NCBI GenBank assembly: GCA_965231075.1
Contig: OZ246412.1
Location: 91,903-155,902, forward strand
Direction: 5' to 3'
DNA length: 64,000 nt
Source: an uncultured Candidatus Saccharibacteria bacterium
Lineage (GTDB): Bacteria > Patescibacteriota > Minisyncoccia > RBG-13-40-8-A
The notes beneath the pieces were generated by a model, which had not been told where the DNA came from, searched no databases, and saw nothing but the letters and a program-made list of their open reading frames with translations. The position numbers were made by a program, and so were the translations under genes. Of this stretch, positions 1-64,000 are shown one piece after another. Position 1 is the first letter of the stretch, and the number at the start of each line of letters is the position of its first letter.

Positions 1-639
1 GGAAATCGGCACGAAGTCCGGCTTGATCTGGCTGAGGTCCAGACGCTCGTTTGCGGCGTATGCCGCCGCATCCAAGAGGACATCCCAGCCATTGGCCTTG
101 GCTTTTGCGATCCAGTTGAGGTCGTGCACGGTCCCGGAGTAATTGGATTTCGCCGGATATGCGAACAGCCTCTGTCCCATCGCTCTCGGCCGAGTGAGCA
201 TCTCTTCGAGAGTGCTCGCGTCGATCGAGAGATCCTTTAGGATGGGGGCGTATCTGAACGAACCCCCGTTGCGCTTGGCGGTTTCACGCAGGCCACCCAC
301 TGAGTTGTGGTTGTCCTTTGTAAGGAGCAATTCTCCTCCTTCGAACTTGTAATGTTCGAGGATTCGAATTGCGGCCGTCGCGCCTGAGGTGAAGATCACC
401 TCGTACTCTTCGGGAAAAGCGTGGAAATACTCGAGTATTGCTCTTCGAGTTTCCATCACTTCTTGCATCGCCGCCACGGAAGGCGAATGATGCGAATGAG
501 GATTCCCGAGGATGATTGTCTTCAGGAATTCGCTGTGCGCGTCGATCAGCGAGATCGGCGGCAGGGCTGACCCGGTCCAGTCTGCGTAGACTTGACCTTC
601 TTTGATTTGAGGGAACAAACACCTGGAAATTTTCTCCAT
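1..639 (-). CDS. class V aminotransferase / cysteine desulfurase-like PLP enzyme, N-terminal part (runs off window start)
   Basis: Reverse-strand frame not in ORF track (no stop in window). Translation begins MEKISRCLFPQIKEGQVYADWTGSALPPISLIDAHSEF...IFTSGATAAIRIL...LLDAAAYAANERLDL, typical of the aminotransferase class V fold. Start codon revcomp at 637-639, preceded by AGGAGG. GC ~58% against ~35% elsewhere. Confidence 0.6.
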   Translation of the reverse strand, partial: MEKISRCLFPQIKEGQVYADWTGSALPPISLIDAHSEFLKTIILGNPHSHHSPSVAAMQEVMETRRAILEYFHAFPEEYEVIFTSGATAAIRILEHYKFEGGELLLTKDNHNSVGGLRETAKRNGGSFRYAPILKDLSIDASTLEEMLTRPRAMGQRLFAYPAKSNYSGTVHDLNWIAKAKANGWDVLLDAAAYAANERLDLSQIKPDFVPIS

Positions 640-806
640 CACAACCTCCTTGCAGACACAGATTAGAAACCGATTCGATCAGTTTCTTTATACTATAATG
701 TTAGCACAAATACTAAATTTTGTCAATAGTGGCAGAAATCTTTTTATTTCTATTAAAAAAACAACCCTACGACCATAGGATTGTTTTTTTGTTGGAACAC
801 TTAATA

Positions 807-1961
807 TTATTTTAGTTCTAAGTTAGAATTTGCGATAATTTTAGAATAATTTGCGATCGTCTTGTTTCCACTCAAATATCCCGCGATGGCAATCATTACG
901 CCATTGTCCATACAAAGATTTTTTGGAGGAACCAAAAAATCAATTTTCCCATGCCTATTGGCAGGCAGGAATTTACAATTTTCAATTTTCAATATGAATT
1001 GCTTGCGCAATTCTTCATTGGCGGCGACCCCACCAGAAAGAATAATCGTTTTGGCTTTGTATTTTTCTACTGCTTTAAGGGTTTTGGAAATTAAAACGTC
1101 AATTATTGCTTGTTGAGTTTCAGCACAAAGCGCTGAAATGATATCTGGTTCGAGGTTCGGGGTTCGAAGTTGATTTTTTTTCGAACCTCGAACTTTCAAC
1201 TCTTGAACTAAATACAATACTGCTGTTTTTAGTCCCGAAAAACTAAAATCGAAATTTTGATGGTTAATCATTGGGCGAGGCAAGGCAATTGATGTTTTAC
1301 CAACAAATTTGGTAGCTTCTTGCGAAATAAGGGGACCGCCTGGATATCCTAGCCCAAGCAGTTTGGCCACCTTATCGAAACATTCTCCCGCCGCATCATC
1401 TCTCGTTTCGCCGATAATTTTATAGCTTGCCCAGTTTTTTGCGGGGCTTCCGAATTTTTCCATCAATATTAATTGTGTGTGCCCACCGGAAACAAGTAAC
1501 GCTATGGCTGGCCTGCCCGCAACGCCAGCAAGCTGTCTTGCGTGGCGGGCGGGGAAATTAGAAATTCCGCTGCCAAAGGCAACGGTGATGTGTCCCTCTA
1601 AATGATTGACTGGCACTATTGGAATGTTATATTTATATGCCAATGCTTTTGCGAAATTAACCCCAATTAAAAGTGAGGGGATTAATCCTGGGCCGACAGT
1701 TACGGCGATTAAGTCAATTTTGGTTATTGGAATCCTTGCTTCTTTGAGTGCGGTTTTTAGGCACGGACCAATGTTTTTTAAGTGTTCGCGTGCGGCTAAG
1801 TTTGGCACAACGCCACCAAATGGTGCGTGAACTTTAATTTGTGAAGACACGACATTGGAAAGAATTTTAAAACTTGCCCCGCCTTTTTGCGGGTTCGCTT
1901 CTAAAATCGCAATTCCCGTGTCGTCACAACTTGTTTCAATGCCCAAGATAATCATAACCAA
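807..1961 (-). CDS. tsaD: tRNA N6-adenosine threonylcarbamoyltransferase TsaD (Kae1/YgjD family)
   Basis: MIILGIETSCDDTGIAIL N-terminus, LLVSGGHTQL, GLGYPGG and SGGVAANEELR motifs. 384 aa, longer than usual because of two GC-rich in-frame inserts. Confidence 0.9.
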   Translation of the reverse strand: MVMIILGIETSCDDTGIAILEANPQKGGASFKILSNVVSSQIKVHAPFGGVVPNLAAREHLKNIGPCLKTALKEARIPITKIDLIAVTVGPGLIPSLLIGVNFAKALAYKYNIPIVPVNHLEGHITVAFGSGISNFPARHARQLAGVAGRPAIALLVSGGHTQLILMEKFGSPAKNWASYKIIGETRDDAAGECFDKVAKLLGLGYPGGPLISQEATKFVGKTSIALPRPMINHQNFDFSFSGLKTAVLYLVQELKVRGSKKNQLRTPNLEPDIISALCAETQQAIIDVLISKTLKAVEKYKAKTIILSGGVAANEELRKQFILKIENCKFLPANRHGKIDFLVPPKNLCMDNGVMIAIAGYLSGNKTIANYSKIIANSNLELK

Positions 1962-2010
1962 ACTCTATCAAAAAATCGTCTTTTTGGCAATTTTATGGTA
2001 GGATTTAATT

Positions 2011-2880
2011 ATGAAAATTGGATACCCGTGTATTAATTTAAGTATTGGCTGTACTGCAAATTCAACCTTTCGGTTGAAGTTTTTTTCGCGCGAAAATCTA
2101 ATAAGAAAAGTAAATAACAACCTAGAATGTTTACAAAAAATATTAGAGTTTAACGTTGAAAATAATATTTTATTTTTTCGCATTGGTTCGGGTTTAGTTC
2201 CATTTGCTTCGCACGAAATTTGCGAATTTAATTGGCAAAAACATTTTAAGAAGAAATTATTGCAAATCGGAAAATATATTAAAAAACACGAAATAAGAAT
2301 TTCTATGCATCCGGATCAATTCGTTTTGATTAATGCCAAAGACCCTAAAATAATCGAAAAAAGTTTCCAAGAGTTAAAATATCATTGCGATGTTTTAGAT
2401 TTAATGGGGCTGGATTCGACGGCGAAGATACAAATTCATGTTGGAGGAGCGTACGGGGACAAAAAAACTTCAATGGTTAGATTTGTTGATAATTATAAAA
2501 AACTCCCTAATAATATTAAAAAAAGATTAGTGATTGAAAACGACGATAAATTGTACAATTTAAAGGATTGTTTATCTATTAATAAGCAGACAAAAATACC
2601 AATTCTATTAGATATTTTTCATCATCAGTGTCTAAATAGCGGAGAGTCAACTAAGAGCGCGATTGTTTTTGCCAGTAAGACATGGAAAAAGAAAGACGGA
2701 GTTTTGATGGTTGATTATAGCAATCAAAGAGAAAATGCGCGCAGAGGCACGCATATTGAACATATCGACTTAAGACAATATAAAAACTTTTTGAAACAAT
2801 CTAAAGATTTAAAATTCGATTTGATGTTAGAAATAAAAGATAAAGAAAAAAGTGCGTTAGAGGTTATAAATTTAAAATAA
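2011..2880 (+). CDS. uvdE: UV damage endonuclease UvdE family
   Basis: IGYPCINLSIG, RISMHPDQFVLINA, IHVGGAYGDK and RLVIENDD motifs typical of UVDE. Confidence 0.75.
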   Translation: MKIGYPCINLSIGCTANSTFRLKFFSRENLIRKVNNNLECLQKILEFNVENNILFFRIGSGLVPFASHEICEFNWQKHFKKKLLQIGKYIKKHEIRISMHPDQFVLINAKDPKIIEKSFQELKYHCDVLDLMGLDSTAKIQIHVGGAYGDKKTSMVRFVDNYKKLPNNIKKRLVIENDDKLYNLKDCLSINKQTKIPILLDIFHHQCLNSGESTKSAIVFASKTWKKKDGVLMVDYSNQRENARRGTHIEHIDLRQYKNFLKQSKDLKFDLMLEIKDKEKSALEVINLK

Positions 2881-2949
2881 AAAAATTAAAGTATGGTAAT
2901 ATAAAATATAAGAATTAACTTGCCCCGCCATGGCGGGGTGAATAAAAAT

Positions 2950-3309
2950 ATGAAAAAAATATTCAAAAGATGGTGGTTTTGGGTTATTGTCGTAATAATT
3001 TTAATTTTTGTATTGTACAACTTTTTTATTAAAGGATTGATTGAATTAAATAACGAAAAATTATGCAAAAATGCGGGCGGAAAATGGGGTCTTTGGAGTA
3101 ATCTAAGGTCGCGTGGCTACGAATGTAATTTGCCGACATCCGACGCCGGAAAGGAATGTACCGACTCAAGTCAATGCGAAAATTTTTGTCAGGCGCCAGA
3201 AGAGGCAAAAGAGGGCTCAAAAGTCGTGGGTAAGTGTTATGGATTTCAAAAATCGATTGGAAGGCAAGAAGTAAAGAATGGAATTGTTGGTGGCATAAAG
3301 ATCCAATAA
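2950..3309 (+). CDS. hypothetical membrane-anchored Cys-rich protein
   Basis: One N-terminal TM helix (WWFWVIVVIILIFVLY) then a Cys-rich soluble part. Start taken at the internal Met of ORF 2920..3309. Confidence 0.4.
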   Translation: MKKIFKRWWFWVIVVIILIFVLYNFFIKGLIELNNEKLCKNAGGKWGLWSNLRSRGYECNLPTSDAGKECTDSSQCENFCQAPEEAKEGSKVVGKCYGFQKSIGRQEVKNGIVGGIKIQ

Positions 3310-3384
3310 TGCTCGAGATTTAAATATAATGAAATAAATTTCATCTTTAATGGTATAATAAGATATAATCATTAATCCCAAAAC

Positions 3385-3669
3385 ATGAAAACACAAAAAG
3401 CAAACACAGAAAAGTGTCACGATTGTGGCAAAGAAATAAAAGTTATAAATGATGAACTAAAAAATGGTAAAGTTTTAGTTTACGACGATAATGGCAAAAA
3501 AATAACAATTATCAAATGCGATAGCTGTTATGAAAAAAATCCTGGATTAACAAATTTTAAAGAATGTGAGGTTTATTCAAGAATTGTCGGATATATTCGA
3601 CCGGTACAACAATGGAACAAAGGAAAACAACAAGAGTTTAAAGAAAGAAAAGAATTCGCTTCGTGTTAA
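3385..3669 (+). CDS. stand-alone NrdD C-terminal-like domain (zinc ribbon plus glycyl-radical motif)
   Basis: CHDCGKE...CDSCYE zinc ribbon followed by SRIVGYIRPVQQWNKGKQQEFKERK. This matches the conserved C-terminal Gly-radical segment of class III anaerobic ribonucleotide reductase (RxxGY...WNxGKxxEFKDR). Only 94 aa; no catalytic barrel. Confidence 0.55.
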   Translation: MKTQKANTEKCHDCGKEIKVINDELKNGKVLVYDDNGKKITIIKCDSCYEKNPGLTNFKECEVYSRIVGYIRPVQQWNKGKQQEFKERKEFASC

Positions 3670-3698
3670 AAAATAATTTTTAAAATAAACAAAAAATC

Positions 3699-3724
3699 TC
3701 GTAAATACGAGATTTTTTGTTTAG
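3699..3724 (+). terminator. intrinsic terminator
   Basis: Hairpin atctcgtaaatacgagat followed by tttttg, downstream of the 3385..3669 ORF. Confidence 0.5.
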
Positions 3725-3726
3725 AA

Positions 3727-3798
3727 TAGCGCTACGGGGAATCGAACCCCGATTGACAGATTGAAAATCTGCTGTCCTAACCGTTAGACGATAGCGCC
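3727..3798 (-). tRNA. tRNA-Glu (anticodon TTC)
   Basis: Manual cloverleaf: acceptor GGCGCTA/TAGCGCT, D-stem GTCT/GGAC, anticodon loop TTTTCAA, T-arm CGGGG-TTCGATT-CCCCG. Confidence 0.8.
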
Positions 3799-3867
3799 AT
3801 AAATAATTATTTTAATCATAACAAAAACATTGATTTTAATCAAGAAAAAAGGTAAAATGAGAATGTT

Positions 3868-3938
3868 GCGGGATTAATACAGTGGTAGTATGCGACCTTC
3901 CCAAGGTTGATGCGCCAGTTCGATTCTGGTATCCCGCT
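3868..3938 (+). tRNA. tRNA-Gly (anticodon CCC)
   Basis: Acceptor GCGGGAT/ATCCCGC, anticodon loop TTCCCAA, T-loop TTCGATT. Confidence 0.8.
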
Positions 3939-3940
3939 GT

Positions 3941-4012
3941 GCCGCCTTAGCTTAGTGGTAGAGCAATTGTTTCGTAAACAATAGATCCTCAGTTCGATTC
4001 TGAGAGGCGGCT
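3941..4012 (+). tRNA. tRNA-Thr (anticodon CGT)
   Basis: Acceptor GCCGCCT/AGGCGGC, anticodon stem ATTGT/ACAAT with loop TTCGTAA, short variable arm, T-arm CTCAG-TTCGATT-CTGAG. Confidence 0.8.
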
Positions 4013-4055
4013 CAAAATTAGAATTTCTATTATTTTAGATATATAATGAAAGTAT

Positions 4056-5897
4056 ATGAAAAAAATTATGAACGAAGGCGAACATTTTCTCCACAAAAAA
4101 TATTCTGACCTCCACACTTCTCAACCCGTAGAACACGCACAACAAGAGAAAAAGAAAAAAGGAGAGTCAACATCACAAAAACCAGCAGATAAAATATCTG
4201 ACTTTCTTGAAGTAATTAAAAGAACCCACGGTCATCACGATGATCCACAAGTATTAGAAAGAATCAAAGAATATTATCATAAACAATACGTCATTAATCC
4301 CGAAGACGTCCCCGAATCATATTTTGATAATCAAAAACGTCTAGCCAGAGAACAAGGACACGGAGATATTGAAATCACCGACGAGATGCGAAAACAGGCC
4401 ACAGAGATAATCATTACCGACCAAGAATCAACTTTAGACAATTGGACGGAATATCTTTCTTCCAAAGATGCTGATGTTTATCCGGTCTGGGCAAGATACT
4501 GGGCATTCAGAAGCATGGTTAATCTTTCCACCTACGACAAAGAAAAGAAAGTATTCTCCAAACGAAAAAAAGATACAGTTGCTCCTTTTCCCGATTTAAA
4601 TCGTGAAGCATTGGCCAATGTCGTAGATATTATTACTAAAAAAGCAAAAAAAGAAAAAATATCATTAGCCGAAGATAATCCAGAATTACAAGAACTAATC
4701 AATCAAGAAAACTTCGGCAAGCTTTATGCTTACGCCATAGAAAAGATTACACCCACCGAAGTTAATGAATTAGAGATAACTGAAGGTAAATGGGTAAAAT
4801 ACAAACAAAATTCAGATCATATGCCATTGGTAGAATCTTTACAAGGATTTGGCACTGGTTGGTGCACAGCAGGAGAGTCAACGGCCGAGGCACAACTTAA
4901 AGGAGGTGATTTCTACGTCTATTACTCTAACAACAAACAAGGCAAGCCAATTATTCCCAGAATTGCTATCAGAATGCAGGGAAGCGAAATCGGAGAGGTG
5001 AGAGGCATTGCTCCAGATCAAAACTTAGATCCATACGTTAACGATATCGTTAAACAAAAACTACAACAGTTTCCTGACGGTAAACTTTACGAAAAGAAAC
5101 AAGCGGATATGAGGAAACTTACAGAAATCGATAACAAAAACAAAAAACAACAAGAATTAACCAAAGACGATTTAATTTTTCTTTACGAAATCGATTCTCC
5201 GATTCAAGGCTTCGGTTATCAAACCGATCCAAGAATAGTAGAAATACGAAAAACCAGGAATCCAATACAAGATGCACCAATTGTTTTTGAATGTGAGCCA
5301 AGTCAAATTGCCCACAATCAACAAGAAATCAATGAAAATACCAAAGCATATATTGGTCCGTTATTCGAAAATATTTTTCAATTAAATTTAGAGCACATTT
5401 ATACATCATTTCCGGAAAACAAAATCAGAAAGATGGAGACAACGATTGGAGGAAAAGACAAGACACAACTTTTAAAAGAGTTAAAAAAGAACAAAATCAA
5501 TATTGGTGATAATGCCGAATACATGATTAAGAGTGGTGATTTTACAACCTCCAAAAAACAAGAACAAATACAATTAATACGTTTAACAGTTGGTGACCTC
5601 GGTTTTCCAAATAGTGCCACAACACAACAAATATTCGATAAGGCCGAAAAATTAGGCCTAGAACTGTGTCCGGCGGAAACAGGTCCAAATTTACGACTAA
5701 ATTATTTAGATCAACCATTGGGAGAATGGTTTCGAATTGCGATGAAACAAATTACTGATGCCGATGGCTTCCCTCACGTGTTCAATCTGCATCACGTTGG
5801 CAGTGGTCTGTGGTTGGATGACTATTGGGCCCGTCCTGTCATCATGTGGAATTCTGCCCACAAGTTCGTATTCCGCTTTCGCAAGTTGAAAACTTAG
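4056..5897 (+). CDS. DGR target protein (613 aa) with C-terminal variable region
   Basis: Long ORF with no recognisable signal peptide. Its last ~45 codons (ITDADGFPHVFNLHHVGSGLWLDDYWARPVIMWNSAHKFVFRFRK) are an adenine-mutated copy of the TR. Confidence 0.8.
   Translation: MKKIMNEGEHFLHKKYSDLHTSQPVEHAQQEKKKKGESTSQKPADKISDFLEVIKRTHGHHDDPQVLERIKEYYHKQYVINPEDVPESYFDNQKRLAREQGHGDIEITDEMRKQATEIIITDQESTLDNWTEYLSSKDADVYPVWARYWAFRSMVNLSTYDKEKKVFSKRKKDTVAPFPDLNREALANVVDIITKKAKKEKISLAEDNPELQELINQENFGKLYAYAIEKITPTEVNELEITEGKWVKYKQNSDHMPLVESLQGFGTGWCTAGESTAEAQLKGGDFYVYYSNNKQGKPIIPRIAIRMQGSEIGEVRGIAPDQNLDPYVNDIVKQKLQQFPDGKLYEKKQADMRKLTEIDNKNKKQQELTKDDLIFLYEIDSPIQGFGYQTDPRIVEIRKTRNPIQDAPIVFECEPSQIAHNQQEINENTKAYIGPLFENIFQLNLEHIYTSFPENKIRKMETTIGGKDKTQLLKELKKNKINIGDNAEYMIKSGDFTTSKKQEQIQLIRLTVGDLGFPNSATTQQIFDKAEKLGLELCPAETGPNLRLNYLDQPLGEWFRIAMKQITDADGFPHVFNLHHVGSGLWLDDYWARPVIMWNSAHKFVFRFRKLKT
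5751..5886 (+). repeat. DGR variable region (VR)
   Basis: ~136 bp nearly identical to 6239..6376. Differences in the unambiguous core all fall at positions where the TR has A (VR has T, C or G), mostly in TR AAC codons. The 3' ~35 bp (gtggaattctg...ttccgctttcg) is conserved and IMH-like. Boundary nucleotides at each end are ambiguous. Confidence 0.8.
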
Positions 5898-6008
5898 AAA
5901 CCTTAAAGCTTTATAATTTAGTTTCTTTGATGCTTTGGTTCTTTGACACTTTGAAATTTTGTAGTTTTTTGATAAGATTGAATTGGGTAAATTGCATTGG
6001 ACGGTTGC

Positions 6009-6031
6009 GCCTGCTTTCTGGCAGACAGGGC
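6009..6031 (+). other. hairpin 1 between VR and TR
   Basis: gcctgctttctggcagacagggc, imperfect stem cctg..tctg/caga..cagg, followed by a T-rich run. Confidence 0.4.
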
Positions 6032-6080
6032 TTTTCAAAATTTTCTCAACAAACATAAATTGAGAGCGCAAACGGCTAAG

Positions 6081-6108
6081 CCTGCCTGTCGGCAGACAGG
6101 GTTTTTTG
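6081..6108 (+). terminator. intrinsic terminator-like hairpin 2 (stem shared with hairpin 1)
   Basis: cctgtc-ggca-gacagg stem-loop followed by ttttttg. Confidence 0.5.
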
Positions 6109-6238
6109 CGGAGTAGTTTATGTTTTGTTTCAAAAAAGAAAAAACTTGGTATATCGTGCTGGTTGATTTTAGATCACAAATAAAATACAGCCCAACATCT
6201 TAAAATTATGTGGGCAGTGCTATAGATGGCACGATATA

Positions 6239-6376
6239 TATAACTGATGCCGATGGCAACCCTAACGTGTTCAATCTGAATCACGATGACAATGGTCTGT
6301 GGTTGAATGACAATTGGGCCAATCCTGACAACAAGTGGAATTCTGACAACAAGTTCGTATTCCGCTTTCGAAAGTA
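6239..6376 (+). repeat. DGR template region (TR)
   Basis: Adenine-rich invariant copy of the VR. Sits in spurious ORF 6210..6596, where AAC (Asn) codons replace the varied VR codons. Confidence 0.8.
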
Positions 6377-6391
6377 TTATCTTTTCCGTGC

Positions 6392-6760
6392 TTATAAGGC
6401 ACGGTTTTTCTTTTCTGGATTATTTAAACTTTTTAGCCAACCACCAAATATTTTTCCAATTTCGTCTAACTTTAGTGCGATTTCTTCACATTGTTTGTGT
6501 GATATTAATTTACTCGTCCATGCCACAGAAACGAGAAACTTGAGAGCGTCCAATAAAAGAATACACTTTGGGATATTGGTTATTTTTATTTCTTGATTAG
6601 AAAAATAAGTCGTGTAAGTTAACTCCAAAAAATCCAAAAGCTTATTCTCTATTCTTTCGCCAATAGTATAACGATTGTGTTTCGGCATATGCGGAATAAT
6701 ATTTAGCCATATTAAATACGCTTCTTTGATTCTTTCCAAAATAGAAGTATTATTTGTCAT
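6392..6760 (-). CDS. avd: DGR accessory variability determinant (Avd, four-helix-bundle protein)
   Basis: 122 aa with the pattern ERIKEAYLIWLNIIPHMPKHNRYTIGERIENKLLDFLEL...ALKLDEIGKIFGGWLKSL, typical of bAvd / four-helix-bundle proteins. Lies between TR and RT. Confidence 0.75.
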   Translation of the reverse strand: MTNNTSILERIKEAYLIWLNIIPHMPKHNRYTIGERIENKLLDFLELTYTTYFSNQEIKITNIPKCILLLDALKFLVSVAWTSKLISHKQCEEIALKLDEIGKIFGGWLKSLNNPEKKNRAL

Positions 6761-7765
6761 ATGTATAATAATATCATATCAATTGAAAACTTGCTTTTAT
6801 CGTGGCAAGAATTTTTAAGAGGCAAGCGTAAAAGAAAAGATGTGGCGGAATTCTCTTTGAAGTTTTTTGATAATATTATAAAACTTCATCAAGAATTAAA
6901 ATTAAAAACCTATAAACATGGCGGGTATCAGGCGTTTAAAATAAATGATCCAAAACCACGCGATATCCACAAGGCCAGTGTTCACGATAGATTGGTTCAT
7001 CACGCCATATATCGAATTTTATATCCACATTTTGATAAAAAGTTCATTTTTGACTCCTATTCTTGCCGTTTAGAAAAAGGCACACACAAGGCGATAAATC
7101 GTTTTAGGAGTTATTATCGAAAGGTTAGCAAAAACAACACCAAAACTTGCTGGATTTTAAAATGCGATATTAGAAAATTTTTTGCTAACATAGATCATCA
7201 GGTTCTTAAAGATGTTTTGGCAAGACACATTAAAGATAAAAATGTTTTATGGCTCTTGGCACAAATTATTGACAGCTTTAATACGGAAAAGAAGAATGAC
7301 GTTGGCCTTCCGTTGGGCAATTTGACCAGCCAGCTTTTCGTAAATATTTATATGAACGAATTTGATCAATTCATTAAAAGAAATTTGAAAATCACACATT
7401 ATATTCGTTATGCGGACGATTTTATTGTTTTACACACGAACAAATCATATTTGGAAGCGATAATTATCATAATGTTTAAGTTTTTGAAAGAACAATTAAA
7501 GCTCGACCTGCATCCTGATAAAATTTTTATAAAAACTCTGTTTTCGGGAATTGATTTTTTGGGCTGGGTTAATTTTTATTATCATCGAATATTGCGAACC
7601 GCAACAAAACGTAGAATGTTAAGGAATATTAACAATAAACTTGAACCAGGGAGCATTGCATCGTATTTAGGATTGCTTTCGCACGGAAACACTTATGAGC
7701 TTTCGTCTCTTTTGACTTTATTATTTTTAAGGTATAATGATAAGTACGATGACAATTCAGGATAA
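6761..7765 (+). CDS. DGR reverse transcriptase
   Basis: RT motifs present, including YADDF (YxDD). Motif 4 reads LPLGNLTSQLF, the DGR-type replacement for the group II intron QGxxxSP. N-terminus has the DGR-RT-like IENLLLSWQEFLRGKRKRKDV. Confidence 0.9.
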   Translation: MYNNIISIENLLLSWQEFLRGKRKRKDVAEFSLKFFDNIIKLHQELKLKTYKHGGYQAFKINDPKPRDIHKASVHDRLVHHAIYRILYPHFDKKFIFDSYSCRLEKGTHKAINRFRSYYRKVSKNNTKTCWILKCDIRKFFANIDHQVLKDVLARHIKDKNVLWLLAQIIDSFNTEKKNDVGLPLGNLTSQLFVNIYMNEFDQFIKRNLKITHYIRYADDFIVLHTNKSYLEAIIIIMFKFLKEQLKLDLHPDKIFIKTLFSGIDFLGWVNFYYHRILRTATKRRMLRNINNKLEPGSIASYLGLLSHGNTYELSSLLTLLFLRYNDKYDDNSG

Positions 7766-8793
7766 AATTGAAGATTTAAAAATTAAGACCCGCCAAATGG
7801 CGGACTGTCTTTGATTTAGAAAACAAAAAACAAAGAATTATTCAATTAGAAATTTTAACCCAAGAAGGAAATTTTTGGAAGGACAGTCAAAAGGCAGCAA
7901 AAATAAGCAAGGAATTGGCGGAGCTAAGAGAAGAGGTTGATATTTGGAACGGACTAGAAAAAGACTTAATCGGGATAAAAGATGAATCAATGTTATCTGC
8001 TTGGGAAGAAAGATTTAAAAAAGAAGAATTTAAGGCACTGTTTTCGGGAAAATACGACAGAAAAAATGCAATTGTTTCCATCTATTCTGGTGCCGGCGGG
8101 ACAGAAGCACAGGATTGGGCGAACATGCTACTGCGAATGTATTCGCGTTATGCCGAAAAACACAACTTAAAATACAAATTAATTGATATTAGTTTTGGAC
8201 AGGAAGCGGGAATTAAAAACGCAGTTTTAGAGATTGATGGTGCATATGTGTATGGATATTTAAAAAAAGAAAATGGCGTGCATCGCTTAGTTAGACAGTC
8301 GCCATTCAATTCTGATAATTTAAGACACACATCATTTGCCTTGGTAGAGGTTTTGCCGGAGATTGGCAAAGACGTTGAATCGGAAATCGAAATTAAACCA
8401 GACGACCTAAAAATTGATACTTTTCGTTCTTCGGGTCCGGGTGGACAGAATGTAAATATGCGTTCAACTGCAATTAGAATCACTCACTTACCAACGAAAT
8501 TGGTGGTTGCTTGTCAGGGAGAAAGAAGTCAGGCACAGAATCGAGAAAGGGCAATGAGTATTCTTTACACGAAAATCTATCAAAAAAAACTTCAAGAGGC
8601 AGCTGAAGAAAAGAAAGAAATTCGCGGAGAGCTCCCGTCTGTAGAGTGGGGAAGTCAGATTCGTTCTTATGTTTTACATCCCTATAAAATGGTTAAAGAT
8701 CACAGAACAGAAATAGAAAGTTCTCACCCAGAAGAGGTTTTAGATGGAGATTTAGACGAATTTATAGAAGCAGAGATAAAAATCAAAAATTAA
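7749..8793 (+). CDS. prfB: peptide chain release factor 2 with programmed +1 ribosomal frameshift (frame 0: 7749..7811; frame +1: 7813..8793)
   Basis: The downstream ORF has the SPF tripeptide and GGQ motifs but lacks an N-terminus. The upstream frame MTIQDKIEDLKIKTRQMADCL ends at CTT TGA T (7809-7815), the classic RF2 CUU-UGA shift site. The +1 frame continues DLENKKQRIIQLEIL..., parallel to E. coli RF2. Start could also be ATG 7737. Confidence 0.8.
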
Positions 8794-8798
8794 TTAAA

Positions 8799-9476
8799 AT
8801 GATTGAATTTAAAAACGTTTCAAAATTTTATAACGATTGTTCGGCACTAGACAAGGTAACTTTTAGTATTAAACCAAAAGAATTTGTTTCAATTGTCGGT
8901 CGTTCCGGTGCTGGCAAAACCACGCTTTTGAAAATGCTTTTAAAGGAAGAAGAACCAAGTGAAGGAGAAATTATTGTTGATGGCAGAGATGTTGGTAAAT
9001 TAAAAAAACACGACATACCAATATACCGTAGAAAAATTGGTTCAATTTTCCAGGATTTTAAATTATTACCCAATAAAACTGCCTATGAAAACATCGCCTT
9101 TGCTATGGAGGCGGCAGGAAGAACTGAACAGGAAATCGCGGTTGATGTTCCACAAATTTTAAATTTAGTAGAATTAACCGACAAAGCCAATAACTTTCCT
9201 TGTCAACTTTCTGGCGGAGAAAAACAAAGAGTGGCGATTGGCAGGGCATTGGTTCATAAACCAGACATTTTAATGGCCGACGAACCAACAGGAAACCTTG
9301 ATCCACTACACACCTGGGATATCATTAGATTACTTTGCCGAATTAATGAATTAGGAACTACGGTTATTTTGGCAACACACGATCGAGAAATTATTAATGC
9401 ACTAGGAAAAAGAGTATTAAGTTTTGATAAAGGAAGATTGATTAGGGACGAGGAGGTTGGAAGATATATTGTTTGA
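8799..9476 (+). CDS. ftsE: cell division ATP-binding protein FtsE
   Basis: Walker A GRSGAGKTT, ABC signature LSGGEKQRVAIGRAL, Walker B ILMADEPTGNLD. Position after prfB is conserved. Confidence 0.9.
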   Translation: MIEFKNVSKFYNDCSALDKVTFSIKPKEFVSIVGRSGAGKTTLLKMLLKEEEPSEGEIIVDGRDVGKLKKHDIPIYRRKIGSIFQDFKLLPNKTAYENIAFAMEAAGRTEQEIAVDVPQILNLVELTDKANNFPCQLSGGEKQRVAIGRALVHKPDILMADEPTGNLDPLHTWDIIRLLCRINELGTTVILATHDREIINALGKRVLSFDKGRLIRDEEVGRYIV

Positions 9477-9510
9477 AAATTGAAAATTAAAAATTGTAAA
9501 TTATATTTAT

Positions 9511-10419
9511 ATGATGGAAGCAATAAAAAGAGTATTTAAGTGGGGCCTGAAAAATTTTTGGAGGAATGGTTGGTTGTCGACGGCGACAATCAGTATTATG
9601 GTTCTAACATTATTAGTGATTACGGTTCTATTGATGGTTAATGTGATTGCCAGCGCAACACTGGAAAATCTTGAAGATAAAATTGATATTAGCGTTTATT
9701 TTAAATTGGAAACTCCCGAGGCAGAAATACTAGAAGCCAAGGCTCAATTAGAAAAACTAGCCGAAGTAGAGAGTATCGAATATACCTCACAAAATGATGC
9801 CTTAATTGCGTTTAAAGAGAAACACAAAGACAACCCAGTTTTATTGCAGAGTCTGGATGAACTAGAAAACAATCCTTTAGAGGCAAGTTTGAATATTAAA
9901 GCTAATGAAACGTCGCAATATGCGAGCATAAATCAGTTTTTGGAAAGTGTGCACTACAAGAATATCATCGATAAAGTAAATTATTTACAAAATAAAAGCG
10001 TTATTGAAAAACTGGGCAAAATTATTGTCGACGTTAAAACCTTTGGATTGATTCTTAGTTTAGGTATGGCGTTAATCGTATTCTTGGTAACATTCAATTC
10101 AATTCGGTTAGCGATCTATAGTTCTCGAGAAGAAATTAATGTTATGAAACTAGTTGGGGCTAGTAATTGGTTTATTCGCGGACCGTTTATTATTGAAGGA
10201 TTGATGTATGGATTAATAGCCACAATAGTAACTATGATTTTGTTATACCCAATTTTTTATCTTGTATCTCCAAAATTATCGAATTTCTTGCCGATCGAAA
10301 ATATATTTTCTTATTTTAAATCCAACGCCGCAATGTTGGCACTATTGCTTTTTGCTGTAAGCTCAATTCTGGGGGTGTTTAGTAGTTTCATTGCTGTAAG
10401 AAAATATTTAAAAAGTTAA
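9511..10419 (+). CDS. ftsX: cell division protein FtsX (permease-like)
   Basis: Follows ftsE. One N-terminal TM, a periplasmic loop and three C-terminal TMs; FIRGPFIIEGLMYG motif. Confidence 0.8.
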   Translation: MMEAIKRVFKWGLKNFWRNGWLSTATISIMVLTLLVITVLLMVNVIASATLENLEDKIDISVYFKLETPEAEILEAKAQLEKLAEVESIEYTSQNDALIAFKEKHKDNPVLLQSLDELENNPLEASLNIKANETSQYASINQFLESVHYKNIIDKVNYLQNKSVIEKLGKIIVDVKTFGLILSLGMALIVFLVTFNSIRLAIYSSREEINVMKLVGASNWFIRGPFIIEGLMYGLIATIVTMILLYPIFYLVSPKLSNFLPIENIFSYFKSNAAMLALLLFAVSSILGVFSSFIAVRKYLKS

Positions 10420-10616
10420 AAACAAACAAGTGGACATTAAAAAATCCCGATTAATCCGGGATTTTTTAATTAATCAATAAAATATTACAATTTGTTTGCG
10501 CCCACGACAGAAATTAATGCCTTGCAAAATTATTGATAGTATGTTATAATACAAAATATAATATTTGTTCTTTTCAATAAAATATAAACGTTAAATTTAA
10601 ACCAAAGGGAGGTCAT

Positions 10617-12452
10617 ATGAACATACGGCAGTTTGTCAGGAAGGCGTGGGAGATTTATGCTCCGTTTCGAGGCAAGATGGCAATTGTATTTATTTTTATT
10701 GCCATTTCTCAGGCTCTGATGCTTGTGGCGCCATATTTTCAGGGGATGCTCATTGACTGCCTGATTCAACGGGCGCCGATGAGTAAAACATATCTGATTA
10801 TGGGCTTAGCATTGGCCGCGTTTATACTCCAAAACGTGTTTATAGGGTATTACCGTGAAGTTTTTGAAATTAAAAATCTTGACTTCGCAATCCCCGAACA
10901 CGCCAACAGGAAAACCATGGAAAAAATTCTGAGCCTATCGGTTGGACAGCACATCACCCAAAATAGTGCTATCAAGGAAAGCATTGTCCTAAAGGGGCAG
11001 CATTCTTTAACGGCGCTAGCCTACACATTAATGTACGAAGTGCTTCCAATCGTTGTTCAGGTTGTTTTTATGGTCGGTGCCTTGCTTTGGATGAGTTGGG
11101 CGCTTGGGTTGGTAGTAATTGTTGGTATGGCACTATTCGTAAGCGCTATCATTGTGGGTAATATGAAAATTCAGAAACCACTAAAGAAAGTCGAAAAAAT
11201 GTACCACAATAATTCGCGCCTACGCGGCGAAATTTATCGAAACGTTGAACTCGTTTTGGTTAATAGTCAGGAGAAACGGGCCATTCACGAAAGTGACGCT
11301 GATCTACACAGAGTCCACTTAGAATCCCAGAGCATTTGGCTTAAATTTGTAAAGTGGGCATTTGCCCGCAATATCATCGTTGGGTTAACCCGATTCGCAG
11401 TTATGGCTATCGGGATATACTATGTATATAATGGTGTTTATACGCCTGGGTACTTAGTGATCTTCTGGTCGTGGTCAAGTAATGCACTCGCCCAAGTCGG
11501 GATGGTCAGCAACCTCCAGAGACGTATTGTCGACATGTACGCATACGTCAAAAGATATTTCCGATTACTCGACTTAGAGCCAAGCGTTAAGGTGATCGCC
11601 AACCCGGTTCGCCCAGATAAATTCATGGGACGAATCGAATTCAAAAATGTCACATTTGAATATCCATCGCGCGATAAAGATCCGGACGACAATGACGAGG
11701 AAGAGGAGCCACCGACGAACATAGGCAGACAAATTGGACCAGCGCTAAAGAACGTAAGTTTTACCATAGAGGCCGGGAAAACGATTGCGTTCGTTGGAGA
11801 GTCTGGCGCTGGTAAAACCACTGCCATTCATGCGCTATTACGCGCCGAAGATGTTAAAGAGGGACAAATCACAATTGATGGCAATGATCTTCGGGTGCTT
11901 GATCTCAGTCATCTTCGTGAATCAGTTGGACTTGTCGAACAACACGTTCCACTGTTTGATGAGACGCTACGATATAATATCACTTACGCTCTCGATGCGT
12001 CAGCTGATCAAATCACCAAAGAAAAGTTAGATCAGGTTGCCGAAATGGCCTGCGTAGATCGATTCTATGACAAACTCGAAAAGGGTTACGACACTCTAAT
12101 TGGTGAGCGTGGCGTCAAGCTTTCTGGCGGGGAGCGTCAACGAGTTGGGATTGCTCGAGCACTGATAAAAGATCCCGACATTCTGATACTTGATGAAGCA
12201 ACGAGCAACTTAGATTCCCAAAACGAGGCGCTCATTAAGCTTTCAATCGAAAAAGCATCCAAGGGTCGCACCACAATTATCATCGCGCATCGATTTTCAA
12301 CAATTCGAAACGCTGACAAGATCGTGGTTTTTGAAAGGGGCCAAGTTGTTGGGGAGGGGACACATGACGAGTTGATGCTCTCGTGTTCCGAGTATCAAAG
12401 ATTGATTCATCATCAAATGAACAATTCAACAGAGGAGGAGGTGTTGAATTAA
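10617..12452 (+). CDS. ABC exporter, fused permease and ATPase (MsbA/multidrug type)
   Basis: N-terminal 6-TM domain; C-terminal NBD with GESGAGKTT, LSGGERQRVGIARAL and ILILDEATSNLD. Acidic insert DKDPDDNDEEEEPP. GC content is visibly elevated (~45-48%). Confidence 0.85.
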   Translation: MNIRQFVRKAWEIYAPFRGKMAIVFIFIAISQALMLVAPYFQGMLIDCLIQRAPMSKTYLIMGLALAAFILQNVFIGYYREVFEIKNLDFAIPEHANRKTMEKILSLSVGQHITQNSAIKESIVLKGQHSLTALAYTLMYEVLPIVVQVVFMVGALLWMSWALGLVVIVGMALFVSAIIVGNMKIQKPLKKVEKMYHNNSRLRGEIYRNVELVLVNSQEKRAIHESDADLHRVHLESQSIWLKFVKWAFARNIIVGLTRFAVMAIGIYYVYNGVYTPGYLVIFWSWSSNALAQVGMVSNLQRRIVDMYAYVKRYFRLLDLEPSVKVIANPVRPDKFMGRIEFKNVTFEYPSRDKDPDDNDEEEEPPTNIGRQIGPALKNVSFTIEAGKTIAFVGESGAGKTTAIHALLRAEDVKEGQITIDGNDLRVLDLSHLRESVGLVEQHVPLFDETLRYNITYALDASADQITKEKLDQVAEMACVDRFYDKLEKGYDTLIGERGVKLSGGERQRVGIARALIKDPDILILDEATSNLDSQNEALIKLSIEKASKGRTTIIIAHRFSTIRNADKIVVFERGQVVGEGTHDELMLSCSEYQRLIHHQMNNSTEEEVLN

Positions 12453-12485
12453 CACACAGGAAGGTCGTTAAATAATCGCTAGACA

Positions 12486-12515
12486 GTAAAAGGAGCCTGA
12501 CCAGCTCCTTTTTTA
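12486..12515 (+). terminator. intrinsic terminator
   Basis: aaaggagcctgaccagctcctttttt hairpin with T-run. Confidence 0.5.
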
Positions 12516-12541
12516 ATTAACAAAAATTGATAGAATAAGAC

Positions 12542-13921
12542 CTATAAACTATCGATATCGGCTTGATATTGGTTTGCCATCGAGACGACACTGTCTCCAT
12601 AAAATCGATATTTGGTGTTTGTAGATCCGGAAAAATACAACATTGCCGCTTTCCATTCACCACTAACTGATCCCGCTCCACCGGCTTTTAGTTTTATCGC
12701 TGCCGCAATAAATGCATCGCGAATGTCCCAGGGATTAGCAGTTTTTCCGGTGATAGCGGCTACCTTATCTTTATAACCCATCCAAGTTGAGGGGATGAAT
12801 TGTGCGGGACCCATCGCGCCACCCCAACCAATTTGGTTGCCTTTGCTGTCGCGCATTGGACAGGAAACGGGGGTGGTATCAATGTCTAATCCCAACTCAT
12901 CGGTAATAGTTTTAAATGGCTCGTGATCGCGAGATGGCTTCATAACCACTCTCCAGCTTTTTTCCGGAGGATCGCCAGCACGATTACAGGTACCAACATT
13001 TTTACCTAAATTTGATTCTTGAGTTAAAATTGCCAAAAGGAATGCCGCTCTTACGCCAGTTTGTTCTGATGCCCATTTAGCAATTTCAACTGCCTGACCG
13101 AATGTAATTTGTGTGCTTATGCCTAGCAACTGATAAAGTCGATTACGAATTTCTGTGGCTTTTTTACGATTATCAGTCAAAATTGCTTGGTATGTGCTTT
13201 CTTTGCCCTTGGTTTCTTTAAGTAAACTATTTTGAGTGCTTACAGACCCAGACAATTGTTGTTGTTGCAATGTTTTTATAGACAAAAGATTGCGCGCATC
13301 TTCTTGTTGTTGGGTTAAAGTTTCGGCTTGTTGGTCGAGTTGGGCCTTGGTTTGTTGTATTTTCTCAAGCACGTCTTTTACGCTGGAAAAAATCTGAGAA
13401 TATTGTTCGACACTATTAAATGCGTCCAATAAATTATCTTCGGCAACAACCATATAAATAAATGGATAATCATCATATTCGTTTATCGCACGAATAAATT
13501 GGGCGATTTGTTCTTGAAGTAATTGAATTTTTAAAACATTATCATTGATTGCGGCCTTGGTTTGAGTTAATTGACCACCCAGTCTGGTGATTTGTAAATT
13601 AGTAGCCTTAATCTGTAGACTTAAGGTTGCTTGTTGGCTTTGTAATTGTTTAATTTTGTTTTGGAGAGTATTTTTTTGTCCCGCAATAGTGCTAAGTTGT
13701 TGTTGAAGTTGGATGATTTGTGCCTCGATGTCGTTGAGTTGTTGTTGAAGTTGGACTTTTTCGGCTTCGGTTTGTTGTAATAAAGTGTCTTCGGCAAAAA
13801 TCGGGAACACGGGCAAAATAATCATCATCAAAATGATAGAAATCAAAATCACTTTTTGTTTTGATAATTTTTTATTCATCATACTGACTACCTCGGTTAA
13901 GAACCCAATCTTTGAAGGCAA
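12542..13921 (-). CDS. coiled-coil protein with C-terminal lytic transglycosylase (Slt-like) domain
   Basis: N-terminal TM/signal (ISIILMMIILPVFPIFA), ~250 aa of Q/L-rich coiled coil, then LLAILTQESNLGKN (family-1 LT ES motif) and GWGGAMGPAQFIPSTW (GLMQxMPxT-like). Paralog of 49321..50643. Confidence 0.6.
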   Translation of the reverse strand: MPSKIGFLTEVVSMMNKKLSKQKVILISIILMMIILPVFPIFAEDTLLQQTEAEKVQLQQQLNDIEAQIIQLQQQLSTIAGQKNTLQNKIKQLQSQQATLSLQIKATNLQITRLGGQLTQTKAAINDNVLKIQLLQEQIAQFIRAINEYDDYPFIYMVVAEDNLLDAFNSVEQYSQIFSSVKDVLEKIQQTKAQLDQQAETLTQQQEDARNLLSIKTLQQQQLSGSVSTQNSLLKETKGKESTYQAILTDNRKKATEIRNRLYQLLGISTQITFGQAVEIAKWASEQTGVRAAFLLAILTQESNLGKNVGTCNRAGDPPEKSWRVVMKPSRDHEPFKTITDELGLDIDTTPVSCPMRDSKGNQIGWGGAMGPAQFIPSTWMGYKDKVAAITGKTANPWDIRDAFIAAAIKLKAGGAGSVSGEWKAAMLYFSGSTNTKYRFYGDSVVSMANQYQADIDSL

Positions 13922-14013
13922 ATTAGACTCTTTTCCGGGACCATCCTCGATGCGTCTTGGTCGGAGACTTGTTTATAGATTATAGCACAAAACGGAACAA
14001 ATATTCTCTTTTA

Positions 14014-14949
14014 TTATCTATTCGTCATAAATTCTGCTAACGCAAAAATTAACCAATAGGCAAACAACAAGTATGCCTCTCTTTTTGTGAGAGTGCGTTC
14101 TGTCTTCATAAATCGAAAAAGGATAAGCGACGCCACGACCATAAACAAACCGGTAACATAAATAATTTTTGACGGAAAATAAAACGGCCTCATTAAAGCA
14201 AGGATACCAACGACTATGGTTGCATCTGCAAGAACGGTTCCCAAAACATCTCCAATGGCAAGACATTCATCTTTTTTCTTAACCGATTTTAAAGCAAAGA
14301 ACAATTCTGGTATCGTCGTCCCCAGCCCCACAACCAACATCCCTATAAGAATCGGGTTTATTTTGAGACAATTTGCAATTTCAACAGCAGAAGTCACTAT
14401 GAAATGAGACCCGACCAATAAGATTGCCATGCCAGAAACCAACATTAATAGGTTTTTATATTTATTATCACCGTTATATGGCGAAGTCTTAACGTTGTTT
14501 CCGCGCTTATAAACAATATAGTAAAATGATGTTCCCGCAATTATAAGTGCCAGGCCCTCGAGGCGGGAAAAATGACCGTTTAAGCCCAATACCAACGGCA
14601 AAAACAATATAAACGGATATACAACATGATTTTTTAAAATTTTTCCTTCAACCTTCAAACATCTTCCAGCAAAAAAAATCATTACCGCGAAAACCAATGT
14701 CAGATCGGCGACATTCGAACCGAATAATGTTCCGAGTCCAAAAGAGGGAATTCCCTCAATGGCCGCATTAATCGCAATAAATGTTTCCGGGAGAATGGAA
14801 ATAATGGCAATCATTATAAAGCCAACTGTAAATTTTGATAAATGAAAACTTAACGCTAGGCGTGCAGCATATTTTGTTGCCATGGCCGCTCCCTGAACTA
14901 CCATAAAGAAAGCAGCTATGAAAATAAACAAATCATTAACCATATACAA
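14014..14949 (-). CDS. Na+/Ca2+ exchanger family membrane protein (CaCA, YrbG-like)
   Basis: Two alpha-repeat regions (GLGTLFGSNVADLTL and GLGTTIPELFFAL) and about 10 TM helices. Confidence 0.8.
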   Translation of the reverse strand: MYMVNDLFIFIAAFFMVVQGAAMATKYAARLALSFHLSKFTVGFIMIAIISILPETFIAINAAIEGIPSFGLGTLFGSNVADLTLVFAVMIFFAGRCLKVEGKILKNHVVYPFILFLPLVLGLNGHFSRLEGLALIIAGTSFYYIVYKRGNNVKTSPYNGDNKYKNLLMLVSGMAILLVGSHFIVTSAVEIANCLKINPILIGMLVVGLGTTIPELFFALKSVKKKDECLAIGDVLGTVLADATIVVGILALMRPFYFPSKIIYVTGLFMVVASLILFRFMKTERTLTKREAYLLFAYWLIFALAEFMTNR

Positions 14950-15099
14950 AATTTAATTATTCTTTATAATTAAATTTTATCAGAAATTTATTAAAAACCC
15001 TACCAATTTTATTGATTAGGGTATTTATGCATTATAATTCTCAGTTTCGATTATTGTTTTTCGGCGAGTTTTGATTCTTCTGTAGAAGTTTTGATTGTT

Positions 15100-15194
15100 T
15101 TGGAACCTTTCCCGGTCGCACTGTATGTCTGCGGGACCTGGATTCTCCGCCCGAGGCGGACCAGCCTTGGGCTGGGAACCCTCATTAATTCTCA
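15100..15194. ncRNA. GC-rich structured element of unknown identity
   Basis: ~95 nt at ~60% GC in an AT-rich region. Several nested hairpins (ccgcc-cga-ggcgg; ccagcc-ttgg-gctgg; cccgg...cggg). No credible ORF. Lies directly 3' of tRNA-Gln on the minus strand and ~150 nt upstream of the minus-strand CaCA gene. Confidence 0.3.
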
Positions 15195-15268
15195 TGGCTG
15201 CCGGGCTAGGATTCGAACCTAGATTACCTGATCCAGAGTCAAGCGTGCTACCATTACACCACCCGGCA
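15195..15268 (-). tRNA. tRNA-Gln (anticodon CTG), CCA encoded
   Basis: Acceptor TGCCGGG/CCCGGCA with the U1-A72 typical of bacterial tRNA-Gln, anticodon loop CTCTGGA, T-arm CTAGG-TTCGAAT-CCTAG, discriminator G then CCA. Confidence 0.85.
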
Positions 15269-15722
15269 ATGTATTCTTAATCTTATCAAAAACCCGGGTG
15301 TTTGTAAATTTAATTTATGCTATAATTATCATGTACCCACTGAAAGGAGGATGCCAAAAACAAACAACAACGAATGCTCGAATGTCGAATTCGCTGGTAC
15401 AACTGTATGGTTCTTTGCTCTTTGGTTGCGGGGAGGCGCAACTATTTCAGGTCCAAGGCCTCAAAAAGACGAGGCTATCGCAGATGGTAAAAAACATCCC
15501 GGGGCCCATTGGGTTCCCGGGATTTCAATATTGCCAACGTCCGCGAATCAATATGATTATACCCACCCTGACCAACACCAGCAAGCCGATGACAATAAAC
15601 ACTGAAAAGATGATTTGTAAAATATAAAGAACTTTGTCTATTTTTTTATTCATCGGTTCCTCCTAATTGAAGTATGTATTCATTTTGATTAAAAGTCAAT
15701 TTGGGAGTAAAATTAGATTGTA

Positions 15723-16670
15723 ATGAAAAAAATATTGTTTTTGATAATTTTAATTACAATTGTTATCGGCGGGTTTTTTGTGTTTAAAAATACGCGGAAT
15801 TTTGATTTTAAAAATCAAAATTCCGCTAAAATAATACCACCCAAAATGGATAGGGTCTCAATTTTAGCGTTTGGTGATATGATGTTGGACAGAACTGTGT
15901 TGGCAAAAACCGAAAAAACAGAGAACTATAATTTTCCATTTTTATTAATTGATGAATTTTTAAAAACTGCCGATATCAAATTCGCCAATTTGGAGGGCCC
16001 AATAACTAATTTCGAATCCGTGTCTAACGGTAACACACGCATGCGCTTTACGGTTGCACCAGAATTTTTACCAATTTTAAAACAACGTTTTCAGGTCTTG
16101 GGCTTAGCCAATAATCATATGCTTGATTTTGGCGAAAATGGTTACAATCAAACCAAGAATTATTTGTCTAATGCAGAAATAAATTATTTTGGCAATTATA
16201 ACAATCAATCGGATAATCTTTCTGCGATTATCGAAAAGAACAATATTAAGATTGGCTGGATCGGTTATCATGGCTTGGTTGGTGAGGGTTTCGAAAATAT
16301 CTTAAACGAAATAAAAACGCTTAGACCGCAAGTCGACTTTTTAATCGTTGTGCCACACTGGGGTGCAGAATATAAAAAAGTGCCCGCAGATAGCACCGTG
16401 AAAAAAGCGAAACAATTCGTTGATGCCGGCGCAGATTTAGTTTTGGGTGGTCATCCGCATGTAGTGCAACCGAGCGAAGATTATAAGGGTAAAAAAATTT
16501 ATTATTCTTTAGGGAATTTTATTTTCGATCAATACTGGTCCGAGGACACCATGGAGGGTCTGGCAGTTGAAATTTTAATCGAAAAAAGCGATAATCAAAT
16601 CAAAGCGGGATACAAACAACACAAGATTTTAATTAATAACAATAGCCAACCGAGTTTGGTTGAACAATAA
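15723..16670 (+). CDS. CapA/PgsA-family metallophosphoesterase
   Basis: N-terminal TM, then ILAFGDMMLDR...ANLEGPIT...GNFIFDQ metallophosphatase pattern. Confidence 0.7.
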   Translation: MKKILFLIILITIVIGGFFVFKNTRNFDFKNQNSAKIIPPKMDRVSILAFGDMMLDRTVLAKTEKTENYNFPFLLIDEFLKTADIKFANLEGPITNFESVSNGNTRMRFTVAPEFLPILKQRFQVLGLANNHMLDFGENGYNQTKNYLSNAEINYFGNYNNQSDNLSAIIEKNNIKIGWIGYHGLVGEGFENILNEIKTLRPQVDFLIVVPHWGAEYKKVPADSTVKKAKQFVDAGADLVLGGHPHVVQPSEDYKGKKIYYSLGNFIFDQYWSEDTMEGLAVEILIEKSDNQIKAGYKQHKILINNNSQPSLVEQ

Positions 16671-16675
16671 ACAAT

Positions 16676-17098
16676 ATGGACGACTGTATTTTTTGTAAAA
16701 TTGTAAAAGGGGAGGTTCCGAGTTTTAGAGTTTTTGAAAATGACAAGGTTTTTTGTTTTTTAGATATTAATCCCTTAACGAAGGGACACGCGTTGGTAAT
16801 TCCCAAAAAACACGCAGAAAATGTTTTTAATGTTTCCGAAGAAGATCTAAAAGAAATAATTTCTGTTGCTAAAAATTTGTCAGAAAAAATGAAAAAGGCT
16901 TGGGGAGTTGATAGCGTAAATATAATGAATGCGAGCGGAAAATCATCAGAGCAAAGTGTTTTTCATCTTCATTTTCATATTGTTCCTAGGCGTGTGGATG
17001 ATGGACTGGAAATGAATAAATGGTGGGGATCCAAAAATTATAAAGCCGATTTTGATGAGCTAAAACAATTAGCAGAAAGCTTGCGTAATTCTAAATAA
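16676..17098 (+). CDS. HIT family (histidine triad) protein
   Basis: CIFCKIV, GHALVIPKKH and HxHxHxx (HLHFHIVPR) motifs. Confidence 0.85.
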   Translation: MDDCIFCKIVKGEVPSFRVFENDKVFCFLDINPLTKGHALVIPKKHAENVFNVSEEDLKEIISVAKNLSEKMKKAWGVDSVNIMNASGKSSEQSVFHLHFHIVPRRVDDGLEMNKWWGSKNYKADFDELKQLAESLRNSK

Positions 17099-17130
17099 TG
17101 CGCTAATATTCTAATCCAGGGAGGTGACCT

Positions 17131-17502
17131 TTGAATAAAACAAAAAATCGTAAATACGAAACCATCCGCAGTAGGCTGGCAAATCTTAAGGGATCTAAGG
17201 AATATGAAAATATTCTGAAGATTACGAGATCCCAGCCCAGGATCGACAATCCCTCGACCACGACGATCGACTTTACCAAAAACGCAGAGACTGTATTTGC
17301 GGTAAAGATTCGTGATTCCGTAATTGATATTTTAAAAAAAAGGATGTGGAGGTCGTCAGACGCAGACAGGGAAATGGAGAGATTTATTAAAAGTTTACAA
17401 AAATGGATTAAGATTATTCTTCCGGCCTGCGATATTTCGTCGGAAGATTGGGGGAAGAAATTCCGAGACCAATTTTATCTAGACCAAGCCTGTAAGGACT
17501 GA
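17131..17502 (+). CDS. hypothetical protein (TTG start)
   Basis: ORF with GGAGGT RBS 6 nt upstream of TTG. No recognisable motif. Confidence 0.4.
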   Translation: MNKTKNRKYETIRSRLANLKGSKEYENILKITRSQPRIDNPSTTTIDFTKNAETVFAVKIRDSVIDILKKRMWRSSDADREMERFIKSLQKWIKIILPACDISSEDWGKKFRDQFYLDQACKD

Positions 17503-17610
17503 CGATGACGATTTAGTGACGATTGCCGTACAGCATTCGTCACTTTTATGTTATAATGAAATTATAATAATTAATCTATTTCGCCCTAGTGGGGCAAGTA
17601 CAAATAATAT

Positions 17611-18009
17611 ATGAAAGGTTTTCACGCAAACATTGGCGAAGCGTCAAAAAATAATGAAAATTTTCGCAAAGTGCTTTATACCGGAAAGCACTCACAATTA
17701 GTTTTAATGACCTTAAAACCAAGCGAAGAGATTGGCATGGAGACGCACACCGACAACGATCAATTTTTTAGATTTGAAGAGGGTAATGGCAAGGCAATTA
17801 TTGATGGAAACGAATATATTTTAAGCGCCGAAGATGTAATTGTTGTGCCGGCTGGCGCAGAACACAACATTATCAACACTTCGGATTCAGCACCATTAAA
17901 ATTATACACGATTTATTCGCCAGCCCACCATAAAGACGGAATTGTCCGTGCGACCAAAGAAGATGCAATAGCACAAGAAGCTGAATTCGACGGGCAAACA
18001 ACAGAATAA
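17611..18009 (+). CDS. cupin domain protein
   Basis: Two-His cupin motifs (GMETHTDNDQFFRFEEGNG; VVPAGAEHNIIN). Confidence 0.6.
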   Translation: MKGFHANIGEASKNNENFRKVLYTGKHSQLVLMTLKPSEEIGMETHTDNDQFFRFEEGNGKAIIDGNEYILSAEDVIVVPAGAEHNIINTSDSAPLKLYTIYSPAHHKDGIVRATKEDAIAQEAEFDGQTTE

Positions 18010-18055
18010 AATAATTAAGCATAAAAAATTCTGCAATTAAAGCAGAATTTTTTAA

Positions 18056-18084
18056 TTGACAAAAAGCATTAGAATGGTATTATG
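18056..18084 (+). promoter_or_regulatory. sigma70-like promoter (TTGACA-N16-TATTAT)
   Basis: Consensus -35 and near-consensus -10, 18 nt upstream of RBS tagggaggatg and the 18103 start. Confidence 0.5.
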
Positions 18085-18102
18085 TCTTATAGGGAGGATG
18101 CA

Positions 18103-18240
18103 ATGAAAATTGAAGATGTAACTTGTGATCTTTGTACTCGCAATGGGAGATGCGCAAGGCAAGCAGAAGCGAAAGAGGTCGGGATTAAGAATCCCGCCAG
18201 CGACTGTGAGCATCTCGAAACCTGGGAGGATGTGGAATGA
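18103..18240 (+). CDS. small Cys-rich protein (45 aa), GC-rich
   Basis: MKIEDVTCDLCTRNGRCARQAEAKEVGIKNPASDCEHLETWEDVE. Strong RBS, atypical codon usage (GC3-rich). Below the ORF-track length cut-off. Confidence 0.4.
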   Translation: MKIEDVTCDLCTRNGRCARQAEAKEVGIKNPASDCEHLETWEDVE

Positions 18241-18449
18241 AAAATAGAAATTTTTCTCCCGAACCAAGAGTCTGTCCGAAATGTGGACACGGCGACTTCG
18301 TTATGTACGATAAAGTTGCAGGACGGTGGCGGTGCAATGTATTTTCCTGTGACTGGATCAGTGAGCCGTGTGACGAGAACGACTTAAGACAGCTCGTCAA
18401 AAAAACCGATTTCGAACGAGGAATGCTCGACCCTAGTTCTACGTGCTGA
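18237..18449 (+). CDS. small zinc-ribbon protein (70 aa), GC-rich
   Basis: CPKCGHGDF...RWRCNVFSCDW. ATGA overlap with the preceding small ORF; terminator follows. Confidence 0.45.
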   Translation: MKNRNFSPEPRVCPKCGHGDFVMYDKVAGRWRCNVFSCDWISEPCDENDLRQLVKKTDFERGMLDPSSTC

Positions 18450-18463
18450 CGATCTTTTAACGG

Positions 18464-18492
18464 CGGTGGTCCGGAAACGGACCACTTTTTTT
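18464..18492 (+). terminator. intrinsic terminator
   Basis: ggtggtccggaaacggaccac followed by ttttttt. Confidence 0.55.
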
Positions 18493-18542
18493 ATTTAAAT
18501 GCTATAATTAAATTGTAAGTTAATTATTAACCTTTCGAAATT

Positions 18543-19304
18543 ATGAACAAACTCATCACAAGAATATCAACATTAATAGCGTATGTTGTCATGGTGGTAG
18601 TTAATTATTTGGCGGTAACTCTTCCATTAGGAGGTAGGGGAACCGGAGAAATATCTGACAACTATCCTAATTTATTTGCCCCGGCAGGTTACGCGTTTTC
18701 CATTTGGGGATTGATTTACGTGCTTTTGGGAATTTATGTTATTTATCAGTTAGGCAAGAAGGGAAGTGATTTGTTGGGAAAAGTGAATCGTTTATTTATC
18801 GTTAATGCCCTATTGAACGCTTCATGGATTTTTGCTTGGCACTACGATTTAATTTGGTTATCAGTTATTTTAATGTTGGGATTATTGTTTACGCTTATTC
18901 GTATTGCTGATATCTTTCGGGTTAGTAATCTGGAAAAAAAGAAGCGCTGGTTGGCGCGCTTGCCGTTTAGAGTTTATTTTGGCTGGATTACCGTTGCAAC
19001 GATTGCTAATATTGCAGTTTTTCTGGTTTATTTGGGGTGGAACAAATTTAATTTGTCTGATAGTTTTTGGACAGTTCTGATTCTTTTAATCGGAGCATTA
19101 ATTGGTTCGTGGCGCATACTTAAAGACAGGGCCATTTCTTATGGATTAGTATTGATCTGGGCATATGGCGCCATCCTTGCCAAACATCTTTCGGCTGACG
19201 AATTTTCCGGAAAATATCCTGGAGTTATTGGTGTGGTGATTTTGTGTTTATTGGTGTTTTTGGGAACAATAATTTCTATAAGCATTAAGAGAAAAGAAAA
19301 ATAG
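18543..19304 (+). CDS. TspO/MBR-like tryptophan-rich membrane protein (extended)
   Basis: Multi-TM protein with the pattern NYLAVTLPLGG..TGEIS..YPNLFAPAGYAFSIWGLIY. 253 aa is longer than canonical TspO. Confidence 0.45.
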   Translation: MNKLITRISTLIAYVVMVVVNYLAVTLPLGGRGTGEISDNYPNLFAPAGYAFSIWGLIYVLLGIYVIYQLGKKGSDLLGKVNRLFIVNALLNASWIFAWHYDLIWLSVILMLGLLFTLIRIADIFRVSNLEKKKRWLARLPFRVYFGWITVATIANIAVFLVYLGWNKFNLSDSFWTVLILLIGALIGSWRILKDRAISYGLVLIWAYGAILAKHLSADEFSGKYPGVIGVVILCLLVFLGTIISISIKRKEK

Positions 19305-19306
19305 TT

Positions 19307-19705
19307 ATGTTTATTAGACTTTATTTTATCGCTTTGCCGGTCTTCTTCTTGATTGATATGATTTGGTTGGGGTTGATTTCAAAAAATTTTTATGCCAAAC
19401 AAATTGGTGATTTAATGAAACCAAACATTAATTGGATTGCAGCAATAATTTTTTATCTCATTTTTATCGCTGGTTTAGTTGTGTTTGTTATTTCTCCGGC
19501 TGTAGCCAAAAATTCTTGGATACACGCCTTGTTATCGGGAGCACTATTGGGATTGGTTTGTTATGCTACTTACGATCTTACAAACTTGGCCGTAGCTAAG
19601 AATTGGCCACTTTTGATCACAATTATTGATTTGTTGTGGGGAACAGTATTGGCCGCTTCGGTTTCTATTATCACTTATTTTATCGCCAAGAAGATTGGAT
19701 TATAA
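19307..19705 (+). CDS. small integral membrane protein (DUF2177-like)
   Basis: Four predicted TM helices. Translationally coupled to the upstream membrane protein. Confidence 0.4.
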   Translation: MFIRLYFIALPVFFLIDMIWLGLISKNFYAKQIGDLMKPNINWIAAIIFYLIFIAGLVVFVISPAVAKNSWIHALLSGALLGLVCYATYDLTNLAVAKNWPLLITIIDLLWGTVLAASVSIITYFIAKKIGL

Positions 19706-19927
19706 ATTATAAGCAAAACACACAACAGAAGAACTTATATAATTTAAGAGGTTTTTATTTTCCGCGAAAATGTTAAAATAAAAGAGAGATAAAAATTAAC
19801 CAACGATGATGAAATAATGACTGGCAAAATTGCCTTGGCCCATCTCAAAGAAATCCCTGACTATTATACAAGATTAGATGAAATGGAAAAAAGAGCAGAT
19901 AATAAATAAAAAGTAAAAAACAAACAC

Positions 19928-20248
19928 ATGAAACAACTTAAACCATCATTAGTTGGATTAATACAAGCAATAGGCGTAATTGTGTATTGTGTGTTAATCG
20001 CAATGTTTATTAATTTTATGGGCAAAAACGCAGAACCGGTGGGATTTTTGGGTGCGGCTGCAATGCTTGTTCTCTTGGTTTTCTCGGCAGGAGCAACAGG
20101 TTCCATGGTTTTTGGCTATCCGGCATATTTATTGTTTAAAGAAAAAGAAATTAAGAGGCCGTTGTTAGTCTTGGCATTTACTTCGTTGTTTTGTTTAATC
20201 ATTTTAGCAATTAGTGCAATTATCTATCTAATAAGTCTAGGGTGCTAA
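19928..20248 (+). CDS. hypothetical membrane protein
   Basis: Three hydrophobic helices; no motif. Confidence 0.35.
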   Translation: MKQLKPSLVGLIQAIGVIVYCVLIAMFINFMGKNAEPVGFLGAAAMLVLLVFSAGATGSMVFGYPAYLLFKEKEIKRPLLVLAFTSLFCLIILAISAIIYLISLGC

Positions 20249-20263
20249 AACAGATCAGTTTCT

Positions 20264-20467
20264 ATGAAAATATTCATAAAGGTCAGGGCGAATGCTGGAA
20301 ATGATAAAGTCGATCTGCCACAGGTTTACGTTAAACAGCTCGCAAGAGAAGGGAAAGCCAATGAGGCCGTGATTAAATTGTTGGCAAAACATTTTAATGT
20401 CAGTAAATCAGCAATCAAAATTGTTTCAGGATTAAAATCAAAAAACAAAATAGTGGAAATAAAATAA
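20264..20467 (+). CDS. DUF167 / YggU-like small protein
   Basis: IKVRANAGNDKV...LAKHFNVSKSAIKIVSG pattern of the UPF0235 family. Confidence 0.55.
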   Translation: MKIFIKVRANAGNDKVDLPQVYVKQLAREGKANEAVIKLLAKHFNVSKSAIKIVSGLKSKNKIVEIK

Positions 20468-20516
20468 ATTTAATAAGCATTACAATCGGAAGGTATGTTT
20501 TGGCTTATTAAAATCT

Positions 20517-21416
20517 ATGACCGAGAAAAAAGAATACAATATTATTGGGAAAAACATAACCCTTGAAACAAAAAAATACGCAACTGCCTACTTAAACGGT
20601 AGAAAAGATGGTGCAGCAATTTTTTTTGAAGGAGAATATATCAAAACCCCTGGAGATTTGATGTTTATTAACATAGCGAGAAACTATTTTAAAAAATATT
20701 TTTCGGAAATTGGACTAGATAATGAATTTGAATTCTCTGACAATCAAATACATTTTTTACCTGCAGACATTTTTAGATCATATTTTTCTGAACAACATAT
20801 GGAAAATAGTGGCATTTACGTTACCACCAATCAAGGAATTTATATAAACAAAGACATTTTTCGCGGAGATTGGATGATGATGTATAAGACACTGTTTCAC
20901 GAAATCACACACATGGCATCATTCTTAAAATTTGAAATACAAGACAACGTTCCTGATCATATCGGTTCGATTAGGAGTGGATACGCATTTGTTTCGCGTG
21001 ACAAGCAAACGATGAGCATGAAACATTTCAATGAAATTATTGTCGAACGATTTGTTTATGAATTCTTTGATTCGCATCGTAGGGAATTATTAAAAAAATT
21101 TAAAATTAATTTAAACAAAAATGAAGAACTTTATTTGGGTTATTATCCTCTAGAAATTTTGGACGCCATAATTGAAGGTGTTGCTAGGGCAAAAGGAGAA
21201 AAAGAATATGCGGTTTGGAAGAGATTTGAAAAAGGGTTATTTACGGGCACTATGATGCATTTACGAGAAGTTGAAAGAGTTTTTGGTCCAGAATCCTTAA
21301 GAATGTTATCGCGTTTAGAGTTGGTTCGTAATAGTGAAATAGGCGGAGAGAAAGAGGAAGAGTACAACAAAATTCTAAATTATTTTCAAAATCATAATTA
21401 TCATAATAATAAGTAA
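20517..21416 (+). CDS. hypothetical protein with HExxH zinc-metallopeptidase-like motif
   Basis: LFHEITHMASF motif. Otherwise unrecognised. Confidence 0.4.
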   Translation: MTEKKEYNIIGKNITLETKKYATAYLNGRKDGAAIFFEGEYIKTPGDLMFINIARNYFKKYFSEIGLDNEFEFSDNQIHFLPADIFRSYFSEQHMENSGIYVTTNQGIYINKDIFRGDWMMMYKTLFHEITHMASFLKFEIQDNVPDHIGSIRSGYAFVSRDKQTMSMKHFNEIIVERFVYEFFDSHRRELLKKFKINLNKNEELYLGYYPLEILDAIIEGVARAKGEKEYAVWKRFEKGLFTGTMMHLREVERVFGPESLRMLSRLELVRNSEIGGEKEEEYNKILNYFQNHNYHNNK

Positions 21417-21558
21417 AAAATCAAAACATATGAGCATGGGATGGGCAAATCAAAAAAGACGTGATCGAAAAGCCAAACGAAGACATAGGGGCTCGGTTAA
21501 AATGAAAATCAAGGCAAGAAAAAGATAATTTAAAAAAACAATTTAAGTAAAATTAAAA

Positions 21559-22449
21559 ATGAAAAAAATAAACATAGTTATACTTGCGATTTGTTTGGTC
21601 TTAATTATTGGTGCGGTCTATTTTAGTTTAATCAAAAAAGACAATTCAGGGGCCAACAACAATCAGATTGTTGGTGGAGACAAAGATGAGCATGGGTGTC
21701 TTGGTTCTGCGGGTTATGGTTGGTGTGAAGCAACTCAAAAATGTTTTCGTGCATTTGAAGAATTCTGTTCCAGTGATGTGAAAAAATTAGCGGACGATAT
21801 AAAACAAGCAACTAATATAGAATTATTATCAAAGGGGGAAACAACCTTTAATTGGATTGTCTCCAATAATAAAGTCTCCACAGATAAAACGATTTCTGGT
21901 GTCTTGTATCAAATTGAAGATGTAAAATTTGCCGAATATCGTAAAATCGAAGAATTTTTAACCGACACCTACGGGATAAACATAAATAATGTTGCTGATG
22001 GAGTGGTGGCTGGTTTGCGGGGTTATCAAATTGGATATACTGCCTGCGTTTTAAATTACAGGCATAATCAATTAAAAGAGAATGAAAATGCGCCTACAGA
22101 AGCGATTGGAGACAGCGTTAAAGTTAAACTCGAATGTGGATATTTTAATCCTAATGATATCGATAAAATTTTAATCGAACAGACAATTAGAGAACTTTTA
22201 GCTACGAAATATAAAAAAACCATTTCAGACATTAGAGTGAATATCACAAAATCTGATGAAACGCATGTTGCCGGAAATACAGCGATAGCAATGAACGGAC
22301 AATTCGGCGAAGGGGGATTATTTTTAGCAGTTAAAGAAAGCGATAATTGGAAAATCATCTTTGATGGGAATGGATCGATTGATTGTTCGGCAATGAAATC
22401 ACAATACGGATTCTCAGACGAAATACTAAAACCCAACTTCTGCGATTAA
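21559..22449 (+). CDS. hypothetical secreted/anchored protein
   Basis: N-terminal TM/signal (IVILAICLVLIIGAVYF), Cys pairs. Confidence 0.4.
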   Translation: MKKINIVILAICLVLIIGAVYFSLIKKDNSGANNNQIVGGDKDEHGCLGSAGYGWCEATQKCFRAFEEFCSSDVKKLADDIKQATNIELLSKGETTFNWIVSNNKVSTDKTISGVLYQIEDVKFAEYRKIEEFLTDTYGININNVADGVVAGLRGYQIGYTACVLNYRHNQLKENENAPTEAIGDSVKVKLECGYFNPNDIDKILIEQTIRELLATKYKKTISDIRVNITKSDETHVAGNTAIAMNGQFGEGGLFLAVKESDNWKIIFDGNGSIDCSAMKSQYGFSDEILKPNFCD

Positions 22450-22547
22450 CCCATTTGTCTAATTGATTTATTTGTGGTATCGTAATCTTAGGCTAAATTG
22501 AAAGAATTACGCCGCAAGCGTGGTTCTTTTATTTAAAGACAAATTTT

Positions 22548-24332
22548 ATGGAAACGAGAAACATTGCAATTATTGCCCACGTTGATCATGGTAAGACCAC
22601 CCTTACCAACGCTTTAATGCATCAAACGGGGATGGCCGACGAAAATGTGAATATGGATTCTGATGCGTTGGAATTGGAACGAGGAATTACGATCTATTCA
22701 AAAAATACGTCGGTTTTTTATCGTGACTCCAAAATAAACATTGTTGATACTCCTGGTCATGCCGATTTTAGTTCAGAAGTAGAACGAATCTTAAGATCAA
22801 TTGATAGTGTTTTGTTGTTAGTTGATGCTCAAGAGGGACCAATGCCACAAACAAAATTTGTTTTAAAAAAATCATTAGAACTGGGACTAAAACCAATTGT
22901 TGTAATTAATAAAATTGACAAACCCGCCGCTAGACCAGAAGAAGTTCACGAAATGGTTTATGAATTATTTTTGGACTTGGGTGCAAATGACGAACAATTA
23001 AATTTTAAAACTGTTTATGCTTCATCAAGAGAGGGAACCGCGAAACTACATTTAAACGACGAATCGAAAAATTTAAACCCATTATTAGACATAATTTTAA
23101 ATAATGTTTCTCCGGCATCGACCCCGGAAATGGAAGAAAGGCCACTGACTGCCCAACCATTCAATTTGGCTTATGACAATTTTTTAGGTCGTTGTGCAAT
23201 TTGTAGGATTTATTCAGGAAAAATAAAGAACAATCAAGAAGTGATTATCAAAAATTCAAGCAAAGAACCAAGGAAATTTAAAATTATAAAACTTTTTACT
23301 TTTAATGGTTTAAATCGACAAGAAGTAAACGAAGCCGTTGCTGGAGATATCGTGATGATTGCCGGACTCACGGACATTGAAATAGGGGAGACAATTGTTG
23401 AAAACGTAAACCAAGAATTGCTTCCGGCTATTAAAATTGATGAACCCACAATTTCTTTAAATTTTTTAGTGAACAATTCTCCCTTTGCCGGGAAAGAAGG
23501 AAAATTTGTAACCAGCAGACAAATCAAAGAGAGGCTCAAAAAAGAATTAGAGGTCAACGTAGGGCTAAAAATAGATTTTTCAAACGTGCATTATTCAAAA
23601 GTTTTTGGGAGAGGGGAATTACACATTGCAATTTTACTTGAGAATTTGAGACGCGAGGGATATGAACTACAAGTTTCAAAACCGCAAGCAATTATCAGAG
23701 AAGAAAATGGTAAAAAACTAGAACCATTCGAAGAGGTTTTGATTGATGTTCCAGAAAGTTTATCGGGAACGGTAATTGAAAAATTGTCCAAAAGAAGAGG
23801 TCAGCTCACAGACATAAAAACAAAAAACAAGCAGACAAGATTAACGTTTAAAATTCCTACACGTGGACTTTTAGGTTATCGTAGCGAATTTGTTGTCGAT
23901 ACAAAAGGAATGGGAATCTTGTGTGCTCATTTTCTTGGTTTTGATGATTATGCTGGTGATATTTCTAGAAAAGAAATTGGTTCAATGATTTCAATGATAA
24001 CCGGTAAAGCGGCGGGATTCGCCCTTTGGAATCTACAAGAACGCGGAGTGATTTATATCGGACACGGAGATGATGTTTATGAGGGAATGATTATTGGTAA
24101 TACGCCAACCGGTTTTGACATGGAAGTTAATCCCACCAAGGGAAAACAATTAACCAATATGCGTGCTTCTGGTTCAGACGAGGCAATTTGTTTGATTCCG
24201 CCATGGGAAATAACATTAGAAAGGGGATTGAGCATTATTAATGACGACGAGTATATGGAAGTAACCCCCAAAAATATTCGCCTAAGAAAACAACATTTAA
24301 CCGAAAACGAGAGAAAAAAAGCAAAGCGATAA
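22548..24332 (+). CDS. typA: translational GTPase TypA/BipA
   Basis: RNIAIIAHVDHGKTTL G1 motif, DTPGHADF, NKIDK. Length and domain order match BipA. Confidence 0.9.
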   Translation: METRNIAIIAHVDHGKTTLTNALMHQTGMADENVNMDSDALELERGITIYSKNTSVFYRDSKINIVDTPGHADFSSEVERILRSIDSVLLLVDAQEGPMPQTKFVLKKSLELGLKPIVVINKIDKPAARPEEVHEMVYELFLDLGANDEQLNFKTVYASSREGTAKLHLNDESKNLNPLLDIILNNVSPASTPEMEERPLTAQPFNLAYDNFLGRCAICRIYSGKIKNNQEVIIKNSSKEPRKFKIIKLFTFNGLNRQEVNEAVAGDIVMIAGLTDIEIGETIVENVNQELLPAIKIDEPTISLNFLVNNSPFAGKEGKFVTSRQIKERLKKELEVNVGLKIDFSNVHYSKVFGRGELHIAILLENLRREGYELQVSKPQAIIREENGKKLEPFEEVLIDVPESLSGTVIEKLSKRRGQLTDIKTKNKQTRLTFKIPTRGLLGYRSEFVVDTKGMGILCAHFLGFDDYAGDISRKEIGSMISMITGKAAGFALWNLQERGVIYIGHGDDVYEGMIIGNTPTGFDMEVNPTKGKQLTNMRASGSDEAICLIPPWEITLERGLSIINDDEYMEVTPKNIRLRKQHLTENERKKAKR

Positions 24333-24341
24333 ATATAACTC

Positions 24342-24370
24342 TTGACAGAACAATATATAATTGTTATTAT
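24342..24370 (+). promoter_or_regulatory. sigma70-like promoter (TTGACA-N17-TATTAT)
   Basis: cttgacagaacaatatataattgttattat upstream of RBS aaggagg. Confidence 0.5.
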
Positions 24371-24402
24371 TAAACTTCGAATTTTTTAAGGAGGTTCTTT
24401 AG

Positions 24403-24606
24403 ATGAACGAAATGATTACGGCTCAAGACGAACAAACAGTTCTCTATGCCCTTGACATGGAAGTCATGGGCAAAACATTCAGCGAGCTCAAGCAGGACAC
24501 GAACATGGAGACGGCCAAGCTGGTGGCGATTCTCGAAGCGCTTCAGCGGAAAGATTCCGTCGGATACGACGGCAATCGGTATTTCATCAAGAGCAAGAAT
24601 ACTTAA
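24403..24606 (+). CDS. small winged-helix-like protein (67 aa), GC-rich foreign-looking gene
   Basis: AAGGAGG RBS. GC ~50% with CTC/AAG/CTG/GCG codons unlike neighbours. LYALD...TAKLVAILEALQRKDSV...NRYFI resembles a wHTH. Terminator hairpin gccgcgggaatcaaatcctgcggcgttttt follows. Confidence 0.45.
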   Translation: MNEMITAQDEQTVLYALDMEVMGKTFSELKQDTNMETAKLVAILEALQRKDSVGYDGNRYFIKSKNT

Positions 24607-24692
24607 AAGAGGGAGGGCGTTGCAGTGCCGCGGGAATCAAATCCTGCGGCGTTTTTATTGCTTTTAAGGACAATACGGGCTATTATGACAAT

Positions 24693-25394
24693 ATGAAGCC
24701 GAACAAGATAAAAGCTGAAATTAGGAAACAAGCCGACCCAAAGAGAGCCGAAAGTTCCCTCTGGTTTTTTAAAACCGGAAAAGGTGAATATGGCGAAGGG
24801 GATAAATTCTTAGGAATTAATAATCCCAAAACGCGTAAGATTGCAAAAGATTTTTTTGTTGATTTGAAATTGATCGATTTAGACGGGCTCATTAAAAGTA
24901 AATTTCACGAAGAGAGACAAATTGCTCTTTTTATTTTAACTCTGAAATTTCAGAGAGCCGATTTAAGCGAACAGAAAAGTATTTTTAATTTTTATTTAAA
25001 ACACACAGAATGCATTAATAATTGGGATTTAGTAGACTGCTCTGCCCACAAAATTGTTGGCCCATATTTAGAAAATAAAGACAGAAAAATTTTATACAAA
25101 CTCGCCAAATCTAAAAGTTTGTGGGAGCGCCGAATTGCTATAATTTCTACTTTTTGTTTTATTGCCCAAAACGACTTTAAAGATTCACTAAAAATCGCTG
25201 CAGTTTTAATAAACGACAAACACGATTTAATACACAAGGCGGTCGGTTGGATGTTGCGGGAAATAGGAAAGCGTGATCAAGAAGTTGAGGAAAAATTTTT
25301 AAAGAAACATTACAAGACGATGCCTCGAACAATGTTGCGTTATGCGATTGAAAAATTTAACGATAAAAAAAGAAAATTTTATTTAAACAAATAA
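24693..25394 (+). CDS. DNA alkylation repair enzyme (AlkC/AlkD HEAT-like repeat family)
   Basis: HEAT-like repeats; WDLVDCSA...WERRIAIIST...HKAVGWMLRE pattern. Confidence 0.65.
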   Translation: MKPNKIKAEIRKQADPKRAESSLWFFKTGKGEYGEGDKFLGINNPKTRKIAKDFFVDLKLIDLDGLIKSKFHEERQIALFILTLKFQRADLSEQKSIFNFYLKHTECINNWDLVDCSAHKIVGPYLENKDRKILYKLAKSKSLWERRIAIISTFCFIAQNDFKDSLKIAAVLINDKHDLIHKAVGWMLREIGKRDQEVEEKFLKKHYKTMPRTMLRYAIEKFNDKKRKFYLNK

Positions 25395-25398
25395 ACAT

Positions 25399-26112
25399 AT
25401 GAGATTAAATAGATTTTTAATGAAATTCAATTTAAATCAAGACAACTTAAAAATTGATGATTTTGAAATTTATAATCAAATTAGAAATGTATTGAGACTA
25501 AAGCCCGGCGAACAAATTATTTTGTTCGATGGCGAATCCAATGAAGCGAAAACAGAAATTTTGAATATTAATCACGAAGACAAAACTATTGATTTGCTTG
25601 TTTTGGAAACAGGAAGAAATCAACAAGAATCAGAAAAAGAAATAACTCTATATTGTTCGATTTTAAAACGTGAAAATTTCGAATTAGTCGCACAAAAAGT
25701 AACAGAAATTGGAATTTCTAAAATCGTACCAATAATTTGTGAACGAACGGTAAAAACAGGAATTCGAAAAGAAAGATTAAAAAAGATAATAAAAGAAGCA
25801 AGTGAGCAGTCGGGCAGGGGGATAATTCTTGAAATTTCAGAACCAATTAATTTTGAACAGGCGATTGAACAAGCAAAGGAAAATAATCTAAATCTATTTT
25901 TCGACATTTCCGGCAAACCATTAAAATCCTGCGAAGTTAAATCTCGTAAGGTCGGTTTGTTTATTGGGCCAGAGGGTGGTTGGAGTGATGAGGAATTGGA
26001 ATTAGCCCAAAACAATAATTTTGAAGTTATAAAGTTGTCCGAACTAAATTTTCGCGCAGAAACGGCAGCAATTGTTGCTAGCTACTTAGTTTGTTATAAT
26101 GAAAACATATGA
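25399..26112 (+). CDS. rsmE: 16S rRNA (uracil1498-N3)-methyltransferase RsmE
   Basis: PUA-like N-terminus and C-terminal SPOUT motifs (LFIGPEGGWSDEEL). Confidence 0.7.
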   Translation: MRLNRFLMKFNLNQDNLKIDDFEIYNQIRNVLRLKPGEQIILFDGESNEAKTEILNINHEDKTIDLLVLETGRNQQESEKEITLYCSILKRENFELVAQKVTEIGISKIVPIICERTVKTGIRKERLKKIIKEASEQSGRGIILEISEPINFEQAIEQAKENNLNLFFDISGKPLKSCEVKSRKVGLFIGPEGGWSDEELELAQNNNFEVIKLSELNFRAETAAIVASYLVCYNENI

Positions 26113-26345
26113 AAAAAATCATTAAAGCACAATTTGTGGTGTTGTTAATAGGATTTTTATTTGCCTGGACTAATTTTACGGTTGAATTAATAAGCTGGCT
26201 AAACCAAAAAACTTGTACTTTGGGATGCACGAAACTAGGAACAATCCCATTTTTGACTCCCTGTTTTGGCGGAGCAATATTTTTTACAATTGCCTTTGTT
26301 TTAAGCATGTTGCTTTTGAAGAGATCCAAAAAAATTGTTAATTAG
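26109..26345 (+). CDS. small membrane protein
   Basis: Two TM helices. Overlaps the rsmE stop (ATGA). Confidence 0.3.
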   Translation: MKKIIKAQFVVLLIGFLFAWTNFTVELISWLNQKTCTLGCTKLGTIPFLTPCFGGAIFFTIAFVLSMLLLKRSKKIVN

Positions 26346-26349
26346 TGCA

Positions 26350-27225
26350 ATGAATAAAAAAAGATTAATTGTTATTATTTTAATCGGCGCAATTTTTTTA
26401 GTTGCGTTTTTTTTATTAAAGAATCAATTATTTAAGATTTATTCTGACGTTTCCAATGTATCTAATTATGAAAAAATGGGAGATTTGTTATTGGAGCAAA
26501 TTGAAAAAACGATTTCTACGCCCACACCCCTAAAAAGAGTCATCGAAAACCAACAAGGGTTTTTAACGGAATCGGGGATTTTAAAATATACTAACGAGCA
26601 GAGGACAAAAAATGGCCTAGAACCATTAATGGAAAATTTAAAACTAAACGCAAGCGCGAGATTAAAAGTTGAAGAAATGTTTAAAAATCAATACTTTGAA
26701 CATGTTTCACCAACAGGAATCGGGGTTGGTGAATTAGCACAGCAGATAAACTATGAATATATTGTTATTGGAGAAAATTTAGCAATGGGAAATTTTAAAA
26801 ATAGTGAAGAATTAGTACAAGCGTGGATGGATAGTCCTGGACACAGAGAAAATATTTTAAATTCTAAATACGTAGAAATCGGAATTGCGGTAATGGAAGA
26901 TAATTATCAAGGACAAAAAGTTTGGATGGCGGTTCAACACTTTGCTAAACCGATAGCAGACTGCATGAAGCCTAACGAAAATTTAAAAATTGAAATTAAA
27001 GCCGAAGAAGAACAAGTTAGACAACTAAACGATGCTCTAAATTTGATGCACGATCAATTAGATGGCCTTAGGCCCAAAACGCAAAAAGAAATAGATTTAT
27101 ATAATCAACAAGTCGAAAAATACAATTCTTTGTTAAACCAGTATAATTTCTTAGTAGACGAGGTTAAAAAGCTGATTAATGATTATAATGGGCAAGTTGA
27201 AGCATTTAACGAGTGCTTGAAATAG
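26350..27225 (+). CDS. CAP/SCP/PR1-like domain protein with C-terminal coiled coil
   Basis: N-terminal TM, then YFEHVSPTG...GENLAMG...LVQAWMDSPGHRENIL...YVEIGIAV CAP-domain motifs. Confidence 0.7.
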   Translation: MNKKRLIVIILIGAIFLVAFFLLKNQLFKIYSDVSNVSNYEKMGDLLLEQIEKTISTPTPLKRVIENQQGFLTESGILKYTNEQRTKNGLEPLMENLKLNASARLKVEEMFKNQYFEHVSPTGIGVGELAQQINYEYIVIGENLAMGNFKNSEELVQAWMDSPGHRENILNSKYVEIGIAVMEDNYQGQKVWMAVQHFAKPIADCMKPNENLKIEIKAEEEQVRQLNDALNLMHDQLDGLRPKTQKEIDLYNQQVEKYNSLLNQYNFLVDEVKKLINDYNGQVEAFNECLK

Positions 27226-27297
27226 AAAAACTCTGCCCCGACCTTGCGTCGGGGTTGACAACAGATTATTATAATGTTAGTATTAGCGCAGCTATAT

Positions 27298-28107
27298 ATG
27301 AAGAAGAAGGTTATAATTTTGGTAGCGGTTTTGATTTTAGTTTTCGTCGGTGGAGTGATGGCGACAAAAATAATTCAAAAAAACAAGATAAACGCCTTAG
27401 GGATAGTTGTTTATGATCCCAAGGCGAATTCTGTTATACAAAGCCCTCTTTTAATTGAGGGCAAGGCAAAAGGCAATTGGTTTTTCGAGGGATCGTTTTC
27501 GGTTGAACTCACGGATGAGAGCAGAAAGCATTTTGCGACTGGCATAGTTCAAACTCGAGACGACTGGATGACAGAAGATTTTGTTTCCTTTGACGCCAAA
27601 TTAGAATTTATTTCTAACACCGAGATTAAGGGGCTTTTAATTTTTAGGAATGCCAATCCTTCCGGCTTGCCGGAAAATTCTCAAGAATTTATTGTGCCGG
27701 TGATTATTCCTAAATCCGAAACTTCTACAATAAAAGTTTATTTTAATAATAACCAAATGGATCCAGAGATTTCTTGTAACAAAGTTTTTCCTGTAGAGCG
27801 AACCATAAAAAAGACAGAAGCGGTTGGCAGAGCAGCGATTGAAGAACTGTTAAAGGGTCCTACCGAACAGGAAAGAAAGCAAGGATTTTTCACAAGTATT
27901 AATTCTGGCGTAAAAATTCAACAACTGACAATCGAAAACGGTATTGCTAAAATTGATTTCAACGAAACCTTACAGGCACAAGTCGGTGGCTCTTGTATGG
28001 TTTCAGCAATTCGCGCCGAAATAATCGAAACCTTAAAACAATTTTCCACAGTTCAAAACGTAATAATTTCTATAGATGGTAAAACTGAAGATATTCTTCA
28101 GCCATAA
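27298..28107 (+). CDS. GerMN domain-containing lipoprotein-like protein
   Basis: Signal/TM N-terminus. C-terminal AVGRAAIEELLKGPTEQERKQGFFTSI...IENGIAKIDFNE matches GerMN. Confidence 0.6.
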   Translation: MKKKVIILVAVLILVFVGGVMATKIIQKNKINALGIVVYDPKANSVIQSPLLIEGKAKGNWFFEGSFSVELTDESRKHFATGIVQTRDDWMTEDFVSFDAKLEFISNTEIKGLLIFRNANPSGLPENSQEFIVPVIIPKSETSTIKVYFNNNQMDPEISCNKVFPVERTIKKTEAVGRAAIEELLKGPTEQERKQGFFTSINSGVKIQQLTIENGIAKIDFNETLQAQVGGSCMVSAIRAEIIETLKQFSTVQNVIISIDGKTEDILQP

Positions 28108-28208
28108 AGTGAAAAGGTCGTTTAATTAAAATTAAAAAAGTTTCTATTCGCAATTTACGTTAAAATATAGTTTATTTTAGAATAAATTGTTCGTGAAATT
28201 TAATTTTC

Positions 28209-28526
28209 GTGATGTTTAGAAAAAGAGATGATTCTCCAAGAAAAATGGTACAAGGAAACTGGAAGTGTTCAAAATGTAATGCCGATATAAACGAGTTACC
28301 ATTTGAACCATCAGGTGATTTGCCAATCTATTGCAGTGCTTGCCACAGAGAAAGAATGGGCGAAAGACGAGGCAATATGGGTGGTAGAAATTTCCAAAGA
28401 CAAATGGTTCAAGGAGACTGGAAATGTGCTAAATGTGGAGTTGATATAAATCAACTTCCATTTCAACCCAAAGAAGGTCAAGAAATTCTTTGCCGAGATT
28501 GCTACAAAGCACAAAAAGGATACTAA
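28209..28526 (+). CDS. tandem zinc-ribbon small protein
   Basis: Internal duplication: MVQGNWKCSKCNADINELPFEPSGDLPIYCSAC and MVQGDWKCAKCGVDINQLPFQPKEGQEILCRDC. Confidence 0.5.
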   Translation: MMFRKRDDSPRKMVQGNWKCSKCNADINELPFEPSGDLPIYCSACHRERMGERRGNMGGRNFQRQMVQGDWKCAKCGVDINQLPFQPKEGQEILCRDCYKAQKGY

Positions 28527-28663
28527 TATCTTTTATAGTTTAAAACAACCCTCCTCGCATTACGGGGGGGGTTGTTTTGTTTCGGTATTGAACATAAATA
28601 AAATATATGCTACTGTAAAAACAAGGAGCGAAAGCACCTTGGAATTTATGAAGGGAGGTTCCC

Positions 28664-28882
28664 ATGTGCGAAGAAGTGCGTTTTTTAATGAAGAAGCTGG
28701 AGGCATTGCGCGCTTCGGGCGTGCAGGACGAAAAAACGGTGGAAATGGAAAGGACGCTGGTCATGGAAATCGGCAAGCGAATCAAAAGCGATCCGAGGGT
28801 GCATAAAGCCCTCGAACACGATCCAACCATCGCCAGTCTGATTAATCCTTCCGACATCGAGAAGCACCCCGTACTCACCTGA
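28664..28882 (+). CDS. small hypothetical protein (72 aa), GC-rich foreign-looking gene
   Basis: GGGAGG RBS, GC ~52%, GC3-rich codons. Terminator gtgcggggtatttttttattt follows. The antisense ORF 28540..28911 was rejected. Confidence 0.45.
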   Translation: MCEEVRFLMKKLEALRASGVQDEKTVEMERTLVMEIGKRIKSDPRVHKALEHDPTIASLINPSDIEKHPVLT

Positions 28883-28925
28883 GTGCGGGGTATTTTTTTA
28901 TTTAAAAACAAGATATAATTAAAAC

Positions 28926-29366
28926 ATGAGCACAGAGTTATTAAAATACGAATCTTATCTGAAAATGATTAAAAATTCAGTGGGAACGAAGATGTTTAGA
29001 AATTTATACCTAAGGGCCGACGGTAAAAAAAATGATGCAACCCACGACGGAATTCTATCTTGTTCTTATTTTGTGTCTAACGTTTTGTTGATTTGGGGGT
29101 TAATTAAAGAGGGGCATGCCAATGTTGAGAGCACAATTAATGATATGCTTAAAAATGGGTGGGTGGAAATTTCTAATGACAAAATTAAACCGGGAGATGT
29201 AATTGTTTGGGAAAAGAAAAAAAGACATTTACATATTGGGTTTTATATTGGTAAGAATAAAGCAGTAAGCAATAGAGAAGAAAAAAAGTTTCCAATTATG
29301 CATAGTTGGGATTATAACGGCAAGAGAAAAATAATTGCAGCATATAGATGCCCACTAAATATATGA
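28926..29366 (+). CDS. hypothetical protein, possible papain-like (NlpC/P60-type) fold
   Basis: Candidate Cys (GILSCSYFVSNV) and His (RHLHIGFYIG) catalytic dyad spacing. Confidence 0.35.
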   Translation: MSTELLKYESYLKMIKNSVGTKMFRNLYLRADGKKNDATHDGILSCSYFVSNVLLIWGLIKEGHANVESTINDMLKNGWVEISNDKIKPGDVIVWEKKKRHLHIGFYIGKNKAVSNREEKKFPIMHSWDYNGKRKIIAAYRCPLNI

Positions 29367-30352
29367 AAATTTTAAAAAAAATTATATTAATTTTAATAAT
29401 AATCGTTGTTGGACTATTTTTATATTTATTTGTTGGGACAACTAAGCCAGCAGAAAATATTAAGTGGGGGATAACTTTTAGCAGGGGATATGCCAGCGAT
29501 TTCGAATCCGATTGGCATAAAATGTTTTTATCAATTTTAAATGATTTGGGTGTTAGAAATTTTAGATTAGTCGCTTATTGGGACGAGATCGAAAAAGAAA
29601 AAGGAAAATACGATTTTTCCGATTTAGATTGGCAGGTAAATGAAGTTTCTAAAAAGGGAGGAGAAATAGTTTTGGCGGTAGGCAAAAGATTACCGAGATG
29701 GCCAGAATGTCACGAGCCTGAATGGCTGAAAAGCGAAAACCAAGAGACACAAAATCAAAAATTGTTTGATTATATCAAAACCACAATTAATCGTTATAAA
29801 AACAATCAGAACATAAAAATCTGGCAAATTGAAAACGAACCGTTTTTAAGAACTTTTGGAATTTGTCCAAAATTAGACAAAAAAGTTTTAGATAAAGAAA
29901 TTGCATTAATTGAAGAGCTAGATGCGTCGAAAAAGATTATGATTACCGAGAGTGGAGAATTTAGCACTTGGATCGGTGGTGCGAGAAGAGCCGATATTGT
30001 GGGGACATCAATTTATCGAACAATTTATGGAAAATTGGGCTATATAACCTATCCAATTCCAGCAGTTTTTTATCACCGCAAAACGAATTTAATAAAATTG
30101 TTTTTTAAGAACCTGGAAATTATTAGTAGTGAAGTGCAAGCCGAACCATGGGGGAGTGTGCCGGTAATTCAAATGACCAACGAACAACGCGACAAATCAA
30201 TGAGTTTTGAAAAATTTAATAAAAATATTGAATACGCGAAGAGAACCGGATTAAATGAATTATATTTATGGGGTGTGGAATGGTGGTATTGGCAAAAAAT
30301 GCAAGGAGATGATAGATATTGGCAAAAAGCCAAAGAATTATTTAATAAATAG
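29348..30352 (+). CDS. glycoside hydrolase, TIM-barrel (GH5/GH42-like)
   Basis: N-terminal TM. IENEPF catalytic acid/base motif of clan GH-A, W-rich barrel. Confidence 0.5.
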   Translation: MPTKYMKILKKIILILIIIVVGLFLYLFVGTTKPAENIKWGITFSRGYASDFESDWHKMFLSILNDLGVRNFRLVAYWDEIEKEKGKYDFSDLDWQVNEVSKKGGEIVLAVGKRLPRWPECHEPEWLKSENQETQNQKLFDYIKTTINRYKNNQNIKIWQIENEPFLRTFGICPKLDKKVLDKEIALIEELDASKKIMITESGEFSTWIGGARRADIVGTSIYRTIYGKLGYITYPIPAVFYHRKTNLIKLFFKNLEIISSEVQAEPWGSVPVIQMTNEQRDKSMSFEKFNKNIEYAKRTGLNELYLWGVEWWYWQKMQGDDRYWQKAKELFNK

Positions 30353-30355
30353 TTT

Positions 30356-31264
30356 ATGATAATAGGCGTTGATATTGGCGGGACAAATATTAAAGGAATC
30401 ATTTTAGATGGTGCGAAAATTCGCTCCAAGGTTCAGTTTGCAACAAAATCTAAAACCAATAAAAAAATTCTTTTAAATCAAGTTTTCAAAATTATTAAAA
30501 CTTTAATTAAAAAAGGAAAAAAGATTAATGGAGTCGGAGTGGGGGTAGCTGGACCGGTTGATTTTGAAAACCAAAAAGTACTAGACCCACCAAACGTAAT
30601 TGCCCTAAAAAACCTGGAACTCGGTAAATTAATTGAAAAAGAATTCAAGATTAAAACCCTAATTGAAAATGATGGACATTTAATGACTCTAGCCGAGGCG
30701 ATTAAGGGAGCGGGGAAAAATAAAAAAAATATTGTTGGCATAACTCTTGGCACGGGCGTGGGCGGGGGAATTGTAATAGATAAAAAGATAGTTCACGGAA
30801 AAACCGGTACTGCCGGAGAGATTGGACACATGAGCATTAATAAATACGGTCGAAAATGTAATTGTGGCAGCAGGGGATGTTTGGAGGCGTATGTTTGTGA
30901 AAACGGAATTCGTAAAACCGCTTATGATTTTTTCAAAAAAAGAATCAAAAGTTACGATTTACATCAAATGGGCAAGAAAGGCAACAAGCAGGCAATCGAA
31001 GCTTGGAACGAAATTGGAAAATCTTTGGGCCTAGGACTAGCGAACATTGTAGATATTTTTAATCCAGAAATAATTATTATTGGTGGTGGAATTGCGCGTG
31101 GAGCGGGGGAACTTTTAATAAACCCCACAAAAAAAGAAATGCGCAAAAATGTTTTATCGGAATCAGCGAAAAGAACACCAGTGGTTTTAGCAAAATTAAA
31201 CGAATATGCTGGTGCAATTGGCGCAAGTTTGTTATTTGATCAATTAAATAAAAAACATGAATAA
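30356..31264 (+). CDS. ROK family glucokinase
   Basis: IIGVDIGGTNIK at the N-terminus, GxGxGGG, CNCGSRGCLEAY zinc motif. Confidence 0.8.
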   Translation: MIIGVDIGGTNIKGIILDGAKIRSKVQFATKSKTNKKILLNQVFKIIKTLIKKGKKINGVGVGVAGPVDFENQKVLDPPNVIALKNLELGKLIEKEFKIKTLIENDGHLMTLAEAIKGAGKNKKNIVGITLGTGVGGGIVIDKKIVHGKTGTAGEIGHMSINKYGRKCNCGSRGCLEAYVCENGIRKTAYDFFKKRIKSYDLHQMGKKGNKQAIEAWNEIGKSLGLGLANIVDIFNPEIIIIGGGIARGAGELLINPTKKEMRKNVLSESAKRTPVVLAKLNEYAGAIGASLLFDQLNKKHE

Positions 31265-31892
31265 TCAAAAAATATATATTATAGTAATTTTAGTTTTATT
31301 ATTGGTTGTGGCGTTTTTGATCTATAATCAATTTTTCAAAACAGACAGGATAAACAATACACCTCAAGGAGCTCCAGGAGAAGAGTTGGTTATTGGTAAC
31401 CAAAAAGCACCGGTTACAATTATAGAATATTACAGTTATTTATGTGGGTATTGTAAAATATTCGAAAATCAAACCATGCCCAAATTGATGAAAAACTATA
31501 TCACTACAGGAAAAGCGAAATTAATTTTAAGACCATTCCCGCCGTATGAACTGGTTGAAGCGGTTTTTTGTGCCAATGATCAAGGCAAGTTTTCTGAATA
31601 TCACAATTATCTTTTTGCTAACAACGACCAGATAAATAGCATAGATATTTTAAAAGCTTTTGCCAATAACCTAGGGTTAAACAAGGACGAATTTGGCGAC
31701 TGTATAGATTCACGAAAATACAAATCTCGCGCCGAAGGAACATATAATCAGGGCAATAATGATTTTAAAAAAGCCAACATTCCCACCGACAAACAAGGCA
31801 CGCCAACATTCTTTATTAACGGCGAAGCAATTATTGGCGCTGTTCCGTATGATGACTTTGTGGAATTAATTGAAAAAAAACTGGCCAATTAA
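31257..31892 (+). CDS. DsbA-family thiol:disulfide oxidoreductase
   Basis: N-terminal TM, thioredoxin fold with CGYC active site. Confidence 0.7.
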   Translation: MNNQKIYIIVILVLLLVVAFLIYNQFFKTDRINNTPQGAPGEELVIGNQKAPVTIIEYYSYLCGYCKIFENQTMPKLMKNYITTGKAKLILRPFPPYELVEAVFCANDQGKFSEYHNYLFANNDQINSIDILKAFANNLGLNKDEFGDCIDSRKYKSRAEGTYNQGNNDFKKANIPTDKQGTPTFFINGEAIIGAVPYDDFVELIEKKLAN

Positions 31893-31894
31893 TC

Positions 31895-33898
31895 ATGGAC
31901 AAAAAGCAAGCCAAAGAAAGAATTGGGAAACTAAAAAAAGAAATTTGGAAGCACAGTTATGCTTATCATGTTTTGGATATGCCAGAAATTTCTGACGCCG
32001 CTTTTGATTCATTAAAAAATGAACTAGAAGAATTAGAGTATAAATTTCCCGAATTAATTACTTCTGACTCGCCAACTCAACGCGTTAGTGGGGAACCGTT
32101 GGATAAATTTCAAAAATTTCATCATGCCGCACCCATGCTTTCTTTTAATGACGCATTTAACAAACAAGAAATGCTTGATTGGCAAAATCGAAATAACAAG
32201 ATCGTTAAAAATTATGACAAAAATGGATATTATTGTGAATTAAAAATCGACGGCTTGGCAATAGAATTAATTTATGAAAAAGGAATTTTAAAAACCGGCT
32301 CAACCCGCGGAGATGGAATAATTGGTGAAGACATAACGCAAAACTTAAGGACCATTGCAAGCATTCCTTTAAAATTAATGAGCCAAGCCCCCGACAAATT
32401 AATTGTGCGTGGAGAAGTTTATTTAAAGACTAAAGAATTCGAAAGAATCAACAGGGAACTTGCACAGAAAAAAGAAAAAACCTATGCTAACCCCAGAAAT
32501 CTGGCTGCTGGTTCGGTTAGACAACTGGACGCCAGAATAACCGCACAACGCAAATTAGATTTTTTTGCCTATGCCCTGATCACTGACATGGGTCAAGAAA
32601 AACACCAACAAGAACATAAAATTTTAAAAGAAATTGGTTTTAAAACCGTACAATATAATAAGTTTTGTCTCAATCTCGAGGAAGTGGAAAAACTGAAGGA
32701 TTATTGGGAAATTGCTAGAGAAAAACTGGATTACGAAATTGATGGATTGGTTGTAATCACTGACGAAAATTCAATGTTTAAAAAATTGGGTGCGGTAGGT
32801 AAGGCGCCTCGAGGAGCAATCGCGTATAAATTTTCCGCTAAAGAAGGAACGACGATTATCGAAGACGTGATTTGGCAGGTTGGCAGAACGGGAGTTTTAA
32901 CTCCGGTAGCAGTATTAAAACCAGTAGATATTGGCGGAGCGACAATTTCACGAGCAACACTTCACAATTTAGATGAAATTAAAAGATTAGAGATAAAAAT
33001 AGGGGACACGGTAATTGTTGGTCGGGCAGGTGACGTGATACCCGATATTATTAAACCACTAAAAGAATTGCGGAACGGAAAAGAAAAAAACATAAAAGTT
33101 CCCTTAACTTGTCCAATTTGTGGTTCGAAAGTGACAAAAATTGGCGATGAAGTTGCTTATCGGTGTGCAGACAAAAATTGTGGTGCGATTCAAAGAGAAA
33201 AAATTTATCATTTCGTATCCAAAAAAGCATTTAATATAATGGGTCTCGGACCCAAGATTGTTGACAGATTTTTAGACGAAGGGTTGATCAAGGATTCTGC
33301 AGATTTGTTTTCATTAAAGGAAGAGGACATAAAACACTTAGAACGTTTTGCTGAAAAATCCGCTGAAAACATTATTAGATCGATTCAATCAAAGAAGGAG
33401 ATTAAATTAGAAAAGTTTTTGTTCGGTTTGGGGATTTTGCAAGTAGGGGAAGAGACGGCGTTTGATTTGGCAAGGGTTTTTGGAGACATAGAAAAAATTA
33501 AAAATTCTTCGATAGAAGAATTAGAAAAAATAAACGATGTCGGACCAAAGGTTGCAGAATCAATACATGCTTGGTTTAGAGAAAAAAAGAACTTAGAATT
33601 TTTGCAAAAACTTAATAAAGCTGGTATAACTATAATAAATCCCCCCATCACGCCAAGGCTTCGCGGGGCAAGTAAAATTCAAAACAAAGTATTTGTTCTA
33701 ACTGGGGAATTAGAATCAATGACCAGGGACGAAGCTAAAGAGAAGATTCGTGATTTAGGTGGCGATGTTTCCGGATCAGTTTCCAAGAATACAAGTTTCG
33801 TAGTCGCCGGATCGGAGCCGGGAAGTAAGCTTGAAAAAGCGCAGAAATTGGGCGTTAAAATAATAAGCGAAAACGAATTTTTAAAGTTAATAAAATGA
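31895..33898 (+). CDS. ligA: NAD-dependent DNA ligase LigA
   Basis: KxDG adenylation motif (ELKIDGLA), Zn finger CPICGS...C..C, HhH and C-terminal BRCT. Confidence 0.9.
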   Translation: MDKKQAKERIGKLKKEIWKHSYAYHVLDMPEISDAAFDSLKNELEELEYKFPELITSDSPTQRVSGEPLDKFQKFHHAAPMLSFNDAFNKQEMLDWQNRNNKIVKNYDKNGYYCELKIDGLAIELIYEKGILKTGSTRGDGIIGEDITQNLRTIASIPLKLMSQAPDKLIVRGEVYLKTKEFERINRELAQKKEKTYANPRNLAAGSVRQLDARITAQRKLDFFAYALITDMGQEKHQQEHKILKEIGFKTVQYNKFCLNLEEVEKLKDYWEIAREKLDYEIDGLVVITDENSMFKKLGAVGKAPRGAIAYKFSAKEGTTIIEDVIWQVGRTGVLTPVAVLKPVDIGGATISRATLHNLDEIKRLEIKIGDTVIVGRAGDVIPDIIKPLKELRNGKEKNIKVPLTCPICGSKVTKIGDEVAYRCADKNCGAIQREKIYHFVSKKAFNIMGLGPKIVDRFLDEGLIKDSADLFSLKEEDIKHLERFAEKSAENIIRSIQSKKEIKLEKFLFGLGILQVGEETAFDLARVFGDIEKIKNSSIEELEKINDVGPKVAESIHAWFREKKNLEFLQKLNKAGITIINPPITPRLRGASKIQNKVFVLTGELESMTRDEAKEKIRDLGGDVSGSVSKNTSFVVAGSEPGSKLEKAQKLGVKIISENEFLKLIK

Positions 33899-34185
33899 TA
33901 AGCAAAGAACAAATTGAACATATTGCCAAACTGGCAAGAATAAAATTGACGGACAAAGAAGAGGAAAAATTTTCTAATGACCTTTCCTCGATTTTAAGTT
34001 ATATCGATAAATTAAACGAGGTTGATACAGAAAACATTAAACCGATTAAACAAATTACCGGACTAGAGACGATAACACGAAAAGATGAAACAACGAACAA
34101 GGATGCTGAAATCGCGAAAAAGACATTAGAACAAGCGCCAGAAAAACAAAATAATTATTTTAAAGTGCCAAAGATACTGGAATGA
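33895..34185 (+). CDS. gatC: Asp-tRNA(Asn)/Glu-tRNA(Gln) amidotransferase subunit C
   Basis: Small protein, IEHIAKLARIKLTDKE...LNEVDT pattern. Translationally coupled to gatA. Confidence 0.8.
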   Translation: MISKEQIEHIAKLARIKLTDKEEEKFSNDLSSILSYIDKLNEVDTENIKPIKQITGLETITRKDETTNKDAEIAKKTLEQAPEKQNNYFKVPKILE

Positions 34186-35618
34186 ACCTAAAAAACCTAA
34201 CAATTGAATCTGCGAGAAGGGGAATGATTAAAAAAGAATTTACTTGTACGGAGTTAGCACAAGCGTGTTTAGATAATATCAAAAAAGACAACAAAGAAAT
34301 AAATGACTTTTTGGAAATTACCGAAAAATTAGCACTAAAACAGGCAAAAAAGATTGACGACAAAATTGAAAGAGGAGAGAAAATAGAAGGATTAGAAGGA
34401 ATTCCAATTGCAATTAAGGACAATATTTTGGTGGAAGGATATAATTGTACCGCTGGCTCAAAAATATTAGAAAACCATAAAGCCGTTTATGATGCAACCG
34501 TGATTAAGAAACTAAAAGATGCGGGGGCGATAATTGTTGGTAAAACAAACCTAGATGAATTTGCCATGGGTTCTTCGACTGAAAATTCGGCATTTGGCGT
34601 TGTAAAAAATCCGCTTGATAAAAAAAGAGTTCCGGGTGGTTCTTCTGGTGGCTCGGCGGCAGCGGTTGTAGTGGGTCATTGTTTGGGAGCATTGGGATCT
34701 GACACAGGTGGATCTGTTCGCCAACCAGCGAGTTTTTGTGGAGTTGTAGGATATAAACCGAGCTATGGCACGGTTTCTCGATATGGATTAATTGCTATGT
34801 CTTCGTCCTTAGATCAAATTGGAACGTTTGCAAAAACAGTAGAAGACGCAAAATTAATTTTTGATACCATAAAAGGGAAAGACGAAATGGATTCCACAAC
34901 AATAGACGAGACAAGATACAAGATACAAGAGATAAGAGACAAACATTTAAGAATAGGAATTCCGAAGGAATATTTTGCGGAAGGCATTGATTTGAACGTT
35001 AAAGATAAAATTCAAAAAGCCATCAACGTTTTCCAAAACATGGGAGCCGAAATAAAAGAAATTAGCTTGCCATTAACCGATTATGCCTTGGCGGTTTATT
35101 ATATTATTATGCCAGCCGAAGTCAGTGCTAATTTGGCGAGGTTCGACGGAATTAAATACGGATATTCAGAAACTAAAAATCAAAAGTCAAAAGTTAAAAA
35201 TTTACTGGAACATTATCTAGAAACCAGGGCGAAAGGATTCGGTGATGAATCTAGAAGAAGGATAATTCTTGGCACTTATGTTTTATCGGCGGGTTATCGT
35301 GATGCTTATTATAATAAAGCTCAAAAAGTTCGAACTCTAGTTAAAAAAGAATTTGAAGACGCATTTAAAGAGGTTGATGTCATTATTACGCCGACCGCAC
35401 CAACTCCGGCGTTTGAAATTGGTGCGAAAAAAGATCCACTTTCAATGTATCTTTCAGATATTTACACTACACCAGCATCATTAGCTGGCCTTCCAGCAAT
35501 TTCTGTGCCTTGTGGCGAAATAAATAATTTACCAATTGGTCTGCAAATCATTGGACCACAATTTTATGATGAATTTGTTTTTGAAATCGCTCAAATTTTC
35601 AGGCAACTTTACCAATAA
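34182..35618 (+). CDS. gatA: Asp-tRNA(Asn)/Glu-tRNA(Gln) amidotransferase subunit A
   Basis: Amidase signature GGSSGGSAAAV, Ser-cisSer-Lys triad region. Confidence 0.9.
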   Translation: MNLKNLTIESARRGMIKKEFTCTELAQACLDNIKKDNKEINDFLEITEKLALKQAKKIDDKIERGEKIEGLEGIPIAIKDNILVEGYNCTAGSKILENHKAVYDATVIKKLKDAGAIIVGKTNLDEFAMGSSTENSAFGVVKNPLDKKRVPGGSSGGSAAAVVVGHCLGALGSDTGGSVRQPASFCGVVGYKPSYGTVSRYGLIAMSSSLDQIGTFAKTVEDAKLIFDTIKGKDEMDSTTIDETRYKIQEIRDKHLRIGIPKEYFAEGIDLNVKDKIQKAINVFQNMGAEIKEISLPLTDYALAVYYIIMPAEVSANLARFDGIKYGYSETKNQKSKVKNLLEHYLETRAKGFGDESRRRIILGTYVLSAGYRDAYYNKAQKVRTLVKKEFEDAFKEVDVIITPTAPTPAFEIGAKKDPLSMYLSDIYTTPASLAGLPAISVPCGEINNLPIGLQIIGPQFYDEFVFEIAQIFRQLYQ

Positions 35619-35673
35619 TCCTCAATATATTGATAACGCTGCTAACAATAATCTGGCCGACAATGTTGGCAAG

Positions 35674-36234
35674 ATGGTCGCCAACACTAATGGTAATTAC
35701 GATCAGGTTATGAGGCAGGGGATTGTAAGGTTTATGGCCCAGGCTCGAACGGTTTGGACCGATTTTGGTGCCAGTGTTTTCGATTTTTTTAAGTCCTACA
35801 AATTTAAAGAAATTGTTTTCACGCTAAAGACAATTTCATTAATTTTGTCTTTAATTTTGTTGGCAATAATCATTTATGTTTTTATTAAATCTAATTCTCT
35901 GGGCAAGGCCAAAGTCACAACTATTAATCCGAAGGCTGTCTTTAAAAAGAAAAAAACTCAAAAAAAATGGGCTAAAATTGAAAAAAGATTTAATTCGGGG
36001 AACGAAGCAAATTATAAGTTGGCAATTATCGAGGCAGATAATTTTTACGATGAATGTTTAAAAATCCTGGGTTATGAATCAGAAAAAAATCTTAGCAATG
36101 CGGACGAAGTAAAAAAAGCAAGAAAAATCAAGGGAAAAATAATCGAAGATTCTGATTTTGTGTTGACAACAGGGGACACAAAAAATAGCTTGGATGCTTA
36201 TAAAAAAGGACTGGAAGAATTAAATGTGATTTAA
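35674..36234 (+). CDS. hypothetical membrane protein
   Basis: One TM (ISLILSLILLAIIIYVFI). Start moved to an internal Met to avoid overlapping gatA; uncertain. Confidence 0.35.
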   Translation: MVANTNGNYDQVMRQGIVRFMAQARTVWTDFGASVFDFFKSYKFKEIVFTLKTISLILSLILLAIIIYVFIKSNSLGKAKVTTINPKAVFKKKKTQKKWAKIEKRFNSGNEANYKLAIIEADNFYDECLKILGYESEKNLSNADEVKKARKIKGKIIEDSDFVLTTGDTKNSLDAYKKGLEELNVI

Positions 36235-36294
36235 TTTGCGTTTTTTAAATTTCGTGTTATTATTTATAAATCCCGAAAATACGGGATAAGTTAT

Positions 36295-36366
36295 AGCGGG
36301 GTAGAGAAGCAGTATCTCGCCTGGCCCATAACCAGGAAATCGTTGGTGCAATTCCAACCCCCGCAA
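36295..36366 (+). tRNA. tRNA with CAT anticodon (Met/initiator/Ile2-type), atypical
   Basis: Cloverleaf: D-stem GAGA/TCTC, anticodon stem CCTGG/CCAGG with loop CCCATAA (C33), T-arm GTTGG-TGCAATT-CCAAC, acceptor AGCGGGG/CCCCGCA leaving an A1-A72 mismatch. Confidence 0.45.
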
Positions 36367-36379
36367 CCTTTTATGGTTC

Positions 36380-36452
36380 GACAGGGTAGCTCAGTTGGTA
36401 GAGCGTGGGACTCATAAGCCCGAGGTCGTGGGTTCAATCCCCACCCCTGTCA
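36380..36452 (+). tRNA. tRNA-Met (anticodon CAT)
   Basis: Acceptor GACAGGG/CCCTGTC, anticodon loop CTCATAA flanked by a GGG/CCC stem, T-arm GTGGG-TTCAATC-CCCAC. Confidence 0.75.
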
Positions 36453-36481
36453 TACTTCGACTTGCTCAGTATAAATCTTAT

Positions 36482-36559
36482 GCAGCTGTAGCTTAGATGG
36501 CTTAAAGCGCTTCCCTGTCACGGAAGAGATCGAGGGTTCGAATCCCTTCAGCTGCGCCA
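36482..36559 (+). tRNA. tRNA-Asp (anticodon GTC), CCA encoded
   Basis: Acceptor GCAGCTG/CAGCTGC, anticodon stem CTTCC/GGAAG with loop CTGTCAC, T-arm GAGGG-TTCGAAT-CCCTT, GCCA 3' end. Confidence 0.8.
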
Positions 36560-36563
36560 AATA

Positions 36564-36590
36564 ATTTCACCCCGTAAAGCGGGGTTTAAT
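36564..36590 (+). terminator. intrinsic terminator after tRNA cluster
   Basis: caccccgtaaagcggggt followed by ttaattattt. Confidence 0.45.
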
Positions 36591-36656
36591 TATTTGCATC
36601 GATTGTAAAAATTTGCTAAAATTAATATGTAACCAAGTATAGCTTGGCACAACAAC

Positions 36657-36926
36657 ATGCAAATCAAACCTATTAAAAAAAGGCTGTTTATTAAATTAGA
36701 TTTGATTTGGACGCTTGTATTTTTTGTTGGATTTGTTATTATTTTATATTCAGTAAATCCGTTCGAAACCAGTGTCTGGGGGTTAATATTGTTTTATTTG
36801 GTTTTGTTTTGTTTGCTGTTGGGAATATTAAATTTAATAAAAATACTTTTCAGAATTCCGTTTAAATTTATTTTAATAATTGATGTTATAATTATAATTA
36901 TTTTGCTGATAAAAAGTTTATCTTAA
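36657..36926 (+). CDS. small membrane protein
   Basis: Three hydrophobic helices. Confidence 0.3.
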   Translation: MQIKPIKKRLFIKLDLIWTLVFFVGFVIILYSVNPFETSVWGLILFYLVLFCLLLGILNLIKILFRIPFKFILIIDVIIIIILLIKSLS

Positions 36927-36964
36927 ATTGATTAAGTAAAAACCGCTGGAGGGCGGGAAAAAAC

Positions 36965-39294
<2,330 letters not shown>

Positions 39295-39328
39295 TTTTTA
39301 AAAAGCTATCTTTAATTAAGATGGCCCT

Positions 39329-39538
39329 GTGGCCATTTTAAAAACCATGAATATTTTAAATAAGTTAACCAACTATTTAAAAGAGGTTAAGGTGGAGATT
39401 AAGAAAGTAAATATGCCCACCAAACAAGAAACCATCAAATACACCCTAATTGTTATTGGGTTGAGTTTGGTTATTGCGATTTTCTTGGGTGGTTTAGATT
39501 TTTTGTTTACATTTTTGGTTAGTAAATTTTTACTTTAA
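39329..39538 (+). CDS. secE: preprotein translocase subunit SecE
   Basis: Small single-TM protein directly upstream of nusG-rplK (conserved secE-nusG-rplK order). May start at the internal Met at 39347. Confidence 0.65.
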   Translation: MAILKTMNILNKLTNYLKEVKVEIKKVNMPTKQETIKYTLIVIGLSLVIAIFLGGLDFLFTFLVSKFLL

Positions 39539-39541
39539 AAT

Positions 39542-40087
39542 ATGCCCAAACAAGAAACCACAGGCGAAAGACACTGGTACGCGATTCATACTTATCCTGC
39601 ATCCGAAGATACGGTGGCTTTTAATTTAAAACAGAGAATTGAATCTTTGGGAATGGGTGATAAGATTTTTAATGTTGTTGTTCCTAAAGAGAAAAAAATA
39701 AAAATCAAAGGCGGAAAAAGACAGGTGATTGAAGAGAAATTTTTTCCTAATTATGTTTTTGTCGACATGATTGTAACCGATGATTCTTGGTATGTGGTTA
39801 GAAACACGCCTCGAGTTACAGGTTTTATTGGTTCGGGGATTACTCCTGTTCCGGTTTCTGATGAAGAAATTACCAAAATCTTGAAGGCTGAAGTTAAAGA
39901 AGAGCCAACCTATAAAATTGATGTGGAGATCGGCGATATCGTTAAAATTTCTGACGGACCATTTAAAGACATGGAAGGAAAAATTAATGACGTTGACCAA
40001 GGTAAGGGGAAAATTAAAGTTTTAGTAAATATGTTCGGCCGGGAAACACCAGTCGAATTAGACTTCTTACAAGTAAAGAAAATATAA
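39542..40087 (+). CDS. nusG: transcription termination/antitermination factor NusG
   Basis: NGN domain ([12 protein letters not shown]) and C-terminal KOW ([18 protein letters not shown]). Confidence 0.85.
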
Positions 40088-40088
40088 A

Positions 40089-40514
40089 ATGGCAAAAGAA
40101 ATAAAGACAATAATTAAAATACAACTTCCAGCCGGGGGAGCAACACCTGCTCCGCCAGTGGGTACGGTTTTGGGTCCGCACGGATTAAACTTACAAGATT
40201 TCTGTTCGAAATTTAATGAAGCAACCAAAGCCAAAATGGGCAATGTTATTCCTGCAGAAATTACGATTTATACCGACAGAAGTTTTACATTCGTATTAAA
40301 AACTCCACCCGCAGCTGATTTATTAAAAAAAGCAGCGGGAATTGAGAAGGGTTCAGGAGTTCCCCAAAAAGATAAAGTGGGAAAAGTTACCAAGGCTCAA
40401 GTCAGAGAAATCGCCGAAACAAAAATGCCAGACTTGAACGCGGATGACATTGAAGCAGCCATGAAAATCATCGAAGGCACAGCGAAGAACATGGGAATTG
40501 AAGTGAAAGATTAG
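40089..40514 (+). CDS. rplK: 50S ribosomal protein L11
   Basis: [17 protein letters not shown]...LG and FTF...KTPPA motifs. Confidence 0.9.
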
Positions 40515-40545
40515 CCCTGCGTTAAATTTAAATTTAAACAAATAA

Positions 40546-40576
40546 AATCGTCTTTTCATTAAGACGATTTTTTTGA
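40546..40576 (+). terminator. intrinsic terminator after rplK
   Basis: aaatcgtcttttcattaagacgattt followed by ttttg. Confidence 0.55.
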
Positions 40577-40697
40577 TTATAGAAAGGCGCAATATGATTA
40601 TTAAGCCCTTGATTTTTTCAAAGGCTTTTGGTACGATGTGGTTGTTAAGCCAAATTTACGGAGGGCTTGATAAATGTTCTTAAAAGAGGAGGACGGC

Positions 40698-41072
40698 ATG
40701 ATAAGCGATACGGTTCGTTTCGAATTGTGGAAAACGCTACTACAAAACCCTAAAGACTTGAATGATTCGGTCATCGAGACACTGCTTCAAGAAGAGAATG
40801 CGAAATGGATAAAAGAAAAGATAAGTTTTCTTTATTATTCATTTCCAAATTATCTCAAACGCATTCAGTCGTATCGTGCCAAAAAGCAGGAAATGAAAAA
40901 ACTTTCCAATGAGGAGCTTCTGGCGATCAGGGCAAAAATAGCAGATCGCAGGGCACATATTTTAAGAACGGTGCCCGATGAAGACCTTGGCGATAGCTTT
41001 TTTGAATTGCCGTCAATGGATTCCGACGAAAACATCGTATACGAGATTCTCGAAGAAAGAGGGATTAGCTGA
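40698..41072 (+). CDS. hypothetical protein (124 aa), moderately GC-rich foreign-looking gene
   Basis: Strong RBS AGAGGAGGA. GC ~45% with atypical codons. Bracketed by terminators (40546-40576 and 41084-41118). Confidence 0.45.
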   Translation: MISDTVRFELWKTLLQNPKDLNDSVIETLLQEENAKWIKEKISFLYYSFPNYLKRIQSYRAKKQEMKKLSNEELLAIRAKIADRRAHILRTVPDEDLGDSFFELPSMDSDENIVYEILEERGIS

Positions 41073-41083
41073 GCATCGAAATC

Positions 41084-41118
41084 TCCCGTCAATTAGCGAA
41101 AGCGGTTGACGGGTTTTT
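41084..41118 (+). terminator. intrinsic terminator
   Basis: cccgtcaattagcgaaagcggttgacggg followed by tttttatttt. Confidence 0.55.
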
Positions 41119-41178
41119 ATTTTGCGCCACAGAAAAAAAGCGGTTGGAAAAGACCGCTTTTTATGTTATGATAAAAAC

Positions 41179-42087
41179 ATGAAAAATTATGATTTGATTA
41201 TTATTGGTGCTGGACCGGCGGGGGTTTCGGCGGGAGTTTATGCTAAGAATTTTGGCATAAATTGTTTAGTTATTGGCGAAACGTCAGGAGGAACAATCAA
41301 CACCGCATACAAGGTAGAAAATTATCCGGGAATTTTTAACGTTACCGGCAAAGAACTAGGCGAAAAAATGGAAGAACATCTCAATCACTTAGAAGTGCCA
41401 ATCGCCAAAGAAAGAGTAAACAAGATTTTAAAAGACAAGGATCAATTTAAAGTTGTTACCGAACAAAATGAATATCAGGCCAAAACAATTATCTTGGCAC
41501 TAGGCACAGAAGCCAAAAAAATTGAAATTAAAAATATAAATAAATTTGAACAAAAAGGCGTGAGTTATTGTTCAAAAAATTGTGTTTCATTGTTTAAACA
41601 AAAAAATATTGTAATTGTTGGGGGCGCAAATGCGGCAGTGATGGGGGCGGTGATGCTCGCCGAAGAAGCAGAAAAGATTTACTTGGTTTATAGAAAAGAC
41701 AAATTAAGAGCCGATGATTTGTGGGTTAAGAGAGTTGAAGAATTAAAAAATATCGAAACGATTTATAATGCCAATGTTGTTGAAGCGAACGGTAAAGATT
41801 GGCTAGAGGAAGTGGTTTTAGATAATGGTAAAAAATTAGAAGTGAGCGGTTTAATTATTGAAGCGGGTTCAGTGCCGAACACGGTTTTATTGCAGGATCT
41901 GGGTGTGGAAACGAATGAATTTGGTTTCATCAAAGTAGACGAAGCCCAAAAAACAAATATTGTTGGCGTGTTTGCTGCTGGCGATATAACCACTGGTTCT
42001 AATAATTTCCGCCAAGTGGTTACCGCTGTTTCCGAGGGTGCAATCGCCACATTAGAAGCGTTTAAATTTTTAAATAACAAGAAATAA
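41179..42087 (+). CDS. thioredoxin reductase-like FAD/NAD(P)-dependent oxidoreductase
   Basis: DLIIIGAGPAG Rossmann, second GG motif IVIVGGANAAV, FAAGD. Atypical CSKNC in place of the CAxC redox motif. The ORF-track start 41122 would read through a terminator, so a later start was used. Confidence 0.65.
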   Translation: MKNYDLIIIGAGPAGVSAGVYAKNFGINCLVIGETSGGTINTAYKVENYPGIFNVTGKELGEKMEEHLNHLEVPIAKERVNKILKDKDQFKVVTEQNEYQAKTIILALGTEAKKIEIKNINKFEQKGVSYCSKNCVSLFKQKNIVIVGGANAAVMGAVMLAEEAEKIYLVYRKDKLRADDLWVKRVEELKNIETIYNANVVEANGKDWLEEVVLDNGKKLEVSGLIIEAGSVPNTVLLQDLGVETNEFGFIKVDEAQKTNIVGVFAAGDITTGSNNFRQVVTAVSEGAIATLEAFKFLNNKK

Positions 42088-42089
42088 TT

Positions 42090-43166
42090 ATGAGTCATAA
42101 AATCACATTAATCCCTGGTGATGGAACGGGACCAGAAATTGTTTACGCGGTAAAGAAATGTCTTGATGCTGCTGGTGCCAACATTGAGTGGGAAGAAATG
42201 GACGCAGGGCTATCGGCAATTGAAAAATATGGCACACCATTGCCACCCAAAACTCTGGATTCAATTAAGAAAAATAAGATTGCCCTAAAGGGGCCAATCA
42301 CAACTCCGATTGGTACAGGTTTTCGCTCTGTGAATGTGTCCTTAAGGCAAGAATTGGGCCTGTACGCGTGTTTAAGGCCGTGCCGGTCATACACAGGGAT
42401 AAATTCTAAATATAACAACGTCGACATTGTAATTGTCAGAGAAAATAGTGAAGATTTGTATGCGGGGATTGAATTTGAAAAAGACAAACCCGAAACCAAG
42501 GAATTGTTAAAATGGATCAAAGAAAAAACAGGGAAGAATCTTGATTCCAGTACAGCGTTGGGCGTAAAACCAATTTCTGAAAAAGCTTCCCGAAAAATAA
42601 TTGAATTCGCGTTTAAATATGCCAAAGAGAATAATCGTAAAAAAGTCAGCTGTATTCATAAAGCCAATATTATGAAATTTACAGATGGCTTATTTTTAAA
42701 AACGGCCAGAGAAATTGCTGAAAAATATAAAGAAATCGAATTTGAAGAGGTGATTGTCGACAATTTAACCATGCAACTTGTTTTGAGACCAAACAATTTT
42801 GATGTTTTAGTTTTACCAAATTTGTACGGCGATATAATCTCGGATTTATGTGCAGGACTGGTTGGCGGATTAGGAGTAGCGCCGGGAGCGAATATCGGTG
42901 AGGGGATTGCGGTTTTCGAGCCCACACACGGTTCAGCCCCGAAATATACTGGCATGAATAAGGTTAATCCATCAGCAACGCTTTTATCGGCAATTATGAT
43001 GTTGCGACACATTAGTGAAGATAAAATTGCTTTAAAAATCGAAAACGCCTGGAAAGAAGTGATTAAAGATGGGAAAGACGTAACTTATGATTTAAAGTCA
43101 GATAGAAACGACCCCAGTGCTGTGGGGACAATTGAAATGATTGATGCGATTATAAAAAAGCTTTAA
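42090..43166 (+). CDS. isocitrate/isopropylmalate dehydrogenase family protein
   Basis: ITLIPGDGTGPEI, NLYGDIISDLCAGLVGGLGVAPGANIG signature. Confidence 0.8.
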   Translation: MSHKITLIPGDGTGPEIVYAVKKCLDAAGANIEWEEMDAGLSAIEKYGTPLPPKTLDSIKKNKIALKGPITTPIGTGFRSVNVSLRQELGLYACLRPCRSYTGINSKYNNVDIVIVRENSEDLYAGIEFEKDKPETKELLKWIKEKTGKNLDSSTALGVKPISEKASRKIIEFAFKYAKENNRKKVSCIHKANIMKFTDGLFLKTAREIAEKYKEIEFEEVIVDNLTMQLVLRPNNFDVLVLPNLYGDIISDLCAGLVGGLGVAPGANIGEGIAVFEPTHGSAPKYTGMNKVNPSATLLSAIMMLRHISEDKIALKIENAWKEVIKDGKDVTYDLKSDRNDPSAVGTIEMIDAIIKKL

Positions 43167-43209
43167 AAGTGATATAATTAAAATATAACATTTAATATAG
43201 TAAAAATTT

Positions 43210-44241
43210 ATGTTCACAAAAGTAGCAATAAATGGCTTTGGGAGAATTGGTCGAAGTTTTTTAAGATTGGCCCACGAACGAAACGACTTGAGAATTGTGG
43301 CAATAAATGATCTGGCCGATCTAGAAAATCTGGCCTATCTTTTAAAACACGACAGTGTTTACGGCGCATACGATCACAAAGTTAGCGTTGATTTAAAGCA
43401 GAAAAAATTAATTATTGATAACCAAAAAATCGACTTCTTTCAAGAGAAAGACCCAGCGAAATTACCTTGGGCGAGACTGGGGGTGGACGTGGTTGTTGAA
43501 GCAACGGGATTTTTTGATTCCTTTGAAGGAAGTTCTGCACACATTAAAGCCGGAGCGAAAAGAGTGGTGATTACTGCGCCATCAAAAGATGATGATGAAA
43601 GTTTCAAGTTTGGCGGGACCGTGCTTTTGGGAATTAACGAAAAAGACATGTCGAAGGTAAATATCACTTCCAATGGTTCTTGTACAACCAATGCAGTTGC
43701 ACCAGTAATGGCAGTTTTGTCAGAAAATCCCGGAATTAAAAAAGCAGTTTTAAATACCACTCATGCCTACACGGCAACACAAAAAATTGTTGACGGTCCA
43801 GATACCAAAGATTGGCGCAGAGGCAGGGCAGGAGCAATTAGTTTGGTGCCGTCTTCTACGGGAGCAGCGATTACAGTTACAAAAGTTGTGAAAAATTTAA
43901 AAGGCGTATTTGATGGTTTGGCAATCAGGACTCCGGTCCCAACAGTTTCTTTGGCGGACATGACGTTTGTTGCTAATCGAAAAACTTCAGTCGAAGAAAT
44001 TAATAATATTTTAATTGAAGCGTCAAAAAAACCACACTGGAAAGGGATTTTAAGTGTCACTAACGAACAATTGGTTTCTTCAGATTTGATTGGTATTACT
44101 ACCGCAGCGGTTGTGGATTTAGGATTTACAAAAGTTATTGATGGGGACTTGGTGAAGGTTATGGCATGGTACGATAACGAATGGGGTTATTCTTCAACTT
44201 TAGTTGAACACGTAATTAAGGCGGGAAAGTTAATCAAATAA
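43210..44241 (+). CDS. gap: glyceraldehyde-3-phosphate dehydrogenase (type I)
   Basis: INGFGRIGR NAD motif, SNGSCTTNAVAP active-site Cys, WYDNEWGYS. Confidence 0.9.
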   Translation: MFTKVAINGFGRIGRSFLRLAHERNDLRIVAINDLADLENLAYLLKHDSVYGAYDHKVSVDLKQKKLIIDNQKIDFFQEKDPAKLPWARLGVDVVVEATGFFDSFEGSSAHIKAGAKRVVITAPSKDDDESFKFGGTVLLGINEKDMSKVNITSNGSCTTNAVAPVMAVLSENPGIKKAVLNTTHAYTATQKIVDGPDTKDWRRGRAGAISLVPSSTGAAITVTKVVKNLKGVFDGLAIRTPVPTVSLADMTFVANRKTSVEEINNILIEASKKPHWKGILSVTNEQLVSSDLIGITTAAVVDLGFTKVIDGDLVKVMAWYDNEWGYSSTLVEHVIKAGKLIK

Positions 44242-44260
44242 TTTTTAATTTATAAAATTT

Positions 44261-44704
44261 ATGATTTACTTAGGTGCCGATCATGGAGGGTTTAGTTTCA
44301 AAGAAAAAATCAAAGAATATTTAAAAGAACTAAAAACAGATTTTGTTGATTTGGGAAACTTAAAACTTGAACCACAAGACGATTTTGTGGATTATGCTGA
44401 AGCAGTGGCAAATAAAGTTGCTGAAACCAAACAAAAGGGGATATTGATTTGTACTACTGGCGAGGGAATGTGTATGGCGGCCAACAAGATTAAGGGGGTC
44501 AGAGCGGCGTCTCCAACTAATAAAAAAGCCGCACAACAAACCCGAGAACATCTTGATGCTAATATTTTATGTTTAGGTGAACATACAATGTCGTTTCGGG
44601 AAGCAAAAAAAATTATTAAAATTTGGCTGGAAACCGATTTCTTTAACGCTGAAAGATATATCAGAAGAATAAATAAAATTAAAAAACTAGAAAATGAAAA
44701 CTGA
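44261..44704 (+). CDS. rpiB: ribose-5-phosphate isomerase B (RpiB/LacAB family)
   Basis: LGADHGGF, ILICTTGEGMCMAANK motifs. Confidence 0.85.
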   Translation: MIYLGADHGGFSFKEKIKEYLKELKTDFVDLGNLKLEPQDDFVDYAEAVANKVAETKQKGILICTTGEGMCMAANKIKGVRAASPTNKKAAQQTREHLDANILCLGEHTMSFREAKKIIKIWLETDFFNAERYIRRINKIKKLENEN

Positions 44705-45392
44705 AATAATCCCCACAATTTTGGTTAAAACTTTCGAAGAGGTGAAAGAAAGAATAAAGTTAGTTGAAGGACTGGTAGAGTGGGTGCAAATTGATGTCAT
44801 GGACGGCGTTTTTGTTTATAATGAAACCTGGCCACACACTGCTGTGCCTGGAAAAGCAAAAAAGGGTAAAGTATATTTTAAAGAAATTGAAAAATTAAAA
44901 AAAATAGATATTAAGCCAAAACTAGAAATTCATTTAATGGTTGAAAGACCCGAAGAAGAATTTGATAAGTGGCTAGAAGTTGCAGAAAGAATTTTTGTTC
45001 CTTTTGAATCCAAAATTACTAATCGCGAACTAGGAATTCAAGCAATGATCGAAAAAGCACACGCACAAAATAAAGAGTTTGGACTGGTTTTAAACCCAGA
45101 AACGCATTTTGCCGCTGCCTTACCATTTATTAAAGACTTGGATTTGGTTTTATTTATGACTGTTCAACCAGGTTGGGGTGGGCAAGAATTTAAAAATTGG
45201 GTGCTTGATAAAATTAGAGAACTGAGAAAACGATGGCCCAAAGGAAATATCGAGGTTGATGGCGGAGTGAACGACGAAAACATTAAAAGCATTTATGATG
45301 CCGGAGCAAATTTATTCGGCGTGGGCACGCATATTTATCGTAGTAAGGATATTAAAAAAGCAATCGAAAAATTAAATAAAATAATCAAATAA
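44694..45392 (+). CDS. rpe: ribulose-phosphate 3-epimerase
   Basis: IDVMDGVFV, HLMV, QPGWGGQ, EVDGGVN motifs. Confidence 0.85.
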   Translation: MKTEIIPTILVKTFEEVKERIKLVEGLVEWVQIDVMDGVFVYNETWPHTAVPGKAKKGKVYFKEIEKLKKIDIKPKLEIHLMVERPEEEFDKWLEVAERIFVPFESKITNRELGIQAMIEKAHAQNKEFGLVLNPETHFAAALPFIKDLDLVLFMTVQPGWGGQEFKNWVLDKIRELRKRWPKGNIEVDGGVNDENIKSIYDAGANLFGVGTHIYRSKDIKKAIEKLNKIIK

Positions 45393-45400
45393 AACAAATT

Positions 45401-46393
45401 ATGTTTGATGTTATTGCATTCGGTTCAGCGACTCGAGATTTCTTTTTAAGAAGTAAAAATTTTAAAGTTGTAAAAAGCGATGATTTTACCACCGGACAGG
45501 GGATATGTTTTGATTTGGGATCAAAAAATCAAATTGATGATATCTTTTTTGCTTCGGGCGGGGGAGCGACTAATGTTTCAGCAACTTTTGCCTATCAAGG
45601 ATTTAAGGTTGGATGTGTGGGCAAGGTAGGACAAGATCTTGGTGGTGAATCAATTAAAAAAGAATTAAAACAATTAAAAATCAAAGACTTGCTTGTGACC
45701 GATAAAAACAAAATTACCGGACATTCGATCATTCTTTCGGTTTCTGACAAAGAAAGGACAATTTTAAATTATCCGGGAGCCTGTTATGATTTAACTTCTG
45801 AAGACGTTCCGTTCAACAAAATAAAAGCTAAATGGTTTTATATTGCACCTCTGGCAGGAAATTCAGCTAAATCTCTTTTGCCAATCATAAATTATGCCAA
45901 GAAAAATAAAATTAAAGTTGCTTTAAATCCCGGCAAAGATCAATTATCTTTGGGATTGGAAGGATTAAAGGACGTTCTGGAAAGTGTTGACATTTTAAAT
46001 TTAAATCAAGAAGAAGGAGCAAAATTAGCTGAACTGCCATTCGAACAAGAAAATGAAATTTTTAAGAAACTAGATGAATATGTAAAAGGCGTTGTAATTA
46101 TGACTAAAGGGAAAGACGGAGTTGTTGTTTCTGATGGAGAATATATTTACAGCGCGGGAACGTTTCAAGAAGAAAAGTTTGTTGACCGAACTGGGGCCGG
46201 AGATGCATTTGGTTCGGGTTTTGTTTCGGGAATGATGCGTTATGGTACCGTCGAAGAGGCAATAAGATTGGGAACTGCCAACGGCACTGCGGTTGTGGAA
46301 GTTATGGGTGCAAAAAATGGATTATTAACAAGAAAACGTTTTGAAACAGAATCACGTTGGAATAATTTAGAAATTAATAAAGTAAAATTGTAG
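45401..46393 (+). CDS. PfkB-family carbohydrate kinase
   Basis: GGGATN N-terminal motif, DRTGAGDAFGSGFVSG C-terminal signature. Confidence 0.75.
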   Translation: MFDVIAFGSATRDFFLRSKNFKVVKSDDFTTGQGICFDLGSKNQIDDIFFASGGGATNVSATFAYQGFKVGCVGKVGQDLGGESIKKELKQLKIKDLLVTDKNKITGHSIILSVSDKERTILNYPGACYDLTSEDVPFNKIKAKWFYIAPLAGNSAKSLLPIINYAKKNKIKVALNPGKDQLSLGLEGLKDVLESVDILNLNQEEGAKLAELPFEQENEIFKKLDEYVKGVVIMTKGKDGVVVSDGEYIYSAGTFQEEKFVDRTGAGDAFGSGFVSGMMRYGTVEEAIRLGTANGTAVVEVMGAKNGLLTRKRFETESRWNNLEINKVKL

Positions 46394-46519
46394 GCTCAAA
46401 TTATTTATACAAAGACACGTGTTGATTTTTTTAATAAAAAAATCACACTCTATCTCAGCCCCGCGCGGCGGGGCTTCCGATGCGGTCTTTTTAATAAATA
46501 ATTCTCGCTTAGTTTATAT

Positions 46520-47758
46520 ATGAATAGTTACGAATATATAGCAAAAATATTTAGAACCAAACCAGAGGTTGTGAAAGAAATGGAAGAAAAAATGAATAAA
46601 GTTACTGGTAAAACAGGGGTGCTTGATAAAATAGTTAAAGAAAACGAGCGTCGTATTGGCAAAACGTTGTCTGATTTGAATTGTCACGACTATTCTGCAG
46701 AAAACATTGCTCTGGCGCTGATTACTAAATTACAAAAGGATGATCGCGCTGTACATGAATTATTTCGTAAGCCCGATGGAGCAAGCATTGAGGGTTATGA
46801 AACATTATTTAATTTTGCACTGGAGTTAGCTAACACCGAACCCTTGTTTGTGCTTAAAGAAGAGATTGCTAAAGACATTTTAAGAAAAAATCCACCACCA
46901 AATATTATGAAAGTGTTGGGATATAAAGACGTAGAAGAACTTCTAGAAAAAGAAAATCTTTATGAAATTTTTGCTGCCTTTAGATTTGTTGAAGACAAAG
47001 AGTGGATGCATAAAGCATTTGACGAAACCTATAAGAAATTAATTCCCGATGATTTTGAAGAAAGGAAAACTAAATTAATTGTTTTATCAGAAAAGTGGTT
47101 GAAAATCGCCGAAGGATTTGTAAAGAAAAAATATCATAATGTTAGTCATTTAAAAGAATTAGGCGTAGTGTTTGTGATCCCCTTAAAAATTAACACTCCC
47201 GGAGAAACACTAAGAGTGTTTTCAATGGTTTTACACTATTTGCACGAAACAGAATTTTATTCGAAATTGTTTAGAAAAGCAAGTTTATCAGAAAATTTTG
47301 GCAAAAAGGTTATTTCTTTACTGAAGGGGGAAATTTTAGAACAACCCAAAGACGAGCAAAAAATGATTTGGCCAATTATTCAAAGATATTTAGCCAAAGA
47401 TAATCCCAATGATCCATATCTGTTTATTCCTCACGTTAATCCTGAAGCACTGCATTGGAAAAAAACTGAAAAGAATATCAGTGATTTAGGAAAAAGATTC
47501 GAAAACATTGATTTAGAGATGTGGTTTGATTTGGATTGGGCAGGAGGATTTTTTAAGAACAAAAAACAAGAAGAAGAATTAATAAGTTTTGATCTGATTG
47601 ATAACTGGATGGGCCTGGTAAACAAAGAACAAAGCTTAAAGTATCTTTATCACCACCAAGAAGCGCTGTGGAACGAAATTTTTTCTCAATACATGGGCTC
47701 AGAGAATCTAGAAAAATTAATGGTGGATAATTTTGACAAAGGTTATATTGAATTATGA
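46520..47758 (+). CDS. hypothetical protein
   Basis: 412-aa soluble ORF, no motif recognised. Translationally coupled to fba (ATGA overlap). Confidence 0.45.
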   Translation: MNSYEYIAKIFRTKPEVVKEMEEKMNKVTGKTGVLDKIVKENERRIGKTLSDLNCHDYSAENIALALITKLQKDDRAVHELFRKPDGASIEGYETLFNFALELANTEPLFVLKEEIAKDILRKNPPPNIMKVLGYKDVEELLEKENLYEIFAAFRFVEDKEWMHKAFDETYKKLIPDDFEERKTKLIVLSEKWLKIAEGFVKKKYHNVSHLKELGVVFVIPLKINTPGETLRVFSMVLHYLHETEFYSKLFRKASLSENFGKKVISLLKGEILEQPKDEQKMIWPIIQRYLAKDNPNDPYLFIPHVNPEALHWKKTEKNISDLGKRFENIDLEMWFDLDWAGGFFKNKKQEEELISFDLIDNWMGLVNKEQSLKYLYHHQEALWNEIFSQYMGSENLEKLMVDNFDKGYIEL

Positions 47759-48621
47759 AAACGATAGAAATTTTTGAAAAAGCGCAAATACATGGATATG
47801 CAATCGGACAATTTAATGTTTCCACTGACGAACAAATAACAGCAGTAGTTGAGGCGGCCAAAGAATTAAATGCACCAGTGATTATTGGAACATCAGAAGG
47901 GGAGAGAGAATTTATTGGTGTCGATCAAATTGTTGCACTAGTTAGGTCTTGGCAGAAAGAAACTGGATTGCCAATTATCTTGAATGCTGATCACTGCAAA
48001 ACATTCGAAAGCATTAAAGAAGTTGTTGATGCTGGTTACGACAGCGTTCATTTTGACGGATCTAAATTATCGTTTGACGAAAACGTGGCAATCACAAAAC
48101 GAGTCATTGAATATGCAAAAAGTGTAAATCCGGATATTGTTGTAGAAGCGGAAATCGGCTGTTTGCCAGGAGGTTCAGATATTCACGGAGATGTAAAAAT
48201 AAAATTTTCTGATTTAACTCAACCCGAAGAAGCAAAAGAGTTTATTAAACAAACGAAAGTTGATTTGTTGGCAGTTGCCATTGGCAATGTTCATGGCATG
48301 AAGGAAGGAGGCGACGATGATCCACATTTATATATTGATCGCTTAGAAGAAATTAGACGAGCTGTGCCCAGCACGATGTTGGTTTTGCACGGTGGGTCAG
48401 GAACACCAAGAAACGATATGCAGCAAGCAATAAAAAACGGGATAGTGAAAATCAACATCAATACCGAAATCAGGGTGGCCTACAAAAACGCGTTAAAGAA
48501 ATTTTTAGAAGAAAATTTAGACGAAGTTAAGCCATATAAAATTTTATCTCCCGCCATGGAAGCGGTCAAGGAAGTAGTTAAAGATAAAATAATATTATTC
48601 GGAAGTCAGAACAAAGCTTGA
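47755..48621 (+). CDS. fba: class II fructose/tagatose-bisphosphate aldolase
   Basis: YAIGQFNV, IIGTSEGE, DHC, LVLHGGSG motifs. Confidence 0.85.
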   Translation: MKTIEIFEKAQIHGYAIGQFNVSTDEQITAVVEAAKELNAPVIIGTSEGEREFIGVDQIVALVRSWQKETGLPIILNADHCKTFESIKEVVDAGYDSVHFDGSKLSFDENVAITKRVIEYAKSVNPDIVVEAEIGCLPGGSDIHGDVKIKFSDLTQPEEAKEFIKQTKVDLLAVAIGNVHGMKEGGDDDPHLYIDRLEEIRRAVPSTMLVLHGGSGTPRNDMQQAIKNGIVKININTEIRVAYKNALKKFLEENLDEVKPYKILSPAMEAVKEVVKDKIILFGSQNKA

Positions 48622-48655
48622 TTTTTAAATTAAGTTCTGATAGTATAAAAATACT

Positions 48656-49312
48656 ATGGAATTAGAATTGAAAGCCGAAAAAAGAGAAGATGTAGGAAAA
48701 AAATTAGAAACCCTTAGAGAAAAGGGAATCATTCCTGCTGTGGTTTATGGCTCGGGTCATAAGCCAGTTTCGGTTCAAGTCAATTATGAAGAATTCCGAA
48801 AAGTTTTTGAACAATCCGGAGAAAACACGCTTGTTAAATTAAAAGTTGGAAATGAATCCAAAAATGTTTTAATTAACGAAATTGCCAAAGATCCGATGAG
48901 CGACAGATTTATTCATGTTGATTTTTATCAAGTAAGAATGGATCAAGTGATTAAGGCAGAAGTGCCGTTAGTTTTTGAAGGCGAAGCACCGGCAGTTAAG
49001 AACTTAGAGGGTGTTTTAGTTAAGAACATGAATCATATCGAAGTGGAATCGTTACCAAAAGATTTGCCACACGAGATTAAAATTGATATTTCAATACTAG
49101 ATTCTTTTGATAAAAACATTAGAATTAAAGATATTAAATTACCGACCGGAGTGAAAACAGACATTAATTTAGAAGAAGTAATTGTTTCTGTAATACCTCC
49201 AAGAACTGAAGAAGAAATTAAATCTACTGAAGAGGTCAAAGAAACTGTTGAGCCAGAATTAGTTAAGGACGAAAAGAAAACTGACGAAGAGGAGGGAGGA
49301 GCAGAATCATAA
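48656..49312 (+). CDS. rplY: 50S ribosomal protein L25/general stress protein Ctc
   Basis: RE..GK.....R..G.IPAVVYG N-terminal pattern; acidic C-terminal tail. Confidence 0.8.
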   Translation: MELELKAEKREDVGKKLETLREKGIIPAVVYGSGHKPVSVQVNYEEFRKVFEQSGENTLVKLKVGNESKNVLINEIAKDPMSDRFIHVDFYQVRMDQVIKAEVPLVFEGEAPAVKNLEGVLVKNMNHIEVESLPKDLPHEIKIDISILDSFDKNIRIKDIKLPTGVKTDINLEEVIVSVIPPRTEEEIKSTEEVKETVEPELVKDEKKTDEEEGGAES

Positions 49313-49320
49313 TTTTAGTA

Positions 49321-50643
49321 ATGATTAAGCTCAAAAAGTTTAATAAAATTTGTATTTCAGTAGTGATTACTGCCATTTTATGTGCTATTCCGCCTACGGC
49401 GGATTTTGTTTTTGCTGAACCCTCTTTTGATCTTGACGTTCAAGAACAAGAAGCCGAGGCACGATTGAAGGAGTTGGAGTCAAAAATTGGTCAATACAAG
49501 CAGGCGATAACCGAGAATCAGCAACAAGCAAAATCATTAAAAACCGAAATCACGATTTTGGACGCACAAATCGACTCTACGGAATTAGAAATTCAAAGAA
49601 CCGATTTGCTGATCAAAAAACTAGACAAACAAATTAATCAAAAAGAAAAATCAATTCGCGAGATAGAACGCGAAGTTGACTTGGAGAAAACCACAATTGC
49701 TGAACTGTTAAGGGAGGTAAGAAAATATGACGACACTTCTCTGGTAGAGGTAGTTTTAACCGAAGGCAATTTATCAGACTTTCTTTTAGAGATGAGGTCT
49801 TTAGAAAATTTTCATCAACAAGTTCAAGAACAACTTAAAAAAATTTCTAATGCTAAACTAGCGCTAGAAAAAGAAAAAACCGATCTCACCAACGAAAAAG
49901 AAGAACAAGCATCTTTAAAGTATATACAAAACGAACAAAGAATCTCACTGGAATCCAAGAAGAAACAAAGAAACAATTTATTGGTACAAACCAAAGGACA
50001 AGAAAATTTATTTAATCAGTTAATGAAAAAAACTCAAGCCGATATTGAGACGATAAAAAATAAACTTTATTTTTTACAAGGAATATCAACTGATGGCTCA
50101 TTGAGATTCGAAGATGCTTATAAATATGCAAAATTTGCCGGAATTCATACCGGAATAAGGCCGGCGTTTCTGTTGGCAATTTTAAGTAGAGAATCAGAGC
50201 TAGGAAAAAATATCGGTAAGGGAACCTGGCGAGTAGACATGAAACCCAGTCAAAGAACATATTATTTACAAATTTGTGAAGAATTGGGAATTGATCCGGA
50301 CAAATACCCCGTATCAAAAAAGGTTTGGTATGGTTGGGGTGGAGCAATGGGGCCAGCACAAATGATGCCAGCAACCTGGTTGGGATATAAAGCTAAAATC
50401 TCCGAAATAACAGGAAACGATCCACCGTCGCCATGGAACATTAAAGACGCATTTGTCGCTTCGGCGCTTTACCTAGTAAATAAAGGAGCGGCCGAAAAAA
50501 CAGAAAAGGCCGAATGGAAGGCGGCAATGATGTATTTGGCTGGTGCGAATTGGCAAAAATCATCTCTACGCTTTTACGGTGATCAAGTAATGGATCGAGC
50601 CGAAAACTTCCAAGAACAGATTGATATTTTGGAAAAAGGATAA
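49321..50643 (+). CDS. coiled-coil protein with C-terminal lytic transglycosylase (Slt-like) domain (paralog of 12542..13921)
   Basis: Signal/TM N-terminus, long coiled coil, then LLAILSRESELGKN and GWGGAMGPAQMMPATW, near-identical motifs to the 12.5-13.9 kb paralog. Confidence 0.6.
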   Translation: MIKLKKFNKICISVVITAILCAIPPTADFVFAEPSFDLDVQEQEAEARLKELESKIGQYKQAITENQQQAKSLKTEITILDAQIDSTELEIQRTDLLIKKLDKQINQKEKSIREIEREVDLEKTTIAELLREVRKYDDTSLVEVVLTEGNLSDFLLEMRSLENFHQQVQEQLKKISNAKLALEKEKTDLTNEKEEQASLKYIQNEQRISLESKKKQRNNLLVQTKGQENLFNQLMKKTQADIETIKNKLYFLQGISTDGSLRFEDAYKYAKFAGIHTGIRPAFLLAILSRESELGKNIGKGTWRVDMKPSQRTYYLQICEELGIDPDKYPVSKKVWYGWGGAMGPAQMMPATWLGYKAKISEITGNDPPSPWNIKDAFVASALYLVNKGAAEKTEKAEWKAAMMYLAGANWQKSSLRFYGDQVMDRAENFQEQIDILEKG

Positions 50644-50691
50644 AAAATAACGACTTACGAAGTCGTTATTTTAAAATTTAATTTCTGTCTT

Positions 50692-51426
50692 TTATTCTCC
50701 CTTCTGGAATTTTTTGATAACCGGATAAAAATTACCGTTGATAATGTCTTCAATGTTATGCCATTCTTTTTTGATGCGATGGTCGGTGATGCGATCTTGG
50801 GGGAAGTTATAAGTGCGAATTTTTTCTGATCTATCAGCGGTGCCAATTTGTGCGTTTCTTTCTTGTCCCAACTTTTGAATATCTTTCTGTGCCAAGAATG
50901 CGAAAAGCCGTGAACGCAATAAGTTCATGGCTGTTTCTTTATTTGCGGCTTGACTGCGTTCGCGTTGAGAGGCAACGACAAACCCCGATGGAATATGTGT
51001 AATTCTGATTGCAGATTCAGTTTTGTTTACATATTGTCCGCCTGGTCCCGAAGAACGAAAAGTATCAATTTTTAAATCACTGGGCTTAATTTCAAATTCC
51101 TTGGGCTCGACATAGGGGAGTACGGCTACTGATGCGGTAGAAGTATGGATTCTGCCATTCTTTTCTGTTTCAGGAATTCTTTGTACGCGATGAACTCCGC
51201 CTTCTTGTTTTAGTAAATTATAGACATCAGTGCCAGAAATTTGAAAACTAATTTCTTTAATTCCTCTGGGCCCGGATTCGCTAGACTCCAAAACTCTTAC
51301 TTTCCAGCCTTGTTTTTCAGCAAAACGAGAATACATTCGATATAAATCAGCAGCAAAAATGGCGGCTTCATCGCCACCAGCCCCAGCTCTAATCTCTATA
51401 ATTATGCTGTTAGGATTAGCACTCAT
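50692..51426 (-). CDS. prfA: peptide chain release factor 1 lacking N-terminal domain 1
   Basis: PxT-type tripeptide (RIPETE, PET), GGQ (SGPGGQYVNKTESAIRITHIP) and C-terminal domain present. Only 244 aa, beginning at domain 2 (MSANPNSIIIEIRAGAGGDEAA). rpmE lies immediately upstream, so there is no room for the missing ~110 aa. Confidence 0.7.
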   Translation of the reverse strand: MSANPNSIIIEIRAGAGGDEAAIFAADLYRMYSRFAEKQGWKVRVLESSESGPRGIKEISFQISGTDVYNLLKQEGGVHRVQRIPETEKNGRIHTSTASVAVLPYVEPKEFEIKPSDLKIDTFRSSGPGGQYVNKTESAIRITHIPSGFVVASQRERSQAANKETAMNLLRSRLFAFLAQKDIQKLGQERNAQIGTADRSEKIRTYNFPQDRITDHRIKKEWHNIEDIINGNFYPVIKKFQKGE

Positions 51427-51439
51427 AAATTAATAAAAT

Positions 51440-51649
51440 TTATTTTGTTTTCTTGGCTAATCGCTTCTTGAATTTATCAACACGTCCAGCAGCGTCAACG
51501 ATTTTGTCTTGGCCAGTGTAAAAGGGGTGACAAGCACTACAAACCTCGACATTGATTTCGGGCTTGGTTGCGCCCATCTTAAAGATTTTGCCACAACCAC
51601 AACGCACTGTTGCGTCGCTGTAATACTTTGGGTGAATATCTTTTTTCAT
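51440..51649 (-). CDS. rpmE: 50S ribosomal protein L31
   Basis: MKKDIHPKY...C.C...C..CHPFYTG zinc-ribbon pattern. Confidence 0.85.
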
Positions 51650-51691
51650 AAATTATTTTTACTTATTGAATCTTTCCCGACGTGTGAGTCG

Positions 51692-51731
51692 GGACCCCGA
51701 CCAATGCGTCGGGGTTTTCATATAATTTATG
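51692..51731. repeat. two tandem GC-rich hairpin repeats (CCCGAC-N6-GTCGGG family)
   Basis: cccgacgtgtgagtcggg and accccgaccaatgcgtcgggg, between divergent rpmE and rpsB. Confidence 0.6.
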
Positions 51732-51787
51732 ATATAATATATTTATATGGCAGTCAACCTTGCCCCGTCTTGGCGGGGTAAATGTTG

Positions 51788-51816
51788 ATTTATTTAAATT
51801 CTTATGATAGTATAAA
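51788..51816 (+). promoter_or_regulatory. candidate rpsB promoter (TTGATT-N17-TAGTAT)
   Basis: tgttgatttatttaaattcttatgatagtat, 7 nt upstream of the rpsB start region. Preceded by hairpin ccccgtcttggcgggg. Confidence 0.4.
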
Positions 51817-51822
51817 CTCCAT

Positions 51823-52524
51823 ATGACAAATGAAAATAAAAAAACAATAGTTTCCGAAACATTAGCTAAAGAGATGTTTAGTGCTGGTGTTCATTTTGGA
51901 CACAAAAAAGGTAATCATCATCCCAAGATGGAACAATATATACATGGAATTAAGAACAATATCCAGATTATAAATCTTGAAGAAACAATGAAAGGATTGG
52001 AGAGGGCGCTTAATTTCATTAAAGAAATAGTCGATAAAGGCGGAAAAATTCTTTTTGTCGGCATTAGACCACAGGCTCAGTTAATTTTAAAGGAAACTGC
52101 GGAAAAATGTAAAATGCCGTATGTTTCGCTAAGATGGATAGGCGGACTTTTAACAAATTTTAGAACAGTGAGAAAAAGAATCGATCATTTTATTGGTTTG
52201 GAAAAAAAGAGGGAAGAAGGTGATTTAAAGAAATACACCAAGAAAGAACAGAAGGCGTTTGATAAAGAAATCGATAAGCTAAACAAAAATTTCGGAGGAT
52301 TAAAATCGTTAGACAAGTTGCCAGATGCCGTTTTTATCTTGGGAGTAAAAGATCATTTAACAGCAATTAAAGAAGCGAAAATAAAGAAAATTCCCGTCAT
52401 TTCGCTGGTTGACACAGACAGTAATCCAGAATTAGTTGACTATGTTATTCCCGCTAACGATGAAGCGGTGAGTTCATTGCAATTTATACTTAATCAAGTA
52501 GAAAAAGTAATTATCCCTGAATAA
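51823..52524 (+). CDS. rpsB: 30S ribosomal protein S2
   Basis: GVHFGH, LFVGTK-like, and IDTNS-like (VDTDSNP) motifs. Confidence 0.9.
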   Translation: MTNENKKTIVSETLAKEMFSAGVHFGHKKGNHHPKMEQYIHGIKNNIQIINLEETMKGLERALNFIKEIVDKGGKILFVGIRPQAQLILKETAEKCKMPYVSLRWIGGLLTNFRTVRKRIDHFIGLEKKREEGDLKKYTKKEQKAFDKEIDKLNKNFGGLKSLDKLPDAVFILGVKDHLTAIKEAKIKKIPVISLVDTDSNPELVDYVIPANDEAVSSLQFILNQVEKVIIPE

Positions 52525-52545
52525 GTACGGGGCAATTATAATAAT

Positions 52546-52995
52546 ATGATATCAGCAGATATAGTTAAACAATTAAGAGAAAAAACAGGCGCATCAATGA
52601 TGGATTGTAAAAAGGCCCTCGAAGAAGCCAGTGGTGACGAAGCAAAGGCGATGGAAATTTTGAAAGGAAACAATAAGCTCACAGCAATGAAAAAAGCCGA
52701 AAGAGTTGCCAATCAAGGCTTAATAGAGGCATATATTCATGCTAATGGCAAGATTGGTGTTTTGCTAGAAATAAAATGTGAAACTGATTTTGTCGCCAAA
52801 AACGAAGAATTTAAAGAATTGGCACACGAAATCGCCATGCATATTGCGGGAATGGACTCAAAAGACCCAGATTCATTATTGTCTGAACCATTTATCAAAA
52901 ATCCTTCAATTACCGTTAAAGATTTAATCGAAGCAAAAATTGGTAAATTAGGAGAGAACATGAGGGTAGAAAAATTTATAAGATACGAATTATAA
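52546..52995 (+). CDS. tsf: elongation factor Ts (short form)
   Basis: UBA-like N-terminus (VKQLREKTGASMMDCKKALEEA), then the dimerisation core. 149 aa. Confidence 0.8.
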   Translation: MISADIVKQLREKTGASMMDCKKALEEASGDEAKAMEILKGNNKLTAMKKAERVANQGLIEAYIHANGKIGVLLEIKCETDFVAKNEEFKELAHEIAMHIAGMDSKDPDSLLSEPFIKNPSITVKDLIEAKIGKLGENMRVEKFIRYEL

Positions 52996-53008
52996 TTTCT
53001 GTCTAAGT

Positions 53009-53356
53009 ATGGTTATTATTTTTCAGATTCTTTTGGGGTTAGGTATTGCAGGGCTTCTTGTTTTAATTTTTAAAAAGATCCCTGTTATTTTAAATTATCC
53101 GCGCAAGCCATACGAAAACACTTCTCTGAAAGATAGAATCAAGGAAAGGGTAGGAGCGTTAAAAGAAAAAACAGGAGAAAGCGATTTTTTGCACAAATCA
53201 ATTATTCCTAATTTGGAAAAATTCTTAAGGAAATTCAATGTTTTTGTTTTAAGGCTTCATAATTTTTCTGCGAAAATAGTTAATCATTTACGCAAAAAGA
53301 AACAAGAAAAGATAGAGCAAAACGAAGAGAATAATGACCTAGATTTGCCATCTTAG
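53009..53356 (+). CDS. hypothetical membrane protein
   Basis: One N-terminal TM, K/E-rich tail. The 3' end overlaps tRNA-Thr by 10 nt, so the end is uncertain. Confidence 0.3.
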   Translation: MVIIFQILLGLGIAGLLVLIFKKIPVILNYPRKPYENTSLKDRIKERVGALKEKTGESDFLHKSIIPNLEKFLRKFNVFVLRLHNFSAKIVNHLRKKKQEKIEQNEENNDLDLPS

Positions 53357-53418
53357 CTCAGCGGCAGAGCAACTGTTTTGTAAACAGTAGGTCCTCGGTT
53401 CAAATCCGAGAGATGGCT
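53347..53418 (+). tRNA. tRNA-Thr (anticodon TGT)
   Basis: Acceptor GCCATCT/AGATGGC, anticodon stem ACTGT/ACAGT with loop TTTGTAA, short variable arm (so not Tyr), T-arm CTCGG-TTCAAAT-CCGAG. Confidence 0.8.
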
Positions 53419-53423
53419 TTTGG

Positions 53424-53505
53424 GGGAGCGTCGCATAGCGGCTATTGCAACAGACTGTAAATCTGTCGCCTCACGGCTTCGGTGGTTCGAGTCCACCCGC
53501 TCCCA
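53424..53505 (+). tRNA. tRNA-Tyr (anticodon GTA)
   Basis: Acceptor GGGAGCG/CGCTCCC, anticodon stem ACAGA/TCTGT with loop CTGTAAA, long variable arm, T-arm GGTGG-TTCGAGT-CCACC. Confidence 0.75.
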
Positions 53506-53513
53506 TTCGACTT

Positions 53514-53584
53514 GCCGACGTAGCTCAGTGGTAGAGCGCCTCCATGGTAAGGAGTAGGTCGTGAGTCCAATTCTCACCGTCGGC
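53514..53584 (+). tRNA. tRNA-Thr (anticodon GGT)
   Basis: Acceptor GCCGACG/CGTCGGC, anticodon loop ATGGTAA, T-arm GTGAG-TCCAATT-CTCAC. Confidence 0.75.
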
Positions 53585-53595
53585 TTATAATAAGC

Positions 53596-53636
53596 CCCGA
53601 CGTATAAGTCGGGGTCCCGACCAAAGCGTCGGGATA
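53596..53636. repeat. two tandem GC-rich hairpin repeats (CCCCGAC-N6-GTCGGGG family)
   Basis: gccccgacgtataagtcgggg and tcccgaccaaagcgtcggga, between the tRNA array and rpmG. Confidence 0.6.
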
Positions 53637-53648
53637 AATAAAATATAT

Positions 53649-53807
53649 ATGAAAAAAGACTTTACCGTAAAATTAGCTTGTGAAAAGTGTAAGCGCGTCA
53701 ATCATTTTACTCGCAGAAATAAAAAAACTGTTGAGAAAAAATTAGAGCTTTCAAAGTTTTGCAAGTGGTGTAGAAAAAACACCAAACATAAGGAAGCGAA
53801 AAAATAA
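53649..53807 (+). CDS. rpmG: 50S ribosomal protein L33
   Basis: 52 aa: MKKDFTVKLACEKCKRVNHFTRRNKKTVEKKLELSKFCKWCRKNTKHKEAKK. Four-Cys zinc ribbon typical of L33. Below the ORF-track cut-off. Confidence 0.85.
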   Translation: MKKDFTVKLACEKCKRVNHFTRRNKKTVEKKLELSKFCKWCRKNTKHKEAKK

Positions 53808-53812
53808 TTCGC

Positions 53813-53882
53813 GAGGGGGTGTAGTTTAGTGGTAAAACGATGGTCTCCAACCCCGCAGCTGCGGGGCGATTCCTTCCGGGAC
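53813..53882 (+). other. degenerate tRNA-Trp-like element with embedded CCCCGC-AGCT-GCGGGG palindrome
   Basis: Shares the D-arm and anticodon 5' half (tgtagtttagtggtaaaacgatggtctccaa) with tRNA-Trp at 54148. The anticodon 3' stem and T-arm 5' part are replaced by ccccgcagctgcgggg. The acceptor strands are not complementary, so it cannot fold as a tRNA. Confidence 0.5.
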
Positions 53883-53896
53883 ATAATATTATTATT

Positions 53897-54157
53897 ATGA
53901 TGTATTATGTTTATATTCTTAGAAGTTTAAAAGATAAAAGATTGTATATTGGATATACTTCTGATTTAAAATTACGATACAAAGAACATTGCGATGGCAT
54001 GGTTAAATCCACTGCGAACAGAAGACCGCTAGAGTTAATCTATTATGAGGCCTATAAAAACGAAAAAGACGCGAGAAATAGAGAAAAATACTTAAAAGGC
54101 GGTGGCAAGGCACATAATAATTTAAAACAACAAATCGAAAATAGTATGGGCCTGTAG
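53897..54157 (+). CDS. GIY-YIG nuclease family protein (~86 aa)
   Basis: MMYYVYILRSLKDKRLYIGYTSDLKLRYKEH...NRRPLELIYYEAYKNEKDARNREKYLKGGG carries the GIY...YIG, Arg and Glu/Asn core. The ORF-track N-terminal extension reads through the tRNA-like element and was trimmed. Stop overlaps the first nucleotides of tRNA-Trp. Confidence 0.7.
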   Translation: MMYYVYILRSLKDKRLYIGYTSDLKLRYKEHCDGMVKSTANRRPLELIYYEAYKNEKDARNREKYLKGGGKAHNNLKQQIENSMGL

Positions 54158-54218
54158 TTTAGTGGTAGAACGATGGTCTCCAAAACCATTGGTGGGAGTC
54201 CGATTCTCTCCAGGCCCG
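54148..54218 (+). tRNA. tRNA-Trp (anticodon CCA)
   Basis: Acceptor GGGCCTG/CAGGCCC, anticodon stem ATGGT/ACCAT with loop CTCCAAA, T-arm GGGAG-TCCGATT-CTCTC, discriminator G. Confidence 0.8.
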
Positions 54219-54227
54219 ATTGCTTGA

Positions 54228-54274
54228 GATGGGTCTCCAACCCCGCAGCTGCGGGGCGATTCTCTCCAGGCCCG
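54228..54274 (+). repeat. partial tRNA-Trp-derived repeat (second copy of the palindrome-bearing element)
   Basis: agatgggtctccaa + ccccgcagctgcgggg + cgattctctccaggcccg. The last 18 nt are identical to the 3' end of tRNA-Trp; the middle carries the same 16-nt palindrome as 53851-53866. Confidence 0.55.
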
Positions 54275-54281
54275 AACGAAT

Positions 54282-55256
54282 ATGTCCATAAAACAAATAT
54301 TCGAAAAAATAATAAAATTATTTGGCAATAGAAAAGCAGTAATAATATTTTTTGCTGTTTTGTTTTTTTTAATCTTGGCCCTGGGATTAGTACAGCCCAA
54401 ATGTAGTGGAGAAGACAAAATAATAGTTATTGAAAGGGGGTTGGGATCTGATGAAACCGCACAACTTTTAAAAGACAATGGGATTATAAACAATAAGTGG
54501 GGATTCGTATTTTATTTATGGATAAGTGGCGGGGTCAATCACATTAAAGCAGGAGAATATTTATTAAATTCGAACATGACAATGTCAAAAATTGCTAAGA
54601 TTATTGTCAACGGTGAAATCAACAAGAATTACGTGAAAATTACCATCCCCGAAGGATGGGATATTAAAAAAATCGAAGCACGACTAAAAGACAACGATGT
54701 AATTGCCCAAGATGCAAAAATTCCGCTAGAGAACGAAGGCTATTTATTTCCCGATACGTATTATTTTTACACAAATTCTAGCGTTGATTTGGTAGTAAAA
54801 AAAATGCGCGATAATTTCATGCAAAAAATAAGTGAAATTTCTCCAGAACTTTTAATTGATTCAAGTATGAAATTACGCGATACAATTATTATGGCTAGTA
54901 TTGTGGAAAAGGAAACAAAAACTTATGCCGATAAAAAAATTGTTGCAGGAATTTTTTGGAAAAGGATTAAGAAAAACATGGCATTGCAGTCCTGTGCAAC
55001 AATATCGTATATTTTAGGCGTTGATAAGGCGCAATATACTTATAAAGACACGCGCATAGAATCGCCTTATAATACTTATTTACATGTCGGTCTTCCTCCG
55101 GGACCAATAAACAATCCGGGACTGTGGGCGATTAAGGCAACTTTAAATCCAGAAACAACAGATTATCTGTATTTTTTAAGCGCTCCAGACGGAACAATGA
55201 TTTATTCTCGCACAGCCGAAGAACATAATGAAAACAAGGTAAAATATTTAAATTAA
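54282..55256 (+). CDS. mltG: endolytic murein transglycosylase MltG (YceG family)
   Basis: N-terminal TM, then YceG-like pattern (ITIPEGWDIKKI...LFPDTYYF...GLPPGPINNPG). Confidence 0.8.
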   Translation: MSIKQIFEKIIKLFGNRKAVIIFFAVLFFLILALGLVQPKCSGEDKIIVIERGLGSDETAQLLKDNGIINNKWGFVFYLWISGGVNHIKAGEYLLNSNMTMSKIAKIIVNGEINKNYVKITIPEGWDIKKIEARLKDNDVIAQDAKIPLENEGYLFPDTYYFYTNSSVDLVVKKMRDNFMQKISEISPELLIDSSMKLRDTIIMASIVEKETKTYADKKIVAGIFWKRIKKNMALQSCATISYILGVDKAQYTYKDTRIESPYNTYLHVGLPPGPINNPGLWAIKATLNPETTDYLYFLSAPDGTMIYSRTAEEHNENKVKYLN

Positions 55257-55299
55257 ATGGGCCCCGACGCAAGGTCGGGGTAAACTTGACACAACAATT

Positions 55300-55450
55300 T
55301 AAATATAATAGTATAACAACATAATTAAATGGTCGTAGACAACAGGTTGCGAAAGCTTAAATCCTGTCGAGACTGAAAAGTTTGCGAGTCGAGTACTCAC
55401 GAATTTAGAGGTTTGTCTGCGGAAAGGTCGCAGATTTTTAATTTAAAAAC
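55300..55450 (+). promoter_or_regulatory. rplJ (L10) leader with attenuator hairpin
   Basis: Structured untranslated region ending in gtctgcggaaaggtcgcagattttt (stem tctgcg/cgcaga plus T-run) 10 nt before the rplJ start. Consistent with the autoregulatory L10 leader. Confidence 0.45.
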
Positions 55451-55966
55451 ATGTTAACAAAAAAACAAAAACAGGAAATTGTCGAAGAATTGGCTGGCAA
55501 GATTAAGCGCCAAAAATCTTTGATTTTTACCGATGCCAAGGGAGTCAAGGTTAAAGACGTTCAGGCGGTAAGAAAAGAGTTGAAAAAATTAGATGCCGAA
55601 TATAAAGTCGCAAAAAAAACTTTAATTGATTTGGCTCTAAAAAAAGAGGGCAAAGAAATAAATCTATCTGAATTTAGTGGATCTTTGGCCTCGAGTTTTG
55701 GATACAACGATCCAATATCTTTAATCAAGGTTCTTACCAAACTAGCTAAAACCAATGATAAGTTTAAAATCTTGGGTGGTATGGTTGAGGGCAGAGTTCT
55801 GTCGGCGTCAGAAATCAAAGAATTATCAAAAATTCCTTCTAAAGAAATTTTATTGGCCAAGTTGGTTGGTTCAATAAAAAGTCCAATCAGTGGTTTTGCA
55901 AATGTGTTGCAAGGAAATCTAAGGAATTTAGTGGGCGTGTTAAACGCAATTAAGGATAATAAATAA
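55451..55966 (+). CDS. rplJ: 50S ribosomal protein L10
   Basis: MLTKKQKQEIVEEL...TDAKGVKV...R pattern. Followed by rplL. Confidence 0.85.
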   Translation: MLTKKQKQEIVEELAGKIKRQKSLIFTDAKGVKVKDVQAVRKELKKLDAEYKVAKKTLIDLALKKEGKEINLSEFSGSLASSFGYNDPISLIKVLTKLAKTNDKFKILGGMVEGRVLSASEIKELSKIPSKEILLAKLVGSIKSPISGFANVLQGNLRNLVGVLNAIKDNK

Positions 55967-55984
55967 TTAACATTAAACAAACAC

Positions 55985-56395
55985 ATGACTGAAGAAAAAA
56001 AAGATGTTCAAGTTCCCGAAAAATTCAAAAAATTAGTCGATGAAATTGAAAAAATGACTGTTATGGATTTATCGGAACTTGTAAAAGTTTTAGAAGAAAA
56101 ATTTGGAGTTAGCGCGATGGCTGCTATGCCAATGATGGCTGGTGGTGCCGCTGGCGGTGGTGAACCCGCAGAGAAAGCCGAAAAAACAGCTTTTAATGTT
56201 GAATTAAAAGCGGCTGGAGATCAAAAAATTCAAGTAATTAAAATTGTCGGTGAAATTACCGGACTTGGGTTAAAAGAATCGAAGGCAATTGTTGACGGCG
56301 CTCCAAAGATTATTAAAGAAAACGTAAAGAAAGAAGAAGCCGAAGAAATGAAGACCAAATTGGAAGGCGTCGGCGCAACCGTGGAATTAAAATAA
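55985..56395 (+). CDS. rplL: 50S ribosomal protein L7/L12
   Basis: Ala/Gly-rich hinge ([15 protein letters not shown]), C-terminal [29 protein letters not shown]...[10 protein letters not shown]. Confidence 0.9.
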
Positions 56396-56418
56396 TTTCA
56401 TAGAGCTTTAAATAAAAA

Positions 56419-56446
56419 CACCCCGCAACCGCGGGGTGTTTTTATT
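56419..56446. terminator. bidirectional intrinsic terminator
   Basis: acaccccgcaaccgcggggtgt flanked by A-run and T-run, between convergent rplL and the 56455..58449 gene. Confidence 0.6.
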
Positions 56447-56454
56447 TGTTTGTA

Positions 56455-58449
56455 TTAGATTTCGATTTTATAAACTTCGGACCCATTCAATAAATAAATT
56501 ACACTTTCATCGTAATCAACCCAGAAGTCCTTAAGATTGTTAAGTTCCGATATGAAATATTGTTTTATTAATCCATCTTTTTTGTTGTAAGAAATAATTC
56601 GGGTATTGGTTTTGTCTAAAATGTAAAGATTTTTAAAATCAGAATGGGTAAATAATTTTTCTACACTAAATAGGGCGGGGGAGATGTCTATTTTAAGTTC
56701 TTTATTTTTCTTGCCCTGAGAATATTGAATAATTTTTCCGTTTGACAACGCTACATACACATCGCCATCCACGGCCAGAGAGACGGCATCCTTTAGTTCG
56801 TCGGTTGGGCCTTGCATGATCCATTGCGAACCATTTAAAATATCTTCCGTTTTCGAGTATTTAAAAACATTTAGTTTTTGTGTGTCCAGAAAAAATAGAT
56901 TATCGCCATAAGTCGCCATGCTTTTAATGTTTAGGGTATTCTCTAGATTTGGTTTTAATAAATAAATATTATAATTTTCGTTATAATTGTAAACAGCAAT
57001 TTTTTCTGGATTAGCCAACAGTAACACCTCGTTATTTGTTGCGGTTCCCAATTTAAACGTATCTTTTGACGAAAGAAATATAAGCTTCGACGAATTATCG
57101 ATTAAGTCGATTCTGTGCAAAAATCCAGAGCTTAATTCGTAAAGATAAACAATATTTTCTAATTTAATTAGTCCTTGAGGATTAAACGGATAAACGCTTT
57201 GTGATAAGTCAGCGATTTTTTCGGGTGATTCAATATTAATGACATTGTTAAGGCTATTTTTTTGTTGATCGAATAATTCTTGAGCAGATTGTAGGCTTTG
57301 AGAAACTTTATTTTTTGCACCCAAGGGAAGACTGATAAACAACAAATTCACATTCTCTAATAATGTGGTTGCCTGTTTTAAAAAGGCCTTTGCTTCTGAC
57401 TGGTTTTGATAAATTAAGGACAACTTGCTTCGGTCGACATTTTCTTGGGTGCGCTGTATAAGGTTGTTGATTTGTCTAATTTTAATGTCGTAATTTATCT
57501 TTAATATAAAATAAGGTGCAATAAGAATATTTAACATTACGAACAAAACCAGAAGATATTTTATAATTTGATATCGGAAAAAGAACATTGTTGTTTTGCC
57601 GGGAAGGGTGATTTGGTCTTTGATAATTTTATCAATTTTATCTATTTTAAAATCTATTGTTTTTTTAAAATTAAATTTAATTTCCGTTGATTGATCCGCG
57701 TTGTTATTGGTTTCGATTTGAGTTAAATGAGAAATCTCGTGTTTTTCTAGTTTTTGAATCGACGCGTCTAATAACAAACAGGCTAATGAGTTTGATTCTG
57801 ATAAACTATTTTTAACGTGATGATAAAACTTATCGGTCGTAAAGCCAGAGATCATTTCTTTTATTTTGGAAGCGGTAACGATTTTTAAAATATTAACAGT
57901 GCTAATTAGAATTTTATCGCCATGTTCAATTTCTCCGCTAGCAATATTAGAAAATGTTCTAGTTGGTTCGGGGGCATCTGGAGATTCAAATTTCTTGCTG
58001 ATATTGGACGCGGTGTCGTTACGGAACAATTGTACGATCATTTTACCGGTTTGTCCCACATGAATTTTGCCTCCAGAAAAAGACAAACAAACAAAATTTA
58101 AGTTATCGATCCACTCATTGTGTCCTTTCTTTGCAAAATCAGCTAAATAGATATTAGCACTTTGTAATGCCGATTCTAATGCTTCCAACGAACTTCTTTG
58201 TGGGTTAGAATAAAAATCTCTACGAATTGCCGAACTTAAAAGATTTAAAATAAAATCAGAATTTTTATATTTCTTTTTCGGAATATTGGTAATTTCTCCA
58301 ACAATATAAAGATTGCCAAGTTTCAAATCCTGTTCGTCAATAGCTTCATACGAAAAAACCCCACAAATTGAATCTTTTTTCTTTTTGGGGTCTTGATAGA
58401 CGATTTCTCGGTAATACAAATTAAGATTTTCTGAATCCATTAATATCAT
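56455..58449 (-). CDS. large hypothetical protein with internal TM helix and PP2C/SpoIIE-like segment
   Basis: 665 aa from MILMDSENLNLYY. A segment resembling PP2C/SpoIIE phosphatase (GDKILISTVNI), one TM (YLLVLFVMLNILIAPYFIL), then a repeat-rich C-terminal half. The ORF-track N-terminus 58450..58683 is the antisense of a Lys-rich gene and was trimmed. Confidence 0.5.
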   Translation of the reverse strand: MILMDSENLNLYYREIVYQDPKKKKDSICGVFSYEAIDEQDLKLGNLYIVGEITNIPKKKYKNSDFILNLLSSAIRRDFYSNPQRSSLEALESALQSANIYLADFAKKGHNEWIDNLNFVCLSFSGGKIHVGQTGKMIVQLFRNDTASNISKKFESPDAPEPTRTFSNIASGEIEHGDKILISTVNILKIVTASKIKEMISGFTTDKFYHHVKNSLSESNSLACLLLDASIQKLEKHEISHLTQIETNNNADQSTEIKFNFKKTIDFKIDKIDKIIKDQITLPGKTTMFFFRYQIIKYLLVLFVMLNILIAPYFILKINYDIKIRQINNLIQRTQENVDRSKLSLIYQNQSEAKAFLKQATTLLENVNLLFISLPLGAKNKVSQSLQSAQELFDQQKNSLNNVINIESPEKIADLSQSVYPFNPQGLIKLENIVYLYELSSGFLHRIDLIDNSSKLIFLSSKDTFKLGTATNNEVLLLANPEKIAVYNYNENYNIYLLKPNLENTLNIKSMATYGDNLFFLDTQKLNVFKYSKTEDILNGSQWIMQGPTDELKDAVSLAVDGDVYVALSNGKIIQYSQGKKNKELKIDISPALFSVEKLFTHSDFKNLYILDKTNTRIISYNKKDGLIKQYFISELNNLKDFWVDYDESVIYLLNGSEVYKIEI

Positions 58450-58504
58450 TTTAACATTAAAAAAACCTTTACAAAAGGGGAATTTAGAGGTAGGATGGTG
58501 ATAT

Positions 58505-59290
58505 ATGAAAAAGAAGATGAAGAAAACCAAGAAGATAGCCAAAAAGTCCGTTAAAAAGACGCGGAAACGAATTTTAAAGCACAAAAAAACGATAAAAAGG
58601 ACCCACAAGAAAACCAATAAGACCCGCAAGGTTAAAACAATTAAGAGGGCCAATAAGAAAGTTAAAAAGATTAAGAAGAACAAGGTTAGAGCGTCTAAAC
58701 CTAAGAATGTAGTTGGGAGGGGAACACTTGAACAATTATTTGAGTCATTGGCGAAGGTTAAGTTGATGAAATTCTTTTTTAGAAACCCGGTAGATGCGTT
58801 TCAAATTAGAGAAATTTTAAAAATGGTAAGAACAAATAATTCTGCTGTAAAACAAGAAATCAAAAAATTAGAGAAAATTGGTTTAATCGAAAGTCGCAAA
58901 AGACAAGGAAGAATAGTTTATTCTTTGAACAACAATTTTGACTTCCTAAAAGAATTAAAAGATTTAATTTTAAAATCAACCATCTCTTCAAAAAGTGAAC
59001 TAATTAACAATGTGCGCAAAATAGGCAATGTAAAACTATTGGTTTTGGCAGGAATTTTTAGAAATAGCGAAATTGATGGAGCAGACATATTAATTGTAGG
59101 AGATAAAATTAACACCAGAAAATTAATTACATTCACCAAAGATTTAGAGGCAGAGGTGGGCAAAGAATTAAATTGTGCAACTATGTCAGCAAAAGAATTT
59201 AATTATCGTTATGATATGTATGACCGTTTCGTTAGAGATTTAATTAACGAAAACAAAGACATTTTGATTAACAAGTTGAATTTGTGGTAA
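58505..59290 (+). CDS. DNA-binding protein: Lys-rich histone-H1-like N-terminal tail fused to winged helix
   Basis: First ~65 aa are about 50% K/R (KKKMKKTKKIAKKSVKKTRKRILKHKKTIKRTHKKTNKTRKVK...). Then a wHTH (IREILKMVRTNNSAVKQEIKKLEKIGLIESRKRQGRIVYSL) and a C-terminal domain. Confidence 0.5.
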   Translation: MKKKMKKTKKIAKKSVKKTRKRILKHKKTIKRTHKKTNKTRKVKTIKRANKKVKKIKKNKVRASKPKNVVGRGTLEQLFESLAKVKLMKFFFRNPVDAFQIREILKMVRTNNSAVKQEIKKLEKIGLIESRKRQGRIVYSLNNNFDFLKELKDLILKSTISSKSELINNVRKIGNVKLLVLAGIFRNSEIDGADILIVGDKINTRKLITFTKDLEAEVGKELNCATMSAKEFNYRYDMYDRFVRDLINENKDILINKLNLW

Positions 59291-59307
59291 AATATGGGCT
59301 AGAACCG

Positions 59308-59378
59308 GGGCGTGTAGTTCAGTGGTAGAACGTTGCATTCACATTGCAAAGATCCATGGTTCGAGTCCATGCACGCCC
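59308..59378 (+). tRNA. tRNA-Val (anticodon CAC)
   Basis: Acceptor GGGCGTG/CACGCCC, anticodon stem TTGCA/TGCAA with loop TTCACAT, T-arm CATGG-TTCGAGT-CCATG. Confidence 0.7.
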
Positions 59379-59447
59379 AAAAAAGAAATAAATCGATTTT
59401 TGTCGGTTTATTTTTTTATTTCCTAAAATATTGTATAATGTATAAGT

Positions 59448-59822
59448 ATGATAGTTTTGATATTTTGGAGATGGTATTATGGGGAAGCGCTGAAAAATGT
59501 TTTAACTGCATGGCGAAATTTTATTATTTTTGCTATCAATTATTTTTCCATTCCTTTATTGTTAAAAACTTTAATTTCTCCGTGGAGGAGAGATATTACT
59601 AAAAGACCGCGCGGGCTTGATTTGAAAAAGTTTTTTGAGTATTTGGCGTTTAATGCTATTTCTCGTGGAATAGGTTTTTTGATTAGATTTTTCACGATTA
59701 TTGTAGGGATTGTATATTTATTGCTTACCATTGTTTTTGGGGCAATATTTTTTGTTTTGTGGATCGTTTTACCCTTATTAATATTAGGGTTATTAATTTT
59801 TGCCATAACACTATTAGTTTAA
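59448..59822 (+). CDS. hypothetical membrane protein
   Basis: Three or four TM helices. Immediately upstream of, and coupled to, the Clp-like ATPase. Confidence 0.35.
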   Translation: MIVLIFWRWYYGEALKNVLTAWRNFIIFAINYFSIPLLLKTLISPWRRDITKRPRGLDLKKFFEYLAFNAISRGIGFLIRFFTIIVGIVYLLLTIVFGAIFFVLWIVLPLLILGLLIFAITLLV

Positions 59823-59823
59823 T

Positions 59824-62361
59824 ATGTTTGATTTAGAAAAAAACAATTTTGTTTATAGGTCGGTGCAACTAGAAAGGGTTTTTCCTCTTAGAATTATGCG
59901 AATTTGGGGGATCGTGCTCATATTAATTGCATTAATATTTTTTCTGGGAATTTTTAAACCGGGATTTTTAAATCTAAATTCGCAACAAAATTTTGCCTTA
60001 TTTATAATTTTCGTTTGTTGTTTTGTGATTTGCATTATTTATGTTGCCTTCATTGATGCTTTGCGTCAGAATTTTTTAATTAAAACATCCTTATCAGAGC
60101 GTTTATCGCAAGAAAAAATTAAAGACGTGAACTTGGCCGAATATTTGGACTTTAGGGTTGCACGAGCGATTATTAAATCAATAAAATTTTGTCAAAGAAA
60201 AAAGAGGGGACTAAATGTTTTCATGGTTGTTTATAATCTTTGGAGCGATTCACGAGGCAGAGACATTTTTACTAAACTAGGACTAGAAGAGAATTTGTTT
60301 AAAGAAAAATTAACAACAGAAATCAAGAAAAATGTTGAGGCAATCGTTGATGAGCAGAAATTTATTGTTACGCTAAAAAGAGCCACGGCCTTGGCAATAT
60401 CCCATTTTCACAGAAATATTGATATTCGAGATTTTCTAATTGCTGCCGCGGAAGAAGATGAAAATTTTCTTGATATTTTATCTAAAAACGAGATGAATTC
60501 TGAAGACGTTGATCGCGTAGCAGTTTGGGAGGACTATATTGAAAATGAGATTAGAAGAAAAAGTCAGTTTTGGAAGCTAGATAACTTATTGCGCAAAAGG
60601 GGAGTTGGTAAACGATGGGCTGCGGGCTACACTGTGAATTTGGACAACTACAGTGTTGAAATTAATGATATTTTCAAAAAACAAGATCTTTCAATTCATT
60701 TAATGGGTCATCAAAAAGAAATCTATGCAATCGAAAGAATTTTGTCGCGTAGTGGAGAAAATAACGTTTTGTTGGTTGGGGAATCGGGATCCGGTAGATC
60801 GACGGTTGCATATGGCTTTGCCAAAAAAGCCATCGAAGGAAGATCGTTTTCGAATTTAAACGATAAAAGAATTTTAGAATTAGACATGCAGGCAGTTCTT
60901 TCGGGAATCAGCGATCCCGGAAAAATATTGGAAAGATTAAGAATAATTTTTTCCGAAGCCGTGAGTGCGGGAAACATAATTTTAATCATCGACGAAATAC
61001 ACAACTACTTAGGAGTTGATAAGGGTCCAGGGACAGTAGATATCACTTCGGTTTTATTGCCATATTTAAGTTCTTCAAATTTTCAAATTATTGGTTTAAC
61101 GACTTTTGACGGTTGGCACAGATATATTGAAAACAACGCATCAGTAAAAAATCTTTTTGTTAAGGTAGAAATGAATGTTTTGACTCAGGAACAAATAATT
61201 TTCATTCTTCAGGACATGTTGCCCAAATTTGAGAAACAATATGGCGTTTTTGTAAGTTATAAAATTCTAAGAAACATAGTTCAGCTAACAGATCGTTACA
61301 TTCAAGACAAGCCATTTCCCCAAAAAGCAATTGATATTTTAACGGAGGTATTAATTTATGCTAAACAGAAAGGCGAAAAAGTTATTCCGCCAGAATATGT
61401 TAATCGTATTGTTTCCGAAAGAGTAGAAATCCCCATTGGTGTAATCAAGGAAGATGAAAAGAAAAAACTTTTAGAATTAGAGCAAAGAATACATCAACGA
61501 GTAGTTGATCAAGAGGAGGCAGTAAAAAGTATTGCTCAGGCAATGCGTAGGGCGAGAGTGGGGATTAAATCTCGCAAAAGACCGATTGGGAGCTTCTTAT
61601 TTCTTGGTCCTACCGGCGTAGGTAAAACCGAAACCTCTAAGGCTCTAGCGGAAGCATATTTTGGTTCGGAGACAAAAATGATTAGGTTTGATATGTCGGA
61701 ATATCAGGAAATTTCTAATATTAGTCGTTTAATTGGTTCCATGGAAAAAGACGAACCGGGACTTTTGGCCAAGGCCGTTTTAGATGATCCCTTTTCGGTT
61801 GTTTTATTAGATGAAATCGAAAAAGCTCATCCCAATATCTTAAATCTATTTTTACAGGTTCTTGACGAAGGATTTTTGACTGATGCTTTTGGCAGAAAAA
61901 TAAATTTTTCGGAATCGATTATTATCGGCACATCTAATGCCGGAGCAGAACTAATCAGACAATGTGTGAGACAGGGAAGAGATCTTCAGTCATTTAAAGA
62001 CGATTTAGTTGATTATTTAATGAAAGAGGGAATATTTAGAGCTGAATTTTTGAACCGCTTCGATGCAACGGTAGTATTTAAACCGTTGGCTCATGAACAC
62101 TTAATTAAGATTGCAATTTTGATGATGAACGATTTATCAAAAAGATTATTAGAGGGGACGGGAGTAAGACTGGTGGTTACCCCCGACCTAATTGAAAAAA
62201 TTGTTAAAATCGGATATAAACCAGAGTTTGGCGCAAGACCAATGAGAAGGGCAATTCAAGATGAAATCGAAAGTCGGGTCGCAAAAATAATTTTAGAGCA
62301 AGACTTAAAACGTGGTGATTTTGTAAAAATCGAAGCAAGTGAAATTGGCGGTGGAGTGTAA
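59824..62361 (+). CDS. membrane-anchored ClpB/ClpC-like double AAA+ ATPase
   Basis: Two N-terminal TM helices. D1 has an atypical Walker A GESGSGRST (Arg in place of Lys) and Walker B ILIIDEIH. D2 is canonical (GPTGVGKTETSKALA; VVLLDEIEKAHP) with a C-terminal small domain. Confidence 0.75.
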   Translation: MFDLEKNNFVYRSVQLERVFPLRIMRIWGIVLILIALIFFLGIFKPGFLNLNSQQNFALFIIFVCCFVICIIYVAFIDALRQNFLIKTSLSERLSQEKIKDVNLAEYLDFRVARAIIKSIKFCQRKKRGLNVFMVVYNLWSDSRGRDIFTKLGLEENLFKEKLTTEIKKNVEAIVDEQKFIVTLKRATALAISHFHRNIDIRDFLIAAAEEDENFLDILSKNEMNSEDVDRVAVWEDYIENEIRRKSQFWKLDNLLRKRGVGKRWAAGYTVNLDNYSVEINDIFKKQDLSIHLMGHQKEIYAIERILSRSGENNVLLVGESGSGRSTVAYGFAKKAIEGRSFSNLNDKRILELDMQAVLSGISDPGKILERLRIIFSEAVSAGNIILIIDEIHNYLGVDKGPGTVDITSVLLPYLSSSNFQIIGLTTFDGWHRYIENNASVKNLFVKVEMNVLTQEQIIFILQDMLPKFEKQYGVFVSYKILRNIVQLTDRYIQDKPFPQKAIDILTEVLIYAKQKGEKVIPPEYVNRIVSERVEIPIGVIKEDEKKKLLELEQRIHQRVVDQEEAVKSIAQAMRRARVGIKSRKRPIGSFLFLGPTGVGKTETSKALAEAYFGSETKMIRFDMSEYQEISNISRLIGSMEKDEPGLLAKAVLDDPFSVVLLDEIEKAHPNILNLFLQVLDEGFLTDAFGRKINFSESIIIGTSNAGAELIRQCVRQGRDLQSFKDDLVDYLMKEGIFRAEFLNRFDATVVFKPLAHEHLIKIAILMMNDLSKRLLEGTGVRLVVTPDLIEKIVKIGYKPEFGARPMRRAIQDEIESRVAKIILEQDLKRGDFVKIEASEIGGGV

Positions 62362-62442
62362 AAGCTGTGCATAACTTTTTGGTGGTTTTGTAAAATTTCC
62401 CTCTACATAGAGGGAAATTTTTGTTTTGGCGAAGAGGGCTCG

Positions 62443-62490
62443 CTCCGACCTTGCGTCGGGGTTGACACGTGTATTTTAGTGGATTAAAAT
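62443..62490 (+). promoter_or_regulatory. GC-rich hairpin repeat fused to mraZ promoter (TTGACA-N17-TAAAAT)
   Basis: ctccgaccttgcgtcgggg hairpin directly abutting TTGACA (62462-62467); 17-nt spacer; TAAAAT (62485-62490). ~85 nt upstream of mraZ. Confidence 0.55.
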
Positions 62491-62576
62491 GTAATCAAGG
62501 TGGTGATATGTGGATAAAAGTGTTAATAAGTAACCGTATTTGTGGACAAAGGTCCTAAGAGGAACAAGACAAATAA

Positions 62577-63008
62577 ATGTTAATTGGCGAATATACACAC
62601 ACAATTGATGATAAAAAACGACTAGCGATTCCTGCAAAAATCAGGAAGGAGCTTGGCGCTAAGGCGGTTATTACCAGGGGACTGGATAACTGTCTTTTTA
62701 TTTATCCATCTAAAGAGTGGCAAAAATTAGTAGAAAAATTGAGCAATTTGCCAATTGGTCAGCGCGATACTAGGGGATTTAGTCGTTTAATGCTTGCGGG
62801 CGCAAGTGAGGTTGACTTAGACACATTGGGTAGGGTGCTTGTTCCTGATTATTTAAAAGAATACGCTCAACTTAAAAAGAATGTTGTGATTGCAGGAGTT
62901 TATAATCGTTTAGAAATTTGGGACGAAACCAAATGGAACACATTCAAGAATCAAAGCGAGAAAGAAGTCGACAATATTGCTGAACGCTTGGGTAATTTGG
63001 GCGTTTAA
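62577..63008 (+). CDS. mraZ: transcriptional regulator MraZ
   Basis: Duplicated SpoVT/AbrB-like halves with DxxxR motifs (IDDKKRLAIP; LDTLGRVLVP). First gene of the dcw cluster. Confidence 0.85.
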   Translation: MLIGEYTHTIDDKKRLAIPAKIRKELGAKAVITRGLDNCLFIYPSKEWQKLVEKLSNLPIGQRDTRGFSRLMLAGASEVDLDTLGRVLVPDYLKEYAQLKKNVVIAGVYNRLEIWDETKWNTFKNQSEKEVDNIAERLGNLGV

Positions 63009-63014
63009 CGTCCT

Positions 63015-63878
63015 ATGCACAAATCCGTACTTTTAAACGAAGTAATTGAATATCTAAATCCACAACCCCACGAAAATTTTATCGATTGTACAATTGGAGA
63101 GGCTGGTCACAGTTTAAAAATATTAGAAAAAACGGCTCCCGATGGAAAAATTTTAGGAATTGACGCAGACAGAGAATCCTTAAAAAGAATTCAACCAATA
63201 TCAAGATTAATTTTGGTAAGCGGGAATTTCAAAGATCTCAAAACAATTGCAGAGGAAAATAATTTTATTAAAGTAGATGGCGTCTTATTTGACTTAGGAT
63301 TATCGAGTTGGCAACTTGATGAAAGCGAGAAGGGATTCTCGTACAAAAAAGACGAACCTCTGACAATGATTTTTAATAGCAGCCAGGTAGTCACGGCTCA
63401 AGAAATAATTAATACCTGGCCAGAAGAAGAATTAGTTAAGATCTTTCGGGACTACGGCGAAGAAAGATTCTCTAGAAAAATTGTACAAAAAATTGTGCAA
63501 CGTAGGGGATTGAGTCCTATTCAAACAACTTCACAACTATTTGAGATTATTAAAAAAAGTGTTTTTTACAAACCTGACCGAACAGCAGCAAGAATATTTC
63601 AGGCCTTAAGAATTGTTGTAAATGATGAATTAGAGAATTTAAAAAAGGGACTAGATCAGGCTTTTCAAATTTTAAATCAAGGAGGTAGAGTAGTGGTTAT
63701 TTCGTTTCATTCATTGGAAGATCGTATCGTAAAATGGTTCTTTAAAGATTTAGAAAAACAGGGGAAGATAAAAATTTTAACCAAGAAACCAATTACCGCT
63801 GAAGAATCAGAACTTATTACTAATTCTCGTAGCCGTAGTGCAAAACTACGAGCCGCGATGTATATTGGGGAGATCTAA
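63015..63878 (+). CDS. rsmH: 16S rRNA (cytosine1402-N4)-methyltransferase RsmH (MraW)
   Basis: HKSVLLNE, DCTIGEAGHS, FDLGLSSWQLD, SFHSLEDR motifs. Confidence 0.9.
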   Translation: MHKSVLLNEVIEYLNPQPHENFIDCTIGEAGHSLKILEKTAPDGKILGIDADRESLKRIQPISRLILVSGNFKDLKTIAEENNFIKVDGVLFDLGLSSWQLDESEKGFSYKKDEPLTMIFNSSQVVTAQEIINTWPEEELVKIFRDYGEERFSRKIVQKIVQRRGLSPIQTTSQLFEIIKKSVFYKPDRTAARIFQALRIVVNDELENLKKGLDQAFQILNQGGRVVVISFHSLEDRIVKWFFKDLEKQGKIKILTKKPITAEESELITNSRSRSAKLRAAMYIGEI

Positions 63879-64000
63879 GTTTTCACTTGGATCCTTAGGT
63901 GGGGTAGACCCCCACCCAAGAAAAGCCTAAATACTAAATTCTAAAATCATGACAGTAGCGTCGTTAACACATATGAACGTTGTTCGTTCTCGTCGATCTG

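Follow-up and report, generated by a model that had tools for sequence, protein, structure and literature searches.

The question raised by this locus is whether two imperfect copies of one segment, the first closing a gene for a large hypothetical protein and the second lying just behind it, are the variable repeat (VR) and template repeat (TR) of a diversity-generating retroelement (DGR), and whether such an element would still be at work. To our knowledge, DGRs are the sole natural means by which prokaryotes hypermutate proteins in a targeted way. No lineage is more enriched in DGRs than the bacteria of the CPR, and we know of essentially no characterization of either the targets or the RNA requirements of CPR DGRs. 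In the window analysed here, i.e. the whole 64-kb stretch of DNA to which all positions refer, the locus very likely is a complete chromosomal DGR of the Patescibacteria (CPR) type, and its sequence features suggest that it is probably active.

The repeat pair carries most of this argument. A repeat search matched 5744-5886 with 6233-6375 (143 nt, 85% identical, offset 489, ungapped), and the VR (5751-5886, plus strand) aligns with the TR (6240-6375, plus strand) over 136 positions with no gaps and 18 mismatches, which bears out the repeat described in an earlier sequence-only reading. The mismatches fall at VR positions 5753, 5769, 5770, 5775, 5790, 5797, 5800, 5803, 5817, 5823, 5832, 5833, 5839, 5842, 5845, 5857, 5859, and 5882. 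The TR, with 41 A in 136 nt, has an A at all 18 of them, while the VR has T (8), C (6), or G (4) there. The chance of such a restriction is 1.7e-11 (hypergeometric) or 4e-10 (binomial), and still 3.9e-10 if two edge sites are left out. Non-A mismatches are confined to 5746, 5748, and 5750, i.e. 5' of the homology limit. The sequence-only reading had claimed A-only mismatches until homology ends, 17 substitutions, and 14 replaced residues (F, H, H, V, G, S, D, Y, R, V, I, M, A, H); all residues are correct, the 17 substitutions are exactly the sites from 5769 to 5882, no other TR base is affected, and the alignment, mismatch table, and binomial test that it had suggested gave an A-specific pattern. 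Its statement that mostly AAC codons vary needs revision, given that AAT is the commonest variable TR codon (7), followed by AAC (4), GAC (4), and AAG (2).

At the protein level, the VR covers codons 566-610 of the 613-codon target, with substitutions observed from 5753 to 5859 and 14 codons changed relative to the TR. All mismatches sit at codon position 1 or 2 except the edge site 5753 and the synonymous CGA/CGC difference at 5882, and the TR adenines lie at positions 1 and 2 of variable codons, just as a VR/TR reading requires. The potentially variable TR codons hold 36 A, which corresponds to about 10^20.6 possible protein variants. The further VR copies or remote targets for which a genome-wide search had been proposed were sought across the 64-kb window, where an 18-mer search with 3 mismatches and blastn of the TR found no second copy, and tblastn of the C-terminal domain and the reverse transcriptase (RT) returned only the known pair and no second RT.

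The 3' end of the VR (5860-5886, plus strand) is IMH-like. Its invariant block consists of 22 nt identical to the TR (5860-5881) and another 4 nt (5883-5886), shorter than the approximately 35 bp first proposed, and is interrupted by a single difference, C5882 in the VR versus A6371 in the TR. Both versions (CGCAAG in the VR, CGAAAG in the TR) encode Arg-Lys, and the same VR=C/TR=A difference recurs in most of the approximately 30 independent related loci compared. Judged by this recurrence, C5882/A6371 is a fixed discriminator, putatively of the IMH/IMH* type, and not a product of mutagenesis, although it had been counted as the last A>C substitution. The earlier label “IMH-like” thus holds in spirit, but its terminal A>C has to be read as a conserved IMH/IMH*-type difference. 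An invariant block of 22 nt, a fixed C/A difference, and subsequent divergence fit IMH/IMH* in the position and apparent logic of the VR 3' end, but the GC-rich segment is absent. In one related locus (L021), A-mutagenesis extends to 8 nt 5' of GAAAG, and the start of cDNA synthesis can be bounded because of this reach and the fixed discriminator.

No GC-rich, cruciform-type inverted repeat was found after the VR; instead, the 3' UTR of the target directly behind the VR holds an 8-nt tandem array detected by TRF (5923-5954, plus strand; TTCTTTGA x4), preceded by looser CTTAG/CTTAA/CTTTA units from 5893 onwards. The array is conserved in the leader alignment described below and enriched relative to a coding control and, with p = 0.001, relative to loci without a detected DGR. 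Its last unit overlaps the -35 element of the promoter of the TR-containing RNA, and we considered the CTTTGA array as solely a promoter or UP element of this RNA. This was rejected because the array keeps its place downstream of the VR even when a locus has its TR module inverted or upstream, so that promoting the TR RNA is not its only role. Exclusiveness to DGR loci holds only partly, as some loci lacking a DGR within 4 kb carry the array too; these could be remote targets or truncated contigs.

The TR itself sits in a conserved RNA of roughly 430 nt with a covarying scaffold mostly on its 5' side. The predicted promoter (5951-5978, plus strand) comprises a -35 element TTGAAA (5951-5956), a TG (5970-5971), and a -10 element TAAGAT (5973-5978). 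The pattern TGnTATAMT is conserved in 21 loci, with -10 positions 1, 2, and 6 (T5973, A5974, and T5978) invariant, and the RNA would start near 5985. It opens with a structured leader (5984-6124, plus strand), for which alignment A6, RNAalifold, and pair counts gave four covarying helices (5984-5993/6039-6048, 5997-6006/6029-6038, 6052-6061/6115-6124, and 6067-6077/6100-6110) forming two similar hairpins with CGGYUAYGGCUU loops. Of the 37 leader pairs, 28 show compensatory changes, and 93.5% are paired versus 41-51% in slid controls (0/500 shuffles); an inserted hairpin of approximately 20 nt in each loop (6007-6030 and 6080-6100) is found only in the source genome. Two other candidates were discarded on the basis of the 21-locus alignment: the hairpin 6085-6100 with its T-run as a terminator of the target gene, and TATGTT (6129-6134) as a -10 box, both of which fall inside the covarying leader helices, the conserved promoter being that at 5951-5978.

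A 5' domain abuts the TR (6142-6241, plus strand; alignment A3) and consists of ACUUGG, P1 (6149-6160/6228-6239), P2 (6164-6168/6172-6176), the conserved AUAAAAUACAGC between P2 and P3, P3 (6190-6198/6208-6215), and GGCAGUG. Compensatory changes support 22 of its 25 pairs (93.1% paired versus 26-47% slid; 0/500), and a covariance model of this domain (R1) matches once per DGR locus and once in the window, at 113 bits the second highest score among all loci. Just 3' of the TR follow a hairpin (6386-6404) and a U-rich tract (GGUUUUUCUUUUC; together 6386-6417, plus strand) that appears terminator-like by scan. This hairpin of 6-8 bp is located 10 nt past the TR in every locus, 6/6 stem pairs covary, and 96.9% are paired versus 27-49% slid; its region overlaps the stop and C-terminal codons of avd (PEKKNRAL*). 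Its position matches the Avd-binding stem-loop located just downstream of the TR in Bordetella (Handa et al., bioRxiv 10.1101/2023.10.23.563531), and by analogy the hairpin and U-tract are candidates for an Avd-binding stem-loop and/or a terminator. Antisense avd coding begins only 17 nt past the TR, and the conserved helices lie upstream of it. The two sides could be linked only by low-complexity A-rich:U-rich pairing (6128-6143 with 6405-6417, -10.3 kcal/mol), and we only infer a template:primer pairing of TR-GAAAG with UUUUC because it is energetically weak and of low complexity.

The protein machinery adjoins this RNA. The RT gene (6761-7765, plus strand) encodes 334 aa with LPLGNLTSQLF and YADD, in agreement with the DGR-clade signature of [ILV]GxxxSQ plus YxDD; this assignment is based on motifs and homology (RVT_1, 5e-24; phrog_1423, 3.5e-105), with Bordetella bRT (8ub7_A) as the best PDB match (E 8.9e-41, residues 4-303). 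Between TR and RT, and antisense to both, lies avd (6392-6760, minus strand; 122 aa), whose ATG is back-to-back with that of the RT gene (0 nt between). It matches PF22296 bAvd (5.3e-16; 59.5 bits, above the cutoff of 40) and phrog_3206, labelled “Avd protein of DGR” (6.5e-20), while its 67.9 bits against NCBIfam NF033474 DivGenRetAVD are below the equivalog cutoff of 80. The locus thus has an accessory protein of one of the three expected classes (Avd, HRDC, or MSL). With RT, bAvd-family gene, A-rich TR, and C-terminal VR all side by side, the original interpretation as the VR/TR pair of a DGR is well supported.

The target gene (4056-5897, plus strand) encodes 613 aa, or 609 aa from an alternative start at 4068 (P0001), and belongs to a large Patescibacteria set of “hypothetical proteins” of about 610 aa with >3,400 homologs at E<=1e-3, those named all being from Patescibacteria (MAGs). 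It has no annotation by sequence in Pfam (even at E <= 10), NCBIfam, PHROGs, or PADLOC, no match in the PDB by phmmer or profile search, and no detectable “PcfJ-like” motif, as has been reported for some CPR DGR targets (Wu et al. 2018, PMC5758913). We found neither transmembrane nor signal-like hydrophobic segments (maximum 19-aa Kyte-Doolittle score 0.64), and the protein is apparently cytoplasmic. An AF2 model (pLDDT 88) suggests a C-terminal variable-protein domain (residues 436-613; 5361-5894, plus strand) that models as a divergent C-type-lectin fold with the VR on its last strands; a CLec (or Ig) fold is what a DGR variable domain is expected to have. The sequence entropy across the target family peaks (about 3 bits) exactly at the TR-adenine codons, and the invariant V575, F576, W598, and F606 interleave with these hypervariable codons in the family alignment. 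Outside the VR, the cysteine in GTGWCTAG (C270) is invariant as well.

Can the pattern be explained without a DGR, or with one of another kind? A partial duplication of the target 3' end, i.e. a pseudogene fragment drifting neutrally and independently of the adjacent RT, would account for a TR in open frame (ORF 6210-6596) with a peptide 69% identical to that of the VR. However, this ORF has no family match, drift would scatter mismatches over all four bases instead of placing every one at A, and the copied part is exactly the variable segment. Moreover, the TR lies within a covarying RNA that is linked to RT and Avd in three different arrangements across about 30 loci, so that a duplication is effectively refuted already and its probability close to nil. 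Hardly more credible is that the DGR belongs to a phage or prophage and, like that of Bordetella phage BPP-1, diversifies a receptor-binding tail protein. The RT and Avd do match phage families (phrog_1423 and phrog_3206), and tRNA genes, common integration sites, flank the cassette, but the target has no PHROG match, no signal peptide, and no fibre-like repeats. Furthermore, the neighbours are housekeeping genes (tsaD, uvdE, tRNAs, and prfB, whose start at 7749 is overlapped by the RT 3' end), the cassette of an 83%-identical relative (L081) is placed between map and a glycosyltransferase after rplO-secY-adk, and the CPR DGRs of “DGR clade 2” have been described as cellular (Roux et al. 2021, PMC8144416).

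More serious, albeit still improbable, is a fossil DGR, once active but with a now frozen VR and a target that is no longer diversified. Decay does occur among the relatives: L026 has TR mismatches at all four bases (G7, C4, A5, T5), a partial avd, and no RT, only remnants of RNA and avd are left in L016 and L037, and about half of the target-family loci have no DGR within 4 kb. In addition, a search for VR population variants with TR-A positions masked yielded 0 matches in JGI metagenome contigs, a result that says little because the identical protein was seen only in Logan assemblies. The locus studied here, on the other hand, has a full-length RT with YADD and LGNLTSQ, an intact avd and promoter, zero non-A mismatches over 136 nt, and the high RNA score given above. 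The reading as a DGR is further supported by approximately 30 related Patescibacteria loci that possess the same module with A-restricted VR/TR patterns (e.g. 25/25, 24/24, 23/23), the order TR(+)-avd(-)-RT(+) being kept in about 30 loci. Compared with L081, the VRs differ at 14 of the 36 TR-A sites that they share. At non-A positions, each VR goes with its own TR (9 VR-VR versus 10 TR-TR differences), which indirectly suggests that homing has occurred since the lineages split.

If the DGR is active, a sequence of events can be proposed, in which the mechanistic steps are drawn by analogy from published elements of the Bordetella RNP. A non-coding RNA of approximately 430 nt would be transcribed from the conserved extended -10 promoter, starting near 5985 and ending at or near the hairpin and U-tract, and its structured parts would be bound by an RT-Avd complex. 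Reverse transcription of the TR would begin just 5' of the conserved GAAAG motif, with misincorporation opposite TR adenines, and might stop where helix P1 abuts the TR. The cDNA would then replace the VR by homing, a step to which the invariant 3' block, together with the fixed CGC (VR) versus CGA (TR), would give its direction. The outcome might be up to about 10^20 variants of a divergent C-type-lectin domain, differing in 22 residues of its ligand-binding face.

Much of this is shared with the prototype, the Bordetella BPP-1 DGR (mtd-avd-TR-brt), for which the structure of the bRT-Avd-RNA complex is available (PDB 8ub7; Handa et al., bioRxiv 10.1101/2023.10.23.563531): RT family and motifs, Avd, a TR length of about 135 nt, mutagenesis confined to A at AAY codons, a CLec-fold domain (here modelled) with the VR at its C-terminal tip, an invariant 3' block containing a difference that tells TR and VR apart, and a stem-loop immediately 3' of the TR. 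The nearest known variable-protein structures are Mtd (1yu0) and TvpA (2y3c), and the wider CLec/FGE-sulfatase fold. Unlike in BPP-1, avd is antisense and located between TR and RT, the spacer RNA of about 140 nt downstream of the TR is missing while about 255 nt of conserved structured RNA lie upstream, and P1 is formed by two upstream strands instead of a stop duplex of upstream and downstream strands. Likewise, the IMH-like block is AT-rich and not (GC)14, and the VR is followed by the tandem 8-mer array and not by a GC-rich inverted repeat, which occurs downstream of the IMH in 34% of DGRs (Wu et al. 2018, PMC5758913). The element is chromosomal, and its target neither is a tail fibre nor carries an export signal.

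The similarities to other CPR DGRs, known as the “CPR set” with architecture B3 (Wu et al. 2018, PMC5758913), comprise a Patescibacteria host, an avd/TR arrangement unlike the prototype, and a target with no recognizable domains, TM, or signal peptide and a VR class unassignable by sequence; likeness to B3 and to the UVR classes (UVR1-6) was judged by text description only. In the CPR-DGR literature compared, Paul et al. 2017 excepted, we found no precedent for the fold assigned here or for the RNA scaffold, the fixed discriminator, and the array next to the VR. The scaffold also resembles an orphan RNA motif: the Rfam model RT-16 (RF03019) aligns at full length to 6118-6246 and shares AUAAAAUACAGCC, the hairpin after it, GGCRGUG, the enclosing stem, and the adjoining RT gene. 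Its score is 29.7 bits (E 0.011-0.028) versus a gathering threshold of 50, its 5' hairpin is poorly matched, and 0/16 related loci reached that threshold. On this comparison, the 5' domain is a relative of RT-16 rather than a member. No role was assigned to RT-16, and only RT-10, lying downstream of the TR, had been tied to a DGR (Weinberg et al. 2017, PMC5737381).

The basic picture of DGR function is left unchanged by this locus, which is a known mechanism met in a little-studied lineage. Together with its approximately 30 relatives, it offers a clean and comparable example of a CPR DGR, assigns a divergent C-type-lectin fold to a VR for which sequence searches give neither a Pfam family nor a solved structure, and proposes a role for an RNA motif resembling RT-16. 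It further names cis elements (discriminator base, VR-linked 8-mer array, and 5' scaffold) that could help to reconstitute or engineer compact DGRs. It also supports the view that CPR targets may be proteins outside the membrane, a point that Roux et al. 2021 (PMC8144416) had not settled. As a tentative and broader reading, which we hold to be possible rather than likely, CPR DGRs might vary the Bordetella paradigm mechanistically: the RNA scaffold that positions RT-Avd would be permuted to a place 5' of the TR (six covarying helices in about 255 nt, in part the orphan Rfam motif RT-16), and the VR would be marked for homing by an AT-rich invariant block, a fixed C/A discriminator, and a VR-linked CTTTGA 8-mer array replacing the GC-rich IMH/cruciform. 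The diversified protein would then belong to an abundant, cytoplasmic, lectin-tipped family across Patescibacteria, and, if this is true, the CPR DGR target would be intracellular rather than at the cell surface.

A repeat search recovered an ungapped 143-nt direct repeat (5744-5886 and 6233-6375; 85% identity, offset 489), and position-by-position tabulation of 136 nt of it (5751-5886 against 6240-6375) gave 18 mismatches, at all of which the downstream copy carries A and the upstream copy T (eight), C (six) or G (four). With 41 adenines in the downstream copy, exclusive placement of the 18 mismatches on A has a hypergeometric probability of 1.7e-11 (3.9e-10 if the edge sites 5753 and 5882 are left out); non-A mismatches occur only at 5746, 5748 and 5750, upstream of the start of homology. 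The adenine-only pattern proposed in a sequence-only reading is thus borne out, and its 17 substitutions and 14 amino-acid replacements were exact, but its statement that most mismatches fall in AAC codons of the template does not hold, as AAT leads (seven) over AAC and GAC (four each) and AAG (two). The differences sit at codon positions 1 and 2, and the 36 potentially mutable adenines, spread over 22 codons, would allow ~10^20.6 protein variants. The upstream copy is the variable repeat (VR) and the downstream copy the template repeat (TR) of a diversity-generating retroelement (DGR). A search for further VR copies, which the same reading had proposed, found none within the 64-kb window, nor was a second reverse transcriptase (RT) found there.

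The VR forms the last 45 codons of a 613-aa target ORF (4056-5897), while the TR is non-coding. Ending 17 nt beyond the TR, on the minus strand and opposite to it, a 122-aa avd ORF (6392-6760) matches Pfam bAvd (5.3e-16, over the cutoff), PHROG 'Avd protein of DGR' (6.5e-20) and NCBIfam DivGenRetAVD (67.9 bits, under the equivalog cutoff of 80). Back-to-back with its start codon begins a 334-aa RT (6761-7765) with the DGR hallmark LGNLTSQ and the catalytic YADD, whose best solved relative is bRT, the Bordetella phage DGR enzyme (8ub7_A; E 8.9e-41, residues 4-303). With the target and its repeat copy, the TR, a bAvd-type ORF and a DGR-type RT found together, every DGR component is present beside the repeat. 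The two start codons abut on opposite strands (CAT directly followed by ATG, 6758-6763), so that each promoter must lie within the coding sequence of the other gene, unless RT translation uses a TR transcript that reads through antisense to avd; the same arrangement occurs in the closest relative (L081), and tblastn matches in other related loci leave apparent avd-RT gaps of ~25-90 nt.

The flanks consist of housekeeping genes (tsaD, uvdE, three tRNAs and prfB), among which no signs of a prophage were found. The RT 3' end (7765) overlaps the start of prfB (release factor 2; 7749-8793) by 17 nt. This gene has a programmed +1 frameshift: its first ORF, MTIQDKIEDLKIKTRQMADCL, stops at an in-frame UGA (7812-7814) following CUU, and the +1 frame runs on to encode the SPF and GGQ motifs. 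That this CPR genome encodes RF2 implies that it uses UGA as a stop. A 94-aa ORF (3385-3669) matches only the extreme C-terminus of the anaerobic ribonucleotide reductase NrdD (PF13597, model positions 509-562 of 562, E 3.4e-12) and is either an isolated fragment or a related protein of small size. The three tRNA genes (3727-4012) directly precede the target, all in the 330 nt before it, and tRNA genes occur a few kb or less from the cassette in five of 16 scanned related loci (L015, L038, L041, L046 and L059). Neighbours otherwise vary between relatives, with rplO-secY-adk-map upstream and a glycosyltransferase downstream in L081, which suggests that the target-TR-avd-RT block moves as a unit.

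The target has no match in Pfam, NCBIfam, PHROG or PADLOC, and none among PDB sequences even with a 111-sequence profile. Its family is nevertheless large (>3,400 matches at E <= 1e-3, typically ~610 aa and 55-65% identical), and the named members, all annotated 'hypothetical', come from Patescibacteria/CPR MAGs, a few bins with other phylum labels excepted. Across 32 members, entropy peaks of ~3 bits coincide exactly with the codons bearing adenines in the window TR and alternate with invariant V575, F576, W598 and F606, so the entire family looks like a DGR target scaffold. Modelling points to a divergent C-type-lectin-like fold for the VR-bearing domain; the N-terminal domain has no recognizable fold relatives. 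Within the latter region, the motif GTGWCTAG (residues 266-273, ~4851-4874) with invariant C270, together with invariant R302, R316, Q322, N323 and D325, suggests a conserved active or binding site. With a Kyte-Doolittle score of at most 0.64 over 19 residues, the target has no hydrophobic segment, and its N-terminus is highly charged; no signal peptide or transmembrane helix is thus evident.

For comparison, we used 80 family-member loci (L-numbers) from GTDB species representatives and the contig of L081, an 83%-identical relative. About half of the loci carry RT and avd within 4 kb, in a conserved unit of TR(+), avd(-) and RT(+). In most cases the unit follows the target and is oriented like it, but it is sometimes inverted and precedes the target in two loci. 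Judged by its text description, this unit fits the 'B3' architecture, reported for 90% of CPR DGRs and almost nowhere else (Wu et al., PMC5758913). VR-TR pairs were assigned in 32 loci, with mismatches nearly all at TR adenines (e.g. 25/25, 24/24, 23/23 and 22/22). The TRs of the window and L081 differ at ten positions, all where they share no A. Between the VRs, differences occupy 14 of 36 shared TR-A positions and nine of 96 others, and at the non-A positions each VR follows its own TR. Each VR would thus have been rewritten from its own TR after the lineages split, the best available evidence of a working element. No VR variants were found in JGI metagenomes, but the window genome appears only in Logan assemblies. 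Two loci are structurally ambiguous. In L007, a 231-nt target 3' end (5646-5876 and 8752-8982) and the RNA domain 5' of the TR (6098-6216 and 9204-9322) each occur twice, 100% identical and ~3.1 kb apart, reflecting either an artefact of assembly or a two-target DGR in which the target-TR unit was duplicated in tandem. L029 has RT and avd but only ~80 nt (1971-2059) between target end and avd, too short for a TR; its VR and TR may have been merged during metagenome assembly, as can happen to any two ~85%-identical copies spaced 490 nt apart.

Neutral duplication as the origin of the repeat is excluded by the adenine bias. The housekeeping neighbourhood and the nature of the target, which lacks a PHROG match, make a phage tail-fibre DGR unlikely. 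We consider it improbable that the DGR has lost its activity and is now frozen: RT, avd, promoter and RNA are all intact and the VR/TR alignment holds no non-A mismatch, in contrast to L026 (3074-3641), which keeps the 5' RNA domain (92 bits) and a partial avd, lacks an RT and has mismatches at all four bases (G7, C4, A5, T5). L026 and two loci with weaker RNA-domain matches and only avd or RT fragments (L016, 2643-2746; L037, 6086-6205) are apparently decaying DGRs and useful negative controls for the adenine bias.

At the 3' boundary, an invariant block is present as the sequence-only reading had claimed, but it measures 22 nt (5860-5881) plus 4 nt instead of ~35. The intervening mismatch, 5882, falls on a TR adenine like the other 17 but is not a mutagenesis product: CGCAAG in the VR and CGAAAG in the TR (both Arg-Lys) recur in most of ~30 loci compared, and random misincorporation would not yield C each time. 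By this comparison, CGC/CGA appears to be a fixed, synonymous discriminator equivalent in logic to IMH/IMH*. True A-mutagenesis in L021 extends to at least 8 nt 5' of GAAAG, placing the cDNA start within a few nt of GAAAG.

Conservation spans the entire VR-TR spacer. Directly 5' of the TR lies an RNA domain of ~100 nt (6142-6241) composed of ACUUGG, a 12-bp closing helix (P1) whose 3' strand adjoins the TR, the P2 hairpin, a conserved single strand AUAAAAUACAGC, the P3 hairpin and GGCAGUG. Among 30 sequences, 22 of 25 pairs show compensatory changes and 93% of cells are paired, compared with 26-47% with slid partners; none of 500 shuffles reached the observed values. The covariance model has a single match in the window (113 bits) and one in each DGR locus; among DGR-less family loci it matches only three, which have DGR remnants. 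No Rfam model matched at gathering thresholds. RF03019 'RT-16', one of 19 'RT motifs' near RT genes, of which only RT-10 was tied to a DGR (Weinberg et al., PMC5737381), aligns full length at relaxed thresholds (29.7 bits, gathering score 50), and none of 16 related loci reaches its threshold; the domain is therefore a relative but no member of RT-16. Further upstream, a conserved extended -10 element (TGnTATAMT; TG 5970-5971, TAAGAT 5973-5978 in the window; positions 1, 2 and 6 invariant across 21 loci) predicts an RNA start near 5985. The leader adds four helices (28 of 37 pairs compensatory; 93.5% paired versus 41-51% slid; 0/500 shuffles), two of them similar hairpins with CGGYUAYGGCUU loops. 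Each of these loops holds a lineage-specific ~20-nt hairpin insertion (GCCTGY..GGCAGACAGGG), accounting for a 35-nt direct repeat (6001-6035 and 6072-6106); the motif occurs nowhere else in the window, and the insertions are missing from L081 and other aligned loci, with a different insertion at the second site in L041.

Ten nucleotides 3' of the TR starts a hairpin (6386-6404; 6/6 consensus pairs covary) that with the following GGUUUUUCUUUUC looks like an intrinsic terminator. Its position is that of the Avd-binding stem-loop predicted in 207 of 278 DGRs, CPR ones included (Handa et al., 10.1101/2023.10.23.563531), making it a candidate by position; it also overlaps the avd stop codon and the codons of the Avd C-terminal PEKKNRAL, so that more than one cause could account for its conservation. 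The locus cannot accommodate the ~140-nt downstream spacer of Bordetella, which places the RNA scaffold upstream. An A-rich tract (6128-6143) could form a duplex with a U-rich tract (6405-6417; -10.3 kcal/mol in the window, mean over loci -7.1 versus -4.6 for shuffled controls), though both are of low complexity.

The target stop codon is directly followed by 8-nt units in tandem (TTCTTTGA x4, 5923-5954; looser units from 5893). This array takes the position at which Bordetella and Legionella have a GC-rich inverted repeat; the locus lacks such a repeat. The array is conserved across loci and, where the TR module is inverted or upstream, stays downstream of the VR and before the target's terminator, and the TR promoter region lacks it. 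Per 160 nt past the stop codon, DGR loci have 2.46 copies of CTTTG, compared with 0.03 for a coding control and 1.25 for loci in which no DGR was detected (p = 0.001); some of the latter loci also carry the array. We hypothesize that it acts in target-site recognition.

By analogy with Bordetella and from the anatomy of the locus, an RNA of ~430 nt (about 5985-6415) would bind RT-Avd, cDNA synthesis would begin just 5' of the TR GAAAG, mutate opposite A and end at P1, and the cDNA would replace the VR, with directionality set by the C/A discriminator together with the invariant block. Earlier publications already describe DGRs in CPR bacteria, with their distinct architecture and targets that resist annotation. 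Going beyond the accessible literature are the modelled fold of this VR domain, the size and apparently cytoplasmic nature of the target family, the 5'-located covarying RNA scaffold with its link to RT-16, and the putative fixed discriminator base and VR-linked 8-mer array, which together provide useful leads for specialists and leave the DGR paradigm in place.

Follow-up and report, generated by a model that had tools for sequence, protein, structure and literature searches.

The REP/REPIN sequences of gamma-proteobacteria (E. coli BIMEs) are short, GC-rich palindromes repeated through the genome, often as inverted doublets. They lie mostly in transcribed spacers and are linked to a dedicated single-copy nuclease-type gene that is flanked by the repeat, the RAYT gene, whose product is an HUH/Y1 (IS200-like) transposase. 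The Rickettsia palindromic elements (RPEs), selfish palindromic repeats of a reduced genome, are 100–150 bp long and reportedly lie in RNA genes and in frame in housekeeping protein genes, where a peptide is added in a tolerant loop; we know of no partner nuclease for them. The DHEs of Allomyces mitochondria are said to occur in protein-coding regions as well, and near mobile endonuclease ORFs that carry a duplicated piece of the host gene. Mitochondrial DHEs, known from chytrids and Schizosaccharomyces, are mostly intergenic but also found inside rRNA genes, are near-identical across species, and are suspected to be mobile by an unknown mechanism (PMC10085805). In phages T4 and T6, GIY-YIG genes of the SegB type lie in tRNA clusters and are associated with local duplication or amplification of tRNA segments (PMC2330249; PMC13096335). 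Finally, the GIY-YIG nucleases SLX1 and ANKLE1 are described as cleaving branched or cruciform DNA and not a specific sequence (PMC8287910, PMC10287932).

The window analysed here, a 64-kb stretch of DNA from an uncultured Candidatus Saccharibacteria bacterium, belongs to a Patescibacteria (Paceibacteria-like) genome. Its five hairpin loci together carry seven copies of CCC(C)GAC-N5/6-GTCGGG(G), where none is expected by chance (Table 1). The pattern CCCCGAC-N4-8-GTCGGGG gave four exact matches and CCCGAC-N3-10-GTCGGG gave six, against zero expected for each in 100 dinucleotide shuffles; with one mismatch allowed per arm there were nine matches, seven of them real, against a Markov mean of 0.77, and this search also recovered the degenerate copy at 62.4 kb. 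Within the window the 7-mer arms are almost confined to the hairpins. Folded as single strands of DNA, the elements reach -8.6 to -14.6 kcal/mol (z = -2.7 to -4.7), with the degenerate 62.4-kb copy as the exception (z = +0.5). The seven hairpins comprise three solo units and two head-to-head doublets. A previous sequence-only reading had counted at least seven copies at five loci, which the search against shuffles bears out, although its positions for the first doublet (51692–51709/51711–51731) were about 17 nt off and those for the 55.3-kb copy (55265–55283) were off by 3 nt. It was right that one 23-mer, CCGACCTTGCGTCGGGGTTGACA, which includes TTGACA, is identical at 27.2 kb (27238–27260) and 62.4 kb (62445–62467), and that the 55.3-kb copy is inverted, its loop GCAAG being the reverse complement of CTTGC.

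Table 1. Hairpins and associated features, in window coordinates.
Feature	Start	End	Strand	Structure and surroundings
Solo hairpin	27236	27254	.	CCCCGAC-CTTGC-GTCGGGG; 10 nt past the stop (27225) of a CAP-domain gene; abuts TTGACA (27255), promoter-like site of a GerMN/Germane gene
Double-hairpin element A	51675	51714	.	Halves 51675–51694 and 51695–51714: TCCCGAC-GTGTGA-GTCGGGA then CCCCGAC-CAATGC-GTCGGGG; on the minus-strand rpmE transcript, between the rpmE -10 box and ATG
Stretch from element A to the rpmE ATG (51649)	51650	51674	minus	Remnant AAAGATTCA, resembling rpmE codons 2–5, then spacer ATAAGTAAAAATAATTT
Remnant first rpmE start, ATGAAAA	51715	51721	minus	7 nt downstream of -10 box TATCAT (51734–51729)
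Double-hairpin element B	53595	53634	.	Halves 53595–53614 and 53615–53634: CCCCGAC-GTATAA-GTCGGGG then TCCCGAC-CAAAGC-GTCGGGA; 9 nt past tRNA-Thr(GGT), 14 nt ahead of the rpmG ATG
Single-domain GIY-YIG nuclease ORF	53897	54157	plus	Inserted beside tRNA-Trp, not CCCGAC family; flanked by partial tRNA-Trp copies with palindrome CCCCGC-AGCT-GCGGGG (53851–53866, 54241–54256)
Solo hairpin, inverted orientation	55262	55280	.	CCCCGAC-GCAAG-GTCGGGG; 5 nt past the mltG/yceG stop, 5 nt ahead of the rplJ-leader promoter TTGACA
Solo hairpin, degenerate 5' arm	62444	62462	.	CTCCGAC-CTTGC-GTCGGGG; stem 5 bp as DNA, 7 bp as RNA with a G.U pair; downstream of the classical clpB terminator (62392–62421); abuts TTGACA (62462), mraZ promoter-like site

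We compared the window with relatives of 77–80% nucleotide identity at the three loci with orthologues, where the relatives either have no counterpart of the window hairpins or show a different copy in a shifted position. With respect to L002 and L003, element B is a clean insertion of 40 nt, and it is also missing from the tRNA-Thr/rpmG spacer of L001 and L211. Neither element A nor the duplication of the rpmE 5' end is found in L002, L003, L005, L006, L007 and L211, all of which have the rpmE -10 box about 7 nt from the ATG. In relatives without the element, the position of the ATGAAAA remnant is the leaderless rpmE start; the remnant in the window is rpmE's duplicated 5' end, severed by element A. 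The same remnant occurs in L001/L122 with a copy of a different subfamily (4-nt loops), at offsets +19/+10 as against +7 in the window, and the spacer ATAAGTAAAAATAATTT is common to these two and missing in relatives without the element. The 55.3-kb hairpin is missing from L002 and L211, which retain the TTGACA, while the L001 sequence at that site is unrelated or decayed; L002 has a doublet inside the L10 leader instead, as a clean insertion with no cassette remnants. The rplL hinge holds a decayed copy in L001, and there is none in the rplL of the window. Related genomes differ in whether a given site holds a copy: gain and loss of copies have taken place among them.

The tandem doublet was found on at least 120 metagenome contigs, with GC contents nearly all between 0.30 and 0.58 (one at 0.76 is a chance match), and the family has a wide distribution among Patescibacteria (candidate phyla radiation). 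The doublet is essentially missing from 2.9 million viral contigs. In all 89 doublets with 5–6-nt loops, G opens the first loop and C closes the second, so the two units are one asymmetric sequence in opposite orientations; among the 28 doublets with 4-nt loops an analogous rule, C first and G last, holds for most, as judged by eye and not by count. Judged in the same way, the outer base pairs of the sequences listed covary with the linker halves (TC..GA, CC..GG, AG..CT), suggesting that two separate hairpins are maintained. The basic unit, a hairpin without internal symmetry, can be written (N)CCCGAC-G-NNNN(N)-GTCGGG(N). It usually comes as a doublet, with two such units in inverted orientation 0–2 nt apart and 36–40 nt in all.

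Doublets occupy spacers, 5' leaders and the duplicated 5' portions of rpmE and of tRNA genes, and some are read in frame within housekeeping genes; the frequencies of these contexts are biased by a metagenome sample that was chosen by the doublet pattern itself. The in-frame hosts are rplL (three genomes), gatB (two), secA, pheT, murB and ftsJ, together with genes for a TPP enzyme, a UvrD-like helicase, a glycosyltransferase and a TrwB-like ATPase; all of these ORFs remain open and retain their Pfam domains. Because the 4-nt-loop unit is 18 nt long, its doublet amounts to 12 codons, which translate as PTxVGxPTxVG from both strands, and the in-frame copies sit in flexible protein loops. Where a doublet lies in a 5' end that cannot be spared, namely the tRNA D-arm or the initial rpmE codons, an intact duplicate is present just downstream, the typical order being tRNA 5' fragment, doublet, remaining D-loop, short spacer and intact tRNA. 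A tRNA lies within 150 nt of 24 of 130 doublets, compared with 4.8% of random positions, and in 19 of these 24 the doublet lies to the 5' side of the tRNA; a flank repeat of at least 10 nt was seen nearby in 24 of 137 doublets. The flanks show a weak preference, YAG|..|YTR. A regular target-site duplication was sought and not found, with none at element B and possibly 2 nt (TG) in L002, and we know of no insertion mechanism that accounts for target duplications ranging from 0 to about 37 nt.

The most recurrent neighbour of the doublet is a family of GIY-YIG ORFs (12 loci, median distance 15 nt) encoding an 89-aa single-domain nuclease that consists of the catalytic domain only (proteins of 86–92 aa), with UPF0213 and SLX1 as the closest solved proteins (1zg2, 1ywl, SLX1 chains). 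In this clade the doublet nearly always lies 10–45 nt 5' of the ATG and an intact tRNA 0–20 nt past the stop. CCGAC hairpins are found just 5' of 11 of the 12 genes of the hairpin-linked clade, compared with 2 of 14 in the other GIY clade. Homologues chosen by protein search only, and covering those with retrievable DNA (four close and one distant), provided an independent test: the order doublet, ATG to stop, tRNA was seen in four of the four close homologues (61–65% identity), and the lone distant one (44% identity) is without it. Most sampled doublets have no GIY gene nearby, and no gene of the hairpin-linked clade lies within the 64-kb window; the site of the GIY-YIG ORF in Table 1 is empty in L002 and L211. 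Taken as a matter of gene neighbourhood, these associations suggest that the GIY-YIG nuclease is probably the partner of the double-hairpin element.

All seven hairpins, in our view, probably represent copies of one small palindromic element, a piece of selfish DNA found in Patescibacteria and similar in kind to REPINs, DHEs and RPEs. Copies occupy places that tolerate a short GC hairpin: gaps between a stop codon and a promoter, leaders and tRNA–mRNA spacers of essential operons, and protein loops. The element would be mobile. The Slx1/UPF0213-like nuclease, which has no DNA-binding domain, may recognise extruded hairpins or the conserved CCGAC stem and would either mobilise doublets or home next to them. 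Copies that have no ORF, whether solo hairpins or doublets like the ones in the window, would be non-autonomous. At rpmE, ribosomes may read through element A to the new start along an upstream reading frame that opens at the former leaderless ATG. The window copies are at most tolerated 5'-leader hairpins, with no cellular role demonstrated. The sequence-only reading had called the set a REP/MITE-like family, and that part of its interpretation is supported by the presence/absence pattern, the wide occurrence, the inverted doublets and the in-frame copies. Strictly these are not MITEs: we saw neither terminal inverted repeats enclosing a body nor a regular target-site duplication or a transposase. 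On the other hand, the same stem, and even the same loops, recur across contigs of very different GC content, which could indicate a conserved host function instead of, or besides, selfish spread.

It is unlikely, in our view, that the hairpins serve the host at the RNA level, whether they end transcription as intrinsic terminators, insulate neighbouring operons or, in the manner of REP hairpins, stabilise mRNA or direct its processing; their repetition would then reflect a stem preferred by the lineage. Each of the three solo copies does separate a stop codon or terminator from the promoter that follows, and two copies have a terminator-like score on one strand (51691–51718 plus, 27254–27236 minus). 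Moreover, the degenerate copy reaches its seven pairs only as RNA, the apparent covariation of the outer base pairs would fit, and doublets are frequent at transcript 5' ends (the rpmE leader, tRNA 5' fragments). However, five of the seven hairpins are without a T-run on the sense strand, while classical hairpin and T-run terminators exist in the same window, and doublets lie between the rpmE promoter and ATG, in the promoterless tRNA-Thr/rpmG gap, inside L002's L10 leader and, in frame, within secA, gatB, pheT and other genes, all of them places where efficient termination would be lethal. Related genomes manage without hairpins at the same sites, and the hairpins match no Rfam family. A terminator role is not supported.

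Quite improbable, too, is that the hairpins are immobile, being scars of GIY-YIG cassette insertion or deletion, scars of nuclease-cut repair, or an expression signal of the GIY-YIG gene, and were spread only by recombination and descent. In favour of this, the doublet has a fixed position ahead of the GIY start codon, ORF-less doublets in duplicated tRNA and rpmE 5' fragments resemble cassettes minus their ORF, and there is a precedent in the tRNA-linked phage homing endonuclease SegB, which drives segmental amplification (PMC13096335). At the same time, exact 36-nt in-frame copies in at least ten unrelated housekeeping genes cannot derive from a 300-nt cassette, element B and the L10-leader copy of L002 are clean insertions, the GIY gene is absent near most sampled doublets, and random repair scars would not preserve a single stem and a strict inverted-doublet rule across lineages.

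That the palindromes are operators for a dimeric regulator, or a promoter part upstream of -35, coordinating mraZ, rplJ and r-protein genes, is very hard to credit, and the comparative sequences largely refute it. The earlier reading had proposed a regulator-binding palindrome at core-operon promoters, having seen three copies 5' of TTGACA; the adjacency is real (0, 0 and 5 nt, all three solo copies preceding TTGACA-17-TA(G/A)(T/A)AT promoter-like sites), two of these promoters share the identical 23-mer, and a GC hairpin lies within 8 nt upstream of four of the ten strongest promoter-like sites in the window. Yet TTGAC(A/T) is retained and the hairpin absent at the rplJ promoters of L001, L002, L003, L013 and L211 and at the sole available mraZ promoter of a relative (L013, distant), orthologous rpmE and rpmG upstream regions are without hairpins, and of 158 hairpin clusters elsewhere only 2 have TTGAC(A/T) within 14 nt, against a background of 0.8%. 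Arm spacing of 4, 5 or 6 nt is a poor fit to a dimeric operator, copies occur in both orientations, and most are far from promoters, in coding regions, tRNA fragments and leaders. The stop-to-(-35) spacers in the window measure 29–36 nt, of which the hairpin takes 19 (10–17 nt without it), and in spacers so short any tolerated insertion ends up beside TTGACA, making adjacency almost forced; the short spacers and the weak flank preference explain the -35 adjacency of the solo copies only in part. A role as a regulator-binding site is not supported.

The selfish element that we favour resembles REP/REPIN sequences in its short, repeated GC-rich palindromes, its inverted doublets, its link to a dedicated single-copy nuclease-type gene flanked by the repeat and its location mostly in transcribed spacers. 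It differs in having a GIY-YIG nuclease as partner, in its shorter units (18–20 nt), which are perfect hairpins, in lacking a conserved GTAG at the 5' side, its flank consensus being no more than YAG, and in having copies inside fragments of tRNA genes and in frame within coding genes; REP/REPIN sequences are species-specific, whereas the stem described here is common to many lineages. Mitochondrial DHEs and the GC clusters of yeast mitochondria likewise pair two adjacent GC-rich hairpins in an AT-rich, compact genome, but compartment and sequence differ, an analogy with no homology, and we found no description for DHEs of the inverted-unit rule, of tRNA 5'-fragment duplications or of a link to a GIY-YIG clade. 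Among solved structures, UPF0213 (YhbQ-like) and SLX1 are the best sequence matches of the GIY proteins; SLX1 depends on SLX4 and carries an additional RING domain, and the Patescibacteria proteins are predicted nucleases. The genes here share with SegB their embedding in tRNA clusters and the duplication of tRNA segments. SegB is a phage protein of about 220 aa with a C-terminal DNA-binding domain, whereas the present proteins have 86–92 aa and the catalytic domain only, and are encoded in Patescibacteria chromosomes with a hairpin doublet. RPEs, finally, are comparable as selfish palindromic repeats in a reduced genome, and the elements here are much more compact, 36–40 nt, the 36-nt form being equivalent to 12 codons.

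The GC-rich hairpins described by the sequence-only reading are real: CCCCGAC-N4-8-GTCGGGG occurs four times in the window and CCCGAC-N3-10-GTCGGG six times, where shuffled sequences are expected to give none. Permitting one mismatch per arm adds the degenerate hairpin at 62.4 kb and otherwise yielded only two chance-like matches, at 8634 and 51545. All seven copies in these 64 kb are extragenic and embedded in 35%-GC DNA, whereas family members elsewhere are often intragenic and in frame. The pair at 51.7 kb exists as claimed, but about 17 nt away from the coordinates first assigned to it; the 27.2- and 62.4-kb copies do share an identical 23-mer that includes TTGACA, and the loop of the 55.3-kb copy is indeed the reverse complement. 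Folded as single-stranded DNA, each doublet (two adjacent, inverted hairpin units) forms two separate hairpins, at about -14 kcal/mol and z = -3.5 to -4.7. Rfam 15 at gathering threshold gave no match on any hairpin in the whole window, and neither did a looser scan at E up to 1, run on 51.4-55.5 kb, where five of the seven lie; the only matches in these scans were tRNAs and an L10 leader, which scores just under the gathering threshold and is therefore missed by default.

Corrected positions of the hairpins and of neighbouring features in the window
Feature	Coordinates	Setting
27.2-kb solo hairpin	27236-27254	CAP-domain gene stop / hairpin / TTGACA-17-TAGTAT of GerMN-domain gene
Doublet A	51675-51694 + 51695-51714	Minus-strand rpmE transcript, between promoter TTGACT-17-TATCAT (51757-51729) and rpmE ATG (51649)
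Doublet B	53595-53614 + 53615-53634	9 nt 3' of tRNA-Thr, 14 nt 5' of rpmG ATG; a promoter would not fit
55.3-kb solo hairpin	55262-55280	mltG stop / hairpin / TTGACA-17-TAGTAT of L10 leader
62.4-kb solo hairpin	62444-62462	clpB terminator / hairpin / TTGACA-17-TAAAAT of mraZ
rpmE promoter region	51729-51757	Minus strand
Inter-promoter hairpin CCCCG-tcttgg-CGGGG	51760-51781	Between the divergent -35 boxes of rpmE and rpsB
Region with the likely rpsB -10 box (by eye)	51794-51825	Plus strand; -10 box about 7 nt from ATG
tRNA-Thr GGT	53514-53585	Acceptor stem GCCGACG/CGTCGGC
GIY-YIG region	53817-54277	GIY ORF (53897-54157) and intact tRNA-Trp (54147-54219) between two partial tRNA-Trp copies
Palindromes in partial tRNA-Trp copies	53851-53866 and 54241-54256	Replace the central 17 nt of each copy
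L10 leader	55315-55449	RF00557, 41.3 bits (gathering 44), E = 2e-4
tsaD palindrome	1512-1553	In frame in tsaD (807-1961, minus strand)

Two details of the flanking genes may be added here. The GerMN-domain gene probably starts at ATG 27298 (MKKKVIILVAV...) rather than at 27274, where the ATG overlaps a TATAAT-like sequence. The acceptor stem of tRNA-Thr equals the CCGACG...CGTCGG of the doublet outer arms, which may be a coincidence, or the element may derive from, or mimic, a tRNA acceptor stem.

At orthologous sites the repeats are present in some genomes and absent from others. Retrieval of relatives with RpsB puts the window in Patescibacteria (Paceibacteria/Portnoybacteria-like MAGs), the closest species representative being contig L001, with RpsB 91% identical, nucleotides about 80% identical and gene order conserved; another contig, L211, about 77% identical to the window, was found through its identical RpmG. 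An exact-protein look-up with MltG gave no record and one with MraZ returned only a contig of the window's own genome (L212, 100% identical), and the RpmG look-up also gave a match. L212, assembled by Logan from run SRR12133403, matches window positions 59577-64000 at 100% identity, so that run contains the genome from which the window comes or a clone of that genome. In two relatives (L002 and L003) the tRNA-Thr/rpmG spacer reads ...gtcggctCCATAAGTAAAAATAAAAAAATG, and the window has the same sequence plus exactly the 40-nt doublet B; the doublet is likewise missing between these genes in L001 and L211. The mltG/rplJ spacers of L002 and L211 keep TTGACA and have no hairpin, and the sequence upstream of the rplJ TTGACA in L001 is unrelated or decayed. 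L002 carries a doublet at a different place, within the L10 leader (gtttg-doublet-tgtctgcg), and the rplL hinge of L001 holds the decayed remains of a CCGAC element, where the window has none. No target duplication is seen at doublet B, perhaps TG is duplicated in L002, and at other sites the duplications are partial gene duplications of 15-37 nt.

These comparisons bear directly on the proposal that the hairpins are regulator-binding palindromes associated with promoters of core operons. Such a role is not supported, given their absence from the DNA upstream of the orthologous rplJ, rpmE and rpmG and from the only mraZ promoter available for comparison (in a distant relative), and the varying distance between the arms (4-6 nt) argues against a transcription-factor operator. 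The association with promoters also fails elsewhere, as TTGACA is not enriched (2 of 158 among the matches listed), and its adjacency in the window is largely explained by spacers of 29-36 nt of which the hairpin takes up 19. The stretch of about 30 nt with TTGACA shared by the 27.2- and 62.4-kb copies is a residual puzzle: either the -35 box fits the flank preference of the family (YTRA = TTGA), or a sub-element carries TTGACA. The hairpins do not look like intrinsic terminators either, given that most copies have no T-run (in the window, a sense-strand T-run is found only at 51695-51714, plus strand), that many lie where termination would be lethal, and that proper terminators are close by; unlike transcript-end terminators, doublets occupy 5' leaders, intra-operon spacers and ORFs. 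A leader RNA of the L31 and L33 genes, considered for the shared orientation of both window doublets to the downstream ribosomal-protein gene, was dropped: judged by their loops, the two doublets point the same way on the plus strand, and a doublet is in any case symmetric. A DNA-uptake sequence was rejected, as the 7-mer arms occur outside hairpins only twice in 64 kb.

Across metagenomes the family has a strict architecture. One scan found the doublet pattern in at least 120 metagenome contigs, nearly all with a GC content of 0.30-0.58 (one listed contig at 0.76 is a chance match), and viral contigs scanned for the doublet gave two matches only, both by chance in 66%-GC coding DNA. Among 130 non-redundant doublets from the matches listed, the loops CGAAGC, GTAAA, GTTTCA, CTTGC, CAAAGC and AGAATC recur in both orientations, and the recurrent loops include those of the window hairpins. 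In 89 of 89 listed doublets with 5-6-nt loops, both window doublets included, the first base of loop 1 is G and the last base of loop 2 is C, which means that a doublet consists of an asymmetric unit and its inverted copy; a similar rule mostly holds for the 28 listed doublets with 4-nt loops (judged by eye, uncounted). The outer base pairs of the sequences listed covary, as read by eye, with both halves of the linker, which fits two maintained hairpins rather than one long hairpin. The flanks show a weak preference, YAG-element-YTR, with the consensus T-Y-A-R before the stem (264 flanks of the matches listed).

The elements have inserted into leaders, tRNA fragments and reading frames, and the broken 5' ends are partially duplicated. 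At rpmE the window has a duplicated, interrupted 5' end and then the intact gene (TATCAT-N7-ATGAAAA-doublet-AAAGATTCA-ATAAGTAAAAATAATTT-ATGAAAAAAGATATTCA...). In six relatives (L002, L003, L005, L006, L007 and L211) the rpmE -10 box lies about 7 nt from the ATG, so the mRNA there looks leaderless. L001 and L122 have the same duplication and spacer; their doublets belong to a different subfamily, with 4-nt loops, and lie at +19 and +10, which marks the locus as one where elements have landed recurrently and not as a conserved structure. A short reading frame from the old leaderless ATG crosses the doublet and ends 9 nt before the true ATG in the window; in L122 it stops 8 nt before the true ATG and in L001 it overlaps it. 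Speculatively, judging by the sequence, such an upstream frame could keep rpmE translated.

The rpsB promoter opposite was also inspected, and from the distance of the -10 boxes to the ATG both rpmE and rpsB look leaderless in this lineage. A separate hairpin lies between their divergent -35 boxes. Every relative examined (L001, L003, L005-L007, L122 and L211) has a hairpin at this position, the sequence differing from genome to genome, and those of L001 and L122 directly adjoin the two -35 hexamers. As the DNA there is probably untranscribed, the hairpin cannot act as a terminator; it could be a site that tolerates insertions or a structure at the level of the DNA.

Of the 130 doublets in the matches listed, 24 have a tRNA within 150 nt, as against 4.8% at random positions, and 19 of these 24 are on the 5' side of the tRNA. 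At a typical site a duplicated 5' fragment is broken in the D-arm at GTAG/CTCAG or GCTCAG/TTGG, and the intact tRNA follows 8-60 nt downstream of the doublet. We rejected the possibility that doublets are introns or expansions within functional tRNAs, as ARAGORN calls no tRNA across the site after excision; what the doublets interrupt are 5' fragments with an intact tRNA behind them. In one contig (L105:12403-12521) an 84-nt unit of tRNA-Lys 5' fragment, doublet and spacer occurs twice in tandem before the intact tRNA-Lys, which suggests repeated rounds of one event or, by analogy, local amplification like that of phage SegB. Upstream of rpmG in L211 (2600-2960), a tRNA-Thr 5' fragment (GCCGACGTAGCTCAGTGGTAGA) is broken by a long, GC-rich CCTGCCCGCC...GGCGGGG-type palindrome, with an extra short fragment, gccgacgtagg, upstream of it, and fragments of the tRNA-Thr 5' end (GCCGACGTAG...) are duplicated repeatedly in this contig; duplication of tRNA 5' fragments with an internal hairpin thus extends beyond the CCGAC family.

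Among the matches listed, in-frame doublets were found in the rplL hinge (three genomes), gatB (two), secA, pheT, murB and ftsJ, and in genes for a TPP enzyme, a UvrD-like helicase, a GT4 glycosyltransferase and a TrwB-like ATPase, and the host genes retain complete sets of Pfam domains. A unit with a 4-nt loop measures 18 nt, so a doublet adds 12 codons, and the insert reads PTxVGxPTxVG on either strand. The window tsaD contains a different in-frame insert, a 42-nt GC-rich imperfect palindrome (coding strand CCCCGCCCGCCACGCAAGACAGCTTGCTGGCGTTGCGGGCAG) that adds PARHARQLAGVAGR between the motifs HLEGH and LLVSGGHT. It is 97.6% identical to L001:17102-17143, in genomes only about 80% identical overall, and the L001 copy lies immediately 5' of a GIY-YIG gene that has tRNA-Val behind it. 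This insert looks like a member of a second palindromic element family of similar habits.

One clade of GIY-YIG genes is closely associated with the doublets. In a clustering of the 1,997 ORFs that lie up to 2.5 kb from doublets, the largest family shared between contigs among the matches listed was a protein of 86-92 aa, at a median of 15 nt from the doublet, and GIY-YIG (PF01541) was the sole recurrent mobile-element-type family; PF01541 was matched at E = 1e-13 to 1e-16 by four proteins, including that of the window ORF. These proteins are a bare catalytic domain with no separate sequence-specific DNA-binding domain, and among solved structures they are closest to UPF0213 proteins and to SLX1, a structure-specific nuclease. 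In four contigs (L091, L112, L122 and L173) the cassette runs tRNA 5' fragment, doublet, D-loop remainder, ATG to stop, intact tRNA, such that the 5' end of the tRNA is regenerated downstream of the ORF. As a hairpin-independent test, we searched with one such protein and compared the contigs of five homologues. In all four close homologues (61-65% identity, Nomurabacteria/Paceibacterota) CCGAC hairpins precede the ATG by 10-45 nt, and ARAGORN places a tRNA 3-18 nt past the stop in three, while in the fourth (L207) the sequence behind the stop is tRNA-like by eye; the distant homologue (44% identity, beside uvrB) has neither CCGAC hairpins nor tRNA. Taking all loci together, CCGAC hairpins lie just 5' of 11 of 12 genes of the linked clade, as against 2 of 14 in a second GIY clade, which tends to have other GC palindromes.

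The window GIY gene falls in this second clade. The palindrome in its two partial tRNA-Trp copies is CCCCGCAGCTGCGGGG, or CCCCGC-AGCT-GCGGGG, and two relatives (L002 and L211) have rpmG followed directly by a single tRNA-Trp with no GIY gene; this empty site identifies the window region as an insertion with tRNA regeneration.

Taken together, we infer that the elements are, or lately were, mobile selfish DNA, that the nuclease recognises the hairpins and either moves them or homes beside them, and that the window copies are non-autonomous. The CCGAC stem is conserved in lineages that differ widely in GC content, and the simplest explanation for this is a protein partner that is itself conserved. 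We know of no transposase that matches target duplications of 0 to about 37 nt, and their variability may reflect selection for events that restored the hit gene. In one possible mechanism, the extruded double hairpin with its CCGAC stem would be recognised by a minimal Slx1/UPF0213-like nuclease that is structure-specific and lacks a DNA-binding domain. The autonomous form would reside within tRNA operons as tRNA 5' fragment, doublet, nuclease gene and regenerated tRNA, and the non-autonomous doublets would have spread into spacers and leaders as well as tRNA genes and essential reading frames across Patescibacteria, adding 12-residue PTxVGxPTxVG loops where in frame. That the doublets and the 89-aa GIY-YIG proteins make up a previously undescribed mobile-element system, a counterpart of REPIN/RAYT, is a tentative proposal with the balance somewhat against it. 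The literature covered, which was incomplete and so leaves novelty unproven, holds no account of such elements in Patescibacteria or of a partnership there between GIY-YIG proteins and hairpins.

The genomes of Patescibacteria are tiny and streamlined, and are usually thought poor in repetitive or selfish DNA. Widespread hairpins tolerated in essential genes such as secA, gatB, pheT and rplL, and copies in tRNA genes and ribosomal-protein leaders, point to genomes under invasion. The hit gene is rescued by a duplicate of its 5' end and, at rpmE, possibly by translation that starts at an upstream ATG and runs through the element. In practice such repeats can mislead gene callers into spurious N-terminal extensions and tRNA pseudo-fragments, confuse terminator and promoter prediction, and break metagenome assemblies. 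Should the GIY-YIG link prove functional, the stand-alone GIY-YIG proteins of the large UPF0213-like group would gain a first role, and the mobilisers of REP-like elements a new enzyme class.

The suggestion that the hairpins are REP/MITE-like stands as regards the inverted doublets and falls as regards GTAG, a Y1 transposase (none seen) and MITE features. The element consists of the hairpins alone, and we saw no TIR-flanked body, fixed target duplication or parent IS. Rickettsia RPEs insert in frame within housekeeping genes, and the in-frame insertions found here resemble them. Mitochondrial double-hairpin elements and GC clusters comprise two GC hairpins in AT-rich, compact genomes and are near-identical across species (PMC10085805); our family works like them, with no homology claimed, in having two GC hairpins in AT-rich DNA at intergenic, structural-RNA and coding sites, and its stem and loop identity across lineages parallels their cross-species conservation. 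Phage Seg-type GIY-YIG genes beside tRNA genes drive local amplification (PMC13096335), and the GIY-YIG genes described here likewise adjoin tRNA genes; compared with a free-standing GIY-YIG homing cassette, the catalytic domain matches but the DNA-binding domain of such cassettes is missing. The elements differ from REP/REPIN-RAYT systems in that a 5' GTAG/GTGG is not conserved, GTAG being present only where the target is a tRNA D-stem, and that no Y1/HUH transposase (RAYT, PF01797) cluster was present among the ORFs within 2.5 kb of doublets. They are nevertheless REPIN/BIME-like in having two inverted units per doublet (all 89 listed with 5-6-nt loops), and share with REP/REPIN the combination of inverted doublets and a dedicated partner gene; we place the family with the small palindromic selfish repeats.

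Follow-up and report, generated by a model that had tools for sequence, protein, structure and literature searches.

The prfA gene of the 64-kb stretch of DNA analysed here (the window, with a G+C content of 36%) encodes a release factor 1 (RF1) that begins at an ATG with the sequence MSANPNSIIIEIRAGAGGDEA and runs for 244 amino acids (Table 1). The Pfam PCRF model is matched at positions 99-194 of 194, i.e. over its C-terminal half only, and the RF-1 catalytic domain (PF00472) is complete (positions 4-116 of 116, E=2e-40). In phmmer alignments with RF1 chains from the PDB, residues 7-242 of the window protein correspond to residues 106-341 of T. thermophilus RF1, equal spans with no net gap, residues 7-237 to 110-341 of E. 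coli RF1 and residues 7-240 to 87-320 of T. maritima RF1. These canonical proteins have domains 2-4 in common with the window protein (48-64% identity), as well as the fold (1.9 Å) and the rpmE-prfA synteny, but they also possess a helical domain 1 of approximately 100-110 residues and an LPKDP linker, both of which are absent from the window RF1. The decoding and catalytic set is retained in the form of the PxT motif, the GxxE at the tip of alpha-5, Q82, H94 and T95, the switch loop and GGQ. A preliminary description of this DNA had called the gene an RF1 with PET and GGQ motifs that starts at the domain-2 boundary and genuinely lacks domain 1, with rpmE immediately upstream, and had suggested alignment with full-length RF1 as a check; the partial PCRF match, the limits of the alignments and the positions listed in Table 1 bear this out in each respect.

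Table 1. Features discussed in the text, with positions given in window coordinates.
Feature	Position	Strand	Basis
prfA, RF1 of domains 2-4 only	50692..51426	-	ORF, Pfam, PDB alignment, NCBIfam, AF2
PET codons (residues 85-87), RF1-type PxT 'tripeptide anticodon'	51166..51174	-	direct sequence reading
GGQ codons (residues 129-131), peptidyl-tRNA hydrolysis motif	51034..51042	-	direct sequence reading
rpmE, ribosomal protein L31 (69 aa), intact, directly upstream of prfA	51440..51649	-	Pfam
rpmE-prfA spacer (13 nt, AT-rich), rpmE TAA to prfA ATG	51427..51439	-	sequence
prfB, RF2 (351 aa after +1 frameshift), SPF + GGQ	7737..8793	+	tblastn, reconstruction, PDB alignment
CTT TGA programmed +1 frameshift site of prfB	7809..7814	+	sequence

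The assignment to RF1 does not depend on a single score. Against PDB chains the window protein reaches 240-300 bits with RF1, approximately 170 with RF2 and 59 with PrfH (phmmer). Its two best NCBIfam models are the prfA equivalogs NF001859 (372.2 bits against a cutoff of 400) and TIGR00019 (361.9 bits against a cutoff of 423.25), followed at a distance by prfB (254), PrfH (101, cutoff 166.65) and ArfB (43, cutoff 100). Both prfA scores fall below threshold because domain 1 is missing and the models are covered in part, at positions 104-339 and 110-347 only.

The second class-I release factor gene in the window is prfB, and a tblastn search found no more than these two. Frame 0 of prfB ends in MADCL-TGA and the +1 frame goes on with DLENKK in register with RF2, in agreement with the earlier statement that the short RF1 coexists with a frameshift-regulated RF2. 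Residues 6-349 of the reconstructed protein align with residues 6-363 of PDB RF2 chains (E=3e-96) with a short deletion within domain 1; as this alignment starts at residue 6, the window RF2 retains domain 1. A diversity-generating retroelement lies immediately upstream of prfB.

The region upstream of prfA

The rpmE product matches Pfam Ribosomal_L31 at positions 1-64 of 65 (E=8e-31), and the short spacer that separates the two genes contains an in-frame TAA two codons ahead of the prfA ATG. There is thus no room for the approximately 100 codons of a hidden domain 1 in any frame, and a concealed upstream exon or reading frame is ruled out on the same grounds. A read-through fusion of L31 and RF1 was also considered and rejected, as the two frames differ, the rpmE stop codon and the prfA ATG beginning 16 nt apart, and as the length of the spacer and even the orientation of rpmE vary across relatives. 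No obvious Shine-Dalgarno sequence was seen within the spacer, and it is plausible that prfA is translationally coupled to rpmE.

On its other side prfA is flanked by an SLT-domain gene, and no RtcB-like partner gene adjoins it. The same order is found in the closest relative, a metagenome-assembled genome (L081, GCA_043807255.1) whose RF1 is 94% identical and in which a 103-kb contig carries S2, then L31 and, after a gap of 14 nt, an RF1 of 244 amino acids, followed by a convergent gene with an SLT domain. More broadly, most of 80 related loci, those with a full-length RF1 among them, have rpmE upstream of prfA, and this synteny is common to CPR and non-CPR genomes with full-length RF1. Its conservation supports the orthology of the window gene with prfA.

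Distribution of the truncated RF1

A homologue search over 5.8 billion proteins gave best 120 matches with 65-94% identity to the window RF1, and 111 of these 120, from NCBI, JGI, ENA and Logan assemblies, are 230-251 amino acids long. Those short homologues that bear a name are assigned to Portnoybacteria or 'Patescibacteria group', and the truncated RF1s are labelled by PGAP as 'PCRF domain-containing protein', which is consistent with a sub-threshold prfA score. Surveys of genome completeness or metabolism in CPR may, with such scores and labels, wrongly record RF1 as missing.

These homologues also bear on the explanation that a sequencing frameshift, a mis-assembly or a wrongly called start conceals a normal N-terminal domain. 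Such errors do occur among RF1 genes, many of the short RF1s that represent clusters in other phyla being contig-edge fragments or frameshifted calls, and two of the homologues (P0052 and P0097) are annotated at 289-292 amino acids. The additional residues of these two, however, read by eye like an out-of-frame translation of rpmE, so that they appear to be errors of start calling, and the recurrence of the truncation in more than 100 independent assemblies excludes chance and mis-assembly. Together with the intact rpmE and the in-frame TAA of the window, and with the agreement of 28 species-level genomes showing two distinct gene arrangements (see below), this makes an artefact extremely unlikely; the upstream extension that the preliminary description had named as a possible refutation was not found.

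The 28 genomes come from a scan in which each GTDB species was represented by a single genome. It gave 80 related loci, and at each of them the open frame 5' of the core was re-derived. Domain 1 is missing from 28 of the 80. Twenty have no more than 20 residues ahead of the IxEIRAG strand (L001, L002, L004-L007, L009, L011, L017-L019, L021, L022, L024, L029, L031, L032, L038, L043 and L044), and the remaining eight, which we refer to as the Staskawiczbacteria type, have an N-terminus of 26-36 residues that carries a conserved motif (L003, L014, L020, L023, L025-L027 and L036). A reduced remnant of approximately 55-67 residues is present in L046 and in three database proteins of 302-307 amino acids (P0068, P0079 and P0090), and aligns solely with the last two helices of domain 1. 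Other CPR keep 96-115 residues of the domain: Moraniibacteriota (L008, L010 and L028), Falkowbacteria (L037) and the CPR loci L013, L015 and L033-L035. It is retained too in all clearly non-CPR controls whose 5' end is intact, among them Thermotogota, Eremiobacterota, Acidaminococcaceae and Ignavibacteriota, the exceptions being L055, with a shorter call, and L076, in which the end of the contig cuts the gene.

The arrangement of rpmE differs between forms of the gene. In the window type and in a group designated 'cluster B', rpmE is on the same strand and 21-88 nt upstream of the core, and in the Staskawiczbacteria type it is divergent and 57-250 nt away; neither arrangement leaves space for domain 1. 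Where rpmE and a full-length RF1 gene share a strand, rpmE mostly ends approximately 350-800 nt ahead of the core.

Truncation of RF1 is therefore a trait of a subgroup of Patescibacteria of the Parcubacteria/Paceibacteria type that includes Portnoybacteria-like and Staskawiczbacteria-like genomes, and loss of domain 1 is not general across CPR. The survey of RF1 lengths proposed in the preliminary description thus gives a different picture from the feature of one genome presented there, as the trait belongs to a whole lineage and intermediate forms exist in relatives. These form a reduction series: a full, four-helix domain, a two-helix remnant, a 14-residue motif and, in the window, nothing.

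When 1.84 billion cluster representatives were searched exhaustively with HMMER, the window-type clade was recovered as a single representative (P0053), along with a mostly full-length set that included further short or reduced RF1s (P0277, of 232 amino acids, P0245, P0261, P0263 and P0296). Some cluster representatives of 345-376 amino acids aligned from residue 1-10 and raised the possibility of a circular permutation with domain 1 at the C-terminus. This was ruled out: the extensions at the C-terminus consist of Arg/Pro/Gly-rich frameshift junk or of fusions, and the N-termini are those of contig-edge fragments. In a neighbour-joining tree of the RF1 core only (100 bootstraps), cluster B was recovered with 100% support, cluster A with 29%, the two clusters as one group with 19%, and cluster B joined to its full-length neighbours with 10%, values that accord with a single loss of domain 1 as well as with several.

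Two further characteristics of the truncated proteins concern their termini. In the Staskawiczbacteria type a near-invariant D[FY][ST]KFTAEDWKNY[KR]P was seen at the N-terminus in 118 of 120 homologues, followed by a variable acidic or Ser-rich linker. Docking of this motif onto the RF1 body was considered and finds no support in the AF2 model, where the motif is not docked and has a pLDDT of approximately 50, which suggests that it may serve as a tethered linear motif to which a partner binds in trans. At the other end of the protein the truncated RF1s have a basic tail of 5-11 residues past the last core helix (consensus PIIKAFKK), whereas that of most full-length RF1s is 15-21 residues long and mostly acidic. 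The short basic tail co-varies only partly with the loss of domain 1.

Identity and function of the window RF1

Conservation was assessed in an alignment of 35 truncated homologues, where the mean column identity is 79%. Invariant positions comprise G17, E20, Q82, P85, T87, H94, T95 and G129-G130-Q131, along with R190, Q193, I194, G195, R199 and E201 of the switch loop. Adding 99 to the residue number gives the T. thermophilus RF1 number, and the equivalents of the former group are G116, E119, Q181, P184, T186, H193, T194 and GGQ 228-230, which we take to be responsible for stop-codon reading and for the catalysis of hydrolysis in 70S-RF1 structures. The roles of these residues in the 70S-RF1 complex are reportedly those described by Laurberg et al. 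in 2008. Given this complete conservation, the window RF1 would be expected to read UAA and UAG and to hydrolyse peptidyl-tRNA.

An AF2 model of the protein (mean pLDDT 80) was compared with known structures by Foldseek. Its superposition on the RF1s of T. thermophilus and E. coli in their ribosome-bound state gives TM scores of 0.89-0.92 and an rmsd of 1.9-2.0 Å over approximately 237 columns, with 0.91-0.92 and 1.9 Å over 237-238 columns for T. thermophilus RF1 on the 70S ribosome. The fit to this open conformation is closer than that to the closed crystal forms. Among the ribosome-bound chains that match best, several comprise 242-260 residues as deposited in the PDB, approximately the size of domains 2-4.

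The stop codons of the 64 confidently long ORFs of the window are TAA in 44 cases, TGA in 11 and TAG in 9, and because TAG ends nine of these genes a UAG-reading factor, i.e. RF1 activity, is required. This has a bearing on the notion that prfA is a decaying gene and that RF1 is becoming dispensable, for example through loss or reassignment of UAG. Reassignment of stop codons with loss of a release factor does occur in other CPR lineages; in Gracilibacteria and Absconditabacteria it is RF2 that has been lost. The use of TAG in the window and the strong conservation of the truncated proteins, with all catalytic and decoding residues invariant, nevertheless leave decay of the gene scarcely conceivable.

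A different question is whether the gene might be an accessory paralogue, a PrfH- or ArfB-like rescue factor or some specialised factor, that exists beside a full-length prfA elsewhere in the genome, of which the present data cover 64 kb. PrfH (RF-H) resembles the window protein in that domain 1 is absent and a decoding domain and GGQ are present (available text of PMC1586002 and PMC6514570). It differs in its altered decoding motifs, its pairing with RtcB and its accessory role, whereas the decoding residues of the window protein are those of canonical RF1 and no gene for RtcB lies beside it. ArfB, ICT1 and C12orf65 likewise have the GGQ catalytic domain without domain 1, but they also lack domains 2 and 4, which the window protein keeps, and make use of a basic C-terminal tail. 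The NCBIfam scores of the window protein for RF1 far exceed those for PrfH and ArfB, the gene occupies the conserved position next to rpmE that is held by full-length prfA in other bacteria, and prfB is the only other gene detected in the window by tblastn. That no second RF1 locus from an assembly with a truncated RF1 appears among the best 80 loci weighs, if lightly, in the same direction. An accessory role is on this evidence quite unlikely.

It could also be argued that the gene has been split and that a small protein encoded on its own supplies domain 1 by association in trans. Domain 1 is described as a loosely attached, flexible module in the available text of PMC1586002, and because its sequence shows little conservation a detached copy could easily escape detection. 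A profile HMM of 48 N-terminal domains of RF1 gave no credible match to six-frame segments of the 64-kb window; the best hit was rpsB (E=0.016) and the N-terminus of the window's own RF2 scored E=0.07, so the sensitivity of the search is low. When the window was searched by tblastn with the reduced N-termini found in the closest relatives, the best match reached E=0.05 and lay inside a 289-aa ORF (2011-2880) that by eye resembles a UV-damage or AP-type endonuclease. A free-standing domain-1 ORF in the window, for which the preliminary description had proposed a search, was accordingly rejected, both approaches having returned noise only. The relatives with two helices or a 14-residue motif moreover point to progressive loss of the domain rather than to its relocation, and a split gene is very unlikely. 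The synteny, the canonical nature of the decoding residues and the graded reduction seen in relatives make it unlikely that the genome holds a second prfA or a trans-acting domain 1 outside the window.

We conclude, with a probability of roughly 0.8, that the window gene is an orthologous and functional prfA that encodes what is most likely the sole class-I release factor for UAG and UAA, and that the whole of domain 1 has been lost from it in evolution.

Termination without domain 1

The consequences of such a loss can be judged in part from a deletion engineered in E. coli RF1 (Mora, Zavialov, Ehrenberg & Buckingham 2003, Mol Microbiol 50:1467), which like the window RF1 consists of domains 2-4 only. 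As summarised in the available text of PMC1586002, E. coli RF1 and RF2 without the N-terminal domain retain peptide release, domain 1 is dispensable for codon specificity and truncated RF1 works in vivo, but the truncated factors fail to stimulate nucleotide exchange on RF3 (Mora et al., 2003). Domain 1 apparently matters more to RF2 than to RF1 according to the same text, including its reviewers' comments, the truncation of RF2 being less well tolerated than that of RF1. The retention of domain 1 in the window RF2 and its loss from the window RF1 match this reported difference in importance. The two cases are not equivalent, as the E. coli deletion was made in the laboratory and in a host with RF3, whereas the window type has been fixed by evolution throughout a lineage and has other sequence changes beside the loss of domain 1. 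Domain-1 loss may also not be neutral, as RF1 is reported by a reviewer to be inactive on E. coli ribosomes without L11, the contact site of domain 1 (available text of PMC1586002).

The dissociation of RF1 from E. coli ribosomes is approximately tenfold slower than that of RF2 when RF3 is absent (PMC10287982). RF3 itself was absent from 72 of 191 genomes, including those of Bacillus, Mycobacterium, Mycoplasma and Chlamydia, and it was predicted that weaker binding of class-I release factors could compensate for its absence (Margus et al., PMC1780047). No prfC gene, encoding RF3, was found within the 64-kb window, where BipA/TypA (22548-24332) is the sole translational GTPase, and no NPPY-motif methyltransferase (PrmC) was found there either. 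Bacteria of the genera Bacillus, Mycobacterium, Mycoplasma and Chlamydia that lack RF3 still have a full-length RF1. Since RF3-less Bacillus, Mycoplasma and Chlamydia retain domain 1, loss of RF3 alone, with which the preliminary description had tentatively linked the short RF1, is insufficient to explain the truncation.

From these considerations the window RF1 would be the ordinary RF1 of the cell, cut down to its essential tRNA-mimic core, and would recognise UAA and UAG and release the peptide in the usual way. Without domain 1 it would, to judge from the work in E. coli, neither reach the L11 stalk and GTPase-associated centre nor act jointly with RF3. As RF3 could not be used, the exit of RF1 from the post-termination ribosome would presumably be spontaneous or would accompany ribosome rotation and recycling. 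A smaller binding interface may be expected to speed the dissociation of RF1, and faster release of this kind would amount to the solution predicted by Margus et al. (PMC1780047), in which weaker binding makes up for the lack of RF3. It is reasonable to suppose that the recycling of termination factors may be altered in the lineage with truncated RF1.

A more far-reaching scheme combines a stepwise dismantling of domain 1 and termination without L11-stalk contact or RF3 with the use of the Staskawiczbacteria-type motif as a new docking or recruitment peptide; taken as a whole it is tentative and we regard it as rather doubtful. If true, the peptide of the motif-bearing branch would act on the ribosome or on a partner, and the lineage would have arrived by natural evolution at a minimal system of termination and at a new motif for factor recruitment.

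This kind of protein and the dispensability of domain 1 are already known. In the full-text literature searched, N-terminally truncated RF1 is not described for CPR or Patescibacteria and nothing was found on prfC in CPR. The available text of a survey of release-factor evolution (PMC6514570) makes no mention of such RF1 forms and discusses PrfH and ArfB as the sole bacterial forms without domain 1. A natural loss that extends through a lineage, is confined to RF1 and has left intermediates thus appears to be undescribed in the literature searched.

Domain 1 is thought to serve mainly in RF3-mediated recycling and in contact with the L11 stalk, and it is present in both RF1 and RF2 of the bacteria used as controls. 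A lineage whose RF1 has been stripped of it, and whose RF2 has not, repeats in evolution the deletion experiment done in E. coli, and the asymmetry between the two factors seen in the laboratory holds in nature too. Natural minimal RF1s of this type offer material for biochemistry and cryo-EM of RF3-independent termination, and allow a direct test of the prediction that weaker binding compensates for the absence of RF3.

Diversity-generating retroelement and tRNA cluster

The region from 4056 to 7765 is a diversity-generating retroelement (DGR), and the 3' end of its reverse transcriptase gene overlaps the start of prfB (7737), which encodes RF2. The variable repeat (VR) and the template repeat (TR), which lies 489 nt downstream, show 85% identity over 143 nt, with 18 of the 21 mismatches falling at adenines of the template copy. 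No Pfam match was found for the target ORF. Within the tRNA cluster a small GIY-YIG ORF overlaps slightly with tRNA-Trp and may be homing-endonuclease-like or the remnant of a mobile element.

Features of the window by position
Feature	Position	Strand	Product or length	Remarks
DGR target ORF	4056-5897	+	613 aa	
VR	5744-5886		143-nt repeat	3' end of target ORF
TR	6233-6375			template copy of repeat
DGR reverse transcriptase ORF	6761-7765	+	334 aa	RVT_1, YADD
RF1 C-terminus	50692-50730			same region compared across 80 loci
EF-Ts	52546-52995	+	149 aa	Pfam EF_TS model positions 1-76 of 204
tRNA gene cluster	53347-54219		Thr, Tyr, Thr, then Trp	
GIY-YIG domain ORF	53840-54157		105 aa	within tRNA cluster
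rplJ, rplL	55451-56395		L10, L7/L12	

Neighbouring translation genes

EF-Ts is a second shortened translation factor besides RF1. An artefact was ruled out as the cause of its short length because the homologue in the closest MAG (GCA_043807255.1) is likewise 149 aa. The genes for L11 and L1 are not located ahead of rplJ-rplL, the preceding gene being YceG, and the L11 gene therefore lies elsewhere. L11 is the partner of domain 1, the part absent from the RF1 of the window.

RF1 termini and the reduction of domain 1

Across the 80 related loci the RF1s that lack domain 1 end in a short, basic tail of 5-11 residues (...PIIKAFKK); most full-length RF1s carry a helical, mostly acidic C-terminal extension of 15-21 residues. 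Tail length correlates only partially with the loss of domain 1, short tails being present also in some full-length CPR RF1s.

In the Staskawiczbacteria-type RF1s of 266-293 aa (loci L003, L014, L020, L023, L025, L026, L027 and L036; database homologues P0121-P0240) domain 1 is replaced by a near-invariant 14-residue motif, D[FY][ST]KFTAEDWKNY[KR]P, found in 118 of the 120 homologues listed. It is located at the extreme N-terminus and is followed by a variable acidic/Ser-rich linker. In the AF2 model the motif was not docked on the RF1 body and confidence was low, suggesting that it serves some partner as a tethered linear motif.

Intermediate forms of 287-317 aa (locus L046; proteins P0068, P0079, P0090, P0261, P0263 and P0296) retain a remnant of domain 1 of approximately 50-70 residues, aligning with its last two helices only. 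The presence of these two-helix remnants points to a stepwise reduction of domain 1 within the group.
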